From positions 5,184,001 through 5,248,000 of the forward strand of contig CAWAIF010000003.1 of the NCBI GenBank assembly GCA_963782055.1: 64,000 nucleotides of DNA, read 5' to 3'. The translations under genes and the position numbers were made by a program. Source of the stretch: an uncultured delta proteobacterium. Lineage in GTDB: Bacteria; Myxococcota_A; Polyangia; Polyangiales; Polyangiaceae. This document shows positions 1 through 64,000 of this stretch, in pieces (position 1 is the first letter of the stretch; each line of letters starts with the position of its first letter). The notes under the pieces are model-generated. The model had not been told where the DNA came from, searched no databases, and saw nothing but the letters and a program-made list of their open reading frames with translations.

Positions 1-1
1 G

Positions 2-391
2 AAGGTCGCCGATCTCGACGCGTTCGTGTTCGTCACGGGCGAGTACAACCATAGCATCGCCGCGGCGCTGAAGAACGCGCTCGACTATCTCTATGCGGAG
101 TGGAACCGCAAGCCGGCGGCGTTCGTCGGCTATGGAAACGCGGGCGGGGCGCGGGGCATCGAGCAGCTACGGCTGATGCTGGTGGAGCTGCAGATGGCGC
201 CGCTCCGGTCGGCGGTGCACCTCGGGCGGGAGGACTACATGGGGTTGCTCATGCACGGCAAGACCTTCGCCGACTTCCCGCACCTCGCGCAGGCGGCGGA
301 GCTGATGCTCGACGACTTGACGTGGTGGGGCCGCACGCTCCGCGCGGGACGGGAGGGCGCCCGCGCTCTGCTTCCGCTCGACTCTCGCTAG
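2..391 (+). CDS. NADPH-dependent FMN reductase family protein (5' end outside window)
   Basis: DAFVFVTGEYNHSIAAALKNALDYLYAEWNRKPAAFVGYG..GGARG motif; frame open from window start. Confidence 0.85.
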   Translation, partial: KVADLDAFVFVTGEYNHSIAAALKNALDYLYAEWNRKPAAFVGYGNAGGARGIEQLRLMLVELQMAPLRSAVHLGREDYMGLLMHGKTFADFPHLAQAAELMLDDLTWWGRTLRAGREGARALLPLDSR

Positions 392-750
392 CGCGCGCCG
401 TACGCGCGCGCTAGCGAGGTACCTGGTGCGCTCGACGACGCCGCCGCGATCCTCCGGGCGTTCGCGGAGCCGGACGAGGACTCCCAGGACGAGGCGTTCC
501 ACGGCGTGATGGGGACGCTGCATCACCAGGGCGATCTCCACGAGGCGACGGCCTACGCCCTCCCCTTTCTGTGCGCGCTGGCGGCCGATCCGCCTTTCAC
601 GTCCGAGCCGCGCCTGCTCTGCGGGTTGATCACCATCGCGGGGTGCACGACGTACGAGAAGAACGCGGCGGTCGCGCCGGCCTCCAGCGACGCGCGAGCA
701 GCTCGGCCACACGTGCCGTGCGGCTTGGAGGAGCGCGGACACCGCACCCG

Positions 751-1527
751 TCACGGCATGGCGAGGGTCGCGCCCAGCGGGAGGTGGTCCGACGGCTCCT
801 GCTCCGACGGCAGCGGCGTCGCGTCGGCGATCGCGCGCGGCGTCTGCGGCGTCGGACGCAGCGGGCCGCGCCACAGGACGTAGTCGATCCGCTTCGCCAC
901 GCCATTGGCATTGGAGGTGCTGGCCGGGGCGCGCTCGTGCGCGTCCAGGAGGCCGCCGCCGCGGAGCGCGCGCATCACGACGGCCTCCGGCGTCACGTTC
1001 AGATCGCCGCACAGGATCTGCGCCGGGGTGGGCTCGCGGCGCAGGAGGTCGAGCGCCTCGGTCGCCTGGCGCAGCCCCCAGCTCTCGTCCTCCGACGTGT
1101 CCGGGGGGTCCCACTTCAGGTGCGTGTTGAGGACGGCGATGTGCGCGTCGCCCTGCGCGACGACGACGAGCTGCGCGAGGTGGCCCGACGGCGCGCCGCC
1201 GGCGCCGTCGCGGTAGGGATGGCGACGGCTGTCGGCGAGGGTCCACGGGGCGCGCACGAAGGTGGCGCACCCGTCGGGCCTGCCCTCCTTGAGGGCGTGC
1301 GCGGCGGCGTACCCCGCGGGCTCCAGCGTCGCCGCCAGCGCGGCGAAGACGGCGGCGTCGACCTCCTGCAAGCAGAGGACGTCGGCGTCGAGCTCGCGCG
1401 CGCGGCGGACGATGGCCGGGTGACGCCATTGCGGGTCGAGGAACCGCTCGGCGACGCGCGGGTAGAAGGCGCGCCGGATGTAGCCCGTCGCGAGGACGTT
1501 CCAGGTGAAGAAGACGAGCGGTCTCAC
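751..1527 (-). CDS. Endonuclease/exonuclease/phosphatase (EEP, CCR4/nocturnin-like) protein
   Basis: TWNVLA, DVLCLQEVD, NTHLKW, CGDLN, RIDYV, PSDHLP motifs. Confidence 0.85.
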   Translation of the reverse strand: MRPLVFFTWNVLATGYIRRAFYPRVAERFLDPQWRHPAIVRRARELDADVLCLQEVDAAVFAALAATLEPAGYAAAHALKEGRPDGCATFVRAPWTLADSRRHPYRDGAGGAPSGHLAQLVVVAQGDAHIAVLNTHLKWDPPDTSEDESWGLRQATEALDLLRREPTPAQILCGDLNVTPEAVVMRALRGGGLLDAHERAPASTSNANGVAKRIDYVLWRGPLRPTPQTPRAIADATPLPSEQEPSDHLPLGATLAMP

Positions 1528-1668
1528 CCGGACCTCGCTCAGCAGGACGAGCCGGGCTCGCGCAGGAAGGCTCGCTCCGCGTCCGTGCTCCCCGAGGGTC
1601 CCATGGCCACCGGAGAGGCTACACCGATTTCCGTCGGGGCGAGTCGATCGCCGGTGACGCGGAGACCT

Positions 1669-2457
1669 TCACGCACGCCGCGCCAGCTGCAGCCGCGCCG
1701 TGGAGTGGCGCTCCACCTGCCCGCCGAACTGGCGGTCGATGATCTCGCCGATGGCGTCGAAGAGGCGCGCGCGCCGGTCGGCGGGCAGCGTGGCGTGGTC
1801 GGAGAAGGTGGCCAGGGTGTCCAGGTAGCGCTGCCGATCGAAGCGGTGCGCCTGGGGGAAATGCCGCTCGGCGAAGTCACGCAGCTCCGGCGTGTCGCGG
1901 ATGGCCTGGCCGATCGCGTCCACCTCGCCGCCCATGCGGTCCACCGTCTCGCGCGAGATCTCCGGCGCATGCGCGCGGTACGCGGGCTGGAGCGCCGCGT
2001 CGACGCGCTCGTCCTCCGCGGTGCGCCGCGGCGCGCCCCAGATCAACGCCAGCGCGCCGCTGGGTTTGAGCACCTTCACCACCTGGCGCAGGGCGCGCTC
2101 GCGATCGAGCCAGTGGAACGCCGAGCTGCACACGACCAGGTCCACGCTCGCGGGCTGCAGCGCCACGTCCTCCAGCTTGCCCACCTCCACGGTGAAGGGG
2201 AACGCCGCCAGTCGCTCCCGCGCGAAGGCGGCCAGGTTCTCGCCGAGCTCCACCGCGTGGATCCGGAAGCCGCGCTCGAGCAGCGGCAGCGAGGCGTTGC
2301 CCGGCCCGCAGCCGATCTCCAGCGCGTCGGCGGGCGGCGGCATGATGGCGACGAGGGCGTCGAGGAGCTCGGGTGGCGGGGACGGGCGCGCGCGGGCGTA
2401 GAGCTCGGCCATCTGGTCGAAGCTGCGGCGGCGTGCGTCGGCGGTGGCGGCGGACAT
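1669..2457 (-). CDS. Class I SAM-dependent methyltransferase
   Basis: LEIGCGPG motif I; DLVVCSSAFHW; LKPSGALAL. Confidence 0.85.
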   Translation of the reverse strand: MSAATADARRRSFDQMAELYARARPSPPPELLDALVAIMPPPADALEIGCGPGNASLPLLERGFRIHAVELGENLAAFARERLAAFPFTVEVGKLEDVALQPASVDLVVCSSAFHWLDRERALRQVVKVLKPSGALALIWGAPRRTAEDERVDAALQPAYRAHAPEISRETVDRMGGEVDAIGQAIRDTPELRDFAERHFPQAHRFDRQRYLDTLATFSDHATLPADRRARLFDAIGEIIDRQFGGQVERHSTARLQLARRA

Positions 2458-2502
2458 CGGTCGATCCTACTCCCTTCCCGCCGCACGACCGGCGCTTCGC
2501 CG

Positions 2503-2550
2503 TATGCGAAATGGGGCCGTCCGGCCTCACTGGAAGGACGGACCAGGGTG
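2503..2550 (+). repeat. 99-bp unit, right half only (copy 1)
   Basis: TATGCGAAATGGGGCCGTCCGGCCTCACTGGAAGGACGGACCAGGGTG matches the right half of 43862-43960. Confidence 0.9.
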
Positions 2551-2565
2551 CGTAGAGTGGGCTGC

Positions 2566-3846
2566 TCAAAGACAGCTGCGTGGCTGCAAGATCAGCCCAG
2601 GCGCGGGGCTCTGGTGAAAGTCGAACGCGCCGAGGAGGTCACCGGCGGTTCCGTCCCGCGCGGTGGGCGACTCGCTCGACATGCGCGGCAGTCCGAAGAG
2701 ATCCTCGATGAGACGTGGGATGGAGGCCTGCTCGGTCGGCGTGTGGTAGACGCCGCCCTTCGCCGTCCACGGCGAGATCAGCAGCGTGGGCACGCGAAAC
2801 CCCGCGTTGAAGGGACCGGCGTCGCCCTGGCAAGGCGCCACGGTCGGCGCGACGTGATCGTAGAAGCCGCCCCAGTCGTCGTAGGTGACGATGAGCAGCG
2901 ACTCGTTCCAGTGCGGGCCCTGCATGATCGCGTTCGCGATGGCGACCGTGTCGTTCTCTCCGAGGCAGATGTTCTGGGGCGGGTGCTCGCTGTGATTGCC
3001 GCCCCAGACGTAGGTGATGTTCGCCATGTCGCCGGCCTTCAGGTCGCCGAGCAGGGCGCTGTTCAGCTTCGTCATGCCGCTCGTGCCCGCCGCGTGGACG
3101 CCCTGGATCGCGTCGAACGGCGAGGCCAGCGGCACCGTCGGCACGTACCGATCGGTGTAGCTGCGCCAGGTCACGCCGTCGGGCAAGTGGTCCACGATCG
3201 AGGGGATCGAGAAGCAGGGCTTCCGCGCGCCGTTCTCCGCGCACGTCGACGGATCGTAGGTGGGGGCCACCGCTTGATCCGTGTCGGCGCAGCTCCAGTC
3301 GACCCCGCTGGGATTCTCGTACGCCGGAGACTGCGCCGAGATGAGGGCCAGATAGCCGGGGAAGCTTCCGCCGAGGGTCGTGCTGAAGAAGGCATCACAC
3401 AGCACGTACTGGTCGGCGTACGCGTAGTAGTTCGGGATCGTCGCCTTCGTGTACTGCTCGAACGGCAAGAGCGGATCGGTGGGCTGCGGTACGAGATCGA
3501 AGCCGTCCATCGCGCCGTGGTCGTAGCTGGTCACGGCGGCCGGGTGTTCGTGCGCGGGGTTACCGTCCAGCGTGCCCTGCGGCATCGGCGTGAGCGGACG
3601 CGTACCGCCATCGGACAGCCTGGCTGCCGACGCGCCGTCGACGCCCGGGTACGCGCCGAAGAGGCTGTCGAAGGTGTGGTTCTCCTTCACGAGCACCACC
3701 ACGTAGCGGATCGGAGACGCGATCCCCGCGTCGGCATCCGGCCCGGCGTCCGGGGGTGGCGCCGTCGAGTCGGGGCTGTCACAGGCCGCCGCCGCGAGCG
3801 TCGCGATCACGACGAGGCCACTCGCCCACCGCACCAAGCTTCGCAT
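2566..3846 (-). CDS. Phosphoesterase / phospholipase C family lipoprotein
   Basis: Lipobox AAAC; VVLVKENHTFDSLFG, SEHPP, TYDDWGGFYDHV, GFRVPTLLISPW. Confidence 0.9.
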   Translation of the reverse strand: MRSLVRWASGLVVIATLAAAACDSPDSTAPPPDAGPDADAGIASPIRYVVVLVKENHTFDSLFGAYPGVDGASAARLSDGGTRPLTPMPQGTLDGNPAHEHPAAVTSYDHGAMDGFDLVPQPTDPLLPFEQYTKATIPNYYAYADQYVLCDAFFSTTLGGSFPGYLALISAQSPAYENPSGVDWSCADTDQAVAPTYDPSTCAENGARKPCFSIPSIVDHLPDGVTWRSYTDRYVPTVPLASPFDAIQGVHAAGTSGMTKLNSALLGDLKAGDMANITYVWGGNHSEHPPQNICLGENDTVAIANAIMQGPHWNESLLIVTYDDWGGFYDHVAPTVAPCQGDAGPFNAGFRVPTLLISPWTAKGGVYHTPTEQASIPRLIEDLFGLPRMSSESPTARDGTAGDLLGAFDFHQSPAPGLILQPRSCL

Positions 3847-4037
3847 CCGTCACCGTCCCTCATGTCACTCGCGCGTCCGTTGGGAGAAGAGGCCGTCCAG
3901 AGGGGATCGTACGTCAAAGGGGGCTCGCACGGTGGCGTCTGCCGGGCTACGACGGGGGCGCGAAAAGAATCGTGCGGGGGCGTGTCGATCCGGCGGCGGC
4001 TCCTTCGTCGCGAGATCGGAACCCCGAGGAGGATCCC

Positions 4038-4409
4038 ATGAAGTACCTGACATTCATCCGCCACTCCGAGTCCTACCGCGCCACCCCGCCACCGTCCGCG
4101 CTGATGGACGCCATGCGCGAGTTCGTGGAGCGTTCGTTGAAGGAGGGCACGCTCCTCGACACCGGTGGCCTCTTGCCGAGCAAGGACGGCGTGCGCGTCC
4201 GGCTCGCGGCCGGCAAGATCACCGTGACCGACGGGCCGTTCAGCGAGGGCAAGGAGATCATCGGTGGCTGGGCCATCCTGAAGACCGACTCCAAGGCCGA
4301 GGCCGTCCGCGTCGCGACCGAGTTCATGGAGCTGCATCGAAAGCACTGGCCCGGCTTCGAGGGCGAGTCGGAGGTGAGGCCGATGTTCGACCCCGGCATG
4401 GGGCCGTAG
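4038..4409 (+). CDS. YciI/DGPF-domain protein
   Basis: TVTDGPFSEGKEIIGGWAI motif; GAGGAG RBS before ATG 4038. Confidence 0.85.
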   Translation: MKYLTFIRHSESYRATPPPSALMDAMREFVERSLKEGTLLDTGGLLPSKDGVRVRLAAGKITVTDGPFSEGKEIIGGWAILKTDSKAEAVRVATEFMELHRKHWPGFEGESEVRPMFDPGMGP

Positions 4410-4475
4410 CGCGTCGACATCGGGAGCTGGCGCGCGCGCTCGCCGCGACGTTCGTGGTGACGCCCGGAGACGTGT

Positions 4476-6869
4476 GTGAGAGCATGGCCGATCGTGGGTC
4501 ACGCCTATTTCGACCGGGGCGCCGCCAGCCGGCGGTTCGAGGCCGAACGAGCGACGACCCTGCGCTCGCGTGTCCGGACGCTCGTCGTCGTCCTGTCGGT
4601 CTTCTGGCTGCTCCAGCTCGCCTTCGGTGACGCGAAGGTCTTCGCCGCGGCCTGGGCGATCGTCGTCCTTCGCGTGGTCGAGGCCGTCGCGAACGTGGCG
4701 CTCCTCGTCGCGCTTCGAACGCCGAGCGCGTCCCTGCCCGGGCTCGAGCGCCGCACGCTGGCGTGGTTGAGCGCCGTCGTCGTGAGCATGGGTGTGGCGG
4801 TGTTCGGCGCGAGGCCCGAGTTCGTCCCGATGATGATTGGCAGCTACTTCGTCGGGATGCTCGCGTTCACCGGCTTCGGCTTCCGGTGGCGAACGATGGC
4901 GGCGATGCACGCGCTGTGCGTCCTGACGTTCCTCCCCGTGGGGCTGGTGCTGATGCCGGCCTGGCGGTTGGTCTACGTCGTGGTGGTCTCCATCTTCGCG
5001 CTGCCGTTCACGCTCCTCGCGGTCTCCGGGGCGTTCCGCGACCGGAGCGAGCTCGCGGCCATCGACGCCCAGCTCGCCCTCACCGCGACGAACGAGCGGC
5101 TGCGTGCCACCGAGGAGGCGCGGTCCCGTCTCTTCGTGAACCTGAGTCACGACCTCCGGACGCCGCTCGCGATCATCCGCGGGGACGCCGAGCACCTGCT
5201 CGCTGCCGCGCCAAACGCCGACGGCGCACGGTCGCTGCAGCGCATCACCCGCAACGCGGAAACGCTCGTCGAGCTCACGGCGCAGCTCCTCGAGCTGGCG
5301 CGCATCGACGAGGGGCGCCTGCCGCAGCAGCTCGCCAACGTGGACGTCGTGTCGCTGGCTCGCGACATCTGCGCGCAGCTCGCGCCGCCGAAGGGGGTCC
5401 GCTTCGTGTTCGACGGCCACGACGTGGTGGCGCGCGCCGACCCGCGGCACGCCCACCGCGTACTGGCGAACCTCGTGGGGAACGCCGTCCGCGAGCTGCG
5501 CCGCGGCGGCAGGGACGGCACGGTCGAGATCCGCGCGAGCCGCGACGAGCGACGTGGTGCCGTCGTGGTCGACGTGATCGACGACGGGCCCGGCGTGCCC
5601 ACCGACCGCCGAGCCCACCTCTTCGAGCGCTTCGCCCATTTCGACCGGGCCGGCGACACCGGCTCGGGTATCGGCCTGGCGCTCGCTCGCGAGCTCGCCG
5701 AGTTCGACGGCGGCTCGCTCGAGTACGTCGACTCCGCCGCGAGGACGACCTTTCGCCTGACGCTCCCGGAGGCGACGGGAACGGCCGACCCGTTCCCCTG
5801 GAGCTCGCGGGCGCCGAGCGCGCCGGCGCGACCCGTCGACACGACCGGCGTGCGCCCGGAGCACGCGCCGCGCATCCTGGTGGTCGAGGACTGGCCCGAC
5901 ATGAGCGACGTGCTCGTCCGCCTTCTCTCGCCCGCATTCGACGTCGAGACGGCCGCGACCGTGGCCGACGCCGTGGCGACCGCGCGCGCGGTCATGCCGA
6001 CGGCGGTGCTGGCCGACGTGATGTTGCCCGACGGCAACGCGTACGACCTGCTCCAGCGCCTGCGCGCCGACCCCGAGCTGGACGCCGTTCCGGTCGTGCT
6101 CCTCTCGGCGCTCGGCGAGCCCGCGGACCAGGCGCGCGGCCTGGCCGCAGGCGCCGACGACTACGTCGCGAAGCCGTTCTCGCCGCAGGAGCTCCTCGCG
6201 CGGCTGCGCGCCTGCATCGAGCGAGCGGCGACGCGAAGGCGCGCGCTCGCCGAGCAGCGTCGCGAGCTCGCGCTGGAGCTGCACGATGGCGTGGCGGGCG
6301 ATCTCGCGCGCGCCGTGGTGCTGCTCGGCGACGACGCGACGAACGCGCCGGCCCTCGAGGGCGCCCGCGCCGCCGTTCGCGAGGGTCTGCACGAGATCCG
6401 CTCCCTGATGTGGACGACCACGCATGCGCCCGAGTGGCGGGGGCTCGTGGCGAACGTCCGTCGCGGCCTCGCCGAGACATGCGAGGGGGCGGGCCTCGAG
6501 CTCTCGTTCGCCTCTAGCTCCGACGACGACGAGACGCGCGTCCCACCGACCGTCGCCCACGCGCTTCGCCGGATCACGCAGGAGTGGGTGACCAACGTCA
6601 TCCGCCACTCGGGCGCGAAGAAGGTGTCGTGCGTCCTGGTGCACGGCGACGGCTTCGTGCACGCGCACATGGAAGACGACGGCCGCGGGCTGGACGTCGC
6701 GCGTCCGGCCGGTCATGGGCTCGCCGGCATCGCGCGCCGCGCGCGGGCGCTCGACGGCCACGCGTCCTTCTCCAACGGCGACTCGGGCGGCGCGGTGATC
6801 GAAGTGGCGCTCCGGCTGATGCGGCGTCCGCGCGCCACGGGTCATCCGGAGCGCGCATCCGGCGATTGA
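4476..6869 (+). CDS. Membrane hybrid sensor kinase: TM-HisKA-HATPase-REC-HisKA_3-HATPase
   Basis: Hydrophobic N-terminus; SHDLRTPL; NLVGNA/DDGPG/GSGIGL; REC VVED..LADVMLPD..KPF; second kinase LHDGVA..NVIRHS..EDDGRG..GHGL. Confidence 0.85.
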   Translation: MRAWPIVGHAYFDRGAASRRFEAERATTLRSRVRTLVVVLSVFWLLQLAFGDAKVFAAAWAIVVLRVVEAVANVALLVALRTPSASLPGLERRTLAWLSAVVVSMGVAVFGARPEFVPMMIGSYFVGMLAFTGFGFRWRTMAAMHALCVLTFLPVGLVLMPAWRLVYVVVVSIFALPFTLLAVSGAFRDRSELAAIDAQLALTATNERLRATEEARSRLFVNLSHDLRTPLAIIRGDAEHLLAAAPNADGARSLQRITRNAETLVELTAQLLELARIDEGRLPQQLANVDVVSLARDICAQLAPPKGVRFVFDGHDVVARADPRHAHRVLANLVGNAVRELRRGGRDGTVEIRASRDERRGAVVVDVIDDGPGVPTDRRAHLFERFAHFDRAGDTGSGIGLALARELAEFDGGSLEYVDSAARTTFRLTLPEATGTADPFPWSSRAPSAPARPVDTTGVRPEHAPRILVVEDWPDMSDVLVRLLSPAFDVETAATVADAVATARAVMPTAVLADVMLPDGNAYDLLQRLRADPELDAVPVVLLSALGEPADQARGLAAGADDYVAKPFSPQELLARLRACIERAATRRRALAEQRRELALELHDGVAGDLARAVVLLGDDATNAPALEGARAAVREGLHEIRSLMWTTTHAPEWRGLVANVRRGLAETCEGAGLELSFASSSDDDETRVPPTVAHALRRITQEWVTNVIRHSGAKKVSCVLVHGDGFVHAHMEDDGRGLDVARPAGHGLAGIARRARALDGHASFSNGDSGGAVIEVALRLMRRPRATGHPERASGD

Positions 6870-7735
6870 GGCCGGCTCGCCTGACGACGAGGGAGGAGGC
6901 CCCTCGCACGGCCGACCGGGCTCCCGGTTGATCCCCTTAACCCGTGATCGGCTAACACTGACCATTAGACCAGGATTGCAAGCTGTCCGAGCTGTGCGCG
7001 CACGGGCAGAGGAAGCCGGCGACGGTTCGGGTCGGGCGCCTCGCGCAGCAGCAGGCGTCGCAGACGCGCGGCGATGGAGGCTAGCCGGCGCCCCGGGCGC
7101 GCCCGGCGACCGGCCGACCGCGCCCCCCGGACGCGACCTTGCGGGCGAAGGCACCCGGCCTGCCGGCGTTCCTGCGGTGCTCCGCCGGGCTGACGTTTGG
7201 GGATCGGCCCCGCGAGGCGCCTGGCCAGGCGCGCGAGCGTGACGTCGTCGACGGGCGCGCGCGCGTCGTGGATGACGCGGCCGCCGAAGACGGCGAGGTG
7301 GTGATCCGCGAGGAGCTTCGCGTCCGAAGCGGCGGTCGTGCGAGGCATCTGCAGTCCTTTCCTGGAGACCGGCGGCCCGGGACCCGCCCGAGCGTACCAT
7401 CGCGGGCACGCCGGCCGGGACCACGCCGCCTCGTCTGCGCCGGGATCGGAAGCTGTCTCGGCCTGCCCACGCGACGCCCCGCGTCGAGGCGCCTGCCGAG
7501 GCAGGTGGAGAACCGCACTCGAAATCGTGTGCGCACGATGCCCGCGCGCGAGGGAGGCCCGCTCGAGCGCGCGCGTGTGCTTGTCGTTGTCGGGTTGGCC
7601 TCCTCCTGCGTCGCGCCGGCGGCGGTCGTGCGCTGCGCGGCCTCGGCGGCTGCGAGCCCGCCCTCGAGGTGCGCGACGGGCGCGGCGTGCAGATCGGCCT
7701 TGTTCATGCGGCGATAGTCTGGTGAGTTCGCGATC

Positions 7736-10700
7736 ATGTCGAGTGTCCTCGCCGTGGTCTCCAAGGCCATTTTCGACAAGCAAGCCAAGGGCCTCGCGCC
7801 GGGCGCCGTGTGGGACACCGCCCGCTACGCGAGCCACAACCCGAACCTCGACGCGCTCGCGAGCGGCGGCGGCGACCTGTTCCTCGTCACGGTCCGCCCG
7901 AACGACGTCCTCTGGCTCGTCGCGATTCTCCGCGCGCCCAAGGCGGACGCCGACGGCTGGAAGAGCGCCCCGAACACGACCCCCGTCCGTGACGTCACCG
8001 AGCTCCTCCCGAACCTGAAGTTCTCGACCGGCAAGGGCGTGAAGGCCGACAAGGGCAAGCTCGGCATGTCCCTCCAGACCCCGCGCCAGCTCACCCCCGC
8101 CGACGTCACCCTCCTCGACGGCGCTCCCACGCCCCTGCCCACGCGCACGCCCACGCCCACGCGCACGCCCACGCGCACGCCCACGCCCACGCCCACGCCC
8201 CCGCCGACGACCACGCCCCGCGTCGTCCTCACAGAGACCGTGCGCAAGTGGCTCACGCCCAGCCCACCCAAGCCCCCCGCGCGCTACGTCCGCGCGGCGC
8301 GCGACAAGGCCGCCCAGGACGCGGCGCTCGCGAACGCCAAGCCCGAGGTCACCGCGCTCGCGGCGAAGATCCGCGCGTGGCTCGACGACGGAGCGCGCTT
8401 CACCGCGAAATACGACGACGAGACCCAGGTGGCGGCCGCGAATTTCCTCCAGCGCTTCTTCGGCGTGCCGGATTTCGCCGCGCATTGGGCTCACGAGCTC
8501 GGCGTCGCGCACGCCGCGCGGCTCCTTCTCCACGATCGCCTCGTCGATCTCGGGACCGGGGCCAAGCGAGAGCTCGTGCGCAGCAAGCAACGCCACGACG
8601 CCTACGACCACCAATTCGCGCTCTCGCGTCTGGTCCCCCACGCGCGCGGCCTCTCGCCCGACGAGCTCGCGGAGGTGAAGCGCGAGCTCGAGCCGATCGT
8701 CGCGCCGCTCCATCCGACGGTGCACCTGGCGCTCGCGCGCGTCGTCCGGGACCAGGAGACCATCGACGCCATCGCGCGTCGCGCGGCCAGCGACGCGGCG
8801 TTCTTCCAGAAGGCCGAGGAGATCGCTTCGATCTCGCGCGTCATCGTCGCCGAGTCGCACGACGCGGACGCGGTCGAGGCGATCCTCGTGAAGAAGCCTT
8901 CGTGCGTCCAATTCGGCGGCGCGCGGGGCCTCGCGCGCGCGCTCCAGAACATCCCCGTCGCGACGCTCGAGCGCGCGCTCCTCGCGATCTTGCCCGCCAT
9001 CGAGAAGAAGGCGACGCCCGGAGACTACAAGGAGATCTTGCGCGTGCTCGCGTGCATCGACGACGCGCCCGTCGCCGACTACCTCGCGCAGCGCGCGCAC
9101 GCGAAGCCGGTGCAGCCCGTCGCGCTCGAGTACTTCACGCTGCACCCCCACCACCTCGGCGCGCTCGAGGCGGTGTCGAAGCAGAAGGGCAAAGCGGGCG
9201 CGGCCGCCGCGACGATCCTCGACTCGGCGCGTCGCCACGCGCGTACGCCCGCGCCCACGCCCGCGCCCACGCCCACACCCACGGGCACCGCGGAACCGCG
9301 CGTGGCGATCACCGAGACCGTCCGCAAGTGGCTCACGCGCGACACGTTCAAGCGTCCCGAGCGCTTCGTCCGCGCGAACCAACCGAAGGACGTGCTGAAG
9401 CGGATCGACGACGCGCTCGGGCGCGCGGCCCCCGAGGTCGCGCCCATCGCCGCGAAGATCCGCGCCTGGCTCGCCGACGACGACGGGCGCTTCTCGGCCG
9501 CTCACGACGACGAGACCCAGGTCGCCGCGTCGAACTTGCTCCTGCGGTTCTGCCACGGCCTGCGCTTCCACACGCCGGACTTCGTCGGAAACTGGGTCGA
9601 GGCGTTCGGGGTCGAGCACGCCGCGCGCCTCCTCCTCCGCGACCCGATCGTCGATCTCGACTCCACGTCGCGCGTGGTCGACGAGCGGCTCGTGCGCGCA
9701 GCGGATGCCGGCGGCCGGGCCATCCGACTGGAGTTCGCGCTCCGTACGCTGCTCCCGTACGTGCGCGATTGCGCTCCGGAGGAGCTCGCCCGGCTGAAAC
9801 GCGAGATCGAGCCGCTCGTCGCGGACCTTCCCCCGGTGGTCCACCTCGCCGTCGCGCGCCTCGTGCGCGACCAGGAGACCATCGACGCGATCGCGCGACG
9901 CGCGGCCGAGGACGTGGCGCTCCAGCTGGACCTCGTGCGGTCCGGCGTCTTGAGTGTGCTCGTCGCCGAGTCGCGCGACGCCGATGCCGTCGAGAAGCTC
10001 ATCGTGATGGGGGGCAACGCCGCGCCGAGCCTCGCGTGCGCCCTCGAGCACCTCCCGGTCGCGACCATGAAGCGCGCCATGCTCGCGATCTCGCCGCAGA
10101 GCGAGAAGGCTACGCCGGGCCGTTACAAGGCGTTTCTCGAGGTGCTCGCGTGCATCGTCGACGCCGACGTGGCCGACTACCTGGCGCGCCACGCTCACGC
10201 GAGGCCGGCGCAACCCGTCGCGCTCGAGTACTTCACGCTCCACCCCCACCACCTCGGCGCGCTCGAGGCGGTGTCGAAGCAGAAGGGCAAAGCGGGCGCG
10301 GCCGCCGCGACCGTCCTCGAGTCCGTGCGCCGACGCGCGCCGGCCGGGGCTCCCGTGGCCGCCGCCGCGGCGACCGCGTCCACCGACGGCGTGCCCGTCG
10401 TGCTCCGCGCGCCTCCTTGGAAGAAGAAGGGCGACGGCGACGATCTCGTCCTCGATCTGCCCATCCCGATCGAACCGGTCACCCAGCTCCGCCCCGACGA
10501 GTACGTCAAGTGGGTGCAAGGCCCGCTCTGGACGCGATTCCGGGACGTCGCGAAGCTGAAGGCGCACCTCGAGTCGGGTCACTACCCCCAGATCCGCAAC
10601 GAGTACCTCGAGGGGCTCTTGACCGACCTCGGCCCGGAGGCGGCGCCGGTCGTGATCGAAGCGGCCGCGCGCGAGCCGGCGGCGAACATCGGCTTCCTCA

Positions 10701-12355
10701 CGCACGTCCTGTCGCCGCGCGGCGCGGTCGCGCTCGCGTCCCTGCTCGCTCGGACGAAGGAGGCTCCGGAGGTCCGGGCGTTCTTGATCGATCACGCCGA
10801 CCTCGCCGCGCGCGGGCTCGTGCCCGCCGCTGTCGCCAGGGACGCCAAGCTCCGGCGCGCGGGGCGCGCGGGGATCGCGGTGCTGGCCGACGCCGGCAAG
10901 CTCGACGCCGTCGCGGCCGTCGCGAAGACGCTCGGCGTCGACCCGAAGGCCCTCGAGCCCGATGACGCGCTCCCCGCGCCACGGAAGATGCCGCCGTTCG
11001 CCGACGCGCGCGCCCTGCCCGCGCCGGTCCTCGCCGAGAGCGGCGCGCCGCTGCCCGAGGCGGCCGTCGCCAACCTGCTCGCCATCCTCTCGGTGCTCCC
11101 GAAGGACCACGGCCACCCGAGCGTCGACGCGATCAAGGCGGCCTGCACGCAGGAGTCGCTCGACGCGTTCGCCTGGGCGCTCCTCTCGGACTACGTGCTC
11201 GCGGGCGCGCCGGCGCGCCACGACTGGGCGCTCTTCGCCGCCGGCCACCTCGGCTCGGACGACGTCGCGCGCAAGGTGGACGCCGCGGCGCGCAAGTGGG
11301 TGCAAGTCAGCGTCCCGCTCATGCAGAAGTCGCTCGACGTGCTCGCGCTCATCGGCACCGACGTCGCGCTGTCGCTCTGCTACGAGCGCGGGCTCGCGGC
11401 GAAGTTCGCCGACACGCAGGAGCGCGCGCGCCGGATCCTCGAGCAGGTCGCCGCGCAGCGCGGAATCGACTACGCCGAGCTCGAGGACCGCCTCGTGCCC
11501 GAGCTCGGCCTCGACCGCGGCCCGATCGTGCTCGACTACGGCGCGCGAACCTTCGAGGTGAAGCTGGACGAGCACCTCGCGCCCTACGTCGCGGTCGACG
11601 GCGTGCGCCGTGAGGCGCCTCCCAGGCCGGCGAAGTCGGACGACGCGGCGAAGGCCAAGGTCGCGGCCGCGCGCTACGCGACGCTCGCGGAGGACCTCTC
11701 GCACGTCGCGCGGACGCAGATCCTCCGCCTCGAGCGCGCGATGCGCGAGGGGCGCGTCTGGCCGCGCGACGCGTGGCTGCGCGAGGTGGCCGAGCACCCG
11801 CTCCTTCGCCACCTCGCGCCGCGCATCGTCTGGCGCGCGGGCGACGCCCTCGTGCGCATCGCGGAGGACGGCACCTTCTCCGACCCGAACGACGAGCTCG
11901 TCACCCTCGACGGCGCGGTCGAGGTCCGCGTCGCCCACCGGCTCGACGAGGATCCCACGCAGTGGGCGAAGATGTCGCAGGTCTTCGGCGACTACGAGAT
12001 CCTCCAGCCGTTCGACCAGCTCGGGCGCGAGACGTTTCGGCCGACAGGTGCAAAATACACGGATTCGGTCGGGCGCAAGGCGCCGTGGGCGGCGGTCGAC
12101 GAGCTGCTCACCGGGCGCGGCTGGATCCGCACGCCGCCGGACGACGGCACGGTCAAGACGCTCGCCTTCCCGCTCGACCGCGTCGGCGTGGCGGGGGCGC
12201 GCGCGACGCTCGGGATCACGCCGGGCCTCACGATCGGCCCGGTCAAGGCGCGCCCCGAGCAGACGGTGGGCGAGCTCGTGCTGCACGGCGTCACGTTCGA
12301 GGAGCTCCAGCCGCGCGTCGCGAGCGAGCTCACGCGCGACGCCGCCACGCTCTAG
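7736..12355 (+). CDS. Large DUF4132-domain-like protein with internal tandem duplication and Pro/Thr linkers
   Basis: 1539 aa; C-terminal ELEDRLVPELGLD..RLERAMREGRVW..HPLLRHLAPRIVW..FGDYEILQPFDQLGRE typical of DUF4132; two ~350-aa repeats starting PRV.(L/I)TETVRKWLT. Confidence 0.8.
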   Translation: MSSVLAVVSKAIFDKQAKGLAPGAVWDTARYASHNPNLDALASGGGDLFLVTVRPNDVLWLVAILRAPKADADGWKSAPNTTPVRDVTELLPNLKFSTGKGVKADKGKLGMSLQTPRQLTPADVTLLDGAPTPLPTRTPTPTRTPTRTPTPTPTPPPTTTPRVVLTETVRKWLTPSPPKPPARYVRAARDKAAQDAALANAKPEVTALAAKIRAWLDDGARFTAKYDDETQVAAANFLQRFFGVPDFAAHWAHELGVAHAARLLLHDRLVDLGTGAKRELVRSKQRHDAYDHQFALSRLVPHARGLSPDELAEVKRELEPIVAPLHPTVHLALARVVRDQETIDAIARRAASDAAFFQKAEEIASISRVIVAESHDADAVEAILVKKPSCVQFGGARGLARALQNIPVATLERALLAILPAIEKKATPGDYKEILRVLACIDDAPVADYLAQRAHAKPVQPVALEYFTLHPHHLGALEAVSKQKGKAGAAAATILDSARRHARTPAPTPAPTPTPTGTAEPRVAITETVRKWLTRDTFKRPERFVRANQPKDVLKRIDDALGRAAPEVAPIAAKIRAWLADDDGRFSAAHDDETQVAASNLLLRFCHGLRFHTPDFVGNWVEAFGVEHAARLLLRDPIVDLDSTSRVVDERLVRAADAGGRAIRLEFALRTLLPYVRDCAPEELARLKREIEPLVADLPPVVHLAVARLVRDQETIDAIARRAAEDVALQLDLVRSGVLSVLVAESRDADAVEKLIVMGGNAAPSLACALEHLPVATMKRAMLAISPQSEKATPGRYKAFLEVLACIVDADVADYLARHAHARPAQPVALEYFTLHPHHLGALEAVSKQKGKAGAAAATVLESVRRRAPAGAPVAAAAATASTDGVPVVLRAPPWKKKGDGDDLVLDLPIPIEPVTQLRPDEYVKWVQGPLWTRFRDVAKLKAHLESGHYPQIRNEYLEGLLTDLGPEAAPVVIEAAAREPAANIGFLTHVLSPRGAVALASLLARTKEAPEVRAFLIDHADLAARGLVPAAVARDAKLRRAGRAGIAVLADAGKLDAVAAVAKTLGVDPKALEPDDALPAPRKMPPFADARALPAPVLAESGAPLPEAAVANLLAILSVLPKDHGHPSVDAIKAACTQESLDAFAWALLSDYVLAGAPARHDWALFAAGHLGSDDVARKVDAAARKWVQVSVPLMQKSLDVLALIGTDVALSLCYERGLAAKFADTQERARRILEQVAAQRGIDYAELEDRLVPELGLDRGPIVLDYGARTFEVKLDEHLAPYVAVDGVRREAPPRPAKSDDAAKAKVAAARYATLAEDLSHVARTQILRLERAMREGRVWPRDAWLREVAEHPLLRHLAPRIVWRAGDALVRIAEDGTFSDPNDELVTLDGAVEVRVAHRLDEDPTQWAKMSQVFGDYEILQPFDQLGRETFRPTGAKYTDSVGRKAPWAAVDELLTGRGWIRTPPDDGTVKTLAFPLDRVGVAGARATLGITPGLTIGPVKARPEQTVGELVLHGVTFEELQPRVASELTRDAATL

Positions 12356-12370
12356 GTTCACCCCGGAGGC

Positions 12371-12429
12371 CGCATAGGAAATGCTGGCGCGGTCGGGCGC
12401 GAAAGCTTGCGAAATCCGTGATATGCGAA
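12371..12429 (+). repeat. 99-bp unit, left half plus TATGCGAA (copy 2, diverged)
   Basis: CGCATAGGAAATGCTGGCGCGGTCGGGCGCGAAAGCTTGCGAAATCCGTGATATGCGAA; right-half hairpin absent. Confidence 0.9.
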
Positions 12430-12499
12430 GCTACCGTACGGCGCTGGCTGCGCACGGATCCACGCGCATCGGGCGACGCAGATCGTGTATGAAGCCTCC

Positions 12500-13168
12500 A
12501 TGACAATCTCCGTCGTCACGGGCGCCAACAGGGGTATTGGGCTCGCACTCGTCGCCGAGCTCACGAAGCGCGGCCACACGGTGCTCGCCGCGTGTCGCAA
12601 GGCCTCGCCCGAGCTCGAGAAGCTCGGCGCCGAGGTCGTCGTTGGCGTGGACGTCTCGACCGACGAGGGCATCGCCGCGCTCGTCGCCGCGGTCGGCGCG
12701 CGCTCGGTCGACCTGCTCGTGAACAACGCGGGCATCCTCGTATGGGGCGACCGCCTGGGAGCGCTGAACGTGGAGGGCATCCGCAAGCAGTTCGAGGTGA
12801 ACGCACTCGGGCCGCTCCGCCTCACCGATGCGCTGCGCGACAGGTTCCCCCGCGGGGCGAAGGTCGCGCTCGTCACCAGCCGCATGGGCTCGATCGACGA
12901 CAACTCGTCGGGCGGCGCGTACGGCTACCGCATGAGCAAGGCCGCGCTCAACATGGCGGGGAAGTCGCTCGCCGTGGACCTTCGCGAGCGAGACGTCGCC
13001 GTGGCGATCCTCCACCCCGGCATGGTCAAGACCGACATGGTCGGCGCGCACGGTGGCCAGGTGGAGCCCGCGGACGCCGCGCGCGACCTGCTCGCGCGCG
13101 TGGACGAGCTCACCATGGAGACCTCGGGCGGCTTCTGGCACGCGAACGGGCAGCGCCTGCCCTGGTAG
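12500..13168 (+). CDS. Short-chain dehydrogenase/reductase, CsgA (C-factor)-like
   Basis: VTGANRGIG, NNAG, YGYRMSKAALNM, LHPGMVKTDM. Confidence 0.88.
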   Translation: MTISVVTGANRGIGLALVAELTKRGHTVLAACRKASPELEKLGAEVVVGVDVSTDEGIAALVAAVGARSVDLLVNNAGILVWGDRLGALNVEGIRKQFEVNALGPLRLTDALRDRFPRGAKVALVTSRMGSIDDNSSGGAYGYRMSKAALNMAGKSLAVDLRERDVAVAILHPGMVKTDMVGAHGGQVEPADAARDLLARVDELTMETSGGFWHANGQRLPW

Positions 13169-13684
13169 CTCCCCGCCTCGACCTCGACGAGCGGCGGGTG
13201 CGTCCGTCGTCGATCGCGGGGCTCGTCGCGCTCGCGGTCCTGATGGTGGCGTGCCGCTCGTGACGACGCGAAGCGCGGGGCCCGAGAAGCCTCGCGCGGC
13301 CGCTGCGCCGGAGCCGCGCGACTCGAGCGACATCGACTGCGACCCGCCGCTCGGTCCGGCCTCGGGCCTTGCCGAGCCGCTGCGGATGCCTCATCGTCGC
13401 CCGCGTGAGATCGATCGACGAGCTGCTACGCCACGGCGCGAGACACCTGCAGTTGGACCGCGGCTTCCCGAACGGCTCGCTGCCCGCCGAAGACAAATCC
13501 ATGACGTCGTCGCCCACGTGAACGCCGCGCTCGAACGAGACGCGAGCCGGTATCGTCTGTACGGCTTCGCCGAGGACGTCGCCGGGTGGGAGAGTGACGA
13601 GCCGGTGATCATGCTCCTCACGGGGAGCGAGCGCGGCCGGCTCGTGGAGAGCGGAGTCGTGCGGGCCTAGCTCACCACGGGATC

Positions 13685-14247
13685 GTGGCGTTCTCCCGGC
13701 GCGTGAACGTCCCGGTCGGCCCGTCCGGACCCAGCAACGCCACGCGCACGGCCTCGCGCGAGCCCACCTCGATGGATTCGGTGCCCTCGAAGCCGTTGAG
13801 GTTCGTACTCGTGAACCGTGATGCCACGCGCTGCGAGCCGCTTCGCGACCTCGAGCCCGACGCCTTGGTTTGCCCCGGTGACGAGGGCGACGCGTTTGTC
13901 CCGCGCACGCGCGCGAACTTCAAGGCGTCGTCTGGTGTGGCCGCGGTGATCGTCCGCGTCGAACCAGGTTGGTCGACGACGCGAACAATCCCAGGGTCGT
14001 CGCGCAGGTCGAGCCGCAGTGCGCCGACCGGAAGGCCGCCAGCGTCGTGACGTGGTCGTGCCGCTGCCAGAACGCCGCCGGTCGCACCGAAGACGGCGCG
14101 AGCTACTGCTCGTGGCCGGAGGGCACGCAGTGCGTTCAGCTGTTCAGCTGGTGGCCCCCATCGGACCGCCGCCGCCGGGCAGAGCGACTTGGCGGGCGCT
14201 TACTGCATCCCCGCCGGCCCGCGCTCACTGGAGCAGGCGGTCCTTGA
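13685..14247 (+). pseudogene. Frameshifted fragment of a Cys-rich myxobacterial-type lipoprotein
   Basis: Pieces such as QCADRKAASVVTWSCRCQNAAGRTEDGASYC..PEGTQCVQL in shifting frames. Confidence 0.35.
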
Positions 14248-14429
14248 CCGCGATGTTGAGCGTCATCACCGCCGAGGCCTCGCTCGCGACCGACGAGAAG
14301 CCGGCGTTGGGCTCGTTGCATGCAAAGTACACAGAACGGACCCCGGCGCCGTAGGCGGCTGAGCACGCCGAGCCCGGCTCGGGGCGCGTTCTACGTGCGT
14401 CGCGCGCACCGCGGCCCCGGGTCCGCCGC

Positions 14430-14600
14430 TCAGGCGACCTCGTCGTAGCCGGAGACTCTGCGCAGCACGCGGCTCTGCCAGAACGGAGGCCCTCGCGCCG
14501 GAGCGCGGGGCGGGAGCGACGTGGGCTCGCCCAGCGTGCGCAGGAACCGGGCGATGCTCTTGTCCTCCAGGACCATCGCGACGAGGCGCATCCGACCCTG
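14430..14600 (-). pseudogene. C-terminal remnant of an IS91/ISCR-type transposase (different from the module copies)
   Basis: My translation: GRMRLVAMVLEDKSIARFLRTLGEPTSLPRPAPARGPPFW..YDEVA*; the G.MR..A......I...L..LG.P...ARGPP pattern is typical of these C-termini. Confidence 0.55.
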
Positions 14601-14692
14601 GACTCAACTCTCCCGTCCCCGAGCCCCTTTCCATGCCTCCCGGTTTCCGCTGAGGACCGCCGGAAGGCCCATGCCGTTACCGAGACATGCTC

Positions 14693-15292
14693 CTAGTAGA
14701 AGCGGAAACCAGATTCGTACGCTATTAACCACTTTGGAGGCATAGGGCCAGATCCGGCGAACATTGTCCGAGCGCACGGACCATTCCAGGATTCGACCAC
14801 CTGGATTGCGGCCTTCTGCCAGTCGGTCTCTTCTTTGTCCGCGAGTCTCTCCCCCTCATCGCCTTTACTACAGCTGCCTGCCATTTGTGCGACATAGAGT
14901 GCCGATCCCAACGCCCGAGCGGTCGCGACAACGGCCTCATTCTCATTCGAGGTGATGGCCTCGACGATTCGGAGTGAAACCGTTGCCGAGGAGGCGAGGA
15001 TTGTGATTCCTTCTTCGTTGAGGTACGCCACGACATCCTTGAGGCTGATAAGCAATCCAGTTCTTGCTGCGGTGTCGATCTCCTCGCTTCCAGATGCATG
15101 CTTCCATCCAAATTCAACCGCCTCCTTGACGGCCGGATAGTGGTTGCCGACCCAATGTTTGTCATAGACTTGGTGCGCGCGTTCTCCACACGCACTGGCC
15201 AAAGCAACGCGCGCGCGGAGTGCGACTGGTGCCAATCTCTTTTTCCTGAGGGAGTGCGTGGGAGTGCGTTCAGAACGATTGTGTGGCCGCAT
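14693..15292 (-). CDS. Hypothetical helical protein, possibly toxin-immunity-like; 5' end abuts the 99-bp unit
   Basis: Lower-GC ORF (RARVALASACGERAHQVY..EETDWQKAAI); nearest upstream in-frame ATG lies within the repeat's CGCAT. Confidence 0.5.
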   Translation of the reverse strand: MRPHNRSERTPTHSLRKKRLAPVALRARVALASACGERAHQVYDKHWVGNHYPAVKEAVEFGWKHASGSEEIDTAARTGLLISLKDVVAYLNEEGITILASSATVSLRIVEAITSNENEAVVATARALGSALYVAQMAGSCSKGDEGERLADKEETDWQKAAIQVVESWNGPCARTMFAGSGPMPPKWLIAYESGFRFY

Positions 15293-15374
15293 AGGAAATG
15301 CTAGCGCGGTCGGGCGCGAAAGTTTGCGAAATCCATGGGGCCGTCCGGTCTCACTGGAAGGACGGACCAGGGTG
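15288..15374 (+). repeat. 99-bp unit with 12-bp core deletion (copy 3)
   Basis: ..GAAATCCAT|GGGGCCGTCC..; the CTTATGCGAA(A/G)T core is missing. Confidence 0.92.
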
Positions 15375-15790
15375 GCGAGGTCGACGGCGTCATCGACCAG
15401 ACGATGCCGTCCGGATCGACCCCTTCGTAGCTGCCGCCAGGCTCGGGCGCCGCCGTCGCGAGATCGACGACGCCGTTCGCGTCGGCGTCGAACGTCGCGC
15501 TCGCGCCCCAACCCGTGAAGCGCGCGGTGACGGTGATCTGGGCGACCGGATCGAGACCGGTGACGCGGACGTCGAGCGCGTTCGCCCAGAGCATGCGCGT
15601 CACCGCGACGGGCGTCGTGCCCGAGACGTCGAAGAAGGTGACGGCCGGCGACGGCGGCGTCCCGGCGTCGGGGCTGCCCGCGTCCGGCGCGTCGGGCGCG
15701 GACCCGCCGCACGCGAGCGCGGCGAGCGCGACGAGCGCGACGAGCGCGACGACCGGCGGAAAACGAGGCGGAGGCGGAAGCGCATCCTCG
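15375..15790 (-). pseudogene. Acyl-CoA thioesterase/BAAT N-terminal-domain lipoprotein, 3'-truncated at the repeat
   Basis: LDVRVTGLDP..ASATFDADANGVVDLATAAPEPGGSYEGVDPDGIVWSM runs directly into the repeat; no hydrolase domain follows. Confidence 0.7.
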
Positions 15791-16162
15791 CGCTGCAAAC
15801 AAGTTTCGTGCCGCCAGCGATGCCTGGCGCTTCGCGCGGCCACGCCTCGGACCGACAGTTTGCTAACGGATCGCACGTCACCGGCGAGGCGACGCTCTCG
15901 CACTGCGCGGTGATCGAGTAGGAGTCAGGAGGGCGTCGTTCGCGGTGCGCTCGTGATAGGTGGGCGCGACCGCGCGCAGGACGTCCGTCACGTCGGCGCG
16001 CGTCGCCAGGAGCCGCCGAAGCGCGAGCCTCCGCACACGGTCGTCCGCGCGCTGGTACCAGGTGACGAAGCTCTTTTCGACGATACGACGAACCACGTTC
16101 TTCACGCGCGAAAGCTGGCACGCCCGCGCGGATCGCGGACGTTACATCGCGTTACGCGGCCG

Positions 16163-17779
16163 TCAGAGCCCGGTGACCTTGCCGTCGCGCGCGATGCGGA
16201 AGGCCTTGACGCCCGCGTTGCTGTTGATGGTCTCCACAAAGAGCACGGCCGCGTCTCGACGCGCCACCAGCTCGAAGTCGTCTTGGATGACGCTCGACAT
16301 GAACGGCTCGCCGCCGCTCGTGGTGTCGTCGTAGATCGGGCGGTCTTCCGTCTTGTCGATGTCGCCCGGCTTCGCGACCACGTACCTCACGCCGCGACGG
16401 CTCGACCGCCACACGACGACGACGGCGTCGCCGAGGCCGACCGCTCGCACGTCCGAAGGCGCGCGCGGTCGCGCCGGCTCGGCGAGACGCGAGAATGCCT
16501 TGCGCAGATCGACCGTGTCGACCGGAGCGCACCCGCGGGCCGTGCATCGCGCGACGTGAAGCGTGAGCCCGTCCGCCGATGCGTCGACCAAGCTCGTGAA
16601 GGTCACCGCATCCACGCCGCACGACGCGGCGCTGTGCCTTTCGGCGCTGCCGATCGATCGCGGAATCGTGAACGTGTGAACGGGCGAGTGCTCGTCGTCA
16701 TGAAAGAACACCACGTAGCCCGGTCCGTAGATCGTCAGCGCGTCACGCACGAAGCAGCCGGCGAAATACGACGGCTTCGGGACGACGCCGATGTCTTCGA
16801 TCCCCGACGCCGTCGTGCCGACGAAGCGCCTGGCGAACAGATGCCGGGTGCCGTCCTTGGCGTCTTCGAGCCAAACCGCGCGGTCGCCGAGGAGGGTCAC
16901 GTCGGCGTTGGCCTCGGTGGTCCACTTGGCGTCGACGAGCGGCCCGTTCCCGCGGGACGCCGCATACGAGAACGTGGAGTCGCTGCCGGGGTTGCTCGAT
17001 TGTCGCGAGAGCACGAGCACGCTGCCGTCGCTCTCGCCAAACGCGGTGCACGCGCGACCCGTGCAGAACGGACGGGCGTCGTCCGCGCGGTGGACGGAGT
17101 CGCCGGACGAGTGCCAATCTTGTTGCCCCGTCGGCGCGACGAGAAGCGGCGCTCCGTCGGCGCTGCCGGCGAGGACCGACTTCGGGACGAGCGCACCCGG
17201 ACGGCACGCGATCTTCCCGATGGGCGCGCGCGACTCGCACAACGTGGTGCCGCCGAGGATGAAGTGGAGGTCCGCGCCCGGCACGGGATCGAAGCTCGCG
17301 CCGATCAAGCTCGCACGAAGAGCGAGCGGTGTCGTGCGCTCGTCCGCGACGTCCGCATAGGGAGGCGCGGCCGGTACGTCGTCAGGAGGCGGGCGCGTGC
17401 TCGGGCGCACGCCGAAATACGCGTCGAACGCGTAGGGCGAGCTCTCCACCGTGTCGACGTCGATGACGGGCGACGGTGCCTGCAGGTCGATGCCTTCGAG
17501 CGCCTCGTCGACCTCCTCGTAGTCGCGAACGTACTTCTCGCATCGCGCAGGCCAGCCCTTGGGCGGATGGCCGAGCATGATGCGATGAAGCCGAGCCGAT
17601 GCTTCCTCCTTCGGTAGAAGCGGCGCGCCGAACAGGCATTTGTGCACCGACGCCAGCGATGCAGCGGCGCGGCGAACCCGGTAAACCCGCGTGGCGTAGG
17701 TGACGGCGAAATAGGCCGCGACGCACCCCGCGGCGAGCCCGCCGAGCTTGACCCATCTTCGGCCGTTCACGGTGGGCAC
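16163..17779 (-). CDS. Hypothetical membrane-anchored protein (538 aa)
   Basis: Long ORF with N-terminal TM segment; start abuts left end of repeat copy 4. Confidence 0.65.
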   Translation of the reverse strand: MPTVNGRRWVKLGGLAAGCVAAYFAVTYATRVYRVRRAAASLASVHKCLFGAPLLPKEEASARLHRIMLGHPPKGWPARCEKYVRDYEEVDEALEGIDLQAPSPVIDVDTVESSPYAFDAYFGVRPSTRPPPDDVPAAPPYADVADERTTPLALRASLIGASFDPVPGADLHFILGGTTLCESRAPIGKIACRPGALVPKSVLAGSADGAPLLVAPTGQQDWHSSGDSVHRADDARPFCTGRACTAFGESDGSVLVLSRQSSNPGSDSTFSYAASRGNGPLVDAKWTTEANADVTLLGDRAVWLEDAKDGTRHLFARRFVGTTASGIEDIGVVPKPSYFAGCFVRDALTIYGPGYVVFFHDDEHSPVHTFTIPRSIGSAERHSAASCGVDAVTFTSLVDASADGLTLHVARCTARGCAPVDTVDLRKAFSRLAEPARPRAPSDVRAVGLGDAVVVVWRSSRRGVRYVVAKPGDIDKTEDRPIYDDTTSGGEPFMSSVIQDDFELVARRDAAVLFVETINSNAGVKAFRIARDGKVTGL

Positions 17780-17828
17780 GTAGGAAATCCTAGCGCGGTC
17801 GGGCGCGAAAGTTTACGAAATCCATCTT
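17779..17828 (+). repeat. 99-bp unit left half (copy 4, split by module 1)
   Basis: CGTAGGAAATCCTAGCGCGGTCGGGCGCGAAAGTTTACGAAATCCATCTT. Confidence 0.92.
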
Positions 17829-18006
17829 GGACGAAGCCGCTGCGCGGCAGCGTGGCTCCGCATCAAGCTCGCTCGCGACCCGGGAGCCCCGCGAGCCGTG
17901 TGCGCGCTGACGAGCCCGCCTCGTAGCCCTCGCGTGCCGTGATGCGGGCGATCCTGCGGCGCGCGCCGCCCGCTCGTGGGCGCGCGCGGAGCCGAAGGAG
18001 GCCGCG

Positions 18007-18852
18007 ATGGGTGCGAAGCGAAGACTGCGGGACACGATGAGCGAGGACCTCGCGCTGCGAGGGATGAGCGCCAACACGATCGCCACGTACGTGGGGTGCG
18101 TGCGGCGGTTCGCGCAGTACCACGGGCGGTCGCCGTGCGCGCTGGGGGCGGCGGAGATCCGGACGTTCCTTTTGCACCTGGTGGCGGAGCGCAGGCTGGC
18201 GGCGCTGACGGTCAACGTGCACGCGGCCGCGCTGAGGTTTCTCTACGAGGTGACGCTGGAGCGGCCGGAGGCGACGCTGGGGATGGCGCGCATGCGGGTG
18301 CCGATGCACGTGCCGGTGGTGCTGACGAGCGCGGAGGTGGCGCGGCTGCTCGCGTCGCTCACGAGCCACAAGCACCGGGCCCTGGTGATGCTCGCCTACG
18401 GGGCGGGGCTGCGCGTGAGCGAGGTGTGCAAGCTCCGGGTGGACGACATCGATCCGAAGCGGATGCTCCTGCACGTGCGGCACACCAAGCGCGGGCGTGA
18501 GCGCTACGTGATGCTCAGCGCGAGGCTGCTGGCGACGCTGCGCGCGTACTGGAAGGCGTCACGACCCGCAGGACCGCAACTGTTTCCGGGGCGCGTGCCC
18601 GGGACGCTCCTCACGCGCGCGGCCGTCCACCGGGCGATCCTCAAGGCGGCGCGGCGCGCGGGCATCACCCGGCGCGTGTCGCCGCACACGCTGCGCCACA
18701 GCTTCGCCACGCACCTGCTCGACGCAGGGACCGACCTTCGCACGTTGCAGGTCTTGCTCGGGCACGCGTCGCTCAGGAGCACGATGGCCTACCTGCACGT
18801 GAGCACCGCCCGCGTGCAGTCGATTCAGAGCCCCCTCGACGCGCTGCCCTGA
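18007..18852 (+). CDS. Tyrosine recombinase/integrase with N-terminal SAM-like domain
   Basis: GLRVSE (R), TKRG (K), HTLRHSFATHLL (HxxR), LLGH, MAY (Y). Confidence 0.95.
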   Translation: MGAKRRLRDTMSEDLALRGMSANTIATYVGCVRRFAQYHGRSPCALGAAEIRTFLLHLVAERRLAALTVNVHAAALRFLYEVTLERPEATLGMARMRVPMHVPVVLTSAEVARLLASLTSHKHRALVMLAYGAGLRVSEVCKLRVDDIDPKRMLLHVRHTKRGRERYVMLSARLLATLRAYWKASRPAGPQLFPGRVPGTLLTRAAVHRAILKAARRAGITRRVSPHTLRHSFATHLLDAGTDLRTLQVLLGHASLRSTMAYLHVSTARVQSIQSPLDALP

Positions 18853-18858
18853 GCCCCG

Positions 18859-19815
18859 ATGCACCCGTCGTGTGCGCCCGCGCGCACGCGCGCGGCGCCC
18901 ATCGAGCTCGCGGACGTGGTGCGCGCCCACGGCGAGGCCTTCGCCGGCGGCCGCGTGCTGCGTCCCGAGGAGCGGTCGGCGCTGCGGGCGATCGAGCGAT
19001 GCCGGACCGCCGCGCTGGGCGGACATCTGGACGTGTGCACCGCGTGCGGGCTCGAGCGACCGTCGTACAACTCGTGCCGCAACCGGCACTGTCCCAAGTG
19101 CCAGTCGCTCGCGCAGGCGCGGTGGGTCGCCACGCGGCTCGAGCGCATTCTGCCCGTGCACTACTTCCACGTCGTCTTCACGCTCCCCGCCGAGCTGCGC
19201 GCCGTCGCGCGGCGCTCGCGCGCGCGGGTCTTCGACATGCTCTTCGCGAGCGCGGCCGACACGCTGGCCACCCTCGCGCGGGATCCGAAGTGGCTCGGCG
19301 CCGAGCTCGGCGTCACGATGGTCCTGCACACCTGGACGCGCGCGCTGCTCTTCCACCCCCACGTGCACGCCATCGTCACCGGCGGCGGACTCACCGGCGA
19401 CGCCGCGCGCTGGGTGCGCGCGCGCCGTCGCTTCCTCTTCCCCGTGCGCGTGATGGGCGTCTCGATGGGCGAGCGCGGCGTCACCTTCCGCACCAGAGAC
19501 GGCAAGTCGGTCACCGTCCCGGCCGAGGAGCTGCTCGCGCGCTTCGTCCAGCACGTGCTGCCGCGCGGCTTCGTCAAGATCCGCCACTACGGCCTGCACT
19601 CCGCCAGCCACGCCACCACGCGCCTCGAGACCGCACGCCGCAGACTGGGTCCGCACGCGCCCGCTGCGCGACCGGAGCGCCGTGCCGTCGCCGCCGACCT
19701 GCTGCTGCGAATCGCGGGCATCGACCTGCGCCGCTGCCCCGCTTGCCACACGCCTGCCCTCGTGCGCACCGCGCTGCCCGAGCCCCGAGCTCGCGCCCCG
19801 CCGAGGGCCGCATGA
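18859..19815 (+). pseudogene. IS91-family transposase with in-frame 201-bp deletion removing the catalytic YxxxY
   Basis: Zn-binding CTAC..SCRNRHCPKCQ and HUH HPHVH retained; YLGRY seen in 55420-56577 absent. Confidence 0.9.
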
Positions 19816-20142
19816 TCTCCCCGCGTCGTGCTCCACTGCGCTCGCTCCACGAGTGCGGCCCAGGCCCCTGTCCATCCGCGCCACCAAAAACCGCCCTCCG
19901 AGCACGCACGGCTGCCCGCTGCGCGCTCCGGGACGCCCGCGTCGAGCGCCGTCCCGCCGCCCGCTCGGCACCTCGCGCACCCGCACACGTGACCCACACG
20001 CCGCCAACTTCCCCATAGGGCTCCGAGGCCACCGCCTCGCCGCTGCCGCGCACCGGCTTCGTCCAACCGTCGATTTCGCGACCGCGCACCCGCGCCACGC
20101 GACCGCCGCCGCGACCCGGCGCGCTCACGCAATCGACTCTTA

Positions 20143-20190
20143 CTTATGCGAAATGGCCGTCCGGTCTCACTGGAAGGACGGACCAGGGTG
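20143..20190 (+). repeat. 99-bp unit right half (copy 4)
   Basis: CTTATGCGAAATGGCCGTCCGGTCTCACTGGAAGGACGGACCAGGGTG. Confidence 0.92.
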
Positions 20191-20251
20191 AGCGGTGAGA
20201 GAGGGGCGGTGAGGCGCCGGGCCCGTCACTTCGGGACGCCACCTCATCGCT

Positions 20252-20944
20252 TCACGGTTCGAGCGACGCCAGGTAGACGCTGCTCGGAAAGCGCGTCTCC
20301 AGGGTGCGCAGACCACGCTCGGCGCCGGCGCGATCCCCGGTCAGCCGCAGCGCACGAACTCGCAGCGCGAGCGCCTCTTCCTCGAAGGTTCCCCGTGGGT
20401 GCGACGCCGCGTAGGCATCGAGGGCGTCGAGCGCCCCCTTTCCGTCGCCAGCCACGACGAGCGAGCGCACGTGTCGGATCTCGTTGAGCTCGCCGACGAT
20501 CGAGGGCGTCGCACTCGCCGCGACGGTGGGGCGTGGAGCGGCCGTCGACCGAGCGGCGGTGGTCGACGCGGGCGGGGGCGGGATGATCTCGACGGCTCGC
20601 GCGACCACGCGAGCTCGCTGCGGCGCGACAACCTGCACCGGGTCCGCGCTCCCGGCGGTCGCGCTCGACGGTTGCCCGCCGTCGACGGCGCGCTCGTGCA
20701 TCCCGCGGATGACGTACGCGCCGCCGCTTGCTGCCGCCACCGCCACGATCGCGACGCCGAGCTTCGAGAACGCCGCGTGCCGGATCGCCACGGCGAGCCT
20801 GCCGACCGATGGCCCTGCCGTCACGACGCCGAGCGATACCATCAACCCCGGAACGAGCGACGCGGGTGCGGCGTCGCGCTCTGCTCCCCGGAGCAGCGAC
20901 CGCGCAGCGGGCGATCCGGCGGTGGCGAGTCGTTTCGGATCCAT
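20252..20944 (-). CDS. Putative anti-sigma factor (TM plus C-terminal TPR-like helices)
   Basis: Coupled to ECF sigma gene; MDPKRLA..; GALDALDAYAASHPRGTFEEEALALRVRAL. Confidence 0.7.
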   Translation of the reverse strand: MDPKRLATAGSPAARSLLRGAERDAAPASLVPGLMVSLGVVTAGPSVGRLAVAIRHAAFSKLGVAIVAVAAASGGAYVIRGMHERAVDGGQPSSATAGSADPVQVVAPQRARVVARAVEIIPPPPASTTAARSTAAPRPTVAASATPSIVGELNEIRHVRSLVVAGDGKGALDALDAYAASHPRGTFEEEALALRVRALRLTGDRAGAERGLRTLETRFPSSVYLASLEP

Positions 20945-21486
20945 CACGCTCCTCCCTGGCGCAGCGCGGCGCAAAGCTCCTCGAAGCGGGCGCGGGCTCG
21001 CCGCAAGCGCGACGCGACCGTGCCGGGGGCGAGCTCCAGCGTCTCGGCGATCTGCGCCATGGTCTGCTCCTCGATCTCGTAGAGCACGAACACCGCGCGG
21101 AGCGACCCGTCCATCGCATCGAGCAATCGATCGAGCTGATCGACGGCCTCGCGGCGGGCGTACGCCTCGTCGGGCGGCGCGCCATCGACCAGCCGCTCCG
21201 GCACGGAGCCGGGGCTCTCGTGTCGCCGTCGGATGGCCCGGCGCGTCTCCGACGCGACGAGCGTGGCTGTCCGGAGCAAGAAGGGAAGCTCGCCTCCCTC
21301 GTCGACCGACGACAGGCGCCTCGACAGGATCACGAAGACACGCTGCACGGCGTCCTCCGCCTCCGACGCGGGGACGCCGTTGCGGCGGAGCACGCGCCAC
21401 ACGGCGGGCGAGTGAGCTTCGATGCACGCGCGCAGCCGTCCGTTGTCGGCTGCAGCGAGCGGCATCTCGGGCGCGATCGCAGCCAC
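20944..21486 (-). CDS. ECF (sigma-70 group 4) sigma factor
   Basis: VWRVLRRNGV..AEDAVQRVF; RAVFVLYEIEEQTMAQIAETLELAPGTVASRLRRAR. Confidence 0.9.
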   Translation of the reverse strand: MAAIAPEMPLAAADNGRLRACIEAHSPAVWRVLRRNGVPASEAEDAVQRVFVILSRRLSSVDEGGELPFLLRTATLVASETRRAIRRRHESPGSVPERLVDGAPPDEAYARREAVDQLDRLLDAMDGSLRAVFVLYEIEEQTMAQIAETLELAPGTVASRLRRARARFEELCAALRQGGA

Positions 21487-21491
21487 CGCGC

Positions 21492-22277
21492 TCAGAACGT
21501 CACCGTGACGGTGGCGCCGGTGGAGCCGATGGGTCCCGCCTCGACGGAGACGTGCTTGCGCCGGAGCCCCAGCACCGACACGACCAGACCGCCCACGGCG
21601 AGCCCTGCGCCGGCGCCGATGATGGCGATCCCGGTGCCGTCGGCGCTCTGACCCCGGCAGCTCGGGGCAGCCGGACAGGCCGCGGTGGCGGCGTCCGCGG
21701 TGACGATGTGCAGCACGCCGAAGGGAATGGCGGCGATCCCGACGGTCGCGATCGCGATGCCCACGCCGAGGAGCGTCGGGCTCGCCATCCGGGTCTCGTC
21801 GCGGCGCGTCGCAGTCGTCGGAGCGGAAGGTACCTGCACCACCGAGGGCACGACGGCCACCGCGACGGGCGTTCGCGGCGCGGGCGGTGGTGGCGCGGGC
21901 GGTGGTGGCGCGGGCGGTGGTGGTGCGGCGCGGAGCGGCGGCTGCGCCATCGCGATGATGGTGGCGAGGGCGGCGGTGACCTCGTCGCAGCTCGAGGCAC
22001 GAAGCTCGCGCGTTCCACCCTCAATCTCGAGCGTCCCGATGTAATCGCGCTCGTGTCGAATGGTGACCGCGAAGCGCCACGGCCGGTCCGGATTGCGCTC
22101 GCGCGCGACCTGCGTCGCGACGAGCTGCTGAAAGGCGTCGGCGGTCGCGCACTCTGCCGGCGCCGCGTAGCTCACGATGACGGGGAGCTCGTCCGTCTGC
22201 GCGCGCGCGCGGCCGGCGACGGTGAGGGTCGCGCCGCACACCAAGAGAGCCAGCGTCGAGCTCCATCTCCTTGCCAT
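21492..22277 (-). CDS. Hypothetical secreted/membrane protein with Pro-rich linker
   Basis: Signal peptide, (APPPP)n linker, C-terminal TM segments; in operon with the ECF sigma. Confidence 0.7.
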   Translation of the reverse strand: MARRWSSTLALLVCGATLTVAGRARAQTDELPVIVSYAAPAECATADAFQQLVATQVARERNPDRPWRFAVTIRHERDYIGTLEIEGGTRELRASSCDEVTAALATIIAMAQPPLRAAPPPPAPPPPAPPPPAPRTPVAVAVVPSVVQVPSAPTTATRRDETRMASPTLLGVGIAIATVGIAAIPFGVLHIVTADAATAACPAAPSCRGQSADGTGIAIIGAGAGLAVGGLVVSVLGLRRKHVSVEAGPIGSTGATVTVTF

Positions 22278-22292
22278 GGTCTAAACGGTTAT

Positions 22293-22319
22293 ATGGCCAC
22301 CTCCGGGTGGTTTGATCAC
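22293..22319 (-). promoter_or_regulatory. Putative ECF-type promoter motif GTGATCA-N14-GGCCAT
   Basis: Same motif and spacing at 22817-22843; both just upstream of minus-strand start codons. Confidence 0.45.
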
Positions 22320-22379
22320 CGAAGCCGCAGAAAACAGCTCGGGATGCTCGACGGCGTCGCCTTCCGCAGGGTTGCAAGC

Positions 22380-22808
22380 CTACGGGGTGGCCACCGAGAA
22401 GCCGTCCACCCCGTTGCCGGTCACGTCTCCGGCGCGCACGTCACCCTGCGCGTAGTAGAGAGGGTGGTCATCGTAGGTGGCCTGGAGGCTGCCGTCGGGC
22501 CGCGCGAGGATGCCGAACGTCCCGTTCACGCCAGGCGCGCCGACGGCCTGCTGGCCTTTGGGCACGGTCAGCGGCGGCCACGTCGTCGCGCACGAGCCGG
22601 TGCACGTGGAGAGCGTCGCGCTGTCGCCGGCTCTCGTGTAGAGCGACATCCCGTTCGTCCCCACGAGGATCGTGCCGAGCGGCGTCTTCGTCGTGCCGAT
22701 CGGGACGGGCGCGCCGGAATCCGAGCTCGGGTTGGGGATGCCGGCGTCCACCCCGCACGCCGCCGCAGACAGGACCAGCAGTACACCCAGGGATTGCAGA
22801 AAGCGCAT
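22380..22808 (-). CDS. Secreted-repeat lipoprotein (COG4315/Lipoprotein_15-like)
   Basis: Lipobox AAAC; GMSLY..D..CTGSCATTWPP..RPDGSLQATYDDHPLYY..GDVTGNGV. Confidence 0.85.
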   Translation of the reverse strand: MRFLQSLGVLLVLSAAACGVDAGIPNPSSDSGAPVPIGTTKTPLGTILVGTNGMSLYTRAGDSATLSTCTGSCATTWPPLTVPKGQQAVGAPGVNGTFGILARPDGSLQATYDDHPLYYAQGDVRAGDVTGNGVDGFSVATP

Positions 22809-22816
22809 ACCTTGAA

Positions 22817-22843
22817 ATGGCCACCGGCGCGGTGATTGATCAC
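22817..22843 (-). promoter_or_regulatory. Putative ECF-type promoter motif, second copy
   Basis: ATGGCCACC..GGTG.TTGATCAC on the + strand, matching 22293-22319. Confidence 0.45.
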
Positions 22844-22936
22844 GCGGGCCCCCTGTGTCAGAGGAGTTGTCCGGTCCGCAGGCCTCGCGATGAGGCGGCG
22901 GAGGGCATCAACGCTGGGGGCGGCTGAGGTTGGATC

Positions 22937-23449
22937 GTGACGGAGTACAGCGCGGCCTTCAAGGCCAACATGGTGAAGAAGCTGATTGTGCCCGGGGGCC
23001 CGACGGCGTCGGTGCTCTCGATTCGATCGGGAGTCTCGCAACCAACATTGTCCCGGTGGCTTCGGGATGCGAAAGAGGAGGGCATGTCCCACCGCAATCC
23101 CTCCGCGAGAGTCCCCCGTCGTCCCAGTGAATGGAAGCCCGAGGAGAAGCTCCGAGTCCTCGCGCAGGCTGACGGCCTCGCGGGTGACGCGCTCGGGGAG
23201 CTTCTGCGTCGGGAGGGACTTCACGAGGCCGACCTCGCCGGGTGGCGGCGTGCGGCACTCGGGGCTCTGGGGCCGAGCTCGAAGACGACGAGCTCCGCGG
23301 AGGCGAAGCGGGTGCGGGAGCTCGAGCGGGAGCTTTTGCGCAAGGACAAGGCGCTGGCGGAGACCGCCGCGCTGCTCGTTCTGAAAAAAAAAGTCCAGGA
23401 GTACTGGGGGGACGAGGACGACAGCACGAAGAAGGAGACCGACAAGTGA
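22937..23449 (+). CDS. IS3 transposase OrfA
   Basis: HTH (GVSQPTLSRW); RELERELLRKDKALAETAALLVLKKK. Confidence 0.88.
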   Translation: MTEYSAAFKANMVKKLIVPGGPTASVLSIRSGVSQPTLSRWLRDAKEEGMSHRNPSARVPRRPSEWKPEEKLRVLAQADGLAGDALGELLRREGLHEADLAGWRRAALGALGPSSKTTSSAEAKRVRELERELLRKDKALAETAALLVLKKKVQEYWGDEDDSTKKETDK

Positions 23450-24462
23450 TCGTGGACCTGGTGGAGGAGGCCGTCAGGGCGGGGGCGCGACGCGACAGGG
23501 CCTGCGCGATCATCGGCCTGTGCCCACGCACCCTCGCCCGGTGGCGCGCCGACGGCGGCGGCAAGGACAGGCGCGGACAGAGCGCCGTGTCCCCCGTGCA
23601 CAAGCTCACCGAGGCGGAGAGGGCCCAGATCGTCGCGCACGCCACGTCGCCCGAGTACCGCGACCTGTCGCCGCGCCAGATCGTGCCCCTGCTCGCGGAC
23701 AAGGGGGTCTACGTCGCGTCCGAGTCGAGCTTCTACCGCGTGCTGCATGAGCACGGCCTGATGAGCCACCGGGAGCCGTCTCGCCCACGTACGCACCGGC
23801 GTCCGCCGGAGCACGTGGCCATCGCGCCGAACACGGTCTGGGCGTGGGACATTACGTACCTGCGGAGCCCGGTGCGGGGGATCTTCTTCTACCTGTACCT
23901 CGTCCTGGACATCTTCAGCCGCAAGGTCGTCGCCTACGAGGTCCACGAAGTCGAGTCGGCGGACCTCGCCTCGAGCTTGGTGGAGTGGGCCTGCGAGCGC
24001 GAGGGAGTGGCGCGGGACGCGCTCGTGCTGCACGCCGACAACGGGGCCCCGATGAAGGGCTCGACCATGCTCACGACGCTGCAGCGCCTCGGCGTCGTCG
24101 CCTCCTTCAGCCGTCCGAGCGTGAGCGACGACAACCCTTTCGCCGAGGCCATCTTCCGGACGCTGAAGTACCGCCCGGGCTACCCCAAGAAGCCCTTCGC
24201 CAATCTCGCCGAGGCCACGGCCTGGGTCGACGGCTTCGTCGCCTGGTACAACGGCGAGCACCTCCACAGTGGCATCCGCTTCGTCCGCCCCATCGACCGC
24301 CACGAAGGCCGCGACAAGGCCATCCTCGCCGCCAGGCACCGGCTCTACACCAGGGCCAAGGCCCGCACCCCGCGCCGGTGGACCCGAGGCACCCGCAACT
24401 GGACACCAGTCGGCGCCGTCCGACTGAACCCGGAGAAGTCGGACGCGTGCATCATGCACTGA
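23384..24462 (+). CDS. IS3 transposase OrfB (DDE), probably via -1 frameshift
   Basis: WAWDITY, LHADNG, DDNPFAEAIFRTLKY, WYNGEHLHSGI. Confidence 0.9.
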
Positions 24463-24496
24463 CCGTTCCATTGGACAACTCCCTTGACACTCACCG

Positions 24497-24583
24497 CCGG
24501 TGGCCCCTTCATGCTGCGAAAGGGGTGGCCCCATCATCCTGCGAAAACTGCCTCGGAGTGCCCCATGAGGCTGCGAACTGGCA
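24497..24583. mobile_element. Orphan IS end with tandem sub-terminal repeats (IS21-like)
   Basis: GGTGGCCCC.TCAT.CTGCGAAA twice plus a degenerate third copy, ending ..CTGGCA; truncates the adjacent gene. Confidence 0.4.
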
Positions 24584-24798
24584 GCCAGCACCTCCCGCAG
24601 TGATCCCAGCGCGGTGTGATAGCGAGCCTGCTTGTTCTTCCCCCGCCCATAAGCGCCTTCCGCGACGTTGAGCGGCACGCTCGTCAACGCCCGCCGACAC
24701 TGCCGGGCAAGATCGGAGTCATGCCGCTCCAGCACCCGCACCAGCGGCCCAACCTCCCGCACCAGCTCCAGCACCACCGCATAGATTCGAAGGTTCAT
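24584..24798 (-). pseudogene. Four-helix-bundle (23S IVS-like) protein, 3'-truncated
   Basis: AAGGAG RBS; MNLRIY..DLARQCRRALTSVPLNVAEGAYG..ALGSLREVLA, then similarity stops. Confidence 0.7.
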
Positions 24799-24980
24799 CG
24801 ACAGCTCCTTGCCCGCGCCCCGCGCACCTCGCACGGGGGCAGCCGCCCCAACCCGCCGCGCGCAGGAGCTGTCGAGGCTGCGAGCGCAGCGAGCACCGCC
24901 CGGAGCCACGCGCAGGGCGCGAAGCGCCCGAGCATGGCGAGGACGGCCCGGCCTCGACAGCTCCGAGCACGGCGGGACAA

Positions 24981-25101
24981 TCCCCTCCCCCGAGCGAGCC
25001 CCCTCCCCCTTTCCCCTCCCCCTTTCCCCTCCCCCTTTCCCCTCCCCCTTTCCCCTCCCCCTTTCCCATTCCCCTTCCCCGTTCCCCTTTCCCATCTCCC
25101 C
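24981..25101 (+). repeat. Low-complexity C-rich polypyrimidine tract
   Basis: Repeated CCCCT/CCCCCTTT units. Confidence 0.8.
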
Positions 25102-25106
25102 TACCC

Positions 25107-25240
25107 ATGGAGCGCCGGGACGCGCTGGTGATCGTAGAGCATCACCCGGATGTGCTCGCGTCGGCGGACTGCCTGGGTTGTGGAGCCGGGCCCGGAGGGC
25201 GGCGCAGGAGGCGGGCGTGTGGTGCACGAGGGGAGCCGAG
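25107..25240 (+). pseudogene. UvrA-like C-terminal remnant
   Basis: LVIVEHHPDVLASAD then, in another frame, WVVEPGPEGGAGGGRVVHEG. Confidence 0.55.
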
Positions 25241-25401
25241 GGCGATCGGGAAGGCGAAGACGGCGACCGGCAGGTGCTTCCTGGGGGCGGCGCGAGCCTG
25301 ACCCTGCACTTCCGCCCTCGTGCTCCACGGCTCGAGCGCAGCCCCATGGTGGCGGACCACCGGCATTGCTCAACGTCGGGTTTCGGACCGTGCGCCAGCG
25401 T

Positions 25402-25776
25402 TCAGGGTCCCGTCCAGTTGTGGCAGGAGGCGTTCACGCCGAGGTGAATGCACACGCCGTTGCCCGCGTCGTCCGTGCAGCAGGTGTGGAGCAGATCGCA
25501 CTCCGCCGCGTCACCGCAGTAGCAACTCACTCCGTCGAAGTACCCGTCGCAGCAGTACCCCTTCTGGCAGTCCCCTCCGTACACGCAGTCCTCGACGCTC
25601 TGGCAGCGGAGCCGGCCGGCGTCGTGACCAGCATCCGGCCCGTGCTCTTGGCCGGCGTCCGCCGCGCCGTCCATCCCGGCGTCGAGCGCGCCGCCCGGCT
25701 CGGTCCTGGTCCCGCAGTAGAGGAGCCCCACGCCGCACAGCGAGGTCAGGGCGACGGACGCGAACCAGCGTCTCAT
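25402..25776 (-). CDS. Small Cys-rich secreted protein
   Basis: MRRWFASVALTSLCG.. signal, DAG linker, Cys-rich C-terminus. Confidence 0.6.
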   Translation of the reverse strand: MRRWFASVALTSLCGVGLLYCGTRTEPGGALDAGMDGAADAGQEHGPDAGHDAGRLRCQSVEDCVYGGDCQKGYCCDGYFDGVSCYCGDAAECDLLHTCCTDDAGNGVCIHLGVNASCHNWTGP

Positions 25777-26192
25777 CACCCGGCGTCCCCTCCGCACAGA
25801 TCCGGATCGGCGAGGCACTCCGGGACGTAGTCGCCGTTGCGCGCGCAGCAACGCATCGGCGGGATGCAGTAGACGTCGCCGCAGACGCACCGGCCGTGAA
25901 GCTCGACGGCCGCGCAGCACCAGCCGGTCATGGTGTCGCACCACGCGTAGTCGTTCTTCCCGCAGTTCGGGCCGAGAGGGGCGCAGAGCTTGCCGCCCGG
26001 GGGTGGATACTCGCCCGGACGCGGCGGCGCCTCCGGCCGGTAGCTGGCATCCGGAAAGTTCGTGTACCACGGCGCGTCCGCGCCGGCGTCTTCCGCCGAG
26101 GCGCTTGCGTCGAGTGTTGCACCGGTCGGCGCCACTTCCCCGCCGCAGCCCGCTGCCAGAACCAGCAGCAGCACGCTGCCCAGCCTCACCAT
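25776..26192 (-). CDS. Small Cys-rich lipoprotein
   Basis: MVRLGSVLLLVLAAGC lipobox; Cys-rich; coupled to both neighbours. Confidence 0.65.
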   Translation of the reverse strand: MVRLGSVLLLVLAAGCGGEVAPTGATLDASASAEDAGADAPWYTNFPDASYRPEAPPRPGEYPPPGGKLCAPLGPNCGKNDYAWCDTMTGWCCAAVELHGRCVCGDVYCIPPMRCCARNGDYVPECLADPDLCGGDAG

Positions 26193-27907
26193 ACGACGCT
26201 CTCCAGATGCTGGTCGAACACCACGGGCACGTTGGCGGTCGTGCAGCCGAGGCGCGAATCCGTGTGCGTCGTGACGATCCACGGGTACGGGACGTTGTTC
26301 AGGACGTTCTGCGAACCGCCGGGGAAGCCGAGCGTCCCGTGAAAGACGCGCCCGGGGATGACCACCGAGCCGAAGTAGTCTCCCCAGTAACCATTCGCCG
26401 TCGTGCACGGCAAGTACGGGTCGGTCTCGAGGATGTCGAAAGGCCCCACGGGGCCGGAGGCGAGGCCGTCGTTGGAGAAGATCCCGTAGACGGCCAGGCG
26501 ACGATCGTCTGCCTGCGGTACTGTCCCGCTGAAGCCGTCACTCTGCTGCCCGTACCACGTCAGCACCACGCCCTCGCTGCTGCGGGACGCGGAGACGCTG
26601 GGCTGAAGCTGGTCGCCCGAGGGCACAAGGTTGTTCTGCTCGCTCACGAAGGGCGAGTAGAAGTCCCAGTGCCGCCACCCGAATGTCGTCCCGTCGGAGC
26701 CGACGCCGCAGATGCCCCCGTTGCCGAAGTGCGGGCAGTCATCGAGCTGCGCCGAACTCACCATCGTGTCGTCGTCGGGCCGATTGCGAAGCCCGGTGTA
26801 CGCGATGTAGAGGTGGTCCCCGTTCGTTCCCACGGCGAAGCTCATCGGGATCCCGTCGCGCCACGTTCCGTTCCCACCGTTCGGATTTGCCCGGTGCAAA
26901 GGGTGGATCTGAACGTTGTCCCGTTCGTAGACGAGGACCGAGCTCCACGGCGTGAAGCCGCCGGGATCGGCGAGGTTGATGCTGCGCGTGAGGCGAAGGA
27001 TCTTCAGATCGACGAGGTCGTCGCCGGAATTCATGATCGGCTTCAACACCATGTACGCGAGGAAGCCGGTGGTCGGCGAGGTGAGCCGGATGACGGGGTT
27101 CTGGAGCGAGCACCCCGCGCAGAGGCTCTCGTGGACGACCTCCTCCGAGAACCAGCCCGGCGGGAACGGCGCGATGAACGTGGACGCGACGAGCCGGATG
27201 CGGCTGAAGTTCTGATCCGCGACATTCGTCGCTGCGGTGTCTTGCACGAACGCCGCCACGGCCGTCTCCCCGATGGCGGAGATGGAGGGCTTGTCCATGG
27301 TGTCGGTGAGCGGCACCTTGTAGGCGACCGTGAAGGGCGTCCAGTCGATACCGTCCGCCGAGGTGGCCACGGCGAGCGCCAGCTCGGAGTATCTGAAGTC
27401 CTGGAAGCCAACGTGCTCTACCTTCTTCGTCCAGCCGATCATCGAGTAGAACGCGGTGGTCCCGTCGAAGGCGAGCCACGGATCGCTGTCGAGCCCCACG
27501 ATGCAGTTGCCGGACGACGCGCCGCAGCCCGTGTCCGGCGGCAGCGGACCGCGGCGAAGCCAGTGCAGACCCCCATCCGTCGAGTACGAGAGGCCCGCGG
27601 CGGTGGCGTTGTCCCGCAGGACCGTCGTGCTCCCGGACAAGAAGAAGGCGGAGAGGTCGTTGTACGCGGCGAGCGTCACGCCCTCGGGGAAGCGGACGGT
27701 GCCTGGTAAGAAGAGCATGCTGGGCTCGGAGGCCGGGTAGCCCTGCACCGTGCCCTGCGGGTCCGACGCGTTACTCTCCACCGCGCTGTTGGTGCAGGCG
27801 GAGGCCGTCGCCATGGCGACGATCGTCAGCGCTCCCAGACCTAGCGGAAGCTTCCCCCCCCCCCCCCAACTTCCCCACGTGACGAGCTGCACGACCCATC
27901 GGCTCAC
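26186..27907 (-). CDS. Secreted/lipoprotein with BNR/Asp-box (sialidase-like) repeats; start uncertain
   Basis: YSTDGGLHW, TSADGIDW, DKPSI, YWGDYFG; G14 tract in the 5' coding region. Confidence 0.7.
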   Translation of the reverse strand: MSRWVVQLVTWGSWGGGGKLPLGLGALTIVAMATASACTNSAVESNASDPQGTVQGYPASEPSMLFLPGTVRFPEGVTLAAYNDLSAFFLSGSTTVLRDNATAAGLSYSTDGGLHWLRRGPLPPDTGCGASSGNCIVGLDSDPWLAFDGTTAFYSMIGWTKKVEHVGFQDFRYSELALAVATSADGIDWTPFTVAYKVPLTDTMDKPSISAIGETAVAAFVQDTAATNVADQNFSRIRLVASTFIAPFPPGWFSEEVVHESLCAGCSLQNPVIRLTSPTTGFLAYMVLKPIMNSGDDLVDLKILRLTRSINLADPGGFTPWSSVLVYERDNVQIHPLHRANPNGGNGTWRDGIPMSFAVGTNGDHLYIAYTGLRNRPDDDTMVSSAQLDDCPHFGNGGICGVGSDGTTFGWRHWDFYSPFVSEQNNLVPSGDQLQPSVSASRSSEGVVLTWYGQQSDGFSGTVPQADDRRLAVYGIFSNDGLASGPVGPFDILETDPYLPCTTANGYWGDYFGSVVIPGRVFHGTLGFPGGSQNVLNNVPYPWIVTTHTDSRLGCTTANVPVVFDQHLESVVW

Positions 27908-27937
27908 CCCCCCGCTGCCCGTGATGCTACCGCGTCC

Positions 27938-28306
27938 ATGCCCAAGGTCAACGCGTACGGCGAAGTCGCGAGCACTCACAAGTGCGCACATCGCGGTCCA
28001 CGTGTCGTTCCACGCCCGTCCCGCTTCGTACCCTTTGCGGCGATCGCGTCGGTGGCCGTCGACCCGTACGACGTCGTGGTCCAGCTCCACGACGGGAGCA
28101 CGATCGCGTGGCACCGGACGCGAGGGCAGCTCAAGGGCCTTCGCGAGCACTTCCGCGGCTTCGGCGCGCGGATCGAGCGAGGGCTCGCCGCGCACCGCGT
28201 CCAGGCCGCGGCGCAGGGCGTCGTCCAGCTTGCACGCGGCGCGCGCTGGGTGGAGGTGTGGGTGCGCGATCACCGCGTCGCCGGCGATCCCGGCCGCAGC
28301 ACCTAA
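27938..28306 (+). CDS. Hypothetical protein
   Basis: 122-aa ORF with plausible composition; no motif recognised. Confidence 0.4.
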   Translation: MPKVNAYGEVASTHKCAHRGPRVVPRPSRFVPFAAIASVAVDPYDVVVQLHDGSTIAWHRTRGQLKGLREHFRGFGARIERGLAAHRVQAAAQGVVQLARGARWVEVWVRDHRVAGDPGRST

Positions 28307-28565
28307 CCGGATCGCCGCGGTGCCGCCCGACGAGATCTGGAAGACCCTGGAGAGCGCGACCGGCGGCACCCACCGCGCGCGCCGGCGCGGCCGTCGCCCT
28401 GCAGCGCGGCCTCGACGGTCCAGGCCGGAAGCGCGTCCGCCACATTGCCGCGACCTGCGCGTCCGACGACCTGCGCCGCGTACTCATGGCGGCGGCGAGC
28501 GACGATCCCGAGCTCGAACGCCGCCTCCAGGCGCTCCACGACAGCGCCCGCTGAGTGGCGTCCCC

Positions 28566-28650
28566 TCAGTGCGCGCCGACCAGCCGCACCAGCGTGCCCA
28601 TCACGTGCCGGAACCGCCCGCGCAGCACCTCGTCCAGCTCCGGCATGTAG
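28566..28650 (-). pseudogene. Orphan 3' gene tail (four-helix-bundle-like), cut at the repeat
   Basis: YMPELDEVLRGRFRHVMGTLVRLVGAH* begins at the repeat boundary. Confidence 0.4.
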
Positions 28651-28701
28651 CGCATAGGAACTGCTAGCGCGGTCGGGCGCGAAAGTTTACGAAATCCATC
28701 T
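28651..28701 (+). repeat. 99-bp unit left half (copy 5)
   Basis: CGCATAGGAACTGCTAGCGCGG..GAAATCCATCT followed directly by the intron. Confidence 0.92.
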
Positions 28702-28789
28702 ATCGGCATAGGGGCCCCGGGTTTCCCCGGGGACCCCTGCCACACCACCGGACAGGCGGGTCCGCATCCGGCGGTTCGGAGAGTTGAGG

Positions 28790-29249
28790 TCACGTGTCGA
28801 GCCGGGGAAGCCCCAGCTCGTCGAAGAGCTTGTTCGGCAGAGCCACGCTGAGGACGCGCATTCCCGAGGTTCGCCACCAGCGCGTCGTATTTGCTGCCGC
28901 GCGGCGAGCGTCGACGGGAGGGATCCCCCGTCGGCGCAGTTCTCGGAAGACGGTGACTCCTCGCACCCACTGCTTCAACTGCAGTGCGCGGAGTCGGTGC
29001 CGGATCCAAGAGTCCAGCTCGCGAAAGAGCGTGCGGAGCTCGACAAGCTGGAAGTAGTTCTTCCAGCCTGGCAAGTACCCTCGCAGATCTCGGCAGACCT
29101 GGGCCAGGCTCCGACCGCGCATGCGGCTCGTCATGTGCCGCACGCGGTCCTTCATCGTGTCGAGGGCCTTGCGCGCGATCGTGCAGCGGACCTCGTTCTT
29201 CGACGACAACCAAAAGGTGTAGCCGAGGAACTTCCGGTCTTGCACGGGT
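28790..29249 (-). pseudogene. ltrA: Intron RT/maturase, C-terminal part (RT7 and domain X)
   Basis: PVQDRKFLGYTF..GWKNYF..LDSWIRHRLR; in frame with the N-part after IS removal; no En domain. Confidence 0.9.
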
Positions 29250-29259
29250 GCCACCGCGC

Positions 29260-30704
29260 CATGCCCGATCTCTTAAGCACCGATCGCCCCAAGTTTGAGG
29301 GCGATTCGTTTCCTGGAGCGTGAAGGTTGTCGTTCGCGTGCCAGAGCGACGAGTGCCGCGCCCACGGTGGTCACGACGGCAGTCCACGCGGCGGTGCTCA
29401 GGGAGACGAGGGCGTCGACCAGGTCCCGCGCGTAGGCGCGCACGACGTGCAACGTCGCCAGGGGGCGCAGTTGCTCGAGAGGGACGTCGCGCGCGAGTGC
29501 AGCCTGGATCCTGACCGAGCGCACGAGCGCGTGGGCGAGCATCGCGCCGTAGGTGAGCGCCTTGATCGCGTGGGGATCGGCGGTGAAGGAGCGGCCGAGG
29601 TCGGCGGTCTGCTTCAGCTCGCGAAAGAGCAGCTCGATCAGCCAGCGGAGTCGGTAGGTCTGGATGATCTGCCGTGGCGAGAGCACGCTGCGCGGCACGG
29701 TGGTCAGGTACCAGCGGATGACGGTCGACTTGTGCGCGAGTCCCACGAGCCGCAATGCGACGGTGTCCTTGCCCTTGCCCCACGTCACGTCGAGGTCGAA
29801 GATCGTCCCGCGCTTGCGCGACACGCTCTGCAGGTAGTAGCCAAGCGACCAGTTGTGGAGCGGGGTGTGGCCGTTCTCCGAGATGTGCGCGGTCACGCGT
29901 ACCTTCGCCGTGGTCTTGAGGCGCATCAGCACGTGCGCGCCGGCAGCCTTCGCCTGGGTGAACAGAGCGCGCTCGAAAAAGCCGAGGTCGAAGAGGTAGA
30001 GCACCCCGCGCGTGAAGCTCGGGACCAGCTTCCGCCACAGCGGCGTCTCCGACGCGGTCTCCGCGTCGGAGACGCCGTGCTCGAGCAGGCCGGTCTTGAT
30101 GCTGTAGCCCATCACCCACTTGGTGCCGGCCTTGCCCTTGGTGCATCCCGGCAGCAGCTCGCGCCCGCGCGGTGGCACGCGCTGCCCCGTACCGTCGTAG
30201 ACCCGCACGTCCTCGAAGCGGGCGAGCGGCCCGCTCAGCTCCAGGCCCGCCGCCTTCGTCACCGACGCCACGAGGTGCTCGAGCGCCGCGCGGAAGAACG
30301 CCGCCGCCGACTCCTGCTTGAACCGCTTCTGGAACGGGCACGGGCGCATGAAGCCGAAGCGCCTCACGAAGATCGCCCGCAGCGACTCGAACGACAGCGT
30401 CTGGCCCGCGAGGAACCCCTCGACGACCGTGAGCACCAGGCGGAACGCGGTGGCGCGCCGCTGCCGCGGGTTGTAGCCGGTGCGGCCCCGAAGCTCGTCG
30501 ATGACCGCCGGCGTGAAGGTCCGCTGCAGCTGCTCCTCCACCGCGCTCGCCTCTTCGCTCGGGTCTGGACGGCTGCTCGTGGCTCGGGTAGCTCTCGTCG
30601 TCATCGGGCGTCCTCTCCTTGTTGGTGTCGCAACCGAACAACGAGAAAGGCGCCCGATTTATTTCCATCATTCCGCCACGTTATGTCCAAAGGATCTGGC
30701 CATG
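29260..30704 (-). mobile_element. IS4-family insertion sequence, 1445 bp
   Basis: 10-bp TSD GCCACCGCGC (29250-29259, 30705-30714); imperfect IRs CATGCCCGATCTCTT / CATGGCCAGATCCTT. Confidence 0.9.
29273..30604 (-). CDS. IS4-family DDE transposase
   Basis: VYDGT, LFDLGFF, YRLRWLIELLFRELKQ (YREK motif). Confidence 0.92.
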   Translation of the reverse strand: MTTRATRATSSRPDPSEEASAVEEQLQRTFTPAVIDELRGRTGYNPRQRRATAFRLVLTVVEGFLAGQTLSFESLRAIFVRRFGFMRPCPFQKRFKQESAAAFFRAALEHLVASVTKAAGLELSGPLARFEDVRVYDGTGQRVPPRGRELLPGCTKGKAGTKWVMGYSIKTGLLEHGVSDAETASETPLWRKLVPSFTRGVLYLFDLGFFERALFTQAKAAGAHVLMRLKTTAKVRVTAHISENGHTPLHNWSLGYYLQSVSRKRGTIFDLDVTWGKGKDTVALRLVGLAHKSTVIRWYLTTVPRSVLSPRQIIQTYRLRWLIELLFRELKQTADLGRSFTADPHAIKALTYGAMLAHALVRSVRIQAALARDVPLEQLRPLATLHVVRAYARDLVDALVSLSTAAWTAVVTTVGAALVALARERQPSRSRKRIALKLGAIGA

Positions 30705-31618
30705 GCCACCGCGCTCTTCGACTCGTTGATCTGGAGATGGAGCTTCGCGTAGAGACGCCGCAGCGCCTGCATGACCCGCTCGCCCGCTCGCCGTGACCGC
30801 ACGTAAACGTTGCTGTCATCGGCGTAGCGCACGAAGGCGTGTCCGCGCTTCTCCAGCTCCTTGTCGACTTCGTCGAGGAGCACGTTCGCAAGCATTGGCG
30901 AGAGAGGACCGCCCTGGGGCGTTCCCTCGTCGCGATCCATCACGACGCCGTTCGCCATGATGCCGGCGTTCAGGTAGCGACGGATGAGTCCCAGCACGCG
31001 CCGATCCTCGATTCGTTTGGCCAGTCTCCCCATGAGCACGTCGTGGTTGACGCGGTCGAAGAAAGCTTCGAGATCCACGTCGACCACCCATCGTCTTCCT
31101 TGCTGCACATACCGCTTCGCCTCGCGCACGGCGTCGTGCGCGCTGCGCCGCGGCCGGAAGCCGTGGCTGTGCTCCGAGAAGGTCGGATCGAATCGAGGCT
31201 GCAGGACCTGCAAGAGGGCCTGCTGGATGAGTCGGTCGAGCACCGTCGGGATGCCGAGCTGTCGCTCGCCGCCGCCGCTCTTCGGAATCACGTGCCGTCG
31301 CACCGGCTGCGGCTGGTACGTCCCCGCGAGCAGCTGCTCGCGGAGGGACGGCCAGTGCACGCGAAGGTGGTCCGGTAGCTCCTCCACCGTCATCCCGTCG
31401 ATGCCGGGACTGCCCTTGTTCCGCTTCACTCGCTTCAGCGCGGCCTGAAGGTTCTTGCGCGTGAGCGCCGCCTCCATCAGCCCGCTCGTTCCTGAGCGCT
31501 CGGTTCCATGGGTCGCCGAATCCGCTTCCACGCGTCGGTCGTCGCTCGGGGCTTCACCATCCGCGGCGGTCGGCGTCTCGCTCTTGGACTTCTGTGGCTG
31601 CGCGTTCTCGAGATCCAT
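30705..31618 (-). pseudogene. ltrA: Intron RT/maturase, N-terminal part (RT0-RT6)
   Basis: GSPGIDG, LGIPTVLDRLIQQA, GTPQGGPLSPMLAN, RYADD. Confidence 0.92.
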
Positions 31619-32226
31619 GGGCGTTTCGCCCTCCTCTCCGTTTGGCCCTTCGCAGCGATAGAGACTTCCGGGGTTCGGGGGGGGTCCCTGCCCGGCTCCT
31701 TCGCCGCTACTACGGCCTCTGCTGACTTCTCGCTCCGTCCGACGTTGTCGCCGGCCGTCGCCCTTTCAGGCGCGAGGCGAGATCTCCCCAGGTAAGAGCA
31801 TCAACCTTCACCGCACGACCGCCGGATATACGCCGCCGAGCTTCGGTCACGAGAGCTTCGCGGGTTCCAGTCCGCTCGCCCTGCTCGGCCACGCCTCCGA
31901 TCCGATTTCTGTACGTCGGCCCGCGGCTTCGCTCCCCACTTCCTCCAGACGGTCCCTCACGGTTCCGCCCTTGTGGTTCGCTTCTGTCATTGTGACCAAT
32001 TTCAGGAAGGACTTTCACCTCCGGGTTGATGCCCATGCTGGGCGCACTGGACGAAGCCGCTGCGCGGCAGCGTGGCTCCGCATCAAGCTCGCTCGCGACC
32101 CGGGAGCCCCGCGAGCCGTGTGCGCGCTGACGAGCCCGCCTCGTAGCCCTCGCGTGCCGTGATGCGGGCGATCCTGCGGCGCGCGCCGCCCGCTCGTGGG
32201 CGCGCGCGGAGCCGAAGGAGGCCGCG

Positions 32227-33072
32227 ATGGGTGCGAAGCGAAGACTGCGGGACACGATGAGCGAGGACCTCGCGCTGCGAGGGATGAGCGCCAACACGAT
32301 CGCCACGTACGTGGGGTGCGTGCGGCGGTTCGCGCAGTACCACGGGCGGTCGCCGTGCGCGCTGGGGGCGGCGGAGATCCGGACGTTCCTCTTGCACCTG
32401 GTGGCGGAGCGCAGGCTGGCGGCGCTGACGGTCAACGTGCACGCGGCCGCGCTGAGGTTTCTCTACGAGGTGACGCTGGAGCGGCCGGAGGCGACGCTGG
32501 GGATGGCGCGCATGCGGGTGCCGATGCACGTGCCGGTGGTGCTGACGAGCGCGGAGGTGGCGCGGCTGCTCGCGTCGCTCACGAGCCACAAGCACCGGGC
32601 CCTGGTGATGCTCGCCTACGGGGCGGGGCTGCGCGTGAGCGAGGTGTGCAAGCTCCGGGTGGACGACATCGATCCGAAGCGGATGCTCCTGCACGTGCGG
32701 CACACCAAGCGCGGGCGTGAGCGCTACGTGATGCTCAGCGCGAGGCTGCTGGCGACGCTGCGCGCGTACTGGAAGGCGTCACGACCCGCAGGACCGCAGC
32801 TGTTTCCGGGGCGCGTGCCCGGGACGCTCCTCACGCGCGCGGCCGTCCACCGGGCGATCCTCAAGGCGGCGCGGCGCGCGGGCATCACCCGGCGCGTGTC
32901 GCCGCACACGCTGCGCCACAGCTTCGCCACGCACCTGCTCGACGCAGGGACCGACCTTCGCACGTTGCAGGTCTTGCTCGGGCACGCGTCGCTCAGGAGC
33001 ACGATGGCCTACCTGCACGTGAGCACCGCCCGCGTGCAGTCGATTCAGAGCCCCCTCGACGCGCTGCCCTGA
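32227..33072 (+). CDS. Tyrosine recombinase/integrase
   Basis: Same 281-aa protein as 18007-18852. Confidence 0.95.
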   Translation: MGAKRRLRDTMSEDLALRGMSANTIATYVGCVRRFAQYHGRSPCALGAAEIRTFLLHLVAERRLAALTVNVHAAALRFLYEVTLERPEATLGMARMRVPMHVPVVLTSAEVARLLASLTSHKHRALVMLAYGAGLRVSEVCKLRVDDIDPKRMLLHVRHTKRGRERYVMLSARLLATLRAYWKASRPAGPQLFPGRVPGTLLTRAAVHRAILKAARRAGITRRVSPHTLRHSFATHLLDAGTDLRTLQVLLGHASLRSTMAYLHVSTARVQSIQSPLDALP

Positions 33073-33078
33073 GCCCCG

Positions 33079-34038
33079 ATGCACCCGTCGTGTGCGCCCG
33101 CGCGCACGCGCGCGGCGCCCATCGAGCTCGCGGACGTGGTGCGCGCCCACGGCGAGGCCTTCGCCGGCGGCCGCGTGCTGCGTCCCGAGGAGCGGTCGGC
33201 GCTGCGGGCGATCGAGCGATGCCGGACCGCCGCGCTGGGCGGACATCTGGACGTGTGCACCGCGTGCGGGCTCGAGCGACCGTCGTACAACTCGTGCCGC
33301 AACCGGCACTGTCCCAAGTGCCAGTCGCTCGCGCAGGCGCGGTGGGTCGCCACGCGGCTCGAGCGCATTCTGCCCGTGCACTACTTCCACGTCGTCTTCA
33401 CGCTCCCCGCCGAGCTGCGCGCCGTCGCGCGGCGCTCGCGCGCGCGGGTCTTCGACATGCTCTTCGCGAGCGCGGCCGACACGCTGGCCACCCTCGCGCG
33501 GGATCCGAAGTGGCTCGGCGCCGAGCTCGGCGTCACGATGGTCCTGCACACCTGGACGCGCGCGCTGCTCTTCCACCCCCACGTGCACGCCATCGTCACC
33601 GGCGGCGGACTCACCGGCGACGCCGCGCGCTGGGTGCGCGCGCGCCGTCGCTTCCTCTTCCCCGTGCGCGTGATGGGCGTCTCGATGGGCGAGCGCGGCG
33701 TCACCTTCCGCACCAGAGACGGCAAGTCGGTCACCGTCCCGGCCGAGGAGCTGCTCGCGCGCTTCGTCCAGCACGTGCTGCCGCGCGGCTTCGTCAAGAT
33801 CCGCCACTACGGCCTGCACTCCGCCAGCCACGCCACCACGCGCCTCGAGACCGCACGCCGCAGACTGGGTCCGCACGCGGCGCCCGCTGCGCGACCGGTG
33901 CGCCGTGCCGTCGCCGCCGACCTGCTGCTGCGAATCGCGGGCATCGACCTGCGCCGCTGCCCCGCTTGCCACACGCCTGCCCTCGTGCGCACCGCGCTGC
34001 CGGAGCCCCGAGCTCGCGACCCGCCGGGGGCCGCATGA
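33079..34038 (+). pseudogene. IS91-family transposase with the same 201-bp deletion
   Basis: VRVMG|VSMGERG junction, YLGRY missing. Confidence 0.9.
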
Positions 34039-34365
34039 TCTCCCCGCGTCGTGTTCCACTGCGCTCGCTCCACGAGTGCGGCGCAGGCCCCTGTCCATCC
34101 GCGCCACGAAAACCCGCCCTCCGAGCACGCACGGCTGCCCGCTGCGCGCTCCGGGACGCCCGCGTCGAGCGCCGTCCCGCCGCCCGCTCCGCACCTCGCG
34201 CACCCGCACGCGTGACCCACACGCCGCCAACTTCCCCATAGGGCTCCGAGGCCACCGCCTCGCCGCTGCCGCGCACCGGCTTCGTCCAACCGTCGATTTC
34301 GCGACCGCGCACCCGCGCCACGCGACCGCCGCCGCGACCCGGCGCGCTCACGCAATCGACTCTTA

Positions 34366-34415
34366 CTTATGCGAAGTGGGGCCGTCCGGTGTCACTGGAA
34401 GGACGGACCAGGGTG
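34366..34415 (+). repeat. 99-bp unit right half (copy 5)
   Basis: CTTATGCGAAGTGGGGCCGTCCGGTGTCACTGGAAGGACGGACCAGGGTG. Confidence 0.92.
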
Positions 34416-34541
34416 AGGAGCGCGAACAAGTTCTGCGCGCAGCAGTGCGTGAACGACTCGAACTGCGGGGCCGCGCACTGCCACGGGGACTTCAGCTTCG
34501 CGTCGTCGAGCTGCAACGGGCCGAAGGCGTGTGGGCCGTGA
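34416..34541 (+). pseudogene. Orphan 3' tail of a Cys-rich protein starting at the repeat
   Basis: My translation: RSANKFCAQQCVNDSNCGAAHCHGDFSFASSSCNGPKACGP*. Confidence 0.55.
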
Positions 34542-34553
34542 GCCGCTTCCCCG

Positions 34554-35024
34554 TTAGAGACACGCCCCCACCAGATTTCCGTCGATCGACACGGTCGTGC
34601 ACGTCTTCCCGAGCGCCGGGCAGACGTCGTCCCAGGGGCACAGCGTGAGCCCGGTGCAGGTCGCCGCGCAGTCGTAGTTGGTGCCGCTCTGGCGCGTGAA
34701 CGTCGGTGGGCACGTCGTCGAGTCCGGCGTGGGTACGATCGTCTGGACGCAGCACACCTGCCCGCTCGGACAGAAGAAGTCGTAGTGCGTGTCTCCGCAG
34801 CCCCACGATGCCTCTCCGGGCGCGCAGGCGTTGAGTTCGCAGCCACCCGGCACGCAGCACGCCGACATCGGGCAGTTGCCGCAGGGATCTTCGTAGATCG
34901 GCCGCGCGCCGGCGTCGCACGTGGAGGTGCCTGCGTCGGACGTCTGCTTCAGGTCCGCGAAACCCCACACGTCGGCGCAGCCCGCGACGAGGACCAGCAG
35001 GATCACGGAGGCACGCGCGCTCAC
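34554..35024 (-). CDS. Cys-rich lipoprotein
   Basis: Lipobox LVAGC; many cysteines. Confidence 0.7.
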   Translation of the reverse strand: MSARASVILLVLVAGCADVWGFADLKQTSDAGTSTCDAGARPIYEDPCGNCPMSACCVPGGCELNACAPGEASWGCGDTHYDFFCPSGQVCCVQTIVPTPDSTTCPPTFTRQSGTNYDCAATCTGLTLCPWDDVCPALGKTCTTVSIDGNLVGACL

Positions 35025-35847
35025 CAGCTCACCCTCAGGTCGACGCCACCATAGTTCGTGCCCACGGAGGGATGAATCGCCACGCCGCTCCTGGGGGCGG
35101 TGATGAACAGCACGGCGCCGGCCGCGAGCGACGCGGCTCCGACGACGAACGCCACGGTCGCGGCGGTCGCCTGATCATGCGCCGACGCCCCGCCCTGGAC
35201 ACCGGCCGCGTCACACGCGGCTGGATTGCCGCCGCAGTGATCCCGGAGCGCGCCGTCGTAGGTCGACTTCGCCACGAGCGCCAGGACGCCTCCGATGATG
35301 ACGATGCCGACTCCGGCGCCACCGACGATGAGCCCGACGGTACGCTGCGTGACGCCGCCGGTGCCCGCCGCGGCGCGTGCGCCGAGGACGACGGTCTCCT
35401 GGCGCCCCTTCTCCGCCTCGCGGAGTACGAGCGTCTTCTCGACCGCGCCGAGTCCGGCCGCCTCGAAGCGAAAGGTGTGCTCGCCCGGGTCGACGCTGAT
35501 CGGCGTGCCGTCGACGCGGTCGGAGACGGGCGCACCGTCCACGCTCACGCGGACGGCGGTCAGCGCCGCGCCGCCGGCGTCGTTCACCGCGAAGATGATC
35601 GACGGTGTGGCTCTCTCGACGTCAGCGAGCCGCTTCCTGCAGTCATCGCGCACCGGTCCCGGACAGCTCTCGGCGACGCAGGCGAGGAGCTTGCTCCGGG
35701 CTTCGCGCGGCTTGCCGGCGTGCTGCAGACCCTGCGCGCTCTCGTTGCTGTCGATGCACTCCTGCTTCGTCGGTGCCGCATGGGCCTGCGCGCTCGCGGC
35801 GAGCGTCGCGAGCACGGCGAAGGCGGCCACCGCCGTCCTGACTCGAG

Positions 35848-35869
<22 letters not shown>
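35021..35869 (-). CDS. PEGA-like domain membrane protein
   Basis: Signal peptide; VRVSVDG..PISVDPGEHTFRFEAAG; C-terminal TMs; typical kinase neighbour. Confidence 0.75.
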
Positions 35870-37284
<1,415 letters not shown>

Positions 37285-37391
37285 ACGGACCCCGGATCGC
37301 AGATGTTACACCGCTTCCGGTTCCGGCATGTGGGTACCGGTGTCTCCCCGGACCGGCGACGCAGGAGAGCTCCGAGCGGTCATGGTTCGAG

Positions 37392-37443
37392 CGCATAGGA
37401 AATGCTAGCGCGGTCGGGCGCGAAAGTTTACGAAATCCATCTT
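37392..37443 (+). repeat. 99-bp unit left half (copy 6)
   Basis: CGCATAGGAAATGCTAGCG..CCATCTT. Confidence 0.92.
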
Positions 37444-37621
37444 GGACGAAGCCGCTGCGCGGCAGCGTGGCTCCGCATCAAGCTCGCTCGCGACCCGGGA
37501 GCCCCGCGAGCCGTGTGCGCGCTGACGAGCCCGCCTCGTAGCCCTCGCGTGCCGTGATGCGGGCGATCCTGCGGCGCGCGCCGCCCGCTCGTGGGCGCGC
37601 GCGGAGCCGAAGGAGGCCGCG

Positions 37622-38467
37622 ATGGGTGCGAAGCGAAGACTGCGGGACACGATGAGCGAGGACCTCGCGCTGCGAGGGATGAGCGCCAACACGATCGCCA
37701 CGTACGTGGGGTGCGTGCGGCGGTTCGCGCAGTACCACGGGCGGTCGCCGTGCGCGCTGGGGGCGGCGGAGATCCGGACGTTCCTCTTGCACCTGGTGGC
37801 GGAGCGCAGGCTGGCGGCGCTGACGGTCAACGTGCACGCGGCCGCGCTGAGGTTTCTCTACGAGGTGACGCTGGAGCGGCCGGAGGCGACGCTGGGGATG
37901 GCGCGCATGCGGGTGCCGATGCACGTGCCGGTGGTGCTGACGAGCGCGGAGGTGGCGCGGCTGCTCGCGTCGCTCACGAGCCACAAGCACCGGGCCCTGG
38001 TGATGCTCGCCTACGGGGCGGGGCTGCGCGTGAGCGAGGTGTGCAAGCTCCGGGTGGACGACATCGATCCGAAGCGGATGCTCCTGCACGTGCGGCACAC
38101 CAAGCGCGGGCGTGAGCGCTACGTGATGCTCAGCGCGAGGCTGCTGGCGACGCTGCGCGCGTACTGGAAGGCGTCACGACCCGCAGGACCGCAGCTGTTT
38201 CCGGGGCGCGTGCCCGGGACGCTCCTCACGCGCGCGGCCGTCCACCGGGCGATCCTCAAGGCGGCGCGGCGCGCGGGCATCACCCGGCGCGTGTCGCCGC
38301 ACACGCTGCGCCACAGCTTCGCCACGCACCTGCTCGACGCAGGGACCGACCTTCGCACGTTGCAGGTCTTGCTCGGGCACGCGTCGCTCAGGAGCACGAT
38401 GGCCTACCTGCACGTGAGCACCGCCCGCGTGCAGTCGATTCAGAGCCCCCTCGACGCGCTGCCCTGA
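37622..38467 (+). CDS. Tyrosine recombinase/integrase
   Basis: Same 281-aa protein. Confidence 0.95.
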   Translation: MGAKRRLRDTMSEDLALRGMSANTIATYVGCVRRFAQYHGRSPCALGAAEIRTFLLHLVAERRLAALTVNVHAAALRFLYEVTLERPEATLGMARMRVPMHVPVVLTSAEVARLLASLTSHKHRALVMLAYGAGLRVSEVCKLRVDDIDPKRMLLHVRHTKRGRERYVMLSARLLATLRAYWKASRPAGPQLFPGRVPGTLLTRAAVHRAILKAARRAGITRRVSPHTLRHSFATHLLDAGTDLRTLQVLLGHASLRSTMAYLHVSTARVQSIQSPLDALP

Positions 38468-38473
38468 GCCCCG

Positions 38474-39433
38474 ATGCACCCGTCGTGTGCGCCCGCGCGC
38501 ACGCGCGCGGCGCCCATCGAGCTCGCGGACGTGGTGCGCGCCCACGGCGAGGCCTTCGCCGGCGGCCGCGTGCTGCGTCCCGAGGAGCGGTCGGCGCTGC
38601 GGGCGATCGAGCGATGCCGGACCGCCGCGCTGGGCGGACATCTGGACGTGTGCACCGCGTGCGGGCTCGAGCGACCGTCGTACAACTCGTGCCGCAACCG
38701 GCACTGTCCCAAGTGCCAGTCGCTCGCGCAGGCGCGGTGGGTCGCCACGCGGCTCGAGCGCATTCTGCCCGTGCACTACTTCCACGTCGTCTTCACGCTC
38801 CCCGCCGAGCTGCGCGCCGTCGCGCGGCGCTCGCGCGCGCGGGTCTTCGACATGCTCTTCGCGAGCGCGGCCGACACGCTGGCCACCCTCGCGCGGGATC
38901 CGAAGTGGCTCGGCGCCGAGCTCGGCGTCACGATGGTCCTGCACACCTGGACGCGCGCGCTGCTCTTCCACCCCCACGTGCACGCCATCGTCACCGGCGG
39001 CGGACTCACCGGCGACGCCGCGCGCTGGGTGCGCGCGCGCCGTCGCTTCCTCTTCCCCGTGCGCGTGATGGGCGTCTCGATGGGCGAGCGCGGCGTCACC
39101 TTCCGCACCAGAGACGGCAAGTCGGTCACCGTCCCGGCCGAGGAGCTGCTCGCGCGCTTCGTCCAGCACGTGCTGCCGCGCGGCTTCGTCAAGATCCGCC
39201 ACTACGGCCTGCACTCCGCCAGCCACGCCACCACGCGCCTCGAGACCGCACGCCGCAGACTGGGTCCGCACGCGGCGCCCGCTGCGCGACCGGTGCGCCG
39301 TGCCGACGCCGCCGACCTGCTGCTGCGAATCGCGGGCATCGACCTGCGCCGCTGCCCCGCTTGCCACACGCCTGCCCTCGTGCGCACCGCGCTGCCGGAG
39401 CCCCGAGCTCGCGACCCGCCGGGGGCCGCATGA
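38474..39433 (+). pseudogene. IS91-family transposase with the same 201-bp deletion
   Basis: YLGRY missing. Confidence 0.9.
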
Positions 39434-39767
39434 TCTCCCCGCGTCGTGTTCCACTGCGCTCGCTCCACGAGTGCGGCGCAGGCCCCTGTCCATCCGCGCC
39501 ACGAAAACCCGCCCTCCGAGCACGCACGGCTGCCCGCTGCGCGCTCCGGGACGCCCGCGTCGAGCGCCGTCCCGCCGCCCGCTCCGCACCTCGCGCACCC
39601 GCACGCGTGACCCACACGCCGCCAACTTCCCCATAGGGCTCCGGGCTCCGAGGCCACCGCCTCGCCGCTGCCGCGCACCGGCTTCGTCCAACCGTCGATT
39701 TCGCGACCGCGCACCCGCGCCACGCGACCGCCGCCGCGACCCGGCGCGCTCACGCAATCGACTCTTA

Positions 39768-39817
39768 CTTATGCGAAGTGGGGCCGTCCGGTGTCACTGG
39801 AAGGACGGACCAGGGTG
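39768..39817 (+). repeat. 99-bp unit right half (copy 6)
   Basis: CTTATGCGAAGTGGGG..CAGGGTG. Confidence 0.92.
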
Positions 39818-40157
39818 GCTCGAAGCGCTCGCCCGCGCCGCTGGGATGCCTCGCGATCATGTGGCGCACGGCTGCCGCCAACGGGATCCGGATGGGCTTC
39901 GCCGAGCAAGGGTCGCCGGCTACGTCAGGACGGGGCAGCGCGAGACCTTGCCCTCAGCAGGGTCAGTGCTCGATGTCGCTGTGCTTCGCCCTGCCGGAGA
40001 AGAGCTGCACCCTTCGACAATCGCCGCGCAGAACATCACATCGTTGTAGATCAACAGGAGCCTTCCGCGTGACGACCCAGTCGGACCGCAACACCGCGCA
40101 GAACGTGAGTCAATTGCGGAGCGATTCCCAGCACCCGACGCCATGGGAGACCGCGGT

Positions 40158-41252
40158 TCAGTCACCGCCAAACGGCGGGTGTGACGCGACCCAGATGTCA
40201 TACTTTCCGCCGCTCCCCGAGCGCTGACTGGTGAAGTAGAGGCTGCAGGAGTCCGGCGAGATCCATCCTGGGATGTCCACACCCTGGTTGGAGGCAAGCT
40301 CCGTGACGACGGCGGCGTTCGCGAACAGGGAGCTCGTCGTGGCACGGTTCGCTACCCAGACGTCGCCTCCTTGATAGTAGTACAGCGTCAGCCCGTCGCC
40401 CGTCACCACGGGATGCGGGACATCCGCGACGCCCGACACGAACACTTGCACCGGCTTGGAGCATGTCCCCTTGCCAGTGCAGTCCGCCTCGAAGAGAGGC
40501 AAGTCAGCGTTGTTGCCCTGCATGGTCAAGTACAACTTACTACCGTCCTCGGTCACATATGGCCACCGATGGAAGACGTTCGGCTGGCTGACGCCTGTCA
40601 CCACCGACGGGGTGCCGAATGGCATCGCGGTGCTCGTGCGCTGGCTCACGAAGATGTCGAAGAATGACGCAGCGTCGAAGTCGTTCGACTCGAAGTACAT
40701 CGTGAGCCCATCCGCCGTAACAGCCGGGGCGTCGTCTATGAGGGAGCCGTTGACGTTGCCGACAGGCGCGACGTTGCCGAAGGCATCGCTCCTTGTCGCG
40801 CGGGTGGCCTGGTAGATGTCCACGCTCTGGTTGGCGTTCGCGCCGCGCGCGAAGTAGATCGTCAGCTCGTCGGGGCTGAGGGAGCCGACCAGCTCGTAGT
40901 CCGCCGTGTTGATGTTCCCGCCCAGCGGCGTCGGTGGCATGAAGGGCTTGCCCAGATCGCACGGCGGCTGGCCCGAGTCGGTCGGCGCGGCGTGGTCACT
41001 TCCGTCCCCACTGGCGTCGAGGTCTGCATCGACCCCCGCGTCGAGGCCCGAGCAGTCGCATGCCGAGTATGCCGTCCCCGCCGCGTTGCAGACCTGGTAC
41101 CCGGTGCAGCTCCCGGCGCCGACGCAACTGACCGACTGGTTCGGGATGCATGCCGGGGACGACGACACGGGGGGATCGCCTCCGCCGCACTGGAACGCGA
41201 GGGCCGCGCCGACCGCCGCGGCGGTGAATAGGACAAGGTACTGTCTCGACAT
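40158..41252 (-). CDS. Secreted PD40/TolB-like beta-propeller protein
   Basis: Signal peptide; LSPDELTIYF, VTADGLTMYF, VTEDGSKLY, ISPDSCSLYF repeats. Confidence 0.82.
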   Translation of the reverse strand: MSRQYLVLFTAAAVGAALAFQCGGGDPPVSSSPACIPNQSVSCVGAGSCTGYQVCNAAGTAYSACDCSGLDAGVDADLDASGDGSDHAAPTDSGQPPCDLGKPFMPPTPLGGNINTADYELVGSLSPDELTIYFARGANANQSVDIYQATRATRSDAFGNVAPVGNVNGSLIDDAPAVTADGLTMYFESNDFDAASFFDIFVSQRTSTAMPFGTPSVVTGVSQPNVFHRWPYVTEDGSKLYLTMQGNNADLPLFEADCTGKGTCSKPVQVFVSGVADVPHPVVTGDGLTLYYYQGGDVWVANRATTSSLFANAAVVTELASNQGVDIPGWISPDSCSLYFTSQRSGSGGKYDIWVASHPPFGGD

Positions 41253-41623
41253 GATGCCCTCCATCGACCGGCCGCGATGATGGCTCGTCGCCACAACAAC
41301 ACAGAGCACGATCCCACTCGTGGCGCAAGGCGCGGGCCTGCGCTGCCGGCTGCCGGGGACCTGGTCGTTCCCGGTCCGGCAGCGTTCTCATGGCTGGAGG
41401 CGCGCCACCAAGGCCTCCCCACTGACCGCGACCGCGCGCGTGACGGTGCCGGACGGCAAGGTCATCGTGTCGGCGCGTGTCCGCGCAGCATCCGACCACC
41501 ACGGAGTCCGGCCACGTGGGGAACGCAAGCCTCAGAAGATGTTCGCGCTGCTCTGCGACGAGCCGGAGCCGAAGCTCGCCAAGTTCTTCCCACCGGAATC
41601 GAACTGCGCGTCGCCTCACACCG

Positions 41624-42166
41624 TTAACGTTGAGTCTCACACGCGCGCGTGCAGGCATTGTGCACGGCATCGGCTCCGTCAAGGCAGCGTTGCAGAGCGC
41701 CTCCGCCATTCGCACACCACGCCCGTCGGCAGGTCCGACGAACCGTGCGAATGCACGTGTTGCGATCAGCGTTGTCCGCGGCAACGTCGGCTCTACAGTC
41801 CTCGAGAATCTGGGGTAGGTCTCCAAGGCACACATTCTCGCAGAACGCACGCGCCGCGAAACCACGGCACACTACATGACATTTTTGCGTACGCTCGGTA
41901 GCGACGCTCGTACAACTCCCCACATCTTCGGGCGAACCGCATACGGCGTCACCGACCCGGCAGTATGCGTCGCAGGCGGTACACTCCATGCTCCTGACGA
42001 GCACCGGGCGTGCGCAGGCGTCGAGGCAACCAGCGCGACGCTTCCGCGCCACCAGCGCGTCCCGCTCGGCCATCGGCCTGCAGCCCCATAGACCGAGGGC
42101 GACGACGATAAGCAGCGCCGGAAAGGAGGTGACGCGACGCATCCCAGTTAGCCGCGACATCATCAT
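41624..42166 (-). CDS. Hypothetical Cys-rich lipoprotein
   Basis: LWGC lipobox-like; adjacent to the Sel1 gene. Confidence 0.5.
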   Translation of the reverse strand: MMMSRLTGMRRVTSFPALLIVVALGLWGCRPMAERDALVARKRRAGCLDACARPVLVRSMECTACDAYCRVGDAVCGSPEDVGSCTSVATERTQKCHVVCRGFAARAFCENVCLGDLPQILEDCRADVAADNADRNTCIRTVRRTCRRAWCANGGGALQRCLDGADAVHNACTRACETQR

Positions 42167-42169
42167 GCG

Positions 42170-43621
42170 TCATGGATCGGTGTTGTCCGTGGCGCGCCGG
42201 CACCCGATGGTGAGCCCTTGATCACACGCCTTCGCATACAGCCGTTGAGCAGCTACCGCATCCGGTCGCGTTCCGACGCCGACCGCCGTGAGCCGCGCCA
42301 AAGTCAAGCACGCAGTCGACTCGCCCTCATTGCAGGCCAGATCGTCAAATGATACCGCGATGCTGGCGTCTCGTGAAGTTCCGATGCCAGCTTCGTAGAC
42401 GCGGCCCACGTTGGCGCAAGCTTGCCCGAGTCCCTCCTGGCACGCCTTGATGTAGAGCTCTACGGCGCGTGCAGCGAACCCGCATCCTGGTGTCCTCTCG
42501 TAGACTTGCGCCAAGTCGTTGCAGCCTCCCGCTCCGTCGCGGCCGCCATTCAAGCAGGCTCGTTTGTAGAGGCGAAGCGCCGTTGCCTCATCCCGCTCGA
42601 CGCCGAACCCAACTTGGTAGAGCTGCGCAAGGTCCTCGCATCCTACCGGATCGTCATGAGCGCACGCGTGTCGATATAGCTCCGCGGCGCGGACTGGATT
42701 GAAGCTCACCGTAATGCCATGCTGGTAGGCAACGCCCAGGTTGACGCAGGCGCTCTCACCGCCCCCATGACCACACGCTCGCCGGTATAACTTGACTGCG
42801 CGCGCCGTGTCGACGGGTACACCGCGGCCGCTGTCATACAGCCACCCTAGATTGCCACATCCAACCATGTCACCCCCCGCGCATCCTCGCCAATAGCTCG
42901 TCGCCGCGCGAGCGTAATCCTGGATACCACCGCGCCCGCGTTCGAAGAGGGCGCCCAGGTTGCTGCAGGCGCGAGCCAGACCCCTGCCGCAAAGCGAATC
43001 GTAGAGGAGTGCCGCTTGCGGCACATCGCGACTGTCATCGTCGTAGAGCCACGCGAGTTGGAGGCAGGCCTCGACGTCGCCGGCGTTGCATGTAGCCTGC
43101 TGGATGGTGATGGCGTGATCAACGTCTCGCGGGACACCAAGCCCCCCCGCATAATCAATTCCCAAACGCCTACATCCAACGATCTGTCCCCCGTAGCAAG
43201 CACGTTGATTGAGGCGCGCGGCGCGTTTGAGATCGGTGCTCACACCAATGCCGTTCGCGCAGAGCCACCCCAGGTCCAGACAGCCTTCGGCGTCGCCAAG
43301 CTGGCACCCCCGCTCGTCGAGTTCGGCCGCCTGCTTATCGTCTCGACTGACGACAATACCTTGTAGATAAAGCGATCCCGCCGCCGTACAACTCCCTGCG
43401 ACGCCGCGGGAGCATTCCAACTGGAGAATGGTGAGGGAAGGGGCGCGCGGGCCGCGCGCCGCGGTGCTAGCAGTTCCCCTGCAGCATCCAGACGCATCGG
43501 GGTTCTCGCCGGACCGACAGAGCGAGCTACATGTCACCGCCTGTCCCTGAGCGGCTGAAGCACCGAGCAACGGAAGGAGAAATGCCAGGGGCCAAAGGGG
43601 AGGGGAACAGCGCATTCTCAC
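42170..43621 (-). CDS. Sel1-like repeat (Hcp-type, Cys-containing) protein
   Basis: Repeated C.NLG.LY..G.GV..D...A..LY..AC. Confidence 0.88.
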   Translation of the reverse strand: MRMRCSPPLWPLAFLLPLLGASAAQGQAVTCSSLCRSGENPDASGCCRGTASTAARGPRAPSLTILQLECSRGVAGSCTAAGSLYLQGIVVSRDDKQAAELDERGCQLGDAEGCLDLGWLCANGIGVSTDLKRAARLNQRACYGGQIVGCRRLGIDYAGGLGVPRDVDHAITIQQATCNAGDVEACLQLAWLYDDDSRDVPQAALLYDSLCGRGLARACSNLGALFERGRGGIQDYARAATSYWRGCAGGDMVGCGNLGWLYDSGRGVPVDTARAVKLYRRACGHGGGESACVNLGVAYQHGITVSFNPVRAAELYRHACAHDDPVGCEDLAQLYQVGFGVERDEATALRLYKRACLNGGRDGAGGCNDLAQVYERTPGCGFAARAVELYIKACQEGLGQACANVGRVYEAGIGTSRDASIAVSFDDLACNEGESTACLTLARLTAVGVGTRPDAVAAQRLYAKACDQGLTIGCRRATDNTDP

Positions 43622-43861
43622 ATGATAGCTCAGGCGCGCTCACGGGCAAAGGGCGTCCGGTGGCCTCCGTAGGGCTCGTTAGGCTCCCAGTCGCGGTTGA
43701 CACCCGCTCCAGTCGGAGCCCACGGAAGGCTGCAGGCTCCGCCCGCACGCAGATGTCGGCAGATGTTCACTGCTGTCGCACCGGGCGGCCTCGCGAAGGG
43801 GGTGCGTGGTGGCGGGGCGGGCCACTCGAACGCTCGAACGCCTGAACTTCCGGCACGTTGG

Positions 43862-43960
43862 CGCATAGGAAATCCTAGCGCGGTCGGGCGCGAAAGTTTA
43901 CGGAATCCATCTTATGCGAAGTGGGGCCGTCCGGTGTCACTGGAAGGACGGACCAGGGTG
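43862..43960 (+). repeat. 99-bp unit, intact empty copy (copy 7)
   Basis: Left and right halves joined through a single CTT (43911-43913). Confidence 0.95.
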
Positions 43961-44552
43961 GACTATGGCATTGCTCCCTACGTGAAGACTGCCCCGCTCC
44001 AGATGCTAGGCGCCATGCTCATGCTGGCGTGCACGTCGTCTCCGTCGTCGGCTCCTCCTGGCGACGGCGGCGGTGACGGCGGGGCGGACGTTGGGGCAGC
44101 GTGTGATCCGACGGCCCTCGGCGGCGTCCGCCAAGACCAGTTGGAGATGGTCCCCGAGAGAGCGTAGCGTCCTTCGACATCGCCGAGTCCGCTGCGGCGG
44201 ACGGGACCGGGCATCGGTCTAGCAGACAATCTAGACCTCATCCTGGGTGAGGCACTTCCGCTTCACGACCTCGGCGAGGTCGGGCATCTTCTTGATCTCC
44301 CCCACGTTCGAGCGATGCCTACCCTCTTGCCAAGTGGCAGGGGTACGCTTCTTCCCTTCGAGGCTCGTCTGCTCCTTGCAGCAGCCGTCCTCTTTGACGC
44401 GGAAGGTCCACCCCTGGGGAAGAGGTGGCGTCGGTTCGATGCTCAAGCCTTAGCTCGGCGATCGACGGTTCATGCGGACCACCTACAACGGGCGTCTTCT
44501 CCGTGCCGAGGGGTAGCGTTTGCGCCATGTCGATGCTAACTTTCGCACCAGG

Positions 44553-45113
44553 ATGACGATGCGGTTCCGGTTCAACGAGAAGAAGGCAGCTCAGGCCGCC
44601 GCCCACTTGCTCAAGCGCAAGGGCGGCACGTTGGACAAGCTCGTCCTGCTGAAGACGCTCTACATGGCGGACCGCCGCACGTTGCTGGAGCATGGCCAGC
44701 CCATCACCGGCGACCGAATGGTGGCGATGGACCATGGGCCGGTGCTGAGCGTGGTGCTGAACCTCATGAACCGGACGCCAGGCACCGGCTCGATGTGGGC
44801 CAAGTTCATCGACCCGCCGGACAGCGATGACGATGTGCGGCTGAAGGCGGACGCGAACGCAGACACGGACGAGCTTTCGCGGTACGAGCTGCGCGTTCTC
44901 GATGAGGAGCTGGCCAAGTACGGCGACATGAAGCCGTACGACCTAGCCGACCTCCTTCACAAGATCTGTCCTGAGTGGCGTCTCCCCCACGGCGCGGTTG
45001 CGGACATCGAGTACGTGGACATCCTCCGCAAGACCGGCAAATCCGATGCGGAGATCAAAAGCATCGAGGTCGAGGCTGAGCTTGCGTACGCGCAGGCGAC
45101 ACTCGGCGAATGA
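44553..45113 (+). CDS. Panacea (DUF4065/SocA) antitoxin-domain protein
   Basis: LVLLKTLYMADR..GQPITGDRMVAMDHGPV..L..LLHKICPEW. Confidence 0.82.
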   Translation: MTMRFRFNEKKAAQAAAHLLKRKGGTLDKLVLLKTLYMADRRTLLEHGQPITGDRMVAMDHGPVLSVVLNLMNRTPGTGSMWAKFIDPPDSDDDVRLKADANADTDELSRYELRVLDEELAKYGDMKPYDLADLLHKICPEWRLPHGAVADIEYVDILRKTGKSDAEIKSIEVEAELAYAQATLGE

Positions 45114-45493
45114 AAATCGGCGAGACGTACGTCTTCCGCGGGCACCAGCACATCATCATCACAGATCCCAAGGATGACGACGCGCAAGCCGTGGCCGTGG
45201 TGAACTTCACGGGCCACGAGGTCAACAAGGACAACACCTGCGTCGTTGAGGCGGGCGAGCATCCACGGGTCACCAAGAAGACGGTGGTCGCCTACAAGTA
45301 CGCCTTCATTCTGCCGCTCGGAGAGCAAGAGGATTTCGTCAAGCAGTCTACGCAGTGGGAGGACGTGAGCCCCGACCTGCTAGTCAAGATCCAGGAAGGT
45401 ACCGACTCTGACTACATCCCCGAGAAGGTCAGAAGGTTCGTTGACGCCGCGTGTCGGCGGTACCGCCTCAGGAACCGTCCCGTGCCCAAGTAG
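45110..45493 (+). CDS. Putative cognate toxin, unknown family
   Basis: ATGA overlap with the Panacea gene; small beta-rich protein (CVVEAGEHPRVTKKTVVAY). Confidence 0.6.
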   Translation: MKIGETYVFRGHQHIIITDPKDDDAQAVAVVNFTGHEVNKDNTCVVEAGEHPRVTKKTVVAYKYAFILPLGEQEDFVKQSTQWEDVSPDLLVKIQEGTDSDYIPEKVRRFVDAACRRYRLRNRPVPK

Positions 45494-45940
45494 TACCCCC
45501 GCCCTTGCCCAAGGGTGTGTGGGCCGAGGGTCTGGCAGGCTACGCGGCCGAGGAGCAGATCCTCGATGTGCCCGCCGTGTGGCAGCTCCACGAGCACCAG
45601 GGTGGGGATCTGCGGGACGCGCTCGGGATCCTCAAGGACCGGCACGGGCGGTCCATCACCGTGGACGACGCCGAGTTCGCCGAGCAGTGGTCACTGGTTC
45701 GCCGTCCGCGCGGCGTCATGCCGCATCCGAGCCGTTGCCCGTCAGCTCCTCGATGTGCGCGGCGTCGAATGGGTGATCGAAGGGCGAGGGTCGGTCTGGT
45801 ACGGGCGGACGCTCAAGGTGATCCACGGGAGGTGACGTGACGCCGACCCACGTGGTCACGGCGTGGGCCGGCAGCTACCACCACGTGCCAGCGTGCCCGC
45901 CAGCGAGGGGTGCGACAGTCGAGCACCAGAGCCGCGCCAC

Positions 45941-46906
45941 CTACTTCGCGGGCTTCGTCGGCCCTTTGGGCACGCTACGTGTCGGTCGCACCTTCGGGGC
46001 CGACCGTGAGGCGCCTAGTCGCCGGAACATCGGACCCATGAGCGGGGGCACGACCAACCCGTCGCGGAAGAACATCACTTCGGAACCCGCCCGGGACTCC
46101 CTGGCGCTGTAGCCGAGACCGTAGGCAATCCCAGGGCAGTCCGAATACATGTCTCGAATGGCCTTCACGTTGTCGTAGGAGACGATCCACTGCTGCCGTC
46201 GCACCCGCCCCTTGACGAGCCTAGCGATGGCCTCGTGATCGGCGTGCTCGTAGAAGTCGTAGTACAGGTCCTTCCCCTTCTCGTAGTACGGCGGATCCAA
46301 GTAGATCAGGGTCCGCTTGGGCAAGGTACCGAGCCGCTCGCGAAGGAAAACGCTGGCGTCTTCACGGCTGATCTCGATCTTCTTCCGTAGTCGTGCGATT
46401 GCCTCGATCCTGATCGCGAGGTCAGACGCGTTGTACCGCGCCCCGATCTTCCACGGGCCCGTTTGAGCGCGACCCCCGATGACTCCGGCGTTCAAGATTC
46501 CCGAGCGGTTTGTACGATTGAGAAAGAACATCGCGAAGCCGAGCGACACGTCATCGTGGTCGCTCTGATTCGCGAGGATCCTCTTCTGGCGGTCCCACGA
46601 GCGGACCGTCAGCCGCGTGTCGCGCACAAGTTGAAGCAGCCTATCGGTGTGATTCAGTACCGTGGTCCAGAAGGCGAATACCGGACGGCTTATGTCGTTG
46701 ATGTGGATACGCGACACGTAGTCATGTAGCAGTAGTTCAAACGCGATTGCTGCTCCACCCGCGTACGGCTCTACGTATTCCCCGTCGAGGAGGTCATTGT
46801 CCTTCATGAGCCGCATGATGAACGGGGCCAGCTTGCCCTTGCCGCCCGGGTATCGCAGCGGCGTGAAGTGACGAAGTTTCGTACTGGTTTGCCTCGCTGC
46901 CACCAT
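45941..46906 (-). CDS. DNA adenine methyltransferase (D12/Dam-like)
   Basis: TPLRYPGGKG, YVEPYAGGA, YLDPPYY. Confidence 0.9.
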   Translation of the reverse strand: MVAARQTSTKLRHFTPLRYPGGKGKLAPFIMRLMKDNDLLDGEYVEPYAGGAAIAFELLLHDYVSRIHINDISRPVFAFWTTVLNHTDRLLQLVRDTRLTVRSWDRQKRILANQSDHDDVSLGFAMFFLNRTNRSGILNAGVIGGRAQTGPWKIGARYNASDLAIRIEAIARLRKKIEISREDASVFLRERLGTLPKRTLIYLDPPYYEKGKDLYYDFYEHADHEAIARLVKGRVRRQQWIVSYDNVKAIRDMYSDCPGIAYGLGYSARESRAGSEVMFFRDGLVVPPLMGPMFRRLGASRSAPKVRPTRSVPKGPTKPAK

Positions 46907-46908
46907 GT

Positions 46909-48273
46909 TCACGCCCATAGACCCTCGAAGAGCTGATGTGCGTCGTCCCACGACGCCAATAGGTCGGCGACCTTGGGAGTCGTGAAGCGGTTGTGAACGT
47001 AGTCGTTGAGTAGCTCCGTGGAGAGGGGGCTGTGCGTAGTGCTCAAGGCTCGTTCGACGCTCCTGTAGTCCTTTCGGTTCTGGCCTTGAGCGACAAGATG
47101 TTCGATCACCTCACCGACCTTCGTTCTCAGATTCTTGTCTCTTTCGTGGCCCCCCTTGTCCTTGACCGTCAGCGGGACCTTCTGCTTCACCATGTAGTGG
47201 TCCACCGAGAGTTCCAGGAACACGCGGAACAGGACGGCGATGGCGTTCGGCGCGTCCGCAACCTTGAGCCTGCCAAGCTCCTCAAAGATAAGCGCAATCC
47301 TACGTTGGCTGATCGATAGCTCGACGCCCTTCGGTATCAAGGTCCGGCGCTCGGAGGGTTCGCGTTTGCGTTTGGGCTTGCTGCGCGACCTACTAGGCTC
47401 TTGTGGCTTGGCCTTGAAGTCGCCTTGGCCGATCTCCTCGATGGGCCGGACGGAGCCGGTCTTGGAGAGATCCGGGCGACTCGCCTTCGCGAAGTCCTTC
47501 TCGATGTACTCGACCTGCTGCGCTTTGTTCTTCAGCTGGCTGACGTTCTTCCGCCCCTCAGCGAGATCGAGAACCATTTGTCGCAGAGGTTTCATCAACT
47601 CCTCGGGAGGCAAGCCCGAGACAAGTTTGCCGTTCTTCACGTCGAACCCGAGGCGGCTTCGCACGTCGCGGCTGGAGAGGAGGCGGTCCAGCGTCGTGAT
47701 CGGGAACTGTTGCTCCAGGAGTTCCTTCTGCTGCTCGCTGAGAGCGCCGTGTGTGCTAACAAATGCGAGCGCCTGCAAGGCTGGGTCTTGCCCTCGGAAT
47801 CGAGATGCCGCAATGCCGGACCATCCAACGACGCCCTTCCCGCCGTTCTCGCCCGTGTGGCGCTGATGAATCCACTTCACGCCCTCGTCACGGTTTGCGA
47901 TCTCATAGCCCGCCAGTGGCTCCACCGTGCCACGGTCGAAGCGCTCAGCGAGCTTGTCGAAAGCCCGCCGCAGAGCCGTCGAGATCGGAACATCGTTGAG
48001 TACGCTGGGGGTAGCCAGGATCTTGAGCGCGACGAGTCGCCGGTTGCCCTCAAGAACGACGAACTCCTTTCCTTGCTTGAGCACCAAGAAACGGTCCATG
48101 GGGTTCATCCCCTCGTCCTCGATGATGCTTCGGGCAAGGACAAGGAGCTTCTCCTTCTGGTCCTCGACAATTTTCTGAAGCGCATCGCGCTGGTTCTTCG
48201 CACCCACGATGCGCGGGTTATCCAGATCCAACAACAGGTCGGCGATCTCAAGACTTACAGAACCCACCTTCAT
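46909..48273 (-). CDS. ParB/Srx-like N-terminal domain protein with possible HEPN-like C-terminus
   Basis: LLLDLDNPRI..VVLEGNRRLVALK; C-terminal AVLFRVFLELS..LNDYVHN. Confidence 0.6.
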   Translation of the reverse strand: MKVGSVSLEIADLLLDLDNPRIVGAKNQRDALQKIVEDQKEKLLVLARSIIEDEGMNPMDRFLVLKQGKEFVVLEGNRRLVALKILATPSVLNDVPISTALRRAFDKLAERFDRGTVEPLAGYEIANRDEGVKWIHQRHTGENGGKGVVGWSGIAASRFRGQDPALQALAFVSTHGALSEQQKELLEQQFPITTLDRLLSSRDVRSRLGFDVKNGKLVSGLPPEELMKPLRQMVLDLAEGRKNVSQLKNKAQQVEYIEKDFAKASRPDLSKTGSVRPIEEIGQGDFKAKPQEPSRSRSKPKRKREPSERRTLIPKGVELSISQRRIALIFEELGRLKVADAPNAIAVLFRVFLELSVDHYMVKQKVPLTVKDKGGHERDKNLRTKVGEVIEHLVAQGQNRKDYRSVERALSTTHSPLSTELLNDYVHNRFTTPKVADLLASWDDAHQLFEGLWA

Positions 48274-48412
48274 CTCCTCGGCAAACGGGGACGGAACGCT
48301 GCCCGACCCTCTACCAGCTGCAACCCTACCGCCGCAAAGGACGCCCATCTCGTGGACGCACGCGCGGTGGGGCCCACGGCCGCCCGCGCGAGTTCGATTC
48401 CCGTCGCCATGT

Positions 48413-50200
48413 CTACGCCACCAGCTCCTGGACGACGGCCTCGACGAGCTTGGCCGCTCGGCCCTCGGCTCGACGGAGCTTCACTTCGAGGTCGTCGCAG
48501 ACCTTCATGAGCTGCTCGACCTTGGCGACAATCCGACGCTGCTCGGCGACGGGCGGGAGCGGGAACGGCACGCGCCGGAGGTCCACAAGGTGGAGATGGG
48601 TGACCCCCACCCCCTTCTGGTTGTCCTTGCCGAATTGGCCGGAGGCCCCGAGGTAGGCGACGTGAGCGACGAAGCGTGGATGAACCGATGGAACGACCGG
48701 GACGAGCGCGACGCTCTCGAACAGGGTGAACTTCCGGTCGGTGTCCACGATCGCAACTTCGCCGATCGATCCGCTTTTCGTCACGAGTACGTCGCCACGC
48801 TTGGGGCAGCAGCGTCCTGCCAGCTCCTCGAACTCCTCGGCCGAAATGTACCTGCACCTGTCGAACACAAGCTTGCCGCCCTTGATGTCCTTGGCTGAGA
48901 TGAACGCGACCCCCTGTTCTTGGTACTTTGGCGTGTGGTGCGTGCCATCGACGATGTGCCCGGCCACATCCCCAAGTTGGCACCACATCCATCCTCGCGG
49001 GACCGAGTAGGGCGCGGAAGCGGGTTCCGCCACGGCGCCGCCGTGGCCACGGCCTCCCCGCCGCTTGCCCCCGAGGAGCGCCGCCCGTTCCTGATGGATG
49101 CGAGTCCACAGCTTCTCGACGGGCTCGTCGGACACCACCTGTGGTTCCAGCCAGCCTCGGACGGCACCTTCGAGGAGTGCCCTGCGCAGCACCCCAACCT
49201 TCTCCGCCCTGTCGATCAGCACATCGAAGTTCTCGACGACCCGCTTCCAGGCGGCGTCGAACTCCTTGGGCCCCTCGGCGGCCGTGAGGGCTTCGAGGGC
49301 CGACTTGGTGAGCCGGGTCCCAGTCTCCCGCTTCTTGGTCTGCCGGGCTTCCAGGTCGTCGCAGAGGGCCATGAGCTGGTCCACCTTGGCGACAATCCGC
49401 CGCTGGTCGGCGAGCGGTGGGAGAGCAATCGGAAGCATCTCGACGGTCTCGGAATCCAGGCGACACGTCCCGTGGGAGGAATGCTCCACCTTCGCAAGAA
49501 CTCGCGTTCGAGCCGCCTGGCAGCTCCGAAGAATGAACTCCGAAAGCTCCGGCATCGCCAGGACGAGGGCCTTCATGTCCTGGTTGATCGCCACCTCCCG
49601 CATGGTGACGGCGACCGGAAACGAGTGCGCGAGAATCATCCCTCTGACAACGCAGAGAACGCTCCGAGCTGGAATCAGCTTTGCAGCGGAGCCCTCCACT
49701 GCGGCCATCGAGATGTGGTCCTCAGCGTCCTCGATGTAGGGACGCTTCATGTCCTTGGGGGAAACCCACGGCAACGGTCCCGCCCAGAACGTCGCGTTCG
49801 ACTTCGAGGGCGTCCCACCGCCGAGAAACCCACCAAACTCACCGAGTCGAACCCACCGCCAACCGGGTGGCAGACGGTACGGAGCTTCATCGTCAGCAAC
49901 GGGAAGCGACACGTCCCCGATGCGAATCCCAGCCTTCGCGAGCTTGGCGCGGGCACGCTGCAACTCGGCGACCAGTGAGTCGGCCGTCTCGGCGGTCGGA
50001 CCGGACAATCGCCCCCTGACGGCAAGCTGGAGCACCAGCTCCTTCAAATGCTTGGTGCTCCCGGCGACGTTGACCAGCACCTCGAAGTTCTCGACGAACT
50101 TCTTCACATCGAATCCGCTGCCGACAATCTCCTCGACGCGAGCCGCGAGCTTCGGGGGCTTTGCGCCCGCCTTCTCGAACATGGGGGTCTGGACGGTCAT
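48413..50200 (-). CDS. hsdS: Type I R-M specificity subunit
   Basis: Two TRDs each bracketed by P.GW.W..LG and LPP.A(D/E)QRRIVAKV(D/E)QLM..CDDLE. Confidence 0.92.
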   Translation of the reverse strand: MTVQTPMFEKAGAKPPKLAARVEEIVGSGFDVKKFVENFEVLVNVAGSTKHLKELVLQLAVRGRLSGPTAETADSLVAELQRARAKLAKAGIRIGDVSLPVADDEAPYRLPPGWRWVRLGEFGGFLGGGTPSKSNATFWAGPLPWVSPKDMKRPYIEDAEDHISMAAVEGSAAKLIPARSVLCVVRGMILAHSFPVAVTMREVAINQDMKALVLAMPELSEFILRSCQAARTRVLAKVEHSSHGTCRLDSETVEMLPIALPPLADQRRIVAKVDQLMALCDDLEARQTKKRETGTRLTKSALEALTAAEGPKEFDAAWKRVVENFDVLIDRAEKVGVLRRALLEGAVRGWLEPQVVSDEPVEKLWTRIHQERAALLGGKRRGGRGHGGAVAEPASAPYSVPRGWMWCQLGDVAGHIVDGTHHTPKYQEQGVAFISAKDIKGGKLVFDRCRYISAEEFEELAGRCCPKRGDVLVTKSGSIGEVAIVDTDRKFTLFESVALVPVVPSVHPRFVAHVAYLGASGQFGKDNQKGVGVTHLHLVDLRRVPFPLPPVAEQRRIVAKVEQLMKVCDDLEVKLRRAEGRAAKLVEAVVQELVA

Positions 50201-51648
50201 CCCCTGGCTCCTTCGAGCGCGGCCTTCAGCTCGTCACGGAGCTGGTCGCGGATCTTCGCTGCCTCCAGGGCGGCCTGCCGGTACTGCTGGAGCAATTCGT
50301 CGGCGTCCCCGGGACCGTCATCGACGGCGCGCGGGTTCTTGATGTCGAGGTTGTAGCCGCGCGCCTTGATGTCCTCGATGGACACCTTCCACGCGTGGTC
50401 GTTCTCCTTGCGCTTGCTCCACCACTTCTTCTCGGGCTCGAACTCCTTGATCGTAAGGGGCTTGGTCTTCGAGTAGCTCTTCGCGCCCTCGGGGTAGGGG
50501 TGCTCGTAGAACCAGACGTTCTTGGTCGGCTCGCCCTTGGTGAAGAACAGCAGGTTCGTCTTGATGCTCGTGTAGGGCGCGAAGACGCCTTTCGGGAGTC
50601 GGACGATCGTGTGGAGGTTGCACTCGGCGAGGAGCGCTTCCTTGATGCGCGTCTTGATGCCCTCGCCGAAGAGCGTGCCATCGGGAAGGACGAGCGCCGC
50701 ACGGCCGCCGTTCTTGAGGAGCGTCATCAACAGGACGAGGAACAGGTCGGCCGTCTCCCGCGTCCGGTACTGCGTCGGGAAGTTCGTCTCAATCCCGTCC
50801 TCCTCCATTCCGCCGAACGGTGGGTTCGTGATGATCACGTCCACGCGGTCGGCGGGGCCGTAGTCACGCAAGGGGCGGGCGAGCGTGTTGTCGTGGCGGA
50901 TCTGCGACGGCACGTCGATGCCGTGGAACATCATGTTGGTCACGCAGAGGAGGTGAGGGAGCGGCTTCTTCTCCACGCCGTGGATGCTCGCCTGGAGCTT
51001 CTCCTCGCCCTTCGCGCTCTTCACGTAGCTTGCGCGGATGTGCTCGATCGCGCAGACGAGGAAGCCGCCAGTCCCGCACGCGGGGTCGAGGATCTTCTCC
51101 CCGAGCTGGGGATCGACCTGATCGACGATGAACTGGGTGACGGCTCGCGGCGTGTAGTACTCGCCCGCGTTCCCCGCGTTCTGAAGGTCACCGAGGAGCT
51201 TCTCGTAGATGTCGCCGAACTCGTGCCGGTCGGCCGCCTTGTTGAAGTCAACCTCGTTGAGCTTGTTGACGACCTGCCGGAGCAGGGTGCCCGACTTCAT
51301 GTACTGGTAGGCGTCCTCGAAGACACCGCGAACGACACCGGCAACGGGGGCGTTCTTGCCCGTGGTGGGCAGCTCCTTCAACTTGGGGAACAGCTCGTTG
51401 TTCACGAAGTTGAGCAACTCCTCGCCCGTGATGCCCTCGGGGTTCGCCGCCCACGCGCGCCACCGGAACTTGGACGGGATGGGCGACTTGTACCCGTCGT
51501 CCATCATCTCCTTCTCGGACTCGCGGTCGTCGAAGACCTTGAGGAAGATCATCCAGACGAGCTGACTGATGCGCTGGGCGTCCCCATCGACCCCCGAGTC
51601 CTTGCGCATGATGTCCTGGATGGTCTTGATGGTCGTGCCGATGGCCAT
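50197..51648 (-). CDS. hsdM: Type I R-M methyltransferase subunit
   Basis: GEYYTPR, DPACGTGGF, TNPPF. Confidence 0.95.
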   Translation of the reverse strand: MAIGTTIKTIQDIMRKDSGVDGDAQRISQLVWMIFLKVFDDRESEKEMMDDGYKSPIPSKFRWRAWAANPEGITGEELLNFVNNELFPKLKELPTTGKNAPVAGVVRGVFEDAYQYMKSGTLLRQVVNKLNEVDFNKAADRHEFGDIYEKLLGDLQNAGNAGEYYTPRAVTQFIVDQVDPQLGEKILDPACGTGGFLVCAIEHIRASYVKSAKGEEKLQASIHGVEKKPLPHLLCVTNMMFHGIDVPSQIRHDNTLARPLRDYGPADRVDVIITNPPFGGMEEDGIETNFPTQYRTRETADLFLVLLMTLLKNGGRAALVLPDGTLFGEGIKTRIKEALLAECNLHTIVRLPKGVFAPYTSIKTNLLFFTKGEPTKNVWFYEHPYPEGAKSYSKTKPLTIKEFEPEKKWWSKRKENDHAWKVSIEDIKARGYNLDIKNPRAVDDGPGDADELLQQYRQAALEAAKIRDQLRDELKAALEGARG

Positions 51649-51662
51649 GGCGTCGCTGTCCT

Positions 51663-54057
51663 TCAGGAGGCTCGGTAGATTTCGTCTTCAAGCGAGCGAA
51701 CGGCCGCAACGTAGGCGTCTTTGCCACCGAACGTCTTCACGATCTCGACCGGCGTGCCGAACGTCGTGAGCGGTTGGACCCTCAGCACGTTCATGTCCTC
51801 GATGTCGTCCACGCCTTCGTCGGCGTACTTCGCCAGCAGGGCTTCGAGGACGGCTCGTGCCTGCTCGCCGTACTTGGTGAAGTAGTCGCGCTTCTTGACG
51901 TTGTTCGCCCGCTCCTTGCGGGTGAGCGGCGGCTGCCCGAACGCAACGTGGCAGACGAGAATCGAAGGCGGAAAAGTCCTTCCCGACCTCCTCGGCGACC
52001 GCATCGAGCAGGAGGCCGTGCGTCTCAAGTTCCTCTACGACGGCCTGCTTTCGGTCGGCCGCCTTCCATCGCCGGAGAAAGGCATCGAGCGACGTGAACT
52101 CCTCGCACATGGCCTTCTTCACGTAGTCCCGAAGCGACTCGGTGACGAGCTTGCCGTCGCTGCCGTAGTACTGCACGCGCTCTTTGAGCACATAGACCGG
52201 AACGTCACCGACGACGTACTTCACCCGCTTGCCGCCCTTGTGCTCGTGGATGATGGTGTCGCCCGCATCGCCGCCTTCGTCGGGATCGATCTCGGGCGGG
52301 AAGCCGTCGTCCCTTGGCGGAGCTTCGGTACCCGTGTCGTCGTCCGGGGGAGCGGGGGGATCGTCGCCCTTGGGTTCGTAGACGCGGACGGGGAGGCCGT
52401 CGAAGTCGGGATCGGCGAACAGCTCGGTCGCCTTCTTGAAGTCGAGGATCGTGAAGTAGAGCTTCCCGTAGTCCTCGCGGATGCGCGTCCCTCGGCCGAT
52501 GATCTGCTTGAACTCGGAGAGCGACTTGATGGTCTGGTCGAGGACGACCACTTTGCACGTCTGCGCATCGACGCCCGTGCTCATCAACTTCGAGGTGGTG
52601 ACGACGACGGGGTACTTCTTCTCGGGGTCGATGAAGTTGTCCAGCTCCGCCTTCCCCTCGGCGTTGTCCCCCGTGATCTGCATCACGTAGCGACGGTCGG
52701 CGGCGCAGAGGTCGGCGTTCTCGTTGACGAGCAACTGCCGCATCTCGCTCGCGTGCTCCACGTCCTCGCAGAAGACGATGGTCTTCGCCATCCGGTCGGT
52801 GGCCTTGAGGAAGTCGCTCACCTTCTTGGCGACCAAGCCCCTGCGTTGCTCAAGGACCAGCTTTCGGTCGAAGTCCCCCTGGTTGTAGACGCAATCCTCA
52901 ATCTCTTCGCCGTGCTTGTCGAGCTTCCCCTTCGGCGGGCGCCACCCTTCGAGATCCTTGTCGAGGTCGAACCGCACGACCTTGTAGGGTGCGAGGAAGC
53001 CATCCTCGATCCCTTGCTTCAAGGAGTAGGTGTAGACCGGCTCGCCGAAGTAGTGCGTCGTCGAGATGTCGGTCGTCTCTTTGGGGGTCGCGGTCAGGCC
53101 GATCTGCGTGGCAGCCGAGAAGTAGTCGAGGATGTCGCGCCAAGCGGAGTTCTCGGCCGCGCTGCCCCGGTGGCACTCATCGACGATGATGAGGTCGAAG
53201 AAGTCGGGACTGAACTCCTTGAAGATGTCCTTCGTCTCGTCGGTGCCCGTGATCGCCTGGTAGAGCGCGAGGTAAATCTCGTACGACTTGTCTACCTTGC
53301 GGTTCGTGATCTTCGTCATCGCCTTGCCGAACGGCTTGAAGTCGTTCGTCTTGGTCTGATCGACGAGGATGTTGCGGTCCGCAAGGAAGAGGATCCGCTT
53401 CTTCGCCTTCGCCTTCCACAGGCGCCAGATGATCTGGAAGGCCGTGAACGTCTTTCCTGTCCCGGTCGCGAGGACGATGAGGATGCGGTTGTCGCCGCGT
53501 GCGATGGCCTCGATGGTCCGGTTGATGGCGTTGAGCTGGTAGTAGCGGGGCGGCTTGCTGGTGGCCTCGCTGTAGTAGTCTTGGGTGACCACGGGTTCGG
53601 CCTCCGCCGTGATCCCCTTCCACACGCAGTAGCGGCGCCACAGCTCGTCGGGAGACGGGAACTCGTCGAGCGTGAGGTTGCGCTCCATGGGCTTCGTGTT
53701 GCCCGTGCGGTCATGGACGACGAAGCCGTCGCCGTTCGAGGAGAAGACGAACGGGACGGCGAGCATCTCGGCGTATTCCAACGCCTGCTGCATCCCGTCT
53801 CCGACGCGGTGGTTGTTGTCCTTCGCCTCCATGACGGCGACCGGGAGCCCCGGCTTGAAGTAGAGGACGTAATCGGCCCGCTTCGACTTGCCCCGCGTGA
53901 TGAGCTTGCCCCGAACAATCACGCGACCGTTGGTGAAGGAGAGTTCCTCGCGCACTTGCACCTGAAGGTCCCAGCCCGCCTGCTCGATGGCGGGGTTGAT
54001 GAACTTCGTGCAGATGTCCCGCTCGCTCAGGGACTTCTTGTCGATGGAGTCGGCCAT
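51663..54057 (-). pseudogene. hsdR: Type I R-M restriction subunit (EcoAI-like) with +1 frameshift near 51960
   Basis: [29 protein letters not shown]-terminal [23 protein letters not shown] lies in another frame. Confidence 0.88.
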
Positions 54058-54336
54058 GTCGATGGGGATCCCAGGGTACCCGAACTTGGGGTGTCGGGAG
54101 CTTCAAGGGACGACCTCTGGCCCAAGCCGCCGACCCCACGATCTGCGCTTCCGGCATGGTCCGCCGGGGCAGTTGGCCTGACCCCCGATGGTACCCCCAA
54201 CGCAGGCCGTTTTGATCGAAGCGTCCCCTCCCGTGTATTCACCCCATGGGAAGCGCACGAAACACCATCCAGGCGTCCCAAGCCGATGAAACGGGAGGTA
54301 GCGACCCGGCCCGTACCTGCCTCGTCTGCGGCAGGG

Positions 54337-54388
54337 CGCATAGGAAATCCTAGCGCGGTCGGGCGCGAAAGTTTACGGAATCCATCTT
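54337..54388 (+). repeat. 99-bp unit left half (copy 8)
   Basis: CGCATAGGAAATCCTAGCG..CCATCTT. Confidence 0.92.
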
Positions 54389-54566
54389 GGACGAAGCCGC
54401 TGCGCGGCAGCGTGGCTCCGCATCAAGCTCGCTCGCGACCCGGGAGCCCCGCGAGCCGTGTGCGCGCTGACGAGCCCGCCTCGTAGCCCTCGCGTGCCGT
54501 GATGCGGGCGATCCTGCGGCGCGCGCCGCCCGCTCGTGGGCGCGCGCGGAGCCGAAGGAGGCCGCG

Positions 54567-55412
54567 ATGGGTGCGAAGCGAAGACTGCGGGACACGATGA
54601 GCGAGGACCTCGCGCTGCGAGGGATGAGCGCCAACACGATCGCCACGTACGTGGGGTGCGTGCGGCGGTTCGCGCAGTACCACGGGCGGTCGCCGTGCGC
54701 GCTGGGGGCGGCGGAGATCCGGACGTTCCTTTTGCACCTGGTGGCGGAGCGCAGGCTGGCGGCGCTGACGGTCAACGTGCACGCGGCCGCGCTGAGGTTT
54801 CTCTACGAGGTGACGCTGGAGCGGCCGGAGGCGACGCTGGGGATGGCGCGCATGCGGGTGCCGATGCACGTGCCGGTGGTGCTGACGAGCGCGGAGGTGG
54901 CGCGGCTGCTCGCGTCGCTCACGAGCCACAAGCACCGGGCCCTGGTGATGCTCGCCTACGGGGCGGGGCTGCGCGTGAGCGAGGTGTGCAAGCTCCGGGT
55001 GGACGACATCGATCCGAAGCGGATGCTCCTGCACGTGCGGCACACCAAGCGCGGGCGTGAGCGCTACGTGATGCTCAGCGCGAGGCTGCTGGCGACGCTG
55101 CGCGCGTACTGGAAGGCGTCACGACCCGCAGGACCGCAGCTGTTTCCGGGGCGCGTGCCCGGGACGCTCCTCACGCGCGCGGCCGTCCACCGGGCGATCC
55201 TCAAGGCGGCGCGGCGCGCGGGCATCACCCGGCGCGTGTCGCCGCACACGCTGCGCCACAGCTTCGCCACGCACCTGCTCGACGCAGGGACCGACCTTCG
55301 CACGTTGCAGGTCTTGCTCGGGCACGCGTCGCTCAGGAGCACGATGGCCTACCTGCACGTGAGCACCGCCCGCGTGCAGTCGATTCAGAGCCCCCTCGAC
55401 GCGCTGCCCTGA
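54567..55412 (+). CDS. Tyrosine recombinase/integrase
   Basis: Same 281-aa protein. Confidence 0.95.
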   Translation: MGAKRRLRDTMSEDLALRGMSANTIATYVGCVRRFAQYHGRSPCALGAAEIRTFLLHLVAERRLAALTVNVHAAALRFLYEVTLERPEATLGMARMRVPMHVPVVLTSAEVARLLASLTSHKHRALVMLAYGAGLRVSEVCKLRVDDIDPKRMLLHVRHTKRGRERYVMLSARLLATLRAYWKASRPAGPQLFPGRVPGTLLTRAAVHRAILKAARRAGITRRVSPHTLRHSFATHLLDAGTDLRTLQVLLGHASLRSTMAYLHVSTARVQSIQSPLDALP

Positions 55413-55419
55413 GCCCCCG

Positions 55420-56577
55420 ATGCACCCGTCGTGTGCGCCCGCGCGCACGTGCGCGGCGCCCATCGAGCTCGCGGACGTGGTGCGCGCCCACGGCGAGGCC
55501 TTCGCCGGCGGCCGCGTGCTGCGTCCCGAGGAGCGGTCGGCGCTGCGGGCAATCGAGCGATGCCGGACCGCCGCGCTGGGCGGACATCTGGACGTGTGCA
55601 CCGCGTGCGGGCTCGAGCGACCGTCGTACAACTCGTGCCGCAACCGGCACTGTCCCAAGTGCCAGTCGCTCGCGCAGGCGCGGTGGGTCGCCACGCGGCT
55701 CGAGCGCATTCTGCCCGTGCACTACTTCCACGTCGTCTTCACGCTCCCCGCCGAGCTGCGCGCCGTCGCGCGGCGCTCGCGCGCGAGGGTCTTCGACATG
55801 CTCTTCGCGAGCGCGGCCGACACGCTGGCCACCCTCGCGCGGGATCCGAAGTGGCTCGGCGCCGAGCTCGGCGTCACGATGGTCCTGCACACCTGGACGC
55901 GCGCGCTGCTCTTCCACCCCCACGTGCACGCCATCGTCACCGGCGGCGGACTCACCGGCGACGCCGCGCGCTGGGTGCGCGCGCGCCGTCGCTTCCTCTT
56001 CCCCGTGCGCGTGATGGGCGCCCTCTTTCGCGGCAAGATGCTCGCCGCTCTCGAGCGCGCCCACGCGCGCGGCCTCGTCGACCTGGGCGGCGTCGACCTG
56101 CTGGCGCTCCGACGCAAGGCCTGGGTCGTCTACGCCAAGCGACCCTTCGGCGGCCCCGCTCAGGTCATCCGCTACCTCGGTCGCTACACTCACCGCGTCG
56201 GCATCTCCAACCACCGCTTCGTCTCGATGGGCGAGCGCGGCGTCACCTTCCGCACCAGAGACGGCAAGTCGGTCACCGTCCCGGCCGAGGAGCTGCTCGC
56301 GCGCTTCGTCCAGCACGTGCTGCCGCGCGGCTTCGTCAAGATCCGCCACTACGGCCTGCACTCCGCCAGCCACGCCACCACGCGCCTCGAGACCGCACGC
56401 CGCAGACTGGATCCGCACGCGCCCGCTGCGCGACCGGAGCGCCGTGCCGTCGCCGCCGACCTGCTGCTGCGAATCGCGGGCATCGACCTGCGCCGCTGCC
56501 CCGCTTGCCACACGCCTGCCCTCGTGCGCACCGCGCTGCCCGAGCCCCGAGCTCGCGCCCCGCCGAGGGCCGCATGA
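55420..56577 (+). CDS. IS91-family (HUH/Y2) transposase, intact
   Basis: Zn-binding domain, HPHVH, RYLGRYTHRVGISNHR, QHVLPRGFVKIRHYG. Confidence 0.95.
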   Translation: MHPSCAPARTCAAPIELADVVRAHGEAFAGGRVLRPEERSALRAIERCRTAALGGHLDVCTACGLERPSYNSCRNRHCPKCQSLAQARWVATRLERILPVHYFHVVFTLPAELRAVARRSRARVFDMLFASAADTLATLARDPKWLGAELGVTMVLHTWTRALLFHPHVHAIVTGGGLTGDAARWVRARRRFLFPVRVMGALFRGKMLAALERAHARGLVDLGGVDLLALRRKAWVVYAKRPFGGPAQVIRYLGRYTHRVGISNHRFVSMGERGVTFRTRDGKSVTVPAEELLARFVQHVLPRGFVKIRHYGLHSASHATTRLETARRRLDPHAPAARPERRAVAADLLLRIAGIDLRRCPACHTPALVRTALPEPRARAPPRAA

Positions 56578-56904
56578 TCTCCCCGCGTCGTGCTCCACTG
56601 CGTTCGCTCCACGAGTGCGGCCCAGGCCCCGGTCCATCCGCGCCACCAAAAACCGCCCCCCGAGCACGCACGGCTGCCCGCTGCGCGCTCCGGGACGCCC
56701 GCGTCGAGCGCCGTCCCGCCGCCCGCTCCGCACCTCGCGCACCCGCACGCGTGACCCACACGCCGCCAACTTCCCCATAGGGCTCCGAGGCCACCGCCTC
56801 GCCGCTGCCGCGCACCGGCTTCGTCCAACCGTCGATTTCGCGACCGCGCACCCGCGCCACGCGACCGCCGCCGCGACCCGGCGCGCTCACGCAATCGACT
56901 CTTA

Positions 56905-56954
56905 CTTATGCGAAGTGGGGCCGTCCGGTGTCACTGGAAGGACGGACCAGGGTG
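56905..56954 (+). repeat. 99-bp unit right half (copy 8)
   Basis: CTTATGCGAAGTGGGG..CAGGGTG. Confidence 0.92.
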
Positions 56955-59658
56955 GCTGCCGGATGGAACCACGATTACGACGGTACCATCCGCTGATCCA
57001 CGCTACGGGTTCGGCTCGGCCTACGTGTCGTCGTCGACGGCATCGATCGGTGGTCACTCGGTGGCCACCAGTACCTCAATTCAGGAGCAGTTGAGCGATG
57101 CGTCGGACCCGCGCACCCTGACGGGACAGACGACGTACGGCACGGTCCTGATCAATTCGACGCCGTACACCGTGTCACAGGTGTTTAGCGCGGGCCCCCC
57201 TGCTACTGTCACCTACACCACGCCCGCAGGTCGTACCGCCACGCTGACGCTGGATGCCAACGACCGCGTGACGCAAGTCCAGGTGGGTGGCGACGTGCCC
57301 GGCCACCCTGGCTCGAGCCTAAATGCGACCAATATCGGCTACGACTCCGGCCGCCTCGGAACAATCAGCCAGGGTTCTACGCCAACGACACTAACCACGA
57401 CGTACCACTACAATTCGTCGACGGGCTTCCTCGATTCGGTCGATGGCCCCTTCGGATCCCACGTGTTCAACAATCCAACCCAGGACGCGCTCGGGCGGCC
57501 CTCGCATGTGTCGCTCCCGGGAGGAAACGTCGTGGGCCTGACGTATGACACCGCGGGCCACGTGAATTCGGTGACGGTGCCCCAGGGCTACGTCCATGGG
57601 TACGGGTTCAACGCCGACGACCTCCTGGGCTCGCACGCCCCACCGAGCGCCTCGCCCGGCGGGCCGACCAACTATGGCTACTCCCCGGAGCGCCTCCTGT
57701 CTTACGTCGAACCACCGGGCACGGTGGTCAGCTACGATCACGACGCTGACGGCCGCATCTCCAGCATCTCCTACCCGAGTCCGGTTGACGGGACGATGCG
57801 GCAGACCTCGTTCGGCTACTATGCCGACAACGACCCGCAGACTGGACACGCCAAGGGACACGTCTCCACGATCGACGACACCGACGTGAACCTGACCTAC
57901 AAGTACAACGGCCCTCTCCTGACCTCCGAGGAGTTCCAGGTCCCGAACTACGGCGCGACCTTCGACCACACCGTCCACTACGGCTACGGCGACCACCTCC
58001 CCCGCGTCACCTCGCGCGACATCGACGGTGCCGCCGGCTTCACCTTCACCTACGACGACCTGAACGGCGCCGCCAACAACGGAGGCGTCGGAGACGCCGA
58101 CGGCTACCTCTGGCGGATCACGGGCGGCGGACAGGACTACACCGTCACGCGCGCCGCAAACGGGATGATCGCCAGCCCGACGGTCGGGGCACTGAGCGAG
58201 GGCTACGAGTACGACCTGAACGGCGCGCTCACCAGGTACTGGATGAAGCACGGCCAGACCACGCTCTACGAGGCAGACTACACGCGCAACCACGCGGGCA
58301 GCGAGCGGGTCCAGAGCGAGACGGAGATCGTGAACGGCATCTCGTGCGCGATCGGCTACGACTACTACCCGGACAACCGCCTGCACACCGTCACCAACTC
58401 CTGCGGCGGCGGCGGGTCCTACAGCTACAACCCCGACGGCACGATGTCCGGGCCGACGCACGACGCGCAGGACCGGACCATCGACGACGGCCCCACCCAC
58501 TTCGCCTACGCGGCCGACGGATCGACCTACAGCCAGTCCGGATCGAACTACCTCGTCAACTACCGCTACGATCCCGCCGGCAACCTGCTGCACTTCGACC
58601 GCAACGACGGCGGCAACGCGCGCACCTACGACTACCGGGTCGACGGCCTGAACCGGCGGATCGCCCGGACGACGCAGGACCAGCGCGGATGGCTCTACGA
58701 CGGCGACCGCATCATCGGGGAGGTGGACGGCACGGGCCGCGTGGTCGCCCACTTCGCCTACTTCACCCACGCCAACGTCCCCGACCTGATGCTGCGCCTG
58801 GACTGGGACAACAACTGGATCCTCTACCGCATCGTGACCGACCAGCTCGGCACCGTGAAGGCGGTGATCCGCACCTCCGACGGCGCGGTGATGGAGCTGT
58901 ACTCCTACAGCGACGCCTGGGGTGCGATGAGCGCCGTCTACGACGGCAACCTCCAGTGGCTCAACGGGGGCTCCCCGACCTTCCAGCCGTTCGGGTTTGC
59001 AGGCGGGCTGGTGGACTACTATGCTGGTACCCTGCGCTACGGCGCGCGAGACTACAACCCCTGGCAGAGGAGGTGGCTGACGCAGGATCCGATCGGGCAG
59101 GCTGGCGGGCTGTACGTGTATGGGTACTGCCATGACGATCCGGTGAACTGCGCAGATCCCTCTGGGCGTTTCGGCGTGGGTGGCCTTTTGGATCTGTACA
59201 ACGCCACGGTCGGCTCGTTTCTTGGAAAGATCAATGCCGCGGAGGCAACGGCGGTCGGGCTCGCGTTCGGTGCGGCAGGCGTCGCCACCAATGTTGTTGA
59301 CGGAAAGGAGTACGGCGTTGACTACTCCGTGGACATAGGAAATAACGCAATCGAATTTAAGGGGCATCCGGTGGTTGGCGCATTTACGCCGGCCGTCACA
59401 CTCGGAAACGTAATCTGCTACGAGAATGCCTCGCCTGGCCCATACACGCAAGCTCACGAGAGACAGCACACCTATCAGGCTGAAACGCTCGGGGATCTCT
59501 ACTTGCCGGCGCAAGCCGACTCTCAGGTGCTAGGATTTGTTAGTAGTTTTTTTGATAGCAGCCACACGTACAGCGGCTTAAACGACAGAGTTCACGGGCC
59601 CGGAAATCTCTTGGAGACGGGGCCGTCGATGGTTGATCCGCAACCGTGGCCGTGGTGA
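56955..59658 (+). pseudogene. RHS/YD-repeat toxin, 5'-truncated at the repeat; C-terminal HExxH domain
   Basis: YD repeats; RYGARDYNP..WLTQDPIG..PVNCADPSG core end; HERQH in the lower-GC tip; ORF-track start lies inside the repeat. Confidence 0.85.
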
Positions 59659-59670
59659 ACGATTAGTCGC

Positions 59671-60243
59671 ATGAGGTTGCTCGCCATGGGTGGTACCAAT
59701 TGGCAGTGGATACACTCCTCACTGGCAAGGGTGGTGGCGACTGTGATGGTGGCGGGTGTTGGTGTGCTCGCCCTTCAGCTCGTACTGGCCTTGGGTGTGA
59801 TGGCTGGACATGGCCACCGACACTCCTTCGTCACGACTCTGACCCCTCCAGCTGGGATGACTGTGAACGAACGCTGTGTGCGCACCGGCCTAGTTCGGGG
59901 CTTTGGCCGAAACCGAGTGGGTGAAAGTCATGCTGATGGTCGCACGACTTTTCATGTTCGGGTATATGGTCCACCGTCCAAAGATCGACGTAATGGTATC
60001 GTTTTCTACGCGGCCATCGCGCGACACGGAGGCGCAGCCAAAGATATCGTCGAACTCGAGGGCGAATGGTTTCAGCAAGAACCGATGAGCAAGTTTGACG
60101 CAATGGCGTCGACGGGCATGTCGCGAATTGTATCCGCTATCTCCGCTTCATGCGGCTCAGGCGCTGGACCTACTGCAGCCTGGAAGGCCGCTTGTAGGTA
60201 CGGAGACCTCACGGATGGCCCATGCCCGACCCCCAAGTTATGA
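59671..60243 (+). CDS. Putative immunity protein (membrane-anchored)
   Basis: Directly downstream of the RHS tip, lower GC, N-terminal TM. Confidence 0.55.
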   Translation: MRLLAMGGTNWQWIHSSLARVVATVMVAGVGVLALQLVLALGVMAGHGHRHSFVTTLTPPAGMTVNERCVRTGLVRGFGRNRVGESHADGRTTFHVRVYGPPSKDRRNGIVFYAAIARHGGAAKDIVELEGEWFQQEPMSKFDAMASTGMSRIVSAISASCGSGAGPTAAWKAACRYGDLTDGPCPTPKL

Positions 60244-60322
60244 CGGACGGACTGAAACGGGTCCACAGCGAGACGGAGATCGTGAGAAATAGCGCATGCG
60301 GCATGCTTGTTGAACAACGCTC

Positions 60323-60568
60323 TTGCCGGCGGCTCGCCACTGGACCGGGTCCTTGTCCCGGAGGTCTACCGTGACATTGGGTAACGTTCTCGGTCGGCTG
60401 CACGGGAGGAGCTCTTCTTGGTGTCGTCGGGCCTGTACATGCCTGATAGCGGTTGCGCTGACCGCGCCCGCCTGCGGCGTGCGGAGCAACCTGGACGCCT
60501 GCCCCACCTCCGAGACGGCCTGCGGCTTCACCTGCGCCGATCTCAGCGGTGACCCGGCCAACTGCGGG
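60323..60568 (+). pseudogene. Cys-rich lipoprotein, 3'-truncated at the repeat
   Basis: LIAVALTAPACG..CPTSETACGFTCADLSGDPANCG runs straight into CGCATAGG. Confidence 0.65.
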
Positions 60569-60667
60569 CGCATAGGAAATGCTAGCGCGGTCGGGCGCGA
60601 AAGTTTACGAAATCCATCTTATGCGAAGTGGGGCCGTCCGGTGTCACTGGAAGGACGGACCAGGGTG
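60569..60667 (+). repeat. 99-bp unit, intact empty copy (copy 9)
   Basis: Single CTT at 60618-60620. Confidence 0.95.
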
Positions 60668-60860
60668 GCGTACCGCCTGAGGATGCGGGCCGCAATCGAG
60701 CGAGTGAGTCGCATTTGCGGCGACGTCTTCTGGGGGCGGCCGCACGGGGCGTACGGCGGGAGGACGCCGGAGGAGGTGTATGCCGGGCGCGAGGCCGCCG
60801 CCGGGCATCTCGAACGCCTCGTGCTCTTCGACAACCGGCTTCGCTGGTGGTGCTTCTCGT
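60667..60860 (+). repeat. ~195-bp direct repeat A (integrase-core/transposase 3' remnant)
   Basis: Matches 63795-63988; encodes RPHGAYGGRTPEEVY. Confidence 0.8.
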
Positions 60861-61064
60861 AGCGACAGGCGCCGGAGAGGAAGTCGGTCGGGCGCCTCGG
60901 TCTTTGACATGGCGGTCTCGCGGGTGAGGGAGGGCGGGAGACGTGTGGGCGGAGAGGGCGCGATGGCGCGATTTCGACGTGACGGCTCGATGAGGAGGCT
61001 CGGTAGGCTTGGTGGGGTACTACACTCGCTGAGATACTACGCATGTCGTGGCGCTAACCAACCA

Positions 61065-61658
61065 CTAACCCTTTGCGCGAAGCCATTGCGCCCCGACATG
61101 GTCAAGATCGACAGTCCACGTGGCACCAGCAAATATCATCGGAATCGCGTGAGCCTCGCCGGGCACTTGCACGTCACCAACTATGCCGTTTTCGTCGCGC
61201 AAGTCGACCTCACACCCGACACGCTTCAGCATTGCGACGACAGGATCAGACGAGATGGCGGCGCAGTGCTGGACCTGAAACACCCGGTGCAGCACTCTGT
61301 TTGAAGATATCATGCGTAGGATGACAGAGAACTGAACCTTAAACGCATCGATCGCGGACTCGAACGTGCTGATGCGCCCTGGAAACGTCGCGCGGAATAG
61401 TCGACCCGCGTCGGTGTCATCGACACTGGCGCTTAGCATCGCCTCAGCCTTCTGCGTCTCGCCAAACCTCAGGAGCAACTGGCACAGGCGGAGAACATCT
61501 GCATCTGAGTCCGTCCCTGCAGCAAGCTTCGCGCCTATGCGTTCAATCTCTTTCGCAGCCGAGGGGTCCACCGCTCGAATTGCGGTTACGTTGATGCCGC
61601 CGATTGACGCGGCCGGGATGGGTGAAAACCTGCGGCTATCGTCTTGAGACATGCTCAC
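61065..61658 (-). CDS. Putative immunity protein
   Basis: Directly downstream of the second RHS tip; lower GC. Confidence 0.55.
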   Translation of the reverse strand: MSMSQDDSRRFSPIPAASIGGINVTAIRAVDPSAAKEIERIGAKLAAGTDSDADVLRLCQLLLRFGETQKAEAMLSASVDDTDAGRLFRATFPGRISTFESAIDAFKVQFSVILRMISSNRVLHRVFQVQHCAAISSDPVVAMLKRVGCEVDLRDENGIVGDVQVPGEAHAIPMIFAGATWTVDLDHVGAQWLRAKG

Positions 61659-63526
61659 CTCCGACCTGGTATGTGAAGTCTCGCGACGGGATTATCCCGC
61701 CCCATTGCACCGACGTACCCCCGATTGTTCAGTTCGCTCCATTGACCGTGAACGTCGCGAACATACTTGTGCCAATGCCCTCCGCCTCCGGCTTCAGGAT
61801 CGAAGTCTACCTCGTAAAGCCGCGTCCTACCTCCAGAGAGACGCTCCAATCGCTCGAACCCAACTCTACCTGTCGCTGTTTTTGGAAGTTCGGCAAACCC
61901 CGCTTCGGTGAGCTTCGGCCGAACCGAGCGCAGGCTTTGGTTGAATAGGTCGAGGTCTATCCCGGGTGCCCGTACACGTACGCCAACGGGGAATTCGTCT
62001 CCGACGGGCGGAGGCCTCCGGCCGATGGCTCCTTCTGTATCACCTGCTAGTTCACCGAGGTCCCCTACCTCTCCTTGGCCCGAGACGAAGACAAGCGCAA
62101 GATTGAAAACTCCTGACGCGGCCTTGCCGGCGCCTTCACCCCTTTCGCCTTGGGTAGCGGCGCCGGTAGCGGTGGCCAGCCCACTCTGAATCGTGTCTGC
62201 AATGGATCCAATAACTGCGAATAGCTCACGTCCAGGGTTGTAGGTTATGAATGCGGCCTTGAGGTATGACTTCAGTGCGCCGCCCAGGTCACCTGCCGTG
62301 AGCTTGTCCAGTACCTCAGTACCAGGCCGGGCTTGCGTCTTGAGGGTCCTTGTGGAGATCCATCCGGTTTGATGCTCGATGAAGCCGCTGATAACGGACC
62401 CTCCCCAGGACTCCCATTGCCCGTGAACCGTCGCGCCGCGTAACTGATCGGTTCGTGGTGCGGATTGCTCCATCTTGATGGCCGCGGCAACATGTGCGGG
62501 ATCGAGCTTCGGTTGGTGTAATGAAGTGTGTTTCGGTATCGGCTTCGGCCTCGCCTTACGTGCCGTGAATGGTATGTATGCTTGAAGGAACGCGGCCGCC
62601 GTGGCAAGATGTGCCGCTTGACCAAACTGTGCTGCGAGCCTCTTTCGGAGACCCTGCACGTTTGGATCCGTGTCCTGGCGCCCGTCTGGATCGACGAGAG
62701 TGGTAGGCCGGTTTCGCACGTAAGCGTAGGCGTTGTCGACGCCGCGGCCCGACGGATCTACCGCCGTCCACCTGCCGAGCCACGCCGCATAGTACCTCGC
62801 CCCGTAGTAATGCAGCGCGGTCTCCTCGTCCCTCTCCTTGCCATTGTACCGGTACCTCCGCTTGCTCACCTCCCCGGTCTCCGACCGGAACGACGTCGCC
62901 CCGAAGGCGAAGTACTCTTCGTACGAGATGATGCTGCCGTCCTCCTTGACCTCGACGCAGGTGGACTCGAGCTGGTCGGCGAGCTGGTAGCGCTGCCGCG
63001 AGGTGGGCGAGGTCACGGTGCTCCCGCCCGTCACCGTGAGCGTCTCGACCATCGCGATGCGCCGCACGTCGTCCATGACGTGCAGGGTCTGTCGCTCCTC
63101 CTGCACCGTGGCGGTCCCGCCGGAGACGGTCGACTCCCGCCAGATCTCGTACCCGCCGAGGTAGATGCGCTCGTCGCGCAGGGCGCTCGTCTTGTCCCAG
63201 ACCTTGCGCACGCGCTGGCCGGCGGAGTCGTACACGAAGTAGACCGTACCACCTCCGCCGAGGTCGGCACTCTGCATGCGGTCCGCCCAGTCCCACGCGA
63301 TGGTGGACAGGTGGGGCATGGCCGTCATGTTGCCGCGCTCGTCGTGGTCGTAGGTGCCGGAGTAGGGGCCGCCGGAGGGGTCGCCGGGCATCTCGGTCGT
63401 GGCGAGCTTGTTGGAGGAGGAGTCGTAGGTGTAGTGGCGGTTCCAGTTGGCGCTGGTGGCGGTGTGGAACATCCCGAGGATGTTGCCGACCTCGTCGTAG
63501 TCGTAGGTCTGGGTGTACGAGCGCAT
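61655..63526 (-). CDS. Orphan RHS core plus variable toxin tip
   Basis: YDYDEVGN, YEEYFAFG, RYRYNGKERDEETALHYYGARYYAAWLGRW, PTTLVDPDG; only the last part of an RHS protein. Confidence 0.85.
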   Translation of the reverse strand: MRSYTQTYDYDEVGNILGMFHTATSANWNRHYTYDSSSNKLATTEMPGDPSGGPYSGTYDHDERGNMTAMPHLSTIAWDWADRMQSADLGGGGTVYFVYDSAGQRVRKVWDKTSALRDERIYLGGYEIWRESTVSGGTATVQEERQTLHVMDDVRRIAMVETLTVTGGSTVTSPTSRQRYQLADQLESTCVEVKEDGSIISYEEYFAFGATSFRSETGEVSKRRYRYNGKERDEETALHYYGARYYAAWLGRWTAVDPSGRGVDNAYAYVRNRPTTLVDPDGRQDTDPNVQGLRKRLAAQFGQAAHLATAAAFLQAYIPFTARKARPKPIPKHTSLHQPKLDPAHVAAAIKMEQSAPRTDQLRGATVHGQWESWGGSVISGFIEHQTGWISTRTLKTQARPGTEVLDKLTAGDLGGALKSYLKAAFITYNPGRELFAVIGSIADTIQSGLATATGAATQGERGEGAGKAASGVFNLALVFVSGQGEVGDLGELAGDTEGAIGRRPPPVGDEFPVGVRVRAPGIDLDLFNQSLRSVRPKLTEAGFAELPKTATGRVGFERLERLSGGRTRLYEVDFDPEAGGGGHWHKYVRDVHGQWSELNNRGYVGAMGRDNPVARLHIPGRR

Positions 63527-63794
63527 GGAGGAGGGATGCCCCTCCGGGCGCCATGCTCGGGCTCGTGCTCGCCGTCGCGCGTGCCGTCCGTGGGTGCATG
63601 ATCACGGACTACGGCACGCACGACGGCTTGCGCGCGAGCCCTGCGCGTGGCGCCCCTCCCCTCGATGTCGCGCTCGCGCGCGCCATCGGGGAGGCTGGTC
63701 GGCTGCACGGTGCGGACCTCGGCGCGGGGAACAGGCAATCGCCAGCTGGTGCCGGGGGAGGCTTGCTCCTAGGCCACTATCGAGGTACGCCTAC

Positions 63795-63988
63795 GGCGTA
63801 CCGCCTGAGGATGCGGGCCGCAATCGAGCGAGTGAGTCGCATTTGCGGCGACGTCTTCTGGGCGCGGCCGCACGGGGCGTACGGCGGACGGACGCCGGAG
63901 GAGGTGCATGCCGGGCGAGACGCCGTTGCCGGGCACCTAAAACAACTCGTGCTCTTCGATGGCCGGCTGCGGCGGTGGCGCTTCTCGT
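63795..63988 (+). repeat. ~195-bp direct repeat B
   Basis: Matches 60667-60860, diverging towards the 3' end. Confidence 0.8.
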
Positions 63989-64000
63989 GGCGCCCATCGC

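Follow-up and report, generated by a model that had tools for sequence, protein, structure and literature searches.

The window analysed here is a 64,000-nucleotide stretch of chromosomal DNA from an uncultured member of the Polyangiaceae, in which one short unit, hereafter S, recurs between segments of foreign DNA. All nine S loci lie on the plus strand; four of them are occupied by a module composed of a tyrosine recombinase gene and an IS91-family transposase gene (int+tnp), and two are empty. The units and the features between them are as follows (no strand is assigned to the two cargo segments):

2504-2550, +, right half of S only; 94% identity, exact start at ATGCGAA, unrelated left flank
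12370-12430, +, degenerate left half of S plus 8 nt (ATGCGAAG); divergence beyond ATGCGAAG
15287-15374, +, near-whole S, 84% identity, minus the 12 nt CTTATGCGAAGT that contain the IS target point
17776-20190, +, occupied S: left half 17776-17828, IS 17829-20145 (tnp with a 200-bp deletion), right half 20146-20190
28650-34415, +, occupied S, intron-split: left half 28650-28702, IS 32049-34368 (tnp deleted), right half 34369-34415
28702-32047, −, group II intron, 5' end GTGCG at 32047, precisely separating the left half of S from the left end of the IS
37391-39817, +, occupied S: left half 37391-37443, IS 37444-39770 (tnp deleted), right half 39771-39817
39818-43860, cargo block C with PD40 beta-propeller and Sel1-repeat genes; homology ends at the S edges
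43861-43960, +, empty S, identical to the S of the master copy
43961-54335, cargo of 60-66% GC with a SocA/Panacea pair, a D12 methylase and type I restriction-modification genes hsdS, hsdM and hsdR
54336-54388 and 56908-56954, +, left and right half of an occupied S with the full-length IS between them
54389-56907, +, full-length ISAzo26-like IS (2519 bp), the only window copy with the 385-aa transposase
54567-55412, +, tyrosine recombinase (281 aa) of the full-length IS
55420-56577, +, IS91-family transposase (385 aa) of the full-length IS
60568-60667, +, empty S, after which about three RHS-tip modules of about 3 kb begin in tandem

A preceding sequence-only reading had described nine co-oriented copies of a 99-bp unit. 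Number and orientation were borne out, but the unit measures 100 bp (53-nt left half and 47-nt right half), starting with GCGCATAGG and ending with GGACCAGGGTG. The four module-bearing copies at one CTT and the two empty ones were confirmed as well. What had been taken for a half copy at 28650, however, forms one occupied unit with the module at 32049, split by the group II intron. The latter is supported by Rfam D1-D4 matches and by RVT_1 and GIIM domains, and its RT/maturase ORF (30668-31618 and 28790-29254) is itself split by a DDE IS at approximately 29250-30710. Right of the last unit (60568-60667), the later RHS-tip module junctions are without S.

Copies of S share 95-100% identity over 100 bp, and only four of 40 related genomes gave matches, all partial (31-48 nt); a chance origin of the repeats is therefore excluded. 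Folding revealed local hairpins only, including one strong hairpin, and with respect to an attC-like fold neither strand of S outperformed its shuffled versions (z = −0.42 and −0.64). S has ends that are unrelated to each other, and its full copies lack a flanking duplication. A MITE is by definition characterized by terminal inverted repeats and a target-site duplication; neither is present in S. No tRNA genes that could serve as integration targets were found in the window. When 200-nt flanks of every unit edge were searched within the genome, no unit had both flanks contiguous elsewhere, and S-less paralogues of the flanks, where present, matched one side only. A miniature model needs a clean insertion at the origin of each junction, and none was demonstrable within the genome by this flank test.

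The insertion element within the unit

The four modules of the window are 97-100% alike and share identical junctions (left ...CCATCTT|GGACGAAG..., right ...CTCTTACTT|ATGCGAAG), the insertion into S being in one orientation and at one point (CCATCT|TATGCG). Three of the four carry the 200-bp deletion in tnp, leaving 318-319 aa. The recombinase is intact in all four copies and has kept its catalytic signature (R in GLRVSE, HTLRH, and GH...Y in MAYLH). The left end of the IS is TGGACGAAGCCGCTGCGCGGC with a hairpin, and downstream of tnp lie the motif TCCCCATAG and a left-end copy in inverted orientation. The transposase reached 390.6 bits against NF033538 (cut-off 125), and in plasmid records of RefSeq the same gene pair is annotated as 'IS91-like element ISAzo26/ISMno24 family transposase' beside a tyrosine recombinase. 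These plasmid loci share the left-end motif TGGAC[GT]AA[GA]CCGC and the downstream TCCCCATAG. On these homologies, we assign the module to the IS91 family as an ISAzo26/ISMno24-like member, separate from the transposon to which S would belong. A likeness by eye between the left flanks of ISMno24/ISAzo26 and the left half of S was dropped, its orientation being ambiguous.

Across the genome, 13 of 14 IS left ends adjoin the left half of S (11 directly, two across an intron), and right-half sequence comes after each of the 13 IS right ends (whole in 11, cut in two). The left end of the IS resembles its target, with CTTG-GACGAAG-hairpin in the IS and CTTA-TGCGAAG-hairpin in S. Against the IntI model TIGR02249, the recombinase scored 198.9 bits (cut-off 265) in two stretches, with profile positions 180-239 skipped. 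By this comparison it is classified as a recombinase without the integron-integrase insert and not as an IntI, and no match above the TIGR02249 cut-off, i.e., no true IntI, was found in the genome. The recombinase may act at the CTT of S.

Two right-half-only remnants (window position 2504 and C3 4471751) start exactly at the IS insertion point, a layout that also fits recombinase or IS activity at the CTT.

Master copies and the transposase TnpL

The transposase gene that accompanies S escaped the sequence-only reading because it lies outside the window. It is part of a master copy in which the gene for TnpL, a 573-aa HUH transposase, is followed by a 36-bp spacer and by S in reverse:

C3 5,265,163-5,267,127, master copy of the window's array, 17 kb beyond the window; tnpL 36 bp from the last S

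All three large arrays of the genome end on a master copy, and a common block of 1.3-2 kb lies right of the last S in each of them. The TnpL frame of 573 aa is open in two of the three masters. Its translation contains an HFH motif and the Pfam domains Zn_Tnp_IS91 (7.8e-16) and Y2_Tnp (1.8e-27). The best NCBIfam match was ISCR clade Ia (274.8 bits, E 1e-81), but TnpL exceeds the curated cut-off of neither NCBIfam model. Since its score is far under the cut-off of the ISCR model (274.8 vs 925 bits), TnpL is best placed, by profile comparison, in a clade distant from ISCR.

As is the case for IS91/ISCR ends, S lies downstream of the gene and has a hairpin and a terminal motif, and no duplication surrounds its full copies. 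The three masters agree up to ...TTTCCTATGCGC and diverge directly after it. At the other end, the masters become similar some 107 bp upstream of the start codon, where the G+C-rich repeat GGTGTCCGG lies. S probably represents the last 100 bp, i.e., the oriIS region, of a rolling-circle transposon that is ISCR-like and belongs to the IS91 family. Solo copies have a sharp inner edge, which corresponds to GTGCT|CACCC in the master; a relative in a different genome has its edge at the same position. This conserved position suggests that the transposase also cuts or terminates there, as for IS801, and could thereby release a miniature end-fragment.

TnpL homologues in other genomes were searched for comparable ends. 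Nine of the 18 homologues with downstream sequence end 150-330 bp past the stop codon in a similar (Y)CCTAY-type motif (L019, L020, L022, L023, L027, L029, L030, L034, and L039). In the alignment of S with the closest homologue, L022, 66 of 100 paired columns agree, among them CGCATAA..TTCYGTAAACTT and the inner edge GTGCT|CA. We then used each element's own oriIS end as query in five other genomes (G041-G045). G042 contains seven co-oriented solos (last 94 nt) within 31 kb downstream of the master, 97-99% identical near it and 76-88% far from it, plus two inverted ones. Two solos lie 3.0 and 5.7 kb downstream of the master in G043, and one lies 1.5 kb downstream in G041, followed by the contig end; G041 has three further co-oriented clusters. 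G045 yielded two strong solos on small contigs, and G044 two weak partial matches only. At least three further genomes, belonging to two phyla, show the layout described here.

Extent, polarity, and cargo of the arrays

The array of the window extends beyond it (C3 5,176,835-5,265,262) and comprises 13 loci, all on the plus strand. A genome-wide BLAST search with S returned 66 hits, which are not scattered at random, but form a few clusters and are largely co-oriented within each. The arrays consist of co-oriented solo units with foreign DNA between them, reach 13-20 units over 75-90 kb of the chromosome, and lie only on the master's oriIS side. The farther S lies from the master, the lower is its identity (rho = −0.81 for 17 hits of the window's array and −0.52 for 22 hits of array B). 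These hits are non-independent, since the two halves of a site each enter the count and hits to the left half extend by a few bases into the IS. This gradient points to an order of age in which the youngest units would adjoin the master.

The segments between units (2.4-10.4 kb) are multi-gene, with both strands used, and are rich in toxin-antitoxin, restriction, toxin, and RHS modules. That they are unrelated and arbitrarily cut, as the sequence-only reading had supposed, is reflected by genes severed by S: a truncated RHS gene has an open frame that starts at 56908 inside the right half of S and runs to 59658, and a kdpD gene is cut by S in a sister array. Mapping of the cargo further revealed that blocks bounded by S recur at other arrays, block C (39818-43860) occurring three times in the genome. 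The most recent copy, a block of 3.9 kb with 100% identity, lies 8.5 kb from the master, ends at an S edge, and has flanks without paralogues. Homology between repeated blocks ends within 3 bp of the outer S edge at ten junctions (six right, four left), and none of these ten breakpoints maps to the internal CTT. Compared with six genomes of the same genus, window positions 1-17700 matched in single genes only (77-84%), located on different contigs, with no neighbour conserved within 1.5 kb.

Proposed capture by TnpL, its rivals, and known systems

Taken together, we consider it probable that S is an end of an ISCR-like transposon which has given rise to polar arrays with captured DNA, and that int+tnp is a separate IS. 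Gene capture driven by the HUH transposase TnpL is the best reading. The strand-transfer steps and the responsible enzyme, which we infer from the directly observed identities, homologies, junctions, and polarity, would be the following. TnpL would nick at the edges of S; a strand begun at one S would continue into the adjacent DNA and stop at the next S or at a ter-like site; and the resulting unit-plus-cargo piece would be reinserted, preferentially close to the master. Related behaviour is described for relatives of TnpL: right-end miniatures of IS801 (229, 360, and 679 nt) arise via one-ended transposition in the account given by PMC3189936, and PMC13181058 places oriIS of IS91 downstream of tnpA and names a single-stranded circle as the insertion intermediate. 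ISCR1 carries its variable region on the oriIS side, and the same source describes ISCR transposition as never demonstrated experimentally (PMC6218425).

Two observations speak against this model. Block C abuts S at two positions per side (39818 vs the equivalent of 39968, and 43860 vs 43836); the model predicts a fixed S|cargo junction, so that extra events are needed, for example a 150-bp deletion between GCTCGA repeats. Furthermore, a 340-bp piece with 100% identity to contig C2 lies between two inverted units whose ori edges both face it, which the unit-plus-cargo model leaves unexplained.

It is unlikely that S is a passive, locally hopping miniature and that the mosaic resulted from homologous recombination of S and of 2.5-kb IS copies in an insertion hotspot, with no dedicated capture. 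The arrays are indeed full of other mobile DNA (IS4-like, IS66, Mutator, and IS3 elements, and group II introns), other ISs strike the same unit point both here and in G041, and IS cores that are 99% alike could shuffle flanks. In addition, a retrospective analysis of P. syringae attributes most IS801 fragments to reorganisation and sees them as recombination substrates (PMC3189936). However, recombination between direct repeats removes DNA and does not build arrays. It would leave unexplained the strict co-orientation, the restriction of arrays to the oriIS side (five cases), and the identity gradient, as well as the identical 3.9-kb block near the master with its boundary at an S edge.

The sequence-only reading had proposed that int+tnp is the engine, and itself a cassette, of a new integron-like system in which the tyrosine recombinase exchanges strands at the CTT, so that circles of [right half - cargo - left half] are excised and stacked. 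We regard this as improbable. The conserved and intact recombinase genes are compatible with it, as are the two remnants that start exactly at the CTT; joined IS ends (AATCGACTCTTA-CTTGGACGAAG) would resemble the target AATCCAT-CTTATGCGAAG; and double-stranded IS91 circles, which according to PMC13181058 are not inserted by TnpA alone, could provide a task for a recombinase. The crossover would nevertheless be expected at the CTT, whereas all ten mapped breakpoints lie at outer S edges, and the two junctions share only 3 bp. Moreover, the arrays of the same design in G042, G043, and G041 surround TnpL homologues, while relatives of the recombinase were found at only three of 46 such loci and never inside a unit. 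With an enzyme that is not an IntI, a unit lacking an attC-like fold, and S being the probable oriIS of another transposon, the integron-like interpretation gives way to that of a known type of IS91-subgroup IS inserted in S.

There is very little to recommend S as a MITE made from both ends of the int+tnp IS and moved by that IS. Both halves do flank every IS copy, and the CTT at both junctions means that a deletion between them would yield S. The data contradict this origin: S is continuous and homologous to the 3' end of TnpL-type elements of other genomes, which lack such an IS there, the masters carry an uninterrupted S beside tnpL, and conserved ends of the IS family (TGGAC...) are found at the inner junction. 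Nor do the halves diverge with the core, as an IS relative diverged to 77.6% carries the left half at 96%, and a 99%-identical core also occurs within a left-half variant with only about 81% likeness to the usual form. An assembly artefact from collapsed or chimeric repeats can practically be dismissed despite the many 1.4-2.5-kb repeats with 99% identity in the region, as the genome is assembled in three contigs, the copies bear private changes and unique flanks, the layout recurs in other assemblies, and segments of the window recur with 100% identity in short contigs of an independent soil run, which break at the S edge as expected for a real repeat. Contigs of two low-share runs (0.10 and 0.06 of sampled words) on 43000-61500 were short pieces with no informative joints and with many parts uncovered.

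Returning to capture by TnpL, ISCR elements are blamed for gene capture, and their natural, non-clinical behaviour is poorly known. The arrays would constitute a natural record of ISCR-type activity, given the dozens of solo ori ends that are nearly identical, the gradient of age away from the transposase gene, and the recently copied 4-kb blocks, and S would be a concrete biochemical substrate, i.e., a 100-nt DNA with two predicted cut sites. The homing of the IS into S offers a handle on the role of the IS91-associated recombinase. Only tentatively, one could go further and assume that an ISCR-like HUH clade runs a polar cassette array in the manner of an integron that lacks an integrase, its design conserved from Myxococcota to Acidobacteriota. 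The miniature oriIS would then correspond to attC and the ori edge of the master to attI, with pieces cut between nick sites and stacked by the transposase gene. Recombinase-bearing IS91 elements would be specialised parasites or partners of these sites, and double-stranded circles, which the HUH enzyme is unable to insert, would possibly be integrated by them. If polar stacking is true, it would represent a second, HUH-based bacterial route to integron-like gene accumulation, in this case of restriction, toxin-antitoxin, and RHS modules.

With the ISAzo26/ISMno24 group, the module shares the gene pair, its spacing, and the end motifs. To our knowledge, this group has no reported case of strict insertion at a single point in the oriIS end of a different transposon. 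Literature searches likewise returned no report of Int-carrying IS91 elements that target an oriIS, and no description of arrays of solo oriIS miniatures; we consider it new that a recombinase-carrying IS91 element homes strictly into the origin of another transposon. ISCR elements (e.g., ISCR1 in complex class 1 integrons) resemble the system in their HUH Y2 transposase, in oriIS downstream of the gene with captured variable DNA on the oriIS side, as described in PMC6218425, and in gene capture by rolling-circle read-through, which is proposed for both. Here, in contrast, amplification has turned the oriIS end into dozens of 100-bp solos in polar arrays with multi-gene, arbitrarily cut cargo. 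The IS801 miniatures described in PMC3189936 are like S in keeping the ori end, in their fixed internal start, in being mobilised in trans, and in lacking inverted repeats and target duplication. However, they measure 229-679 nt and are few and scattered, without arrays or polarity, whereas the inner edge GTGCT|CA of S is conserved between genomes. In the ISCR28 'sandwich', two co-oriented oriIS copies bracket a captured gene as they do here, but PMC12772301, citing Yuan et al., describes a single sandwich with one resistance gene, whereas the array here is long and ordered and shows an age gradient.

Sedentary chromosomal integrons share with the arrays the co-oriented conserved sites of about 100 bp, with the newest next to the enzyme gene, and a cargo rich in toxin-antitoxin, restriction, and toxin modules, and in both cases mobile elements home into the repeated site. 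In integrons, this applies to IS1111-attC elements and group IIC-attC introns. Unlike integrons, the arrays have neither an IntI nor an attC-type fold, and the nearby enzyme is an HUH transposase. Integron cassettes are mostly single promoterless, co-oriented ORFs with attC, whereas the segments here are multi-gene, use both strands, and contain cut genes. The best reading of the system is thus a variant of ISCR biology rather than a tyrosine-recombinase analogue of the integron.

The unit S and its occupants

A repeat search of the window recovered nine co-oriented sites of a unit, S, and four copies of a 2.3–2.5-kb module carrying genes for a tyrosine recombinase and an IS91-family transposase. 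Junction reading, together with a genome-wide BLAST of the halves with their flanks, defined S as 100 bp (GCGCATAGG...GGACCAGGGTG), with a left half of 53 nt and a right half of 47 nt around an internal CTT. The sequence-only reading had described this layout correctly, save for the unit length, given as 99 bp, and the unit that is split by an intron.

Sites of S, modules, and intron in the window
2504: remnant, right half of S
12370: remnant, left half of S
15287: remnant, copy of S without 12 nt
17776–20190: S occupied by the module
28650: left half of S, 3.4 kb upstream of the fourth module
28702–32047, minus strand: group II intron between the left half of S and the left end of the module; 5' end GTGCG at 32047
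32049–34368: fourth module, followed by the right half of S at 34369
37391–39817: S occupied by the module
43861–43960: empty S
54336–56954: S occupied by the module
60568–60667: empty S

The three occupied units share the junctions CCATCTT/GGACGAAG and CTCTTACTT/ATGCGAAG (slashes mark joints). The intron was identified by Rfam matches to D1–D4 at 31645–31966 as well as by RVT_1 and GIIM, and is broken by a DDE IS with more than 10 copies in the genome self-comparison. Further intron copies lie on contig C3, which contains the window, at 6,187,897–6,191,356, with fragments at 2,272,277–2,274,253. In the whole 7.58-Mb genome, S yielded 66 BLAST matches, including a tandem S–S pair at 4,433,280–4,433,479, and it is almost missing from 40 relatives.

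Clusters of S on C3 (a few smaller places in addition)
2.725–2.741 Mb, plus strand
4.411–4.487 Mb, mostly minus strand
5.177–5.265 Mb, plus strand: the window's array

IS385 and other insertions into S

The module encodes a 281-aa tyrosine recombinase (Phage_integrase and SAM_4) and a transposase with Zn_Tnp_IS91 and Y2_Tnp domains (NF033538, 390.6 bits vs. a cut-off of 125). Its sole full-length copy in the window (54389–56907; 2519 bp) encodes a transposase of 385 aa, and a 200-bp deletion is common to the other three and one copy elsewhere. A distant DNA search matched 334 plasmid records, with an IS91-family transposase beside a tyrosine recombinase in 13 of the 20 matches listed, among them elements of the ISAzo26 and ISMno24 families. 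Module and elements share the left end TGGAC[GT]AA[GA]CCGC with a hairpin, the TCCCCATAG motif 3' of tnp, and a second, inverted left-end copy. Because both the gene pair and the end motifs match these elements, the module, named IS385, is a new IS whose kind is already known; ISfinder presumably holds an ISAzo26/ISMno24-type subgroup with a tyrosine recombinase.

Across the genome, 11 of 14 left ends of IS385 touch the left half of S, two do so across the intron, and a rearranged fragment contains the remaining one. Each of the 13 right ends leads into right-half sequence (11 whole, 2 cut), and the orientation within S is the same throughout. IS385 does not co-diverge with the halves of S: a relative with a 77.6% core adjoins a left half of 96%, and a variant left half, ~81% like the usual form, adjoins two 99% cores. 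IS385 is a homing IS in its own right. The composite of intron and IS385 meets both left-half variants at an identical point (CATCT/ and CACGT/), which puts the putative cut one base to the left of the ambiguous CTT. In sequence, the target CTTA-TGCGAAG-hairpin is similar to the IS385 left end, CTTG-GACGAAG-hairpin; IS91-family elements are described to insert with oriIS beside CTTG- or GTTC-like tetranucleotides (PMC13181058). Either enzyme, recombinase or HUH transposase, may determine the strict site choice. Seen on its own strand, the intron lies just after the terminal hairpin of IS385, exactly between the left half of S and the IS385 left end, and the presence of the composite beside two left-half variants suggests repeated homing or co-transposition with the IS. 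The arrangement further suggests that IS385 may take along DNA from beyond its own left end, like IS91 during one-ended transposition.

Regarding flanks, an isolated IS385-occupied unit (C3 5,977,204–5,980,806) has a ~1-kb segment on either side, the two being diverged tandem paralogues (93% and 75%); the right segment begins precisely where S ends on the right (GCTCGCCGG...), within what, judged from DNA only, looks like the 3' end of a response-regulator gene. GCTCG opens four right flanks in the genome. The flanks of two IS385-occupied units fall in a ~430-bp repeat family (24581–25010 in the window; about ten copies, 79–90%) that overlaps a frame weakly matching 23S_rRNA_IVP.

Ordinary ISs with inverted repeats also enter the unit, at nearly the same point. 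One lies at C3 4,450,607–4,452,130 (target duplication TTATGCGA), and three different ones do so in another genome, G041 (contig C11, 1,042,763–1,044,130, 1,475,650–1,476,537, and 3,159,315–3,160,402; duplication about TAATGGGGCGTT), with duplications of 8–12 bp in both genomes. Several element types share the middle of this ori end as an insertion hotspot.

S as the oriIS end of a TnpL element

Right of the last unit, self-comparison revealed one and the same 1.3–2-kb block in all three large arrays. It codes for TnpL, a second, very different IS91-family protein (Zn_Tnp_IS91 and Y2_Tnp) that is only marginally alignable with the IS385 transposase. Of the NCBIfam models, 'ISCR element clade Ia' fits TnpL best (274.8 bits, short of its strict cut-off, 925), and the generic IS91 model scored 99.7 bits (cut-off 125). 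Genes were called by our GC3-based choice of ORFs and by Pfam/NCBIfam scans; the likely 573-aa TnpL frame is open at 5,265,299–5,267,020 and 4,409,731–4,411,452, and frameshifted in the third copy. tnpL is read towards S, with its stop codon 36 bp from the S right edge, and the three full copies (masters; tnpL, spacer, and S) are alike up to ...GGATTTCCTATGCGC, i.e., the reversed left edge of S, and differ from the next base onward. In IS91/ISCR elements, the oriIS end, with one or two palindromes, is described downstream of the transposase gene (PMC13181058, PMC6218425). We took 46 loci with TnpL relatives, mostly from Myxococcota MAGs (35–65% identity). A related ...GCTT(N)YCCTAY.. terminal motif lies 150–330 bp after the stop codon in 9 of the 18 relatives whose downstream DNA was examined, and the locus of the closest relative (L022) aligns with spacer and S via three blocks (66 of 100 paired columns). 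Position downstream of tnpL, the shared end of the masters, and the homologue alignment identify S as the oriIS-terminal segment of an ISCR-like element. S as an independent recombination site was rejected, as it adjoins tnpL and aligns with the oriIS ends of relatives.

Copies of S without a transposase gene (solos) have two sharp edges; in this genome they begin at an inner edge that reads GTGCT/CACCC in the master. Five other genomes (G041–G045) were searched, each with its own oriIS end. In G042, the master (C10 84869–85056) is followed by seven plus-strand solos of the last 94 nt at 92.5–116 kb, and two lie on the minus strand. The Vicinamibacteria MAG G043 has two solos 3.0 and 5.7 kb downstream of the master and a distant one. 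G041 has one 1.5 kb downstream, where the contig then ends, and three further contigs carry co-oriented clusters; G041 solos start at GTGCT/CAAAT, the position homologous to the inner edge here. G045 gave two strong solos on small contigs, and G044 two weak partial matches only. Since solos were found in other genomes searched, arrays of these miniature ori ends at the master's oriIS side are a recurrent property of the TnpL clade.

The arrays show polarity and are located at the ori side of the master. Identity to the master unit drops with distance in the window's array (rho −0.81, 17 matches) and in the 4.4-Mb array (rho −0.52, 22 matches), both values being rough, as matches are not independent and left-half matches extend a few bases into IS385. 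In G042, the four nearest solos show 97–99% identity and the three farthest 76–88%. At the left end of the window, degenerate copies (84–94%) represent the oldest part of the array, whose growing end lies outside the window.

Breakpoints, cargo, and comparison with known systems

Rearrangement breakpoints lie at the unit edges. At 10 junctions in four arrays, homology of non-IS repeats stops no more than 3 bp from one of the outer edges of S (right edge 6, left edge 4), and none of these 10 mapped junctions breaks at the internal CTT. Genome-wide comparison of flanks gave no case in which both flanks of one unit are contiguous in an S-less paralogue.

Copies of block C, a repeated cargo segment
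39818–43860 (window): S on either side
C3 2,734,656–2,738,675 (99.3%): left side without S; right-hand S 24 bp earlier
C3 5,256,707–5,262,054 (100%, DDE IS inside): S meets a point 150 bp further in, with GCTCGA at both points; on the right, sequence simply continues without S

Tandem ~3-kb RHS-tip modules after 60667 show X/Y joints without S at 63796 and 3 kb on, and the same joint parts occur with S as X/S/Z at 4,437,719 and W/S/Y at 60568. About three such modules span 60667–64000 and on to C3 5,253,582, each encoding a ~620-aa protein with an RHS-associated core at residues 205–282 and a variable tail; the modules join at a perfect 8-bp hairpin, GGTACGCC-TAC-GGCGTACC. A truncated RHS-repeat frame (56908–59658) begins within S. 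A ~200-bp repeat family unrelated to S (63527–63735) has about 20 genome copies (81–90% identity).

Cargo can be foreign. A kdp fragment, cut within kdpD by a unit, is just 79–81% like the kdp locus that the genome itself carries, and GC in the right half of the window is 58–66% vs. 72% for the genome. Other cargo includes a small defence island of 60–66% GC.

44520–54057: defence island with a SocA/Panacea antitoxin-like gene and a 127-aa partner, a D12 adenine methylase, an unknown 479-aa gene, and type I hsdS, hsdM, and hsdR

A 1539-aa DUF4132 gene (7736–12355) contains ~1.1-kb tandem repeats (8160–10374, 75–81%); homology to its paralogue (C3 4,510,172–4,513,329, 84%) stops 18 bp short of the S remnant at 12370. 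At C3 4,411,489–4,412,028, two inverted units enclose a 340-bp piece that is 100% identical to C2 3479–3818 (C2 being another contig) and turn both their ori edges towards it; on C2, sequence runs on at both sides, with a TnpL-like fragment 360 bp away.

We propose that TnpL would nick the ori edge and that the displaced strand would end at the conserved inner site, giving a 100-nt miniature. From a solo, which has no ter end, the strand would end at the next unit or a ter-like site, yielding unit plus cargo, and the pieces would reinsert, often near the master. The proposed TnpL mechanism accounts for the co-orientation, the tandem S–S pair, the fresh block C copy by the master, and the S-less far ends. 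It does not neatly explain the two alternative S/C and C/S junctions, nor the 340-bp C2-identical piece.

Such arrays were not described in the literature searched, outside of which lie subscription papers including ISCR reviews and the ISCR28 paper. An integron-like gene-capture array driven by a tyrosine recombinase at a CTT core had been proposed; its gene-capture part is supported, with S-punctuated cargo and co-oriented arrays, whereas a new recombinase-driven system is not supported, as IS385 is an IS of known kind and the mapped breakpoints spare the CTT. The array layout works like that of an integron; however, IntI and an attC fold are missing here, and cargo is multi-gene and lies on both strands. 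Parallels are found in IS801, for which right-end miniatures through one-ended transposition are described (PMC3189936), and ISCR28, where a successive oriIS pair captures a gene, as told in PMC12772301. The layout belongs with ISCR/IS91 biology and is new in scale, order, and conservation.

Follow-up and report, generated by a model that had tools for sequence, protein, structure and literature searches.

Several described systems come close to the locus analysed here. One-ended transposition of IS91/ISCR elements (IS91, IS1294, IS801) relies on a Y2 HUH transposase and produces no target duplication; short ori-end fragments can move alone and adjacent DNA can travel along (PMC13181058, PMC3189936). 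Circles carrying integron cassettes can enter secondary attG sites of little homology in the chromosome (10.1101/2022.09.11.507474), and the integron-like subgroup of recombinases includes those borne by IS91 elements, which lack the catalytic-domain insertion of IntI (10.1101/542381). The pdif/dif modules of Acinetobacter are accessory DNA between dif-like sites, shuffled when sites whose spacers are identical or nearly so react with each other (PMC13141974), IMEX (CTX phage, VGJ phage, TLC) use single-sided exchange at a dif-type site without spacer homology (PMC5357621), and a tyrosine recombinase, the GIsul2 integrase, moves the ISCR-related CR2-sul2 unit through att cores (PMC9376610). 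Our search of the open-access literature, with subscription journals mostly outside its scope, returned no paper combining ISCR, oriIS and a dif site or joining these features, and in the literature searched there was none testing what IS91-borne integron-like tyrosine recombinases do.

Here, we analysed a block in a 64,000-nucleotide stretch (the window) from an uncultured member of the Polyangiaceae. As the initial annotation had noted, the block starts with a lone right half, R (2503..2550, +), of a repeat that we call the pad, continues with four genes and ends with a lone left half, L (12370..12420, +). The pad, about 100 bp long and present in about 40 copies in this genome, is the source of both halves. 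R consists of an arm, a CCGTCC/GGACGG hairpin and the fixed outer end GGGTG, and is identical to the pad consensus at 45 of 49 positions; L, a diverged variant with an oriIS-like outer end (4 nt followed by ATAGGAAAT), is identical at 45 of 51. The cargo comprises a PLC-like phosphoesterase gene (2566..3846, −; Pfam Phosphoesterase E=1e-57, scoring under the NCBIfam PC_PLC cut-off), whose stop codon lies 15 bp from the R end, a YciI-like gene (4038..4409, +; Pfam YCII E=6.1e-9), a hybrid histidine kinase/receiver gene (4476..6869, +; HisKA, HATPase_c, Response_reg) and a gene for a 1539-aa DUF4132 protein (7736..12355, +), whose stop codon lies 14 bp from L and which has an 84% identical paralogue at G000:C3:4510172-4513329. 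Around the YciI orthologues of four relatives, the stretches searched contained no other cargo gene.

Excision of 9,919 bp leaves both flanking genes intact and, in agreement with the roughly 120 bp first described, a single gap of 123 bp between the divergent ATGs at 2457 and 12500. These belong to a class I SAM methyltransferase gene (MTase; 1669..2457, −; Pfam Methyltransf_11 E=5.5e-19; ATG 45 bp from the left junction) and a short-chain dehydrogenase gene (SDR; 12500..13168, +; Pfam adh_short E=4.9e-28; ATG 70 bp from the right junction). The reported duplication of the 8-mer TATGCGAA at the two junctions (2503..2510, + and 12422-12429) is likewise correct; genome-wide the 8-mer has 50 occurrences, 16 of which fall outside element-like contexts. 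Neither junction gave a hit in scans for promoters and terminators.

In the pad we recognise the oriIS end of an ISCR-like rolling-circle (Y2) element, with a mimic of the host dif inside it. The outer end of L, 4 nt plus ATAGGAAAT, is the same in two public IS91-family plasmid copies, with an equal distance from oriIS motif to nick, and the parent transposase gene points towards the L end, placing oriIS downstream of it as in IS91/ISCR elements. This gene, found past the last pad in three arrays, encodes a Y2 HUH transposase with a zinc-binding domain (Y2_Tnp 1.8e-27, Zn_Tnp_IS91 7.8e-16); the block itself contains no such gene. Comparison with uninterrupted paralogues shows no duplication of the target where the outer ends of pads meet foreign DNA, with an ambiguity of 1 nt at most; a purine stands at the cut in 37 of 40 cases before L and 34 of 35 after R. 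The reference fused pad, L|R (43861..43961, +), has the 11-6-11 core AGTTTACGGAA TCCATC TTATGCGAAGT, resembling a host dif candidate near the skew maximum (G000:C3:3558740) that differs from the pad by 2 and 1 arm positions and has matching sites in five relatives. Neither pad nor module was found beside this candidate at 3.56 Mb, and a plasmid search with the pad gave no match.

Elsewhere, the pad core is recombinogenic. A module consisting of an integrase and an IS91-family transposase inserts at the inner core of the pad whatever the spacer sequence, and both sides of one cut target are now attached to pads in different arrays (95.7% identity over 141 bp with an uncut paralogue). The joined ends of the module fold into a CTX-like stem with the crossover at the base of a 12-bp stem, and the variable spacers together with these folded ends suggest single-strand exchange with a folded partner. 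The candidate enzyme is the integron-like tyrosine recombinase of the module (18007..18852, +; Phage_integrase and Phage_int_SAM_4), present in four gene copies in the window. It reaches 198.9 bits against TIGR02249, under the cut-off of 265, in two matched stretches of a 281-aa protein, and has no catalytic-domain insertion of the IntI type. The module's Y2 transposase is full-length in one copy (55420..56577, +; NF033538 390.6 bits, above cut-off), the remaining three in the window lacking about 67 codons. The genome holds intact integrase copies and two Xer-like genes that we infer to be XerC and XerD; the assignment of the arms of the dif-like site to these two is our assumption.

We think it fairly probable that a circle of pad plus cargo, opened at the dif-like core, was integrated by a tyrosine recombinase at a secondary, arm-like site in the MTase-SDR gap; the block is probably a fossil of the recombinase step of the pad system. 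The outer boundaries of the block sit in the pad core, with ori and the fixed R end pointing inwards, so it is not an insertion bounded by ori and ter. Nor is it a module with whole dif-like sites at both ends, the left junction matching the left arm at only 1 of 11 positions. Integration of a circle is supported by this permuted order combined with the start of R within 1 nt of the crossover of the pad family, by the fact that one event accounts for both junctions and restores a single divergent gap, by a second lone block, R-5.1 kb-L, in the relative G004, by the recombinogenic behaviour of the core elsewhere, and by the intact integrase copies and Xer-like genes of the genome. A circle with one pad and cargo could arise from rolling-circle read-through at ori or from recombination between two neighbouring pads. 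Once opened at the boundary of spacer and arm, it would have been attached to a half-site in the chromosome that agrees with one arm at 9 of 11 positions; exchange of a single strand, with replication resolving the product, is the probable mechanism. Because the target lacks a second dif-like arm, the module's integron-like integrase, with slightly better than even prospects, is the likelier enzyme, host XerCD being a credible second candidate.

The initial annotation had also placed the crossover at CT|T|A. The block cannot place it, as 8 bp are identical at the two junctions and the first T of the arm is absent from both, and the module junctions are compatible with N|TT, NT|T or NTT|. Position 1 of the arm is T at 34 of 37 L-side and 33 of 36 R-side sites; the first TATGCGAA copy corresponds to arm positions 2-9 and is preceded by G at position 1. 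Integration of a circle thus requires one substitution or more, or else a shifted crossover, which counts against it.

The initial annotation also described a perfect 7-bp stem formed on rejoining the flanks. The stem is real: GCTTCGC (2494..2500, +), complementary to the arm GCGAAG(C), would form its left arm in the predicted empty site, and random genomic left flanks gave a 7-bp stem in only 0.18% of 200,000 draws (P=0.0018) and a 6-bp stem in 0.64%, while 5 of 4,000 random flanks matched the cross-junction fold. A left flank ending in the complement of the arm thus supports integration of a circle. As a sign that both flanks were once joined the stem is not independent, since its right arm is mostly element consensus, and with TATGCGAA(G) held fixed the observed energy was reached in 18-36% of draws for the SDR flank (P 0.18-0.36). 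All that the hairpin demonstrates is complementarity between the MTase-side flank and the element arm; it does not tie the SDR flank to the MTase side. The stem arms are only 5 nt apart, unlike the 11-6-11 geometry of the recombinase, and the predicted crossover falls within this loop, in contrast to its position in the folded module site, which argues against integration of a circle.

The empty site was searched for, as proposed, in relatives, where MTase and SDR were neighbours in none of 115 related loci: no MTase lay within 1.5 kb of SDR in 24 non-self loci from 61 genomes, no SDR adjoined MTase in 11 loci from 383 genomes of the family, and metagenomes had the pair in none of 80 loci. Viral contigs yielded no relative of SDR, and run X1 (share 0.07, not this strain, short scattered contigs) gave no joint at 2502/12422 among the contigs listed. 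The lack of an empty site, together with an SDR flank that pairs no better than random, counts against the circle. The neighbour test has little power, however, because the genes around the MTase are not conserved (of the 24 close MTase loci with 400 nt or more upstream, just 3 pairs have a neighbour in common), and is uninformative without same-species strains.

In the G004 block, foreign DNA is joined at N|TT on both sides without 8-bp identity. Its hairpin is weak (P 0.017 or 0.08) and, by our reading, rejoining its flanks restores no open frame, both of which count against the integration of a circle; the empty site was absent from the 5 genomes searched. The earlier proposal that right half, cargo and left half form a fixed mobile unit does not hold: among 37 R and 40 L flanks no such block recurred with both ends identical, and the junctions differ among three copies of one cargo. 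In a circular-permutation test, protein homologues bridged 0 of 26 R-to-next-L pairs (one tandem pad-pad pair left out) and 0 of 32 same-pad pairs, one tandem-pad artefact aside; a weak DNA bridge (76% over 104 bp) is unconfirmed. Lone-looking halves at G000:C3:4450607/4452184, in G358:C3 and in G369:C4 proved to be L-IS-R insertions with short duplications and not cassettes, and a lone R...L pair in G358:C24, flanked by a module-like end and an inverted arm, was left uncounted. The order, the left junction, the single gap and the G004 block all fit a circle opened at the core; the hairpin tie and the fixed unit are not supported.

The rival that survives best, although we consider it unlikely, is a decayed array. 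The MTase and SDR segments would then be former cargo units themselves, and two independent deletions, random or made by a recombinase, would have removed an L before 2503 and an R after 12431. At the right junction, L continues through a complete 11-6-11 dif-like site, AGCTTGCGAAA TCCGTG ATATGCGAAGC (12404..12431, +), which contains the second TATGCGAA, so that this copy could be the element's own arm, as a decayed array requires; the two arm mismatches fit the overall divergence of the copy (6/51). The block also lies only 2.9 kb from the array, which is unexplained by genome-wide targeting and speaks against the circle; a decayed array accounts for this and for degenerate L halves that precede the window by 6.2 and 7.2 kb, randomly truncated halves are known elsewhere in the genome, and the SDR flank contributes nothing to the hairpin. 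In favour of the circle, both block halves are diverged variants akin to the first pad of that array (15287..15375, +), a sister pad (L+R) with a core-spanning deletion that has two substitutions in common with L at 12370. The R of this pad probably once read GAAAT, as R at 2503 does; the GAAGC found in the arm following L is what an origin of that arm in the target would predict (1-2 nt of evidence). What counts against a decayed array is the need for two junctions, each ending shortly upstream of an intact gene, a left cut no more than 1 nt away from the crossover, and either a chance 7-bp complement (P about 0.002) or two rare arm-like sites close by, non-element TATGCGAAG occurring 10 times per genome.

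Distinctly improbable is the integration of a circle without a site-specific recombinase, through 8-bp microhomology or with the 8-mer as a target duplication by a DDE transposase. Exactly 8 bp are common to the junctions, a crossover within the 8-mer would account for the odd first bases, and a 1,516-bp IS with terminal inverted repeats duplicated TTATGCGA in another pad core (G000:C3:4450608-4452139). Against this, the block ends are pad halves and not IS ends, the common bases are exactly the recombinase arm, and the foreign joins of the G004 block do without 8-bp identity. We regard as very unlikely that R at 2503 and the degenerate L at G000:C3:5176834 are parts of one pad, split by a module-like insert of 9.6 kb that includes MTase, with the right junction arising in a separate event. 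L...R is the normal filled arrangement, and after that L come a short spacer duplication and foreign DNA starting with TT, but the rejoined ends fold at chance level (17% of draws), its substitutions are other than those of the 15287/12370 lineage, and the right junction is left unexplained. An assembly artefact at a repeat is scarcely credible, as the halves are only about 50 bp long, with unique variants and unique flanks, and lie within a 7.0-Mb contig.

If the integrase or host XerCD moves captured DNA, rolling-circle capture plus site-specific integration would be one route to gene arrays, with a bearing on the spread of genes by ISCR-type elements and on the origin of cassette systems. 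We propose, tentatively and with some doubt, a two-enzyme gene capture in myxobacteria, in which an ISCR-type HUH transposase would excise arbitrary multi-gene stretches as circles with a dif mimic and a tyrosine recombinase (IS91-borne integrase or host Xer) would stack them into arrays or drop them at arm-like hairpin sites. This block and the G004 block would then be natural off-target products, the IS91-associated recombinase would have a defined role, and integron-like arrays an attC-free source of cassettes. With its split exactly at the dif-like core, the block provides a concrete substrate pair, the pad and the rejoined 123-bp gap, for comparing the integrase with XerCD.

Each of the known systems resembles the locus in part. 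Compared to IS91/ISCR elements, the ori end here bears a dif mimic, the opening of the block falls midway along that end and not at ori or ter, and only a purine is conserved at the cut in place of a fixed target tetranucleotide. The candidate enzyme belongs to the integron-like subgroup (10.1101/542381) and scores under the IntI cut-off; no attC closes each single-gene cassette, the 10-kb cargo carries four genes on both strands, the only stem is the 7-bp one with the crossover in its loop, and the site of the circle is dif-like, joined to a target that matches an arm and not a GWT triplet. Unlike in Acinetobacter, all sites here have the same direction and lie within a rolling-circle transposon end, and split halves bound the block (PMC13141974). 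The folded module ends recall the CTX stem of IMEX, whereas the target is not the chromosomal dif (PMC5357621). Finally, the att cores that serve CR2-sul2 are part of a genomic island, while the site described here lies inside the ori end of a transposon and mimics dif (PMC9376610).

A block of four cargo genes, encoding a phosphoesterase, a YciI protein (4038-4409, plus strand), a hybrid kinase and a DUF4132 protein, lies between divergent genes for a methyltransferase (MTase; 1669-2457, minus strand) and a short-chain dehydrogenase (SDR; 12500-13168, plus strand) in the source genome, G000 (7.58 Mb, 72% GC, 3 contigs), of which the window covers C3:5184001-5248000. It opens with a lone right half (R, 2503-2550) and closes with a lone left half (L, 12370-12420) of the pad, a repeated element end of about 100 bp with a dif-like 11-6-11 core between its halves. 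The initial annotation had located the block correctly: TATGCGAA occurs at both 2503-2510 and 12422-12429 and GCTTCGC at 2494-2500, and excising 9,919 bp leaves a 123-bp gap separating the MTase and SDR start codons. The GC content of the cargo (72%) is nearer that of the left flank (73%) than that of the right (68%). Stop codons lie within 15 bp of each cargo end (2566 and 12355), and joining these two ends to each other would leave a pair of convergent genes with about 30 bp between them, which looks as though one pad had been inserted in a single gap of a circle.

We lean towards one recombinase-driven integration as the origin of the block. A single event restores one ordinary divergent gap, and R starts at most 1 nt from the crossover. 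At its end the MTase flank is complementary to the arm, the 11-nt outer part of the dif-like site, a match equalled by 0.18% of 200,000 random flanks and, by folding energy, by 5 of 4,000. The L at 12370 has two substitutions in common with the pad at 15287 that are absent from the other seven L copies compared, while R at 2503 is the GAAAT variant, as implied by the deletion in the pad at 15287, and the arm following L reads GAAGC. There is a parallel in a related genome, G004, where a lone R (C4:18674) and a lone L (C4:13458) surround 5.1 kb and each meet foreign DNA at N|TT; the hairpin there is weak (P = 0.017 without and 0.08 with a 10-nt spacer duplication). That the block is instead a decayed array seems unlikely to us. 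Counting against a single integration, an array lies 2.9 kb from the block, degenerate L halves occur upstream of the window, and the right junction contains a whole dif-like 28-mer, which may be the pad's own. The remaining readings, even taken jointly, are improbable.

Two details proposed for the integration did not survive. The hairpin fails as a link between the flanks: when TATGCGAA or TATGCGAAG is kept constant, 18-36% of randomly drawn continuations fold equally well, and its arms are 5 nt apart, unlike the 11-6-11 geometry, so that the crossover would sit in the loop. The crossover cannot be placed from the block either, since both junctions lack the T at arm position 1 (present in 34 of 37 L-side and 33 of 36 R-side sites) and the empty site could therefore be GCTTCGC-CGTAT-GCGAAGC or GCTTCGC-CATAT-GCGAAGC. 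MTase and SDR were adjacent at none of 115 related loci (24 + 11 + 80), which neither refutes nor supports the empty site, because in a 61-genome sample the close orthologues are in different genomes and the MTase neighbourhood varies from locus to locus; distant matches to the two genes do occur together in one relative, G019, where they lie on separate contigs. The block junctions were not found among the contigs listed for sequencing run X1, which is not of this strain.

BLAST of the genome gave 44 L and 42 R matches, mostly fused as 100-bp pads or split by a module of an integron-like tyrosine recombinase (integrase) and an IS91-family Y2 transposase, in same-direction arrays. The only host dif candidate, AGTTTACATAA TGTATC TTATGCGAATT at C3:3558740, close to the skew maximum, differs from the pad core at 2 and 1 arm positions, and a matching site is present in five genus relatives. 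Past the last R of three arrays lies, on the opposite strand and oriented towards L, a second, ISCR-like Y2 transposase gene (Y2_Tnp, 1.8e-27; copies 100, 98.5 and 90% identical), at C3:5265299-5267533 (minus strand), with homologues in the same place in two further arrays (near 4409731-4411350 and 2741380-2742743); in the one copy examined, about 36 bp separate its end from the last pad. At its outer end L has four bases plus ATAGGAAAT, which is also how the origin end reads in two IS91-family copies on public plasmids. The orientation of this gene and the likeness of the L end identify the pad as the oriIS end of an ISCR-like element, with the fixed outer end of R as an early stop point. Transposition of short ori-end fragments is described for IS801 (PMC3189936) and, for IS91, capture by read-through that duplicates no target sequence (PMC13181058). 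Pad arrays with different end sequences occur in G004 and two other relatives, G369 and G358, and related transposase loci in these three and in G387. At 43861-43921 (top strand) the L origin end can pair with the core across the crossover, as an alternative to the origin hairpin; the cargo following this pad (44520-54057), of lower GC, includes a Panacea antitoxin, a DNA adenine methylase and a type I restriction-modification operon.

Outer pad ends abut foreign DNA at a purine (37/40 before L, 34/35 after R), and many outer flanks match uninterrupted copies elsewhere in G000; inner ends behave as a recombinase site. Module ends, once joined, fold as a long stem. A module-start search gave 20 matches outside G000, some possibly the inner inverted repeat and not all from separate genomes; 10 of them follow a dif-like arm, and in these all four bases (G, C, A and T) occur before TT, so the crossover falls at N|TT, NT|T or NTT| and spacer identity is not required. 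One cut target, with an uncut paralogue (95.7% over 141 bp), has its two sides (60567-60668 and C3:4437618-4437719) joined to pads of different, oppositely oriented arrays 0.8 Mb apart; this one clean case in 1,404 pairings fits exchange at or across pads and could mark an inversion between them. Tandem pads at C3:4433279-4433480, R end joined directly to L start, match what a 100-nt pad circle integrating in another pad would give, and short tandem duplications of the spacer region (G004:C6:155058, 156683 and 159158; G000:C3:5176879) suggest that exchange at the core was staggered or took place repeatedly. The core also carries insertion sequences of about 1.5 kb in three genomes (G000:C3:4450608-4452139, G358:C3:1338903-1340541 and G369:C4:307912-309562), with 8- to 11-bp duplications, the G358 and G369 copies being alike at their ends. 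A group II intron (28702-32047, minus strand), itself split by IS4, sits precisely between L and a module start at CT|T, and a Paraburkholderia plasmid has a similar intron upstream of an integrase and IS91 pair. Three of the four module transposases in the window (18859-19815, 33079-34038 and 38474-39433) lack about 67 codons; only that at 55420-56577 is full length.

The initial annotation took R-cargo-L for the mobile unit. As a fixed cassette this is not borne out: no unit in the set of 37 R and 40 L flanks has a second copy with the same two junctions, and the cargo at 39822-43860 has three copies, 99% identical, each with different pad junctions. A circle of pad and cargo would give L-R-cargo if cut at ori by the transposase and R-cargo-L if opened at the core by a recombinase; we infer that the block is the latter permutation. 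Its target has one arm (9/11 positions) and no second arm (1/11), a layout more in keeping with an integron-like enzyme than with a XerCD synapse. The module integrase has intact catalytic motifs. Its best score is to the integron-integrase model, yet below the cut-off, in agreement with 10.1101/542381. Integron integrases are described as inserting cassettes at double-stranded attG via a single cut (10.1101/2022.09.11.507474) and as recombining two double-stranded attI sites (PMC4792948). Host Xer is also a possible enzyme, given two Xer-like genes in G000 and the one-sided exchange described for IMEX (PMC5357621).

In a literature search, mainly of open-access papers, we found no published description of this combination of parts. 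The block adds to it what is probably a naturally formed product of the recombinase step, a substrate that can be tested and, in the relative G004, one parallel case. Taken separately, each part has a known relative, in IS91/ISCR, attG insertion, dif modules and the CR2-sul2 unit (for the last two, see PMC13141974 and PMC9376610).

Follow-up and report, generated by a model that had tools for sequence, protein, structure and literature searches.

What cuts the cargo genes of this locus, and why exactly at the ends of a repeat? In the window, which is the whole stretch of 64,000 bp analyzed here, segments of cargo lie between copies of a 100-bp unit, and several genes break off precisely where a unit begins or ends. 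The array spans about 85 kb, and its cargo includes restriction-modification, RHS, and secreted-protein genes. The window contains the following features.

2503..2550, plus strand: decayed unit, inner (hairpin) half only
12370..12430, plus strand: decayed unit, ori half with dif-like site
15287..15374, plus strand: unit lacking 12 bp across one dif-like arm
15376..15774, minus strand: acyl-CoA thioester hydrolase/BAAT gene of which only the 5' part is present, up to a cut at the unit (PF04775, profile 3-73/126; 483-aa homologue frame)
17776..20190, plus strand: unit split by a tyrosine-recombinase and IS91-transposase cassette (17827-20143)
28566..28649, minus strand: 3' tail of a four-helix-bundle-type gene, orphaned by a cut at the ori end
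28650..34415, plus strand: unit split by a recombinase/IS91 cassette, which a group II intron interrupts in turn
28702-32047, minus strand: group II intron with a DDE transposase gene inside, within the cassette at 28650..34415
34416..34541, plus strand: orphan Cys-rich 3' tail
37391..39817, plus strand: unit split by a recombinase/IS91 cassette (37442-39768)
39818..43860, no strand assigned: cargo shared by three modules, whose ends are nested by 150 bp on one side and by 23 bp on the other
43861..43960, plus strand: intact 100-bp unit, running from the ori end at 43861 through a central dif-like 28-mer to the inner hairpin end at 43960
54336..56954, plus strand: unit split by a recombinase/IS91 cassette (54387-56905)
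56956..59658, plus strand: RHS/YD-repeat gene, 3' 900 codons only
60323..60567, plus strand: Cys-rich predicted lipoprotein, cut within a repeat, start codon uncertain
60568..60667, plus strand: intact 100-bp unit
60668..60862, plus strand: 3' half of a repeated frame whose 5' half adjoins the ori end of a unit at C3:4437718
63600..63992, plus strand: unit-free copy of the repeated frame at 60668..60862, with the cut point at 63796

Cargo genes cut at unit ends

A sequence-only reading had named six mid-gene cuts at unit ends and held that the missing halves are not across the unit. All six are real to within 1 base, the missing half lies across the unit in none of them, and homologues continue past each cut. 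At 15375, the BAAT N-terminal Pfam match ends at profile position 73 of 126, and a same-genus homologue (72% identical) places the cut at residue 149 of its 483-aa frame; the C-terminal part of the homologue gave no tblastn match in this genome. The 27-codon tail at 28650, where 13 matches reach the junction, has three in-genome paralogues that run upstream through the cut, and a paralogue of the Cys-rich tail at 34416 (C3:2247995) likewise extends upstream. Residue 1 or 2 of the 900-aa RHS fragment at 56955 corresponds to residue 1545 to 2074 in all seven homologues tested (2,185 to 2,878 aa). None of 75 ori-side frames matched 40 homologues as its 5' part, and none of the other RHS paralogues in the genome adjoins a unit. 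The cut at 60568 falls within a Cys repeat, and in two in-genome paralogues this repeat extends further. Unit-free copies at window position 63796 and at C3:5250752 run through the cut at 60668, and the repeated frame there looks like an already decayed transposase tail.

These six cuts are a selection among the 16 cargo ends of the window. Clear mid-gene cuts account for six of these ends; another four are ambiguous (15287, 39817, 43861, and 43960), and six lie just outside intact genes, at distances of 5 to 279 bp. Gene stops are found 15 bp from the end at 2550, about 15 bp from 12370, and about 54 bp from 20190. Gene starts are found 5 bp from 17776, with the same N-terminal register as in a homologue, about 107 bp from 37391, and 279 bp from 54336, where the gene is hsdR and a short plus-strand frame also reaches the unit.

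Across the genome, a reading-frame score applied to modules of at least 700 bp between unlike ends rated 26 of 46 module ends as coding-like, compared with 69% of cargo interiors (P = 0.08), 86% of the chromosome, and 5% of shuffled sequences. A dicodon model trained on the host, which overlooks foreign genes, short tails, and known cases such as the RHS fragment, called 18 of 72 ends coding versus 43% of random array positions. Five ends (three master ends and two tandem ends) were left out of the coding counts. Pfam searches with 121 frames reaching 57 junctions gave matches at only 9 junctions and are too insensitive for counting cuts. The claim that capture ignores gene boundaries holds in part: about half of the ends are mid-gene, slightly fewer than blind cutting of the cargo predicts. 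Taken by themselves, mid-gene cuts are what any IS91-type end should produce; they matter for what they reveal about the mechanism.

The unit is the end of an ISCR-like element

Sequence comparison of three element copies identified the 100-bp unit as the final 100 bp of an ISCR-like HUH transposon. The master element is about 1.97 kb long (C3:5265163-5267127), lies 17 kb to the right of the window, and encodes a 573-aa transposase; two of the three masters are 97.6% alike across 1,965 bp. In all three copies the common end lies about 140 bp past the transposase stop, which places the ori end downstream of the gene, without terminal inverted repeats. The unit is likely the oriIS end of the element, and a motif there suggests that the common end is the functional oriIS. 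A domain search of the anchor transposase returned Y2_Tnp (E = 1e-27) and Zn_Tnp_IS91 (E = 2.6e-16), with HFH at residue 180. The ISCR subgroup has a single catalytic tyrosine in place of YxxxY. YxxxY is missing from the anchor transposase, whose sequence thus points to this subgroup, and is present in the passenger cassette transposase. In IS91/ISCR elements, terIS lies upstream of the gene, and capture proceeds by ter read-through. On that side, two masters have a short block in common about 110 bp before the gene start and then diverge; the arrays lie on the opposite side. An ori-like direct repeat adjoins the inner end of the unit in the master only.

The core of the unit is a dif-like 28-mer with two 11-bp arms, which matches the host dif at 23 of 28 positions. 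The host dif is a single site (C3:3558767) at the GC-skew maximum and a KOPS-like polarity switch. An attC site, a guess from the inverted 8-mers of the unit, was rejected, as folding z-scores were -0.5 to -1.5 and the core matches the host dif. No sigma-70 match was found for an outward promoter that would orient the cargo, and the cargo has no strand bias.

Integrons are defined by an IntI with extra helices, an attI site, and attC-bounded single-gene cassettes in one orientation. Here, we found a 281-aa recombinase of IS91 type (Pfam) in a passenger cassette, and the cargo was multi-gene, cut, and unoriented. It is highly improbable that this tyrosine recombinase sets the cargo ends in an integron-like manner: it does belong to the integron-like subgroup of IS91-element tyrosine recombinases (10.1101/542381), but the cassette sits mid-unit, about 50 bp from either cargo end, and the cargo, often cut mid-gene, has neither strand bias nor attC-like ends as judged without a covariance model. 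The cassette transposases in the window are internally deleted in three of four cases, and only the copy at 54336..56954 keeps the two-tyrosine motif. Both the cassette and the intron probably ride along in the dif mimic as passengers and do not make the cargo ends. The contrast with integron cassettes drawn in the first reading stands, with cargo of 266 to 11,939 bp, often of several genes and in either orientation.

Junction rules and polar arrays

That reading had also taken the ends to be transposase-defined, which is borne out by the identity of the unit with the ori-terminal 100 bp of an IS91/ISCR-like element and by strict junction bases. With four master-like and two tandem ends left out, the base before the ori end is a purine at 36 of 39 cargo ends, and cargo after the inner end begins with G or AG (the master's A, then G) at 30 of 32, with GC in 17 of 24 G starts. 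Unit-free copies indicate that the two ends differ in target context: 10 of 11 have G at the position of the inner end, and the base after the ori-side cut is mixed. The accessible part of a paper on IS91/ISCR elements describes a tetranucleotide target without target duplication (PMC13181058); outside the ori end here, only one purine is conserved. An alternative reading of the junction sequences is that insertion carries along, or duplicates, a single purine (a 1-base overlap).

Three arrays begin at master-type elements, on the ori side only, and no unit ends were found on the far side of the three masters within about 33 kb. Unit divergence increases with distance from the master in array 1 (rho = 0.82, n = 23 ends) and weakly in array 2 (rho = 0.40, n = 29), where units occur in both orientations (29 versus 6 ends). 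Array 3 is without polarity (rho = -0.42, n = 7), and unit ends also occur far from any full master, at 1.40, 2.27, 5.98, and 6.17-6.33 Mb of C3.

The same layout was seen in 10 of 14 assessable related loci, from nine genomes, while the other four had no downstream copy. Among 11 relative stretches that were retrieved, 5 allowed no assessment, since the C-terminus of the transposase failed to align. Similar ori ends are present in the relatives' elements, and one genome (G274) has five unit copies within 19 kb. Five copies in four related genomes stop at that same TG, and their next base is G instead of the master's A. Inner ends vary in some relatives (L122 and L095), and junction bases are different in the G274 subfamily. 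As a DNA query, the unit gave only short partial matches, in 6 of 60 relatives. A general dif pattern had no match in the relatives; the dif of the host itself matched 9 of 42 related ori ends versus 0 of 840 shuffles, and some units (L053 and L105 among them) have a downstream copy yet no dif-like match.

An assembly error at the 100-bp repeat is barely conceivable. None of the contigs of three sequencing runs bridges a junction, as such an error would have it; one run (X1) consists of short identical pieces, as from low-depth sequencing of this strain or one very close to it, and the other two (X2 and X3) of next to nothing. Against an error stand the three-contig assembly without N, the base-exact ends with sequence rules, the missing halves absent from the genome, the same layout in independent assemblies, and, weakly, an X1 contig that ends exactly at 43860, where the genome has two continuations.

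Sources of cargo and routes of capture

Two modules have been copied whole from unit-free donors: one module, which sits between two ori ends, from contig C2 (340 bp, 100%), and the other from C3 at 6.83 Mb (300 bp, 98%). For 11 of 27 modules, no match of at least 90% was found elsewhere in the genome. The search for missing halves yielded one exact pair at unit ends (C3:4437718 and window position 60668, with one G in common) among 25 ends traceable to a unit-free copy; otherwise the halves are mostly absent. Insertion followed by recombination, which had been proposed as the main route, is thus weakly supported, by a single pair. The unit-free donors and the polar arrays fit capture beside the transposase better.

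The cuts are real ends of DNA pieces between ori-end copies, and we consider it somewhat probable that the HUH transposase makes them by joining arbitrary DNA beside its own origin. The transposase would nick the master ori, and host polymerase would synthesize a copy of the 100 nt that end at the inner ori-like site. The transposase would also cut a single-stranded piece of DNA, whether foreign, from kin, or the cell's own; the 5' G of this piece would be linked to the new unit copy, and its 3' purine to the ori end that had been displaced. With each round, the array would grow by one unit and one cargo next to the transposase, so that gene borders would be irrelevant to the cut, and the mild shortage of mid-gene ends may come from later loss of useless fragments. 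Units would later likely recombine with each other, by XerCD at the candidate dif mimic, by ori-to-ori circles, or by homology, which we propose gave rise to nested ends on the same cargo, cargo common to different arrays, and the one separated pair of halves. Points against ori-side capture are this exact pair, which insertion then separation predicts, the nonpolar array 3, the weak gradient and mixed orientations of array 2, the distant unit ends, the alternative reading of the junction bases, the variable inner ends and other junction bases in relatives, and the four related loci that lack a downstream copy; known IS91-type capture, in the accessible part of PMC3189936, is at the ter side and not the ori side. 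More tentatively, the process could be a CRISPR-adaptation-like acquisition by an HUH nickase, in which the repeat is duplicated and kilobases of any DNA are added enzyme-proximally, with XerCD shuffling or excising cargo via the dif mimic in every repeat, widespread in Myxococcota-like and other uncultured bacteria.

A two-step route, close to that of the first reading, appears rather doubtful. The 100-bp ori end would move alone into genes as a mini-IS, and circles of unit plus cargo, freed by rolling-circle read-through or by recombination of direct-repeat minis at the dif mimic, would re-enter other units. It would account for the exact pair, the nested ends, and the cargo common to arrays; it agrees with the dif match of the unit and its recurrence in relatives, and mini-IS801 and ori-bordered circles have been demonstrated in the accessible parts of PMC3189936 and PMC6354349. 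However, it needs an extra cause for anchoring and polarity at the master, and unit-free donors, a single pair in 25 ends, and the units with a downstream copy but without a dif-like match speak against it. It is unlikely that there is no capture system and that an island gathered ori-end minis whose ori-bordered deletions ate into neighbor genes. The nested ends and the deleted cassette transposases would suit such an origin, and IS801 produces ori-bordered deletions (accessible part of PMC6354349), but ori-side anchoring in nine other genomes, the age gradient, and the whole modules copied from unit-free chromosomal and C2 DNA would be left unexplained.

Comparison with known systems

Mini-IS801 ends and partial-gene capture are already known: the accessible part of PMC3189936 reports, for this member of the IS91 family, one-ended transposition, right-end miniature sequences that are fixed-length ori-end pieces (229, 360, and 679 nt) of the full element, and mobilization of partial gene fragments without target duplication. 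By that account, IS801 minis disperse and captured DNA is at the ter side, whereas here polar arrays lie beyond the ori end, the target rule covers one to two bases instead of a tetranucleotide, and a dif mimic lies within the unit. ISCR1 and ISCR2/ISVsa3, in the accessible part of PMC9330008, likewise have an HUH transposase with a Zn domain and an ori end downstream of the gene, lack terminal inverted repeats, and are tied to gene capture. In contrast to these, capture here would be at the ori side, between short ori-end repeats, with many unrelated modules per element. ISCR elements were reportedly covered by Toleman in 2006.

As in integrons, an enzyme gene stands at one end of a polar array with cargo between repeated sites, but the enzyme here is a putative HUH enzyme, and cargo of 0.27 to 12 kb, in either orientation and often cut mid-gene, forms no attC cassettes. 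pdif modules are bounded by inversely oriented dif pairs and end at the dif core. Like them and IMEX, the arrays have dif-like 28-mers between accessory DNA and another element integrated in the site; the sites here are direct repeats inside a transposon end, with cargo ending at unit ends, about 50 bp from the dif core. Helitrons capture gene fragments by rolling circle and have a hairpin near the 3' end, as would the system here, which is bacterial, has no helicase gene, and carries cargo outside the element between end copies. A search of titles and abstract openings, thin for subscription journals, found no polar dif-bearing ori-end array and no dif site in an IS91/ISCR end.

ISCR elements are linked to the spread of resistance genes. 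The accessible part of PMC13181058 calls the IS91/ISCR family poorly characterized. In these natural arrays, dozens of junctions are exact to the base, the substrate is a defined 100 bp, unit age forms a gradient, and the enzyme is apparently intact, all of which makes the capture step directly testable. The cargo is likely so often cut mid-gene because a nicking enzyme joins arbitrary DNA next to itself. If capture occurs at the master ori, it would be a second, gene-blind way to build integron-like arrays, and if a nickase stitches in arbitrary DNA, soil bacteria would gain an integron-like collection regardless of gene borders.

Cargo genes cut at the repeat unit

Nine copies of the 100-bp unit, some full and some partial, lie in the window, all in the same orientation, and across the genome we located 40 ori-side and 37 inner unit ends, nearly all within a few clusters. 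The sequence-only reading had named six mid-gene cuts in the cargo (the DNA between units), and each of them was confirmed to coincide with a unit end. The BAAT gene is cut at position 73 of the 126-position Pfam profile and at residue 149 of a 483-aa same-genus homolog, whose remainder has no match in this genome. Unit-free paralogs of the gene tails at 28650 and 34416 run on past both cuts, as does the Cys repeat cut at 60568 in its paralogs, while the RHS fragment begins at residues 1545 to 2074 of seven homologs (2185 to 2878 aa). For the remnant at 60668, copies without a unit exist at window position 63796 and at position 5250752 of the same contig (C3). Since homologs and unit-free copies continue past the cuts, the homologs are not naturally as short as the cut genes, a possibility that the sequence-only reading had raised. 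Outside the window, a KdpD gene retains profile positions 1 to 99 of 210 (Pfam). A predicted aldolase gene and two transposase genes are also cut there; measured against unit-free copies, these cuts fall at codons 50/318, 84/471, and 57/461.

Mid-gene cutting as a general rule was an overstatement, as the six cuts were a selection from 16 cargo ends in the window; six others fall 5 to 279 bp beyond the ends of intact genes, with the remaining four ambiguous. Using a frame-asymmetry score in 90-bp windows, 26 of 46 ends of modules (unit-bounded cargo stretches) were coding-like, versus 69% of cargo interiors (p = 0.08); the chromosome scored 86% and shuffled sequence 5%. In relatives, the figures were 14 of 31 ends versus 67% of random positions in the same loci. 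Cargo ends often disregard genes, yet they lie in coding DNA somewhat less than the cargo average, a shortage that would fit blind cutting followed by the loss of useless fragments.

The unit is the end of an ISCR-like element

Besides an IS91 transposase carried on a cassette inserted in some units, the genome encodes a second transposase type, at which three arrays terminate, the gene being directed toward the array. The unit corresponds exactly to the final 100 bp of this master element, beginning ~40 bp past the stop codon. Two masters are 97.6% alike over 1965 bp, and the third is internally deleted. The 573-aa transposase has Y2_Tnp and Zn_Tnp_IS91 domains and an HUH motif; YxxxY is absent, as in ISCR elements, and the outer end of the unit bears what is presumably the oriIS motif. 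In the masters only, part of the ori sequence recurs as a direct repeat just beyond the inner end, and in relatives the same ori-like box precedes both ends.

Immediately outside the ori end stands a purine in 36 of 39 cases. Beyond the inner end, the cargo starts with G or AG in 30 of 32 cases (GC in 17 of 24 G starts), and unit-free copies (at least 85% alike) have G at the first inner-end position in 10 of 11 cases; the base that they show after ori-side cuts is mixed. Two traced inner junctions show A, the master's own next base. Five copies in four related genomes terminate in TG, and the next base is G rather than the A of the master; the G274 subfamily shows different junction bases. 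The farther a unit end lies from the master, the more it has diverged, in array 1 (rho 0.82, n = 23) and in array 2 (rho 0.40, n = 29); this gradient is absent in the short array 3 (rho -0.42, n = 7). No unit ends were found on the far side of the masters within ~33 kb.

Origin of the cargo and missing gene halves

The 27 modules measure 266 to 11,939 bp (median, 3,613), and their genes are not biased toward either strand. For eleven, the genome contains no match of at least 90% elsewhere, and two are full-length duplicates of unit-free DNA, one from contig C2 and one from C3 at 6.83 Mb. The sequence-only reading had suggested testing whether the missing halves abut opposite unit ends. Among the 25 ends that could be traced to a copy without a unit, this was so for a single pair: the flank on the ori side at C3:4437718 and that on the inner side at window position 60668 map, in both intact copies, to the same G. 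The genome search found no missing half adjoining a unit for the BAAT, RHS, 28650, 34416, or 60568 genes.

Joining by HUH chemistry requires a 3'-OH and a 5'-phosphotyrosine end. The ori end would be duplicated at the master, and a cut fragment would be ligated between the new and old copies. Because anchoring, polarity, fixed unit length, the two junction rules, unit-free donors, and the missing halves are all covered, this is the simplest account, and we lean slightly toward it. A two-step route through dispersed minis and circles would explain the exact pair of halves and the nested ends of a 4-kb cargo present three times; as the main route it is a less likely possibility, although it probably contributes secondary shuffling either way. 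Simple decay fits worse than duplication and ligation at the master and is improbable. Misassembly, also a worse fit, seems the least credible explanation. Contig runs X1 to X3 gave no junction-spanning sequence, X1 being of low depth and X2 and X3 nearly empty.

Several loci stood out. At C3:4411589-4411928, 340 bp identical to C2:3479-3818 lie between two opposite-orientation ori ends, adjoining a master, and at C3:4433280-4433479 two units stand head to tail with no cargo between. The 10-kb lower-GC module at window positions 44520-54057 carries genes that all look intact, namely a type I restriction-modification operon together with genes for a Dam-like methylase and a SocA-like antitoxin. 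In locus L011, a gene with Tc-toxin-B-type middle domains (PF12255, PF12256; L011:7946-8605) is cut at the unit at C3:5256607. A ~3-kb block made up of an RHS tail and a decayed transposase-like frame forms three tandem repeats across window positions 61655-64000 and L011:1-8600, and its copies contain several unit junctions of both big arrays.

A dif-like core and its insertions

At its middle the unit has a 28-mer identical at 23 of 28 positions to the single host dif site on the chromosome, C3:3558767, which lies at the GC-skew maximum and a KOPS-like switch. A dif-like site in the same orientation was found in 9 of 42 related ori ends versus 0 of 840 shuffles. Four window units carry the cassette, which pairs a tyrosine recombinase with the IS91 transposase, at the border of the dif spacer; in one of them a group II intron lies alongside.

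Insertions in window units
17827-20143, recombinase and IS91 cassette in dif-like core
28701-34366, recombinase and IS91 cassette in dif-like core
28702-32047, minus strand, group II intron (Rfam D1-D4, RT gene)
37442-39768, recombinase and IS91 cassette in dif-like core
54387-56905, recombinase and IS91 cassette in dif-like core

The cassette has inverted arms of 26 bp and, past the transposase, an ori-like motif of its own; an in-frame ~200-bp deletion removes the two-tyrosine motif in three of the four copies. The intron starts one base inside the cassette start and contains a 1455-bp DDE element, which a contig in run X1 (the same or a very close strain) lacks. A second kind of insert, ~1.5 kb with different inverted ends, occupies the same dif-like core at C3:4450560-4452183 (locus L014), and related ends occur elsewhere in X1 contigs.

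Related loci in other genomes

Of 250 genomes in the order, 80 have relatives of the master transposase (E ≤ 1e-60). A GTDB scan gave 46 related loci, with named records including Myxococcales, Deltaproteobacteria, and Vicinamibacteria MAGs. The ori-terminal 88 to 180 bp is repeated downstream at five of eight loci having a full transposase C-terminus and at least 2.5 kb downstream (one 41-residue match was excluded from the eight), and in five of six assessable fetched stretches; four assessed loci had no downstream copy. Genome G274 has five ori-end copies in 19 kb, G272 three plus one elsewhere, and G273 two. Five identical ISCR-like transposase matches lie in the same orientation within 130 kb at G164:C2:15013-143784. 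In G248, G050, G192, and G145, several related transposases lie within 1 to 20 kb of where a contig stops; this is seen even in assemblies with few contigs, as though the arrays interrupted assembly.

Relation to known systems

Published accounts describe IS801 as producing ori-end minis of 229 to 679 nt and carrying partial gene fragments (PMC3189936), and as producing ori-bordered deletion circles (PMC6354349). For IS91 they describe single-stranded DNA circles, targeting of tetranucleotides, and one-ended transposition that runs past terIS (PMC13181058; PMC9330008), and recombinases linked to IS91 are presented as integron-like (10.1101/542381). Integron-type capture of the cargo fits worse than duplication and ligation at the master, and we consider it very unlikely. 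Within the literature covered, we found no published polar arrays of ori-end copies and no dif site in IS91/ISCR ends. The mid-gene cuts are one aspect of what is likely a variant form of IS91/ISCR capture.

What the first reader, a model, noticed from the sequence alone, without database searches (positions are those of the whole stretch)
17827..20150. The int-tnp module has attC-like cassette architecture
Seen: the module starts TTGGACGAAGCCGCTGCGCGGCAGCG (17827-17852), matching 25/26 the reverse complement of 20041-20066, which lies ~80 bp inside the right end. That arm ends GTCCAAC (an RYYYAAC), followed by GTCGATT (20069-75) ... AATCGAC (20131-37) and then TCTTA-CTT. Circularising at CTT gives GTCCAAC..GTCGATT..loop..AATCGAC..CTTGGAC, a long imperfect hairpin. 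Known: integron cassettes show this split symmetry (R'' RYYYAAC at the 3' end, partner R' bases at the 5' start, core GTT). Inference: the module excises and integrates as a folded single-strand site, with a CTT rather than GTT core.
Basis: partly seen in the sequence, partly recalled or inferred. Interest (0 to 1): 0.85.

Follow-up and report, generated by a model that had tools for sequence, protein, structure and literature searches.

The report
IS91-integrase element homing to dif-like repeats
This is a damaged copy of a known two-gene jumping element whose joined ends fold into a hairpin shaped like an integron cassette site, and which in this bacterium lands almost only in a chromosome-resolution-like site carried on the repeated end pieces of a second jumping element.

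Summary
The module 17827-20143 is an IS91-family element of the ISAzo26/ISWz1 type: a tyrosine recombinase plus a Y2 HUH transposase. This copy has lost the Y2 motif by a 201-bp deletion.

The split symmetry is a family trait. Arms covary, mismatches favour the bottom strand (A.C 20 vs G.T 0), and head-to-tail junctions exist in relatives.

It is not an attC site. There is no extrahelical-base shift, no hit to an attC model that found 21 held-out sites, the recombinase lacks the IntI insert, and the genome has no IntI. 'CTT' is not a core: the base before TT varies.

14 of 15 left ends sit at the arm/spacer border of a dif-like 11-6-11 site inside a 100-bp repeat, the origin end of an ISCR-type element arrayed between captured DNA. 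A sister element in another species does the same.

Best model (inferred, 0.6): the HUH enzyme copies out a bottom-strand circle, and the element's own recombinase integrates its folded junction, as in CTXphi or attC x attI. It is a candidate I2-less, EHB-less relative of the integron cassette system.

The parts
17827..20143 (+). Whole element, Y2-deleted copy (2317 bp; full-length copy 54387-56905)
   Evidence: Junction comparison of all genomic copies; blast of both copies
17827..17852 (+). Left arm (R'-like); its first 11 nt match the XerC-like arm of the target at 7 of 11; contains a small GC hairpin
   Evidence: family consensus
18007..18852 (+). Tyrosine recombinase, 281 aa, intact R-K-H-R-H-Y, lacking the integron-integrase insert
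   Evidence: PF00589+PF13495; IntI4 residues 179-244 correspond to query 180-204
18859..19815 (+). IS91-type Zn-finger/Y2 HUH transposase with a 201-bp in-frame deletion at 19458/19459 that removes the YxxxY motif (318 aa vs 385 aa)
   Evidence: PF14319+PF04986; the same deletion is in 4 genomic copies
20041..20067 (+). Subterminal right arm (R''-like), inverted partner of the left arm
20069..20137 (+). Inner stem-loop without an extrahelical-base register shift
20138..20143 (+). Terminal spacer; unpaired in the folded junction; crossover inferred between 20143 and 20144
   Evidence: copies whose flanking base differs
17776..17826 (+). Left half of the 100-bp target repeat (ISCR origin end); XerD-like arm 17810-17820 and 6-bp spacer 17821-17826
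20144..20190 (+). Right half of the target repeat; XerC-like arm 20144-20154, then a short hairpin
43861..43960 (+). Empty copy of the target repeat (another at 60568-60667; decayed ones near 2500, 12371, 15288)
32048..34366 (+). Second copy (Y2-deleted); its left junction is split by a group II intron
37442..39768 (+). Third copy (Y2-deleted), in a target repeat
54387..56905 (+). Fourth copy, full-length, transposase 55420-56577 with HxH and YxxxY
28702..32047 (-). Group II intron inserted within the TT of the second copy's left junction (itself interrupted by another element)
   Evidence: Rfam RF02001/RF01998; ends; genes

Best explanation
A two-enzyme mobile element of the IS91 family (ISAzo26/ISWz1 type). 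Step 1 (inferred): the Y2 HUH transposase nicks the bottom strand at the right end and copies it out as a single-strand circle. Step 2 (supported by comparative sequence): the joined ends fold; the left arm pairs with the subterminal right arm, a 4-5-nt asymmetric loop follows, then the inner stem, so the fold mimics a double-stranded recombinase site. Step 3 (inferred): the element's own tyrosine recombinase exchanges one strand pair between this fold and a double-stranded 11-6-11 site, cutting after the AA of the arm on the bottom strand, and replication resolves the junction, as for attC x attI or CTXphi attP(+) x dif. Shown here: in this genome the target is the dif-like site inside the 100-bp origin-end repeat of an ISCR-type element, so copies pile up in that element's repeat arrays. 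The copy in the finding cannot make an active Y2 enzyme, so it most likely moved with help in trans.
For: Gene pair: recombinase upstream in 95 of the 102 loci with room (109 examined). Catalytic residues are invariant in 70 of 70 recombinases and 76 of 76 transposases. Arm pairing is 90% with the own partner vs 80% with swapped partners, 0 of 2000 swaps as high (29 elements). Bottom strand: more stable in 28 of 29; top-strand mismatches A.C vs G.T are 20:0 in arms and 48:7 in inner stems; IS91 uses a bottom-strand single-strand circle (PMC13181058, passages). TT lies at a fixed +5 offset in 23 of 46 right ends, at most 6 of 46 at any other offset. Head-to-tail junctions occur in L038 and L084 and as 3 dimers in G349. 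Targets have inverted symmetry peaking at a 6-bp spacer: 3.56 of 9 across 27 elements, 4.2 in 10 copies of G351, 3.3 in 28 rows of G349. Insertion is at the arm/spacer border, where XerC cuts dif (PMC4246890, passages). In this genome 14 of 15 left ends (2 through an intron, 1 decayed) and 12 of 13 right ends lie in target half-sites. The unique chromosomal dif at the GC-skew maximum differs from the target site by few bases. In the sister element of G004 (recombinase 75-76% identical), 3 of 4 left junctions are clearly and 1 probably at ISCR origin-end dif-like sites.
Against: No circle or junction read was seen: none in the genome, and public contigs were too fragmentary. Family-wide target symmetry is modest: 20 of 5000 permutations as high, 80 of 5000 without the AA/TT positions. 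The two-integrase relative in G057 has unrelated targets (5 left, 6 right junctions). The true chromosomal dif is empty in both genomes. 7 of 102 loci lack the recombinase. One G004 right junction carries about 11 unexplained extra bases, and one right junction here has an extra T. Homologues are related, so counts are not independent. The arm matrix was trained on the loci it scored, and end registers were partly chosen to match the left dinucleotide. Four copies lacking Y2 occupy four different sites, which also fits a Y2-independent route.
Confidence: 0.6

Rival explanations
1. The recombinase alone excises and integrates the element as a self-contained cassette (closest to the first reader's idea). 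The integrated right end refolds with the target's arm during replication, and the HUH protein only amplifies the circle.
For: The target's XerC-like arm matches the left arm at 7 of 11 positions, so the integrated right end could refold. Four Y2-deleted copies sit at four sites. No one-ended copies with read-through flanks were evident among the genomic copies.
Against: HxH and YxxxY are invariant in 76 of 76 homologues. Intact copies in the same genome can act in trans. Filled targets are not regenerated as recognisable scars among 29 whole empty repeats (weak).
Confidence: 0.15
2. Ordinary HUH transposition. The hairpins guide transposase cleavage and joining (IS91- or IS200/605-like), and the recombinase only resolves tandem multimers.
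For: IS91 has subterminal palindromes and bottom-strand circles. Tandem dimers exist and would need resolving. A 3-5-bp sequence is shared by target and element end in G349/G351. G057 targets look unspecific.
Against: The bottom-strand tetranucleotides at target and terminus are not CTTG/GTTC types. Targets show two-armed symmetry around a 6-bp spacer with insertion at the arm border. The junction rebuilds a recombinase-sized duplex arm.
Confidence: 0.13
3. The element exploits host XerC/XerD at dif-like sites, like CTXphi or TLCphi.
For: The target here has an intact XerC-like arm and a degenerate XerD-like arm, as described for TLCphi attP. The ISAzo26 target is also dif-like.
Against: The arm consensus is the same across many phyla and target types. 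The element's own recombinase is invariantly catalytic. Chromosomal dif is unoccupied.
Confidence: 0.07
4. A true integron cassette with an attC site, handled by an IntI.
For: RYYYAAC is present, the junction is 89 nt, within the 57-141 bp range, and the loop asymmetry is like that of real attC. An IS91-like element next to an attC in a Shewanella integron has been reported.
Against: No IntI over the cut-off in a 97%-complete genome. No extrahelical-base shift. No hit to the attC model. R' is not GTTRRRY here.
Confidence: 0.02

Closest known systems
IS91-family elements with an upstream tyrosine recombinase (ISAzo26 of Aromatoleum aromaticum EbN1; ISWz1; ISShvi3; y4qK-type)
   Same: Same gene pair and order; recombinase 48% identical to that of ISAzo26; same arm and inner-stem layout; the ISAzo26 target is also an 11-6-11 site; the recombinases group together.
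   Different: Here nearly all copies sit in one target class, the dif-like site of ISCR origin-end repeats. The loop offset is +4 rather than the modal +5. This copy lacks the Y2 motif. That ISWz1 and ISShvi3 carry a recombinase gene is recalled from ISfinder, not from a call.
Canonical IS91 / IS801 / IS1294
   Same: Zn-finger Y2 HUH transposase, no target duplication, subterminal palindromes, bottom-strand bias.
   Different: Extra recombinase; long pairing between the two ends; two-armed target rather than a CTTG/GTTC tetranucleotide; no one-ended products evident.
Integron cassette attC with IntI
   Same: Split R''/R' symmetry, RYYYAAC, asymmetric central loop, inner stem, similar length, bottom-strand fold, crossover next to TT; closest recombinase family.
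   Different: No extrahelical-base shift, no I2 insert, R' not fixed as GTT, autonomous element with an HUH gene, no IntI in the genome.
CTXphi attP(+) and TLCphi attP (IMEX)
   Same: Rolling-circle single strand folded into a duplex mimic without extrahelical bases, recombining at the XerC-arm border of a dif-type site.
   Different: Carries its own recombinase, is not a phage, and avoids the chromosomal dif.
ISCR elements and IS801 miniature right-end derivatives (the target repeat)
   Same: The repeat is the origin-side end of a Y2 transposase element and occurs without the gene, like IS801 right-end fragments (PMC3189936, abstract only).
   Different: Fixed 100-bp unit with sharp ends, co-oriented arrays anchored at the transposase gene, and an internal dif-like site.

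Membership tests
Integron attC site | RYYYAAC inverse core and GTTRRRY core | tested here: not met
   R'' fits. R' would be CTTGGAC here and starts with A in the sister element; the base before TT varies.
Integron attC site | Bottom-strand hairpin, 57-141 bp, with asymmetric central spacer | tested here: met
   89 nt; bottom strand favoured; offset +4 vs +3/+4 in control attC.
Integron attC site | Extrahelical bases in the L box | tested here: not met
   Of 39 control candidates (both strands, partly the same sites, most from one integron), 15 passed the pairing filter and 14 showed a -1 shift. Of 29 element junctions, 25 passed; 22 showed none and 3 showed +1.
Integron attC site | Hit to an attC covariance model | tested here: not met
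   A home-made model from 11 sites found 21 plus-strand sites in a held-out integron and none in the window or in three tandem-junction loci. The published model was not available.
Integron integrase IntI | Additional I2 domain; score above the TIGR02249 cut-off | tested here: not met
   About 40 aa shorter at the insert; 113+88 bits vs cut-off 265; separate side of the tree from IntI (quick tree only).
IS91 family, recombinase-carrying subgroup (ISAzo26 type) | Zn-finger Y2 HUH transposase preceded by a tyrosine recombinase | tested here: met
   This copy has lost YxxxY; the full copy at 54387 keeps it.
IS91 family, recombinase-carrying subgroup (ISAzo26 type) | No terminal inverted repeats and no target duplication | tested here: met
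   The right arm is subterminal; only 2-3 shared bases at the junctions.
Canonical IS91/IS801/IS1294 | CTTG/GTTC-type tetranucleotide at target and terIS on the transferred strand | tested here: not met
   The bottom strand reads ATAA/CCAA (or TAAG/CAAG if the shared bases are reassigned).
Canonical IS91/IS801/IS1294 | Single-strand circular intermediate made by the transposase | not testable with these tools
   No raw reads available; contigs uninformative.
IMEX (CTXphi/TLCphi type) | Insertion at the chromosomal dif | tested here: not met
   dif at C3:3558740 is empty; insertions are at dif-like copies.
IMEX (CTXphi/TLCphi type) | Dependence on host XerC/XerD | not testable with these tools
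   Needs genetics; the element encodes its own catalytic recombinase.
ISCR-type origin end (target repeat) | Lies at the end of the element downstream of a Y2 transposase gene, with a fixed outer boundary | tested here: met
   About 36-38 bp past the stop of three ISCR-like genes; flanks diverge at the same base. The ISCR label rests on the protein's motifs and recalled origin-end motifs; this protein was not scanned against a family library.

The most novel reading that the evidence does not exclude
This element family is the missing intermediate of integron evolution: an IntI-sister recombinase without the I2 domain that recombines an attC-shaped single-strand fold without extrahelical bases, fed by a rolling-circle enzyme. 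This lineage has also specialised as a parasite of a second, undescribed system, namely ISCR origin-end gene-capture arrays whose dif-like site is itself a working recombination site.
Probability: 0.3. Interest if true: 0.85.

Novelty: new variant of a known kind. Interest (0 to 1): 0.6.

Why it matters
The role of the recombinase in these widespread IS91-type elements is, as far as my searches show, untested. Escudero et al. call the joint origin of the IntI I2 domain and the attC extrahelical bases a chicken-and-egg paradox (PMC4792948, passages). An I2-less recombinase with an EHB-less folded site makes that directly testable with a standard single-strand delivery assay. This genome supplies a sharply defined natural target. 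It also shows three layers of single-strand elements (ISCR ends, this element, a group II intron) converging on one junction.

Tried and rejected
Circle evidence from public runs: 6 runs listed, no RNA holder listed. Four were laid; they gave fragmentary contigs and no end-to-start joint, which is uninformative. No head-to-tail junction in this genome.

Target repeat as an attC or integron array: its fold is weak (z -0.3 to -1.5), there is no IntI and no model hit. Rejected.

Loop asymmetry as a discriminator from attC: rejected, because control attC sites also give +3/+4 and +1.

'This lineage lost the G of GTT': rejected, because the sister element ends in A before TT with the same offset.

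A strict dif match near ISCR ends: only 2 of 40 loci reached 16/22, one being this genome. Degenerate 11-6-11 motifs in others are by eye only.

A first local-alignment search for end symmetry was too insensitive and crashed; it was replaced by a matrix search.

Multi-copy target sets from two plasmids and G350 had too few identical copies.

Three of four plasmid integrons gave no usable attC.

The careful tree did not finish; only the quick tree is cited, unrooted, so no order of events is claimed.

PMC3469429 (first third), PMC9345347, PMC8876359 and PMC5737581 gave nothing on this element's mechanism.

No structure or complex prediction was run.

Full report
OBSERVATION. The described features are all present: a 25/26 inverted pair at 17827-17852 and 20041-20066, GTCCAAC, the 7-bp inner stem 20069-75/20131-37, then TCTTAC and TT. 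Such a pair occurs 3 times in the window (element copies), never in 20 shuffles, and 0-2 times in 13 other 64-kb stretches. Comparing all copies puts the element at 17827-20143.

WHAT THE MODULE IS. It encodes a 281-aa tyrosine recombinase and an IS91-type Zn-finger/Y2 transposase. The window has four copies. The genome has 15 left ends and 13 right ends, counting fragments, one diverged relative and one decayed end. The copy in the finding has a 201-bp in-frame deletion removing the YxxxY motif; four copies at four sites share it. The family is known: the recombinase is 48% identical to that of ISAzo26, annotated as IS91-like. Smyshlyaev et al. place IS91-borne recombinases in the integron-like subgroup and note that they lack the IntI insert (10.1101/542381, passages). 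I confirm this: IntI4 residues 179-244 correspond to only 25 residues here, no IntI passes the cut-off in this genome, and a quick tree puts 28 element recombinases on one side of a branch (support 91) and 14 IntI on another (98).

THE SYMMETRY IS A FAMILY TRAIT. Of 109 transposase loci, 95 have the recombinase upstream, 7 lack it and 7 are too short to tell. A matrix trained on these same loci finds the left arm in 58 of 66 and the right arm in 50 of 72 (wrong-strand controls 2 and 0). Of 52 distinct right ends, 40 have an inner stem beating all 50 shuffles. TT falls 5 nt beyond the symmetric position in 23 of 46 and in at most 6 at any other offset; here the offset is 4. In 29 elements with both ends, arms pair 90% with their own partner and 80% with swapped ones (0 of 2000), with two-sided changes at several positions. 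The bottom strand is more stable in 28 of 29. Top-strand mismatches are A.C rather than G.T by 20:0 (arms) and 48:7 (inner stems), which means G.T wobbles on the bottom strand. These elements are related, so the counts overstate independence. IS91 integrates a bottom-strand single-strand circle (PMC13181058, passages). The joined form exists as head-to-tail dimers in L038, L084 and three places in G349. Both enzymes keep their catalytic residues (70 of 70, 76 of 76; the transposase search patterns select for the zinc-finger motif but not for YxxxY).

IT IS NOT attC. The outline is close: length 56-116 nt against 57-141 for attC, and real attC sites are also asymmetric. But 14 of the 15 control sites that passed my filter (of 39 candidates) show the one-base shift of an extrahelical base, and 22 of 25 element junctions (of 29) show none. 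An attC model from 11 sites found 21 sites in a held-out integron and nothing in the window or at tandem junctions. The absence of extrahelical bases matches the absence of the I2 insert that reads them (PMC4792948 and PMC3053210, passages). The 'CTT core' does not hold. The base before TT is G 26, C 14, T 13, A 10 at 63 left junctions, G in one copy here, and G on the left but A on the right in the sister element. The crossover is best placed at N|TT.

THE TARGET. Element ends abut halves of a 100-bp repeat: 14 of 15 left ends (11 directly, 2 through a group II intron, 1 decayed; the exception is a rearranged end) and 12 of 13 right ends. A profile finds 67 hits: 29 whole and empty, 11 left halves with element, 11 right halves with element, 2 with intron, 14 partial. 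The repeat contains an 11-6-11 site nearly identical to the chromosomal dif. That dif is unique, lies at the GC-skew maximum (C3:3558740) and is empty; all 19 other near matches are in the repeat. The XerC-like arm is intact, the XerD-like arm degenerate (arm names by analogy, from recalled dif layout). Insertion is at the arm/spacer border, the XerC cut position (PMC4246890, passages). The repeat is the origin-side end of an ISCR-type element: three clusters (5, 26 and 17 hits, co-oriented 5/5, 21/26 and 17/17) each end at such a transposase gene, and similarity falls with distance from it (rho -0.74, n=43, profile seeded on intact copies). The anchor gene of this window's cluster lies 17 kb beyond the window. 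Spacers include truncated genes and pieces with copies elsewhere in the genome. Similar origin-end repeats follow ISCR-like genes in 5 of 23 testable loci from other genomes (a sixth hit was a gene fragment, and 13 loci were skipped for lack of room). In G004, another species of the genus, a sister element (recombinase 75-76% identical) has 4 left junctions with 3 distinct flanks. Two share an arm identical to the one here, one is followed on the right by a XerC-like arm and an ISCR transposase tail, and one is probable. Across the family, targets show weak symmetry around a 6-bp spacer (3.56 of 9 vs 1.8-2.8 at other spacings, n=27; 20 of 5000 permutations, 80 of 5000 without AA/TT). It is clear in G351 (10 copies) and ISAzo26, weaker in G349 (28 rows, including two tandem partners and two near-duplicate rows), and absent in the two-integrase variant of G057.

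MECHANISM. Shown: gene content, ends, covariation, strand bias, target identity, crossover position. Inferred: the HUH enzyme copies out the bottom strand, the junction folds, and the element's recombinase performs a single strand exchange with an 11-6-11 site, resolved by replication. This works like CTXphi attP(+) or attC x attI but belongs to neither. I give it 0.6, against recombinase-only (0.15), transposase-only with the recombinase as resolvase (0.13), host Xer (0.07) and true cassette (0.02). Why the real dif is spared is unexplained; occupancy by host Xer, selection, or a need for single-strand exposure at the ISCR origin are guesses.

WHAT IS IN PRINT. [quoted passage not shown] Circular intermediates of ISWz1-bounded regions were reported (PMC11322121, passages; PMC9751785, passages). 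IS801 right-end miniatures are known (PMC3189936, abstract). Group IIC introns target attC-like hairpins (PMC7923331, passages). Ten searches found no description of the folded junction, of the recombinase's role, or of homing to ISCR ends. The library lacks most subscription journals and the ISfinder/TnPedia pages, and I read no supplements. Earlier notes of this scan report the same junction in eight other genomes and ISCR-end arrays in four; these are leads, not independent support. A look-up combining the two found none.

VERDICT. A real, conserved folded-junction architecture in a known but mechanistically untested element family. It is attC-like in outline, not attC. What this locus adds is homing to dif-like sites in ISCR origin-end arrays, conserved between two species. 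New variant of a known kind; interest 0.6.

Noticed in passing
window 2500-60667 and G000 C3:2.72-2.74, 4.41-4.49, 5.18-5.27 Mb: Co-oriented arrays of a fixed 100-bp ISCR origin-end unit anchored at the transposase gene, younger copies nearer the gene, separating captured and often truncated DNA. One 300-bp spacer is a 98% copy of C3:6832600-6832888, one unit pair has no spacer, and the same cargo appears with different endpoints.
   Followed up: partly
L261, L264, L267, L269, L271 (also L272, L194, L200): ISCR-like genes in other genomes are followed by 2-4 direct copies of their 80-200-bp origin end, several with a dif-like 11-6-11 motif about 30 bp inside the end.
   Followed up: partly
window 28702-32047 (-); G000 C3:2272362-2274250 and 6186556-6191357: All three copies of a group II intron sit after the same arm sequence of the element. 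Two split the left junction; one joins an inverted left end to a right-end stem, probably after recombination between intron copies. Intron class not determined.
   Followed up: partly
L413 (G004:C8) right junction: About 11 extra bases between the element end and the XerC-like arm, resembling a repeated spacer. Unexplained.
   Followed up: no
L128-L133 (G057): A 3.5-kb variant with two recombinase genes, in at least six copies at unrelated targets, with variable dinucleotides at both ends.
   Followed up: partly
L023: The element is flanked by an inverted 37-bp tRNA-like sequence on both sides.
   Followed up: no
L119, L121: Homologous elements lie within REP-like tandem repeats.
   Followed up: no
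window 15301-15903 (-): An acyl-CoA thioesterase N-terminal region that runs into a decayed target repeat and looks truncated.
   Followed up: no
window 22937-24462 (+): An IS3-type element with overlapping orfA and orfB (HTH and rve domains).
   Followed up: no
window 46900-54060 (-): Lower-GC block of three to five genes that look like a type I restriction-modification system, between two target repeats (named by eye from N-termini, not scanned).
   Followed up: no
window 57463-64000: Repeated low-GC RHS/YD-repeat-like gene fragments between target repeats (by eye, not scanned).
   Followed up: no
window 7736-12355 (+): 1539-aa protein with internal duplication, Pro/Thr linkers and a C-terminal DUF4132.
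   Followed up: no
G000 C3:4411589-4411928: A 340-bp spacer between two opposed repeats is identical to part of a small contig, a possible inversion or assembly feature.
   Followed up: no
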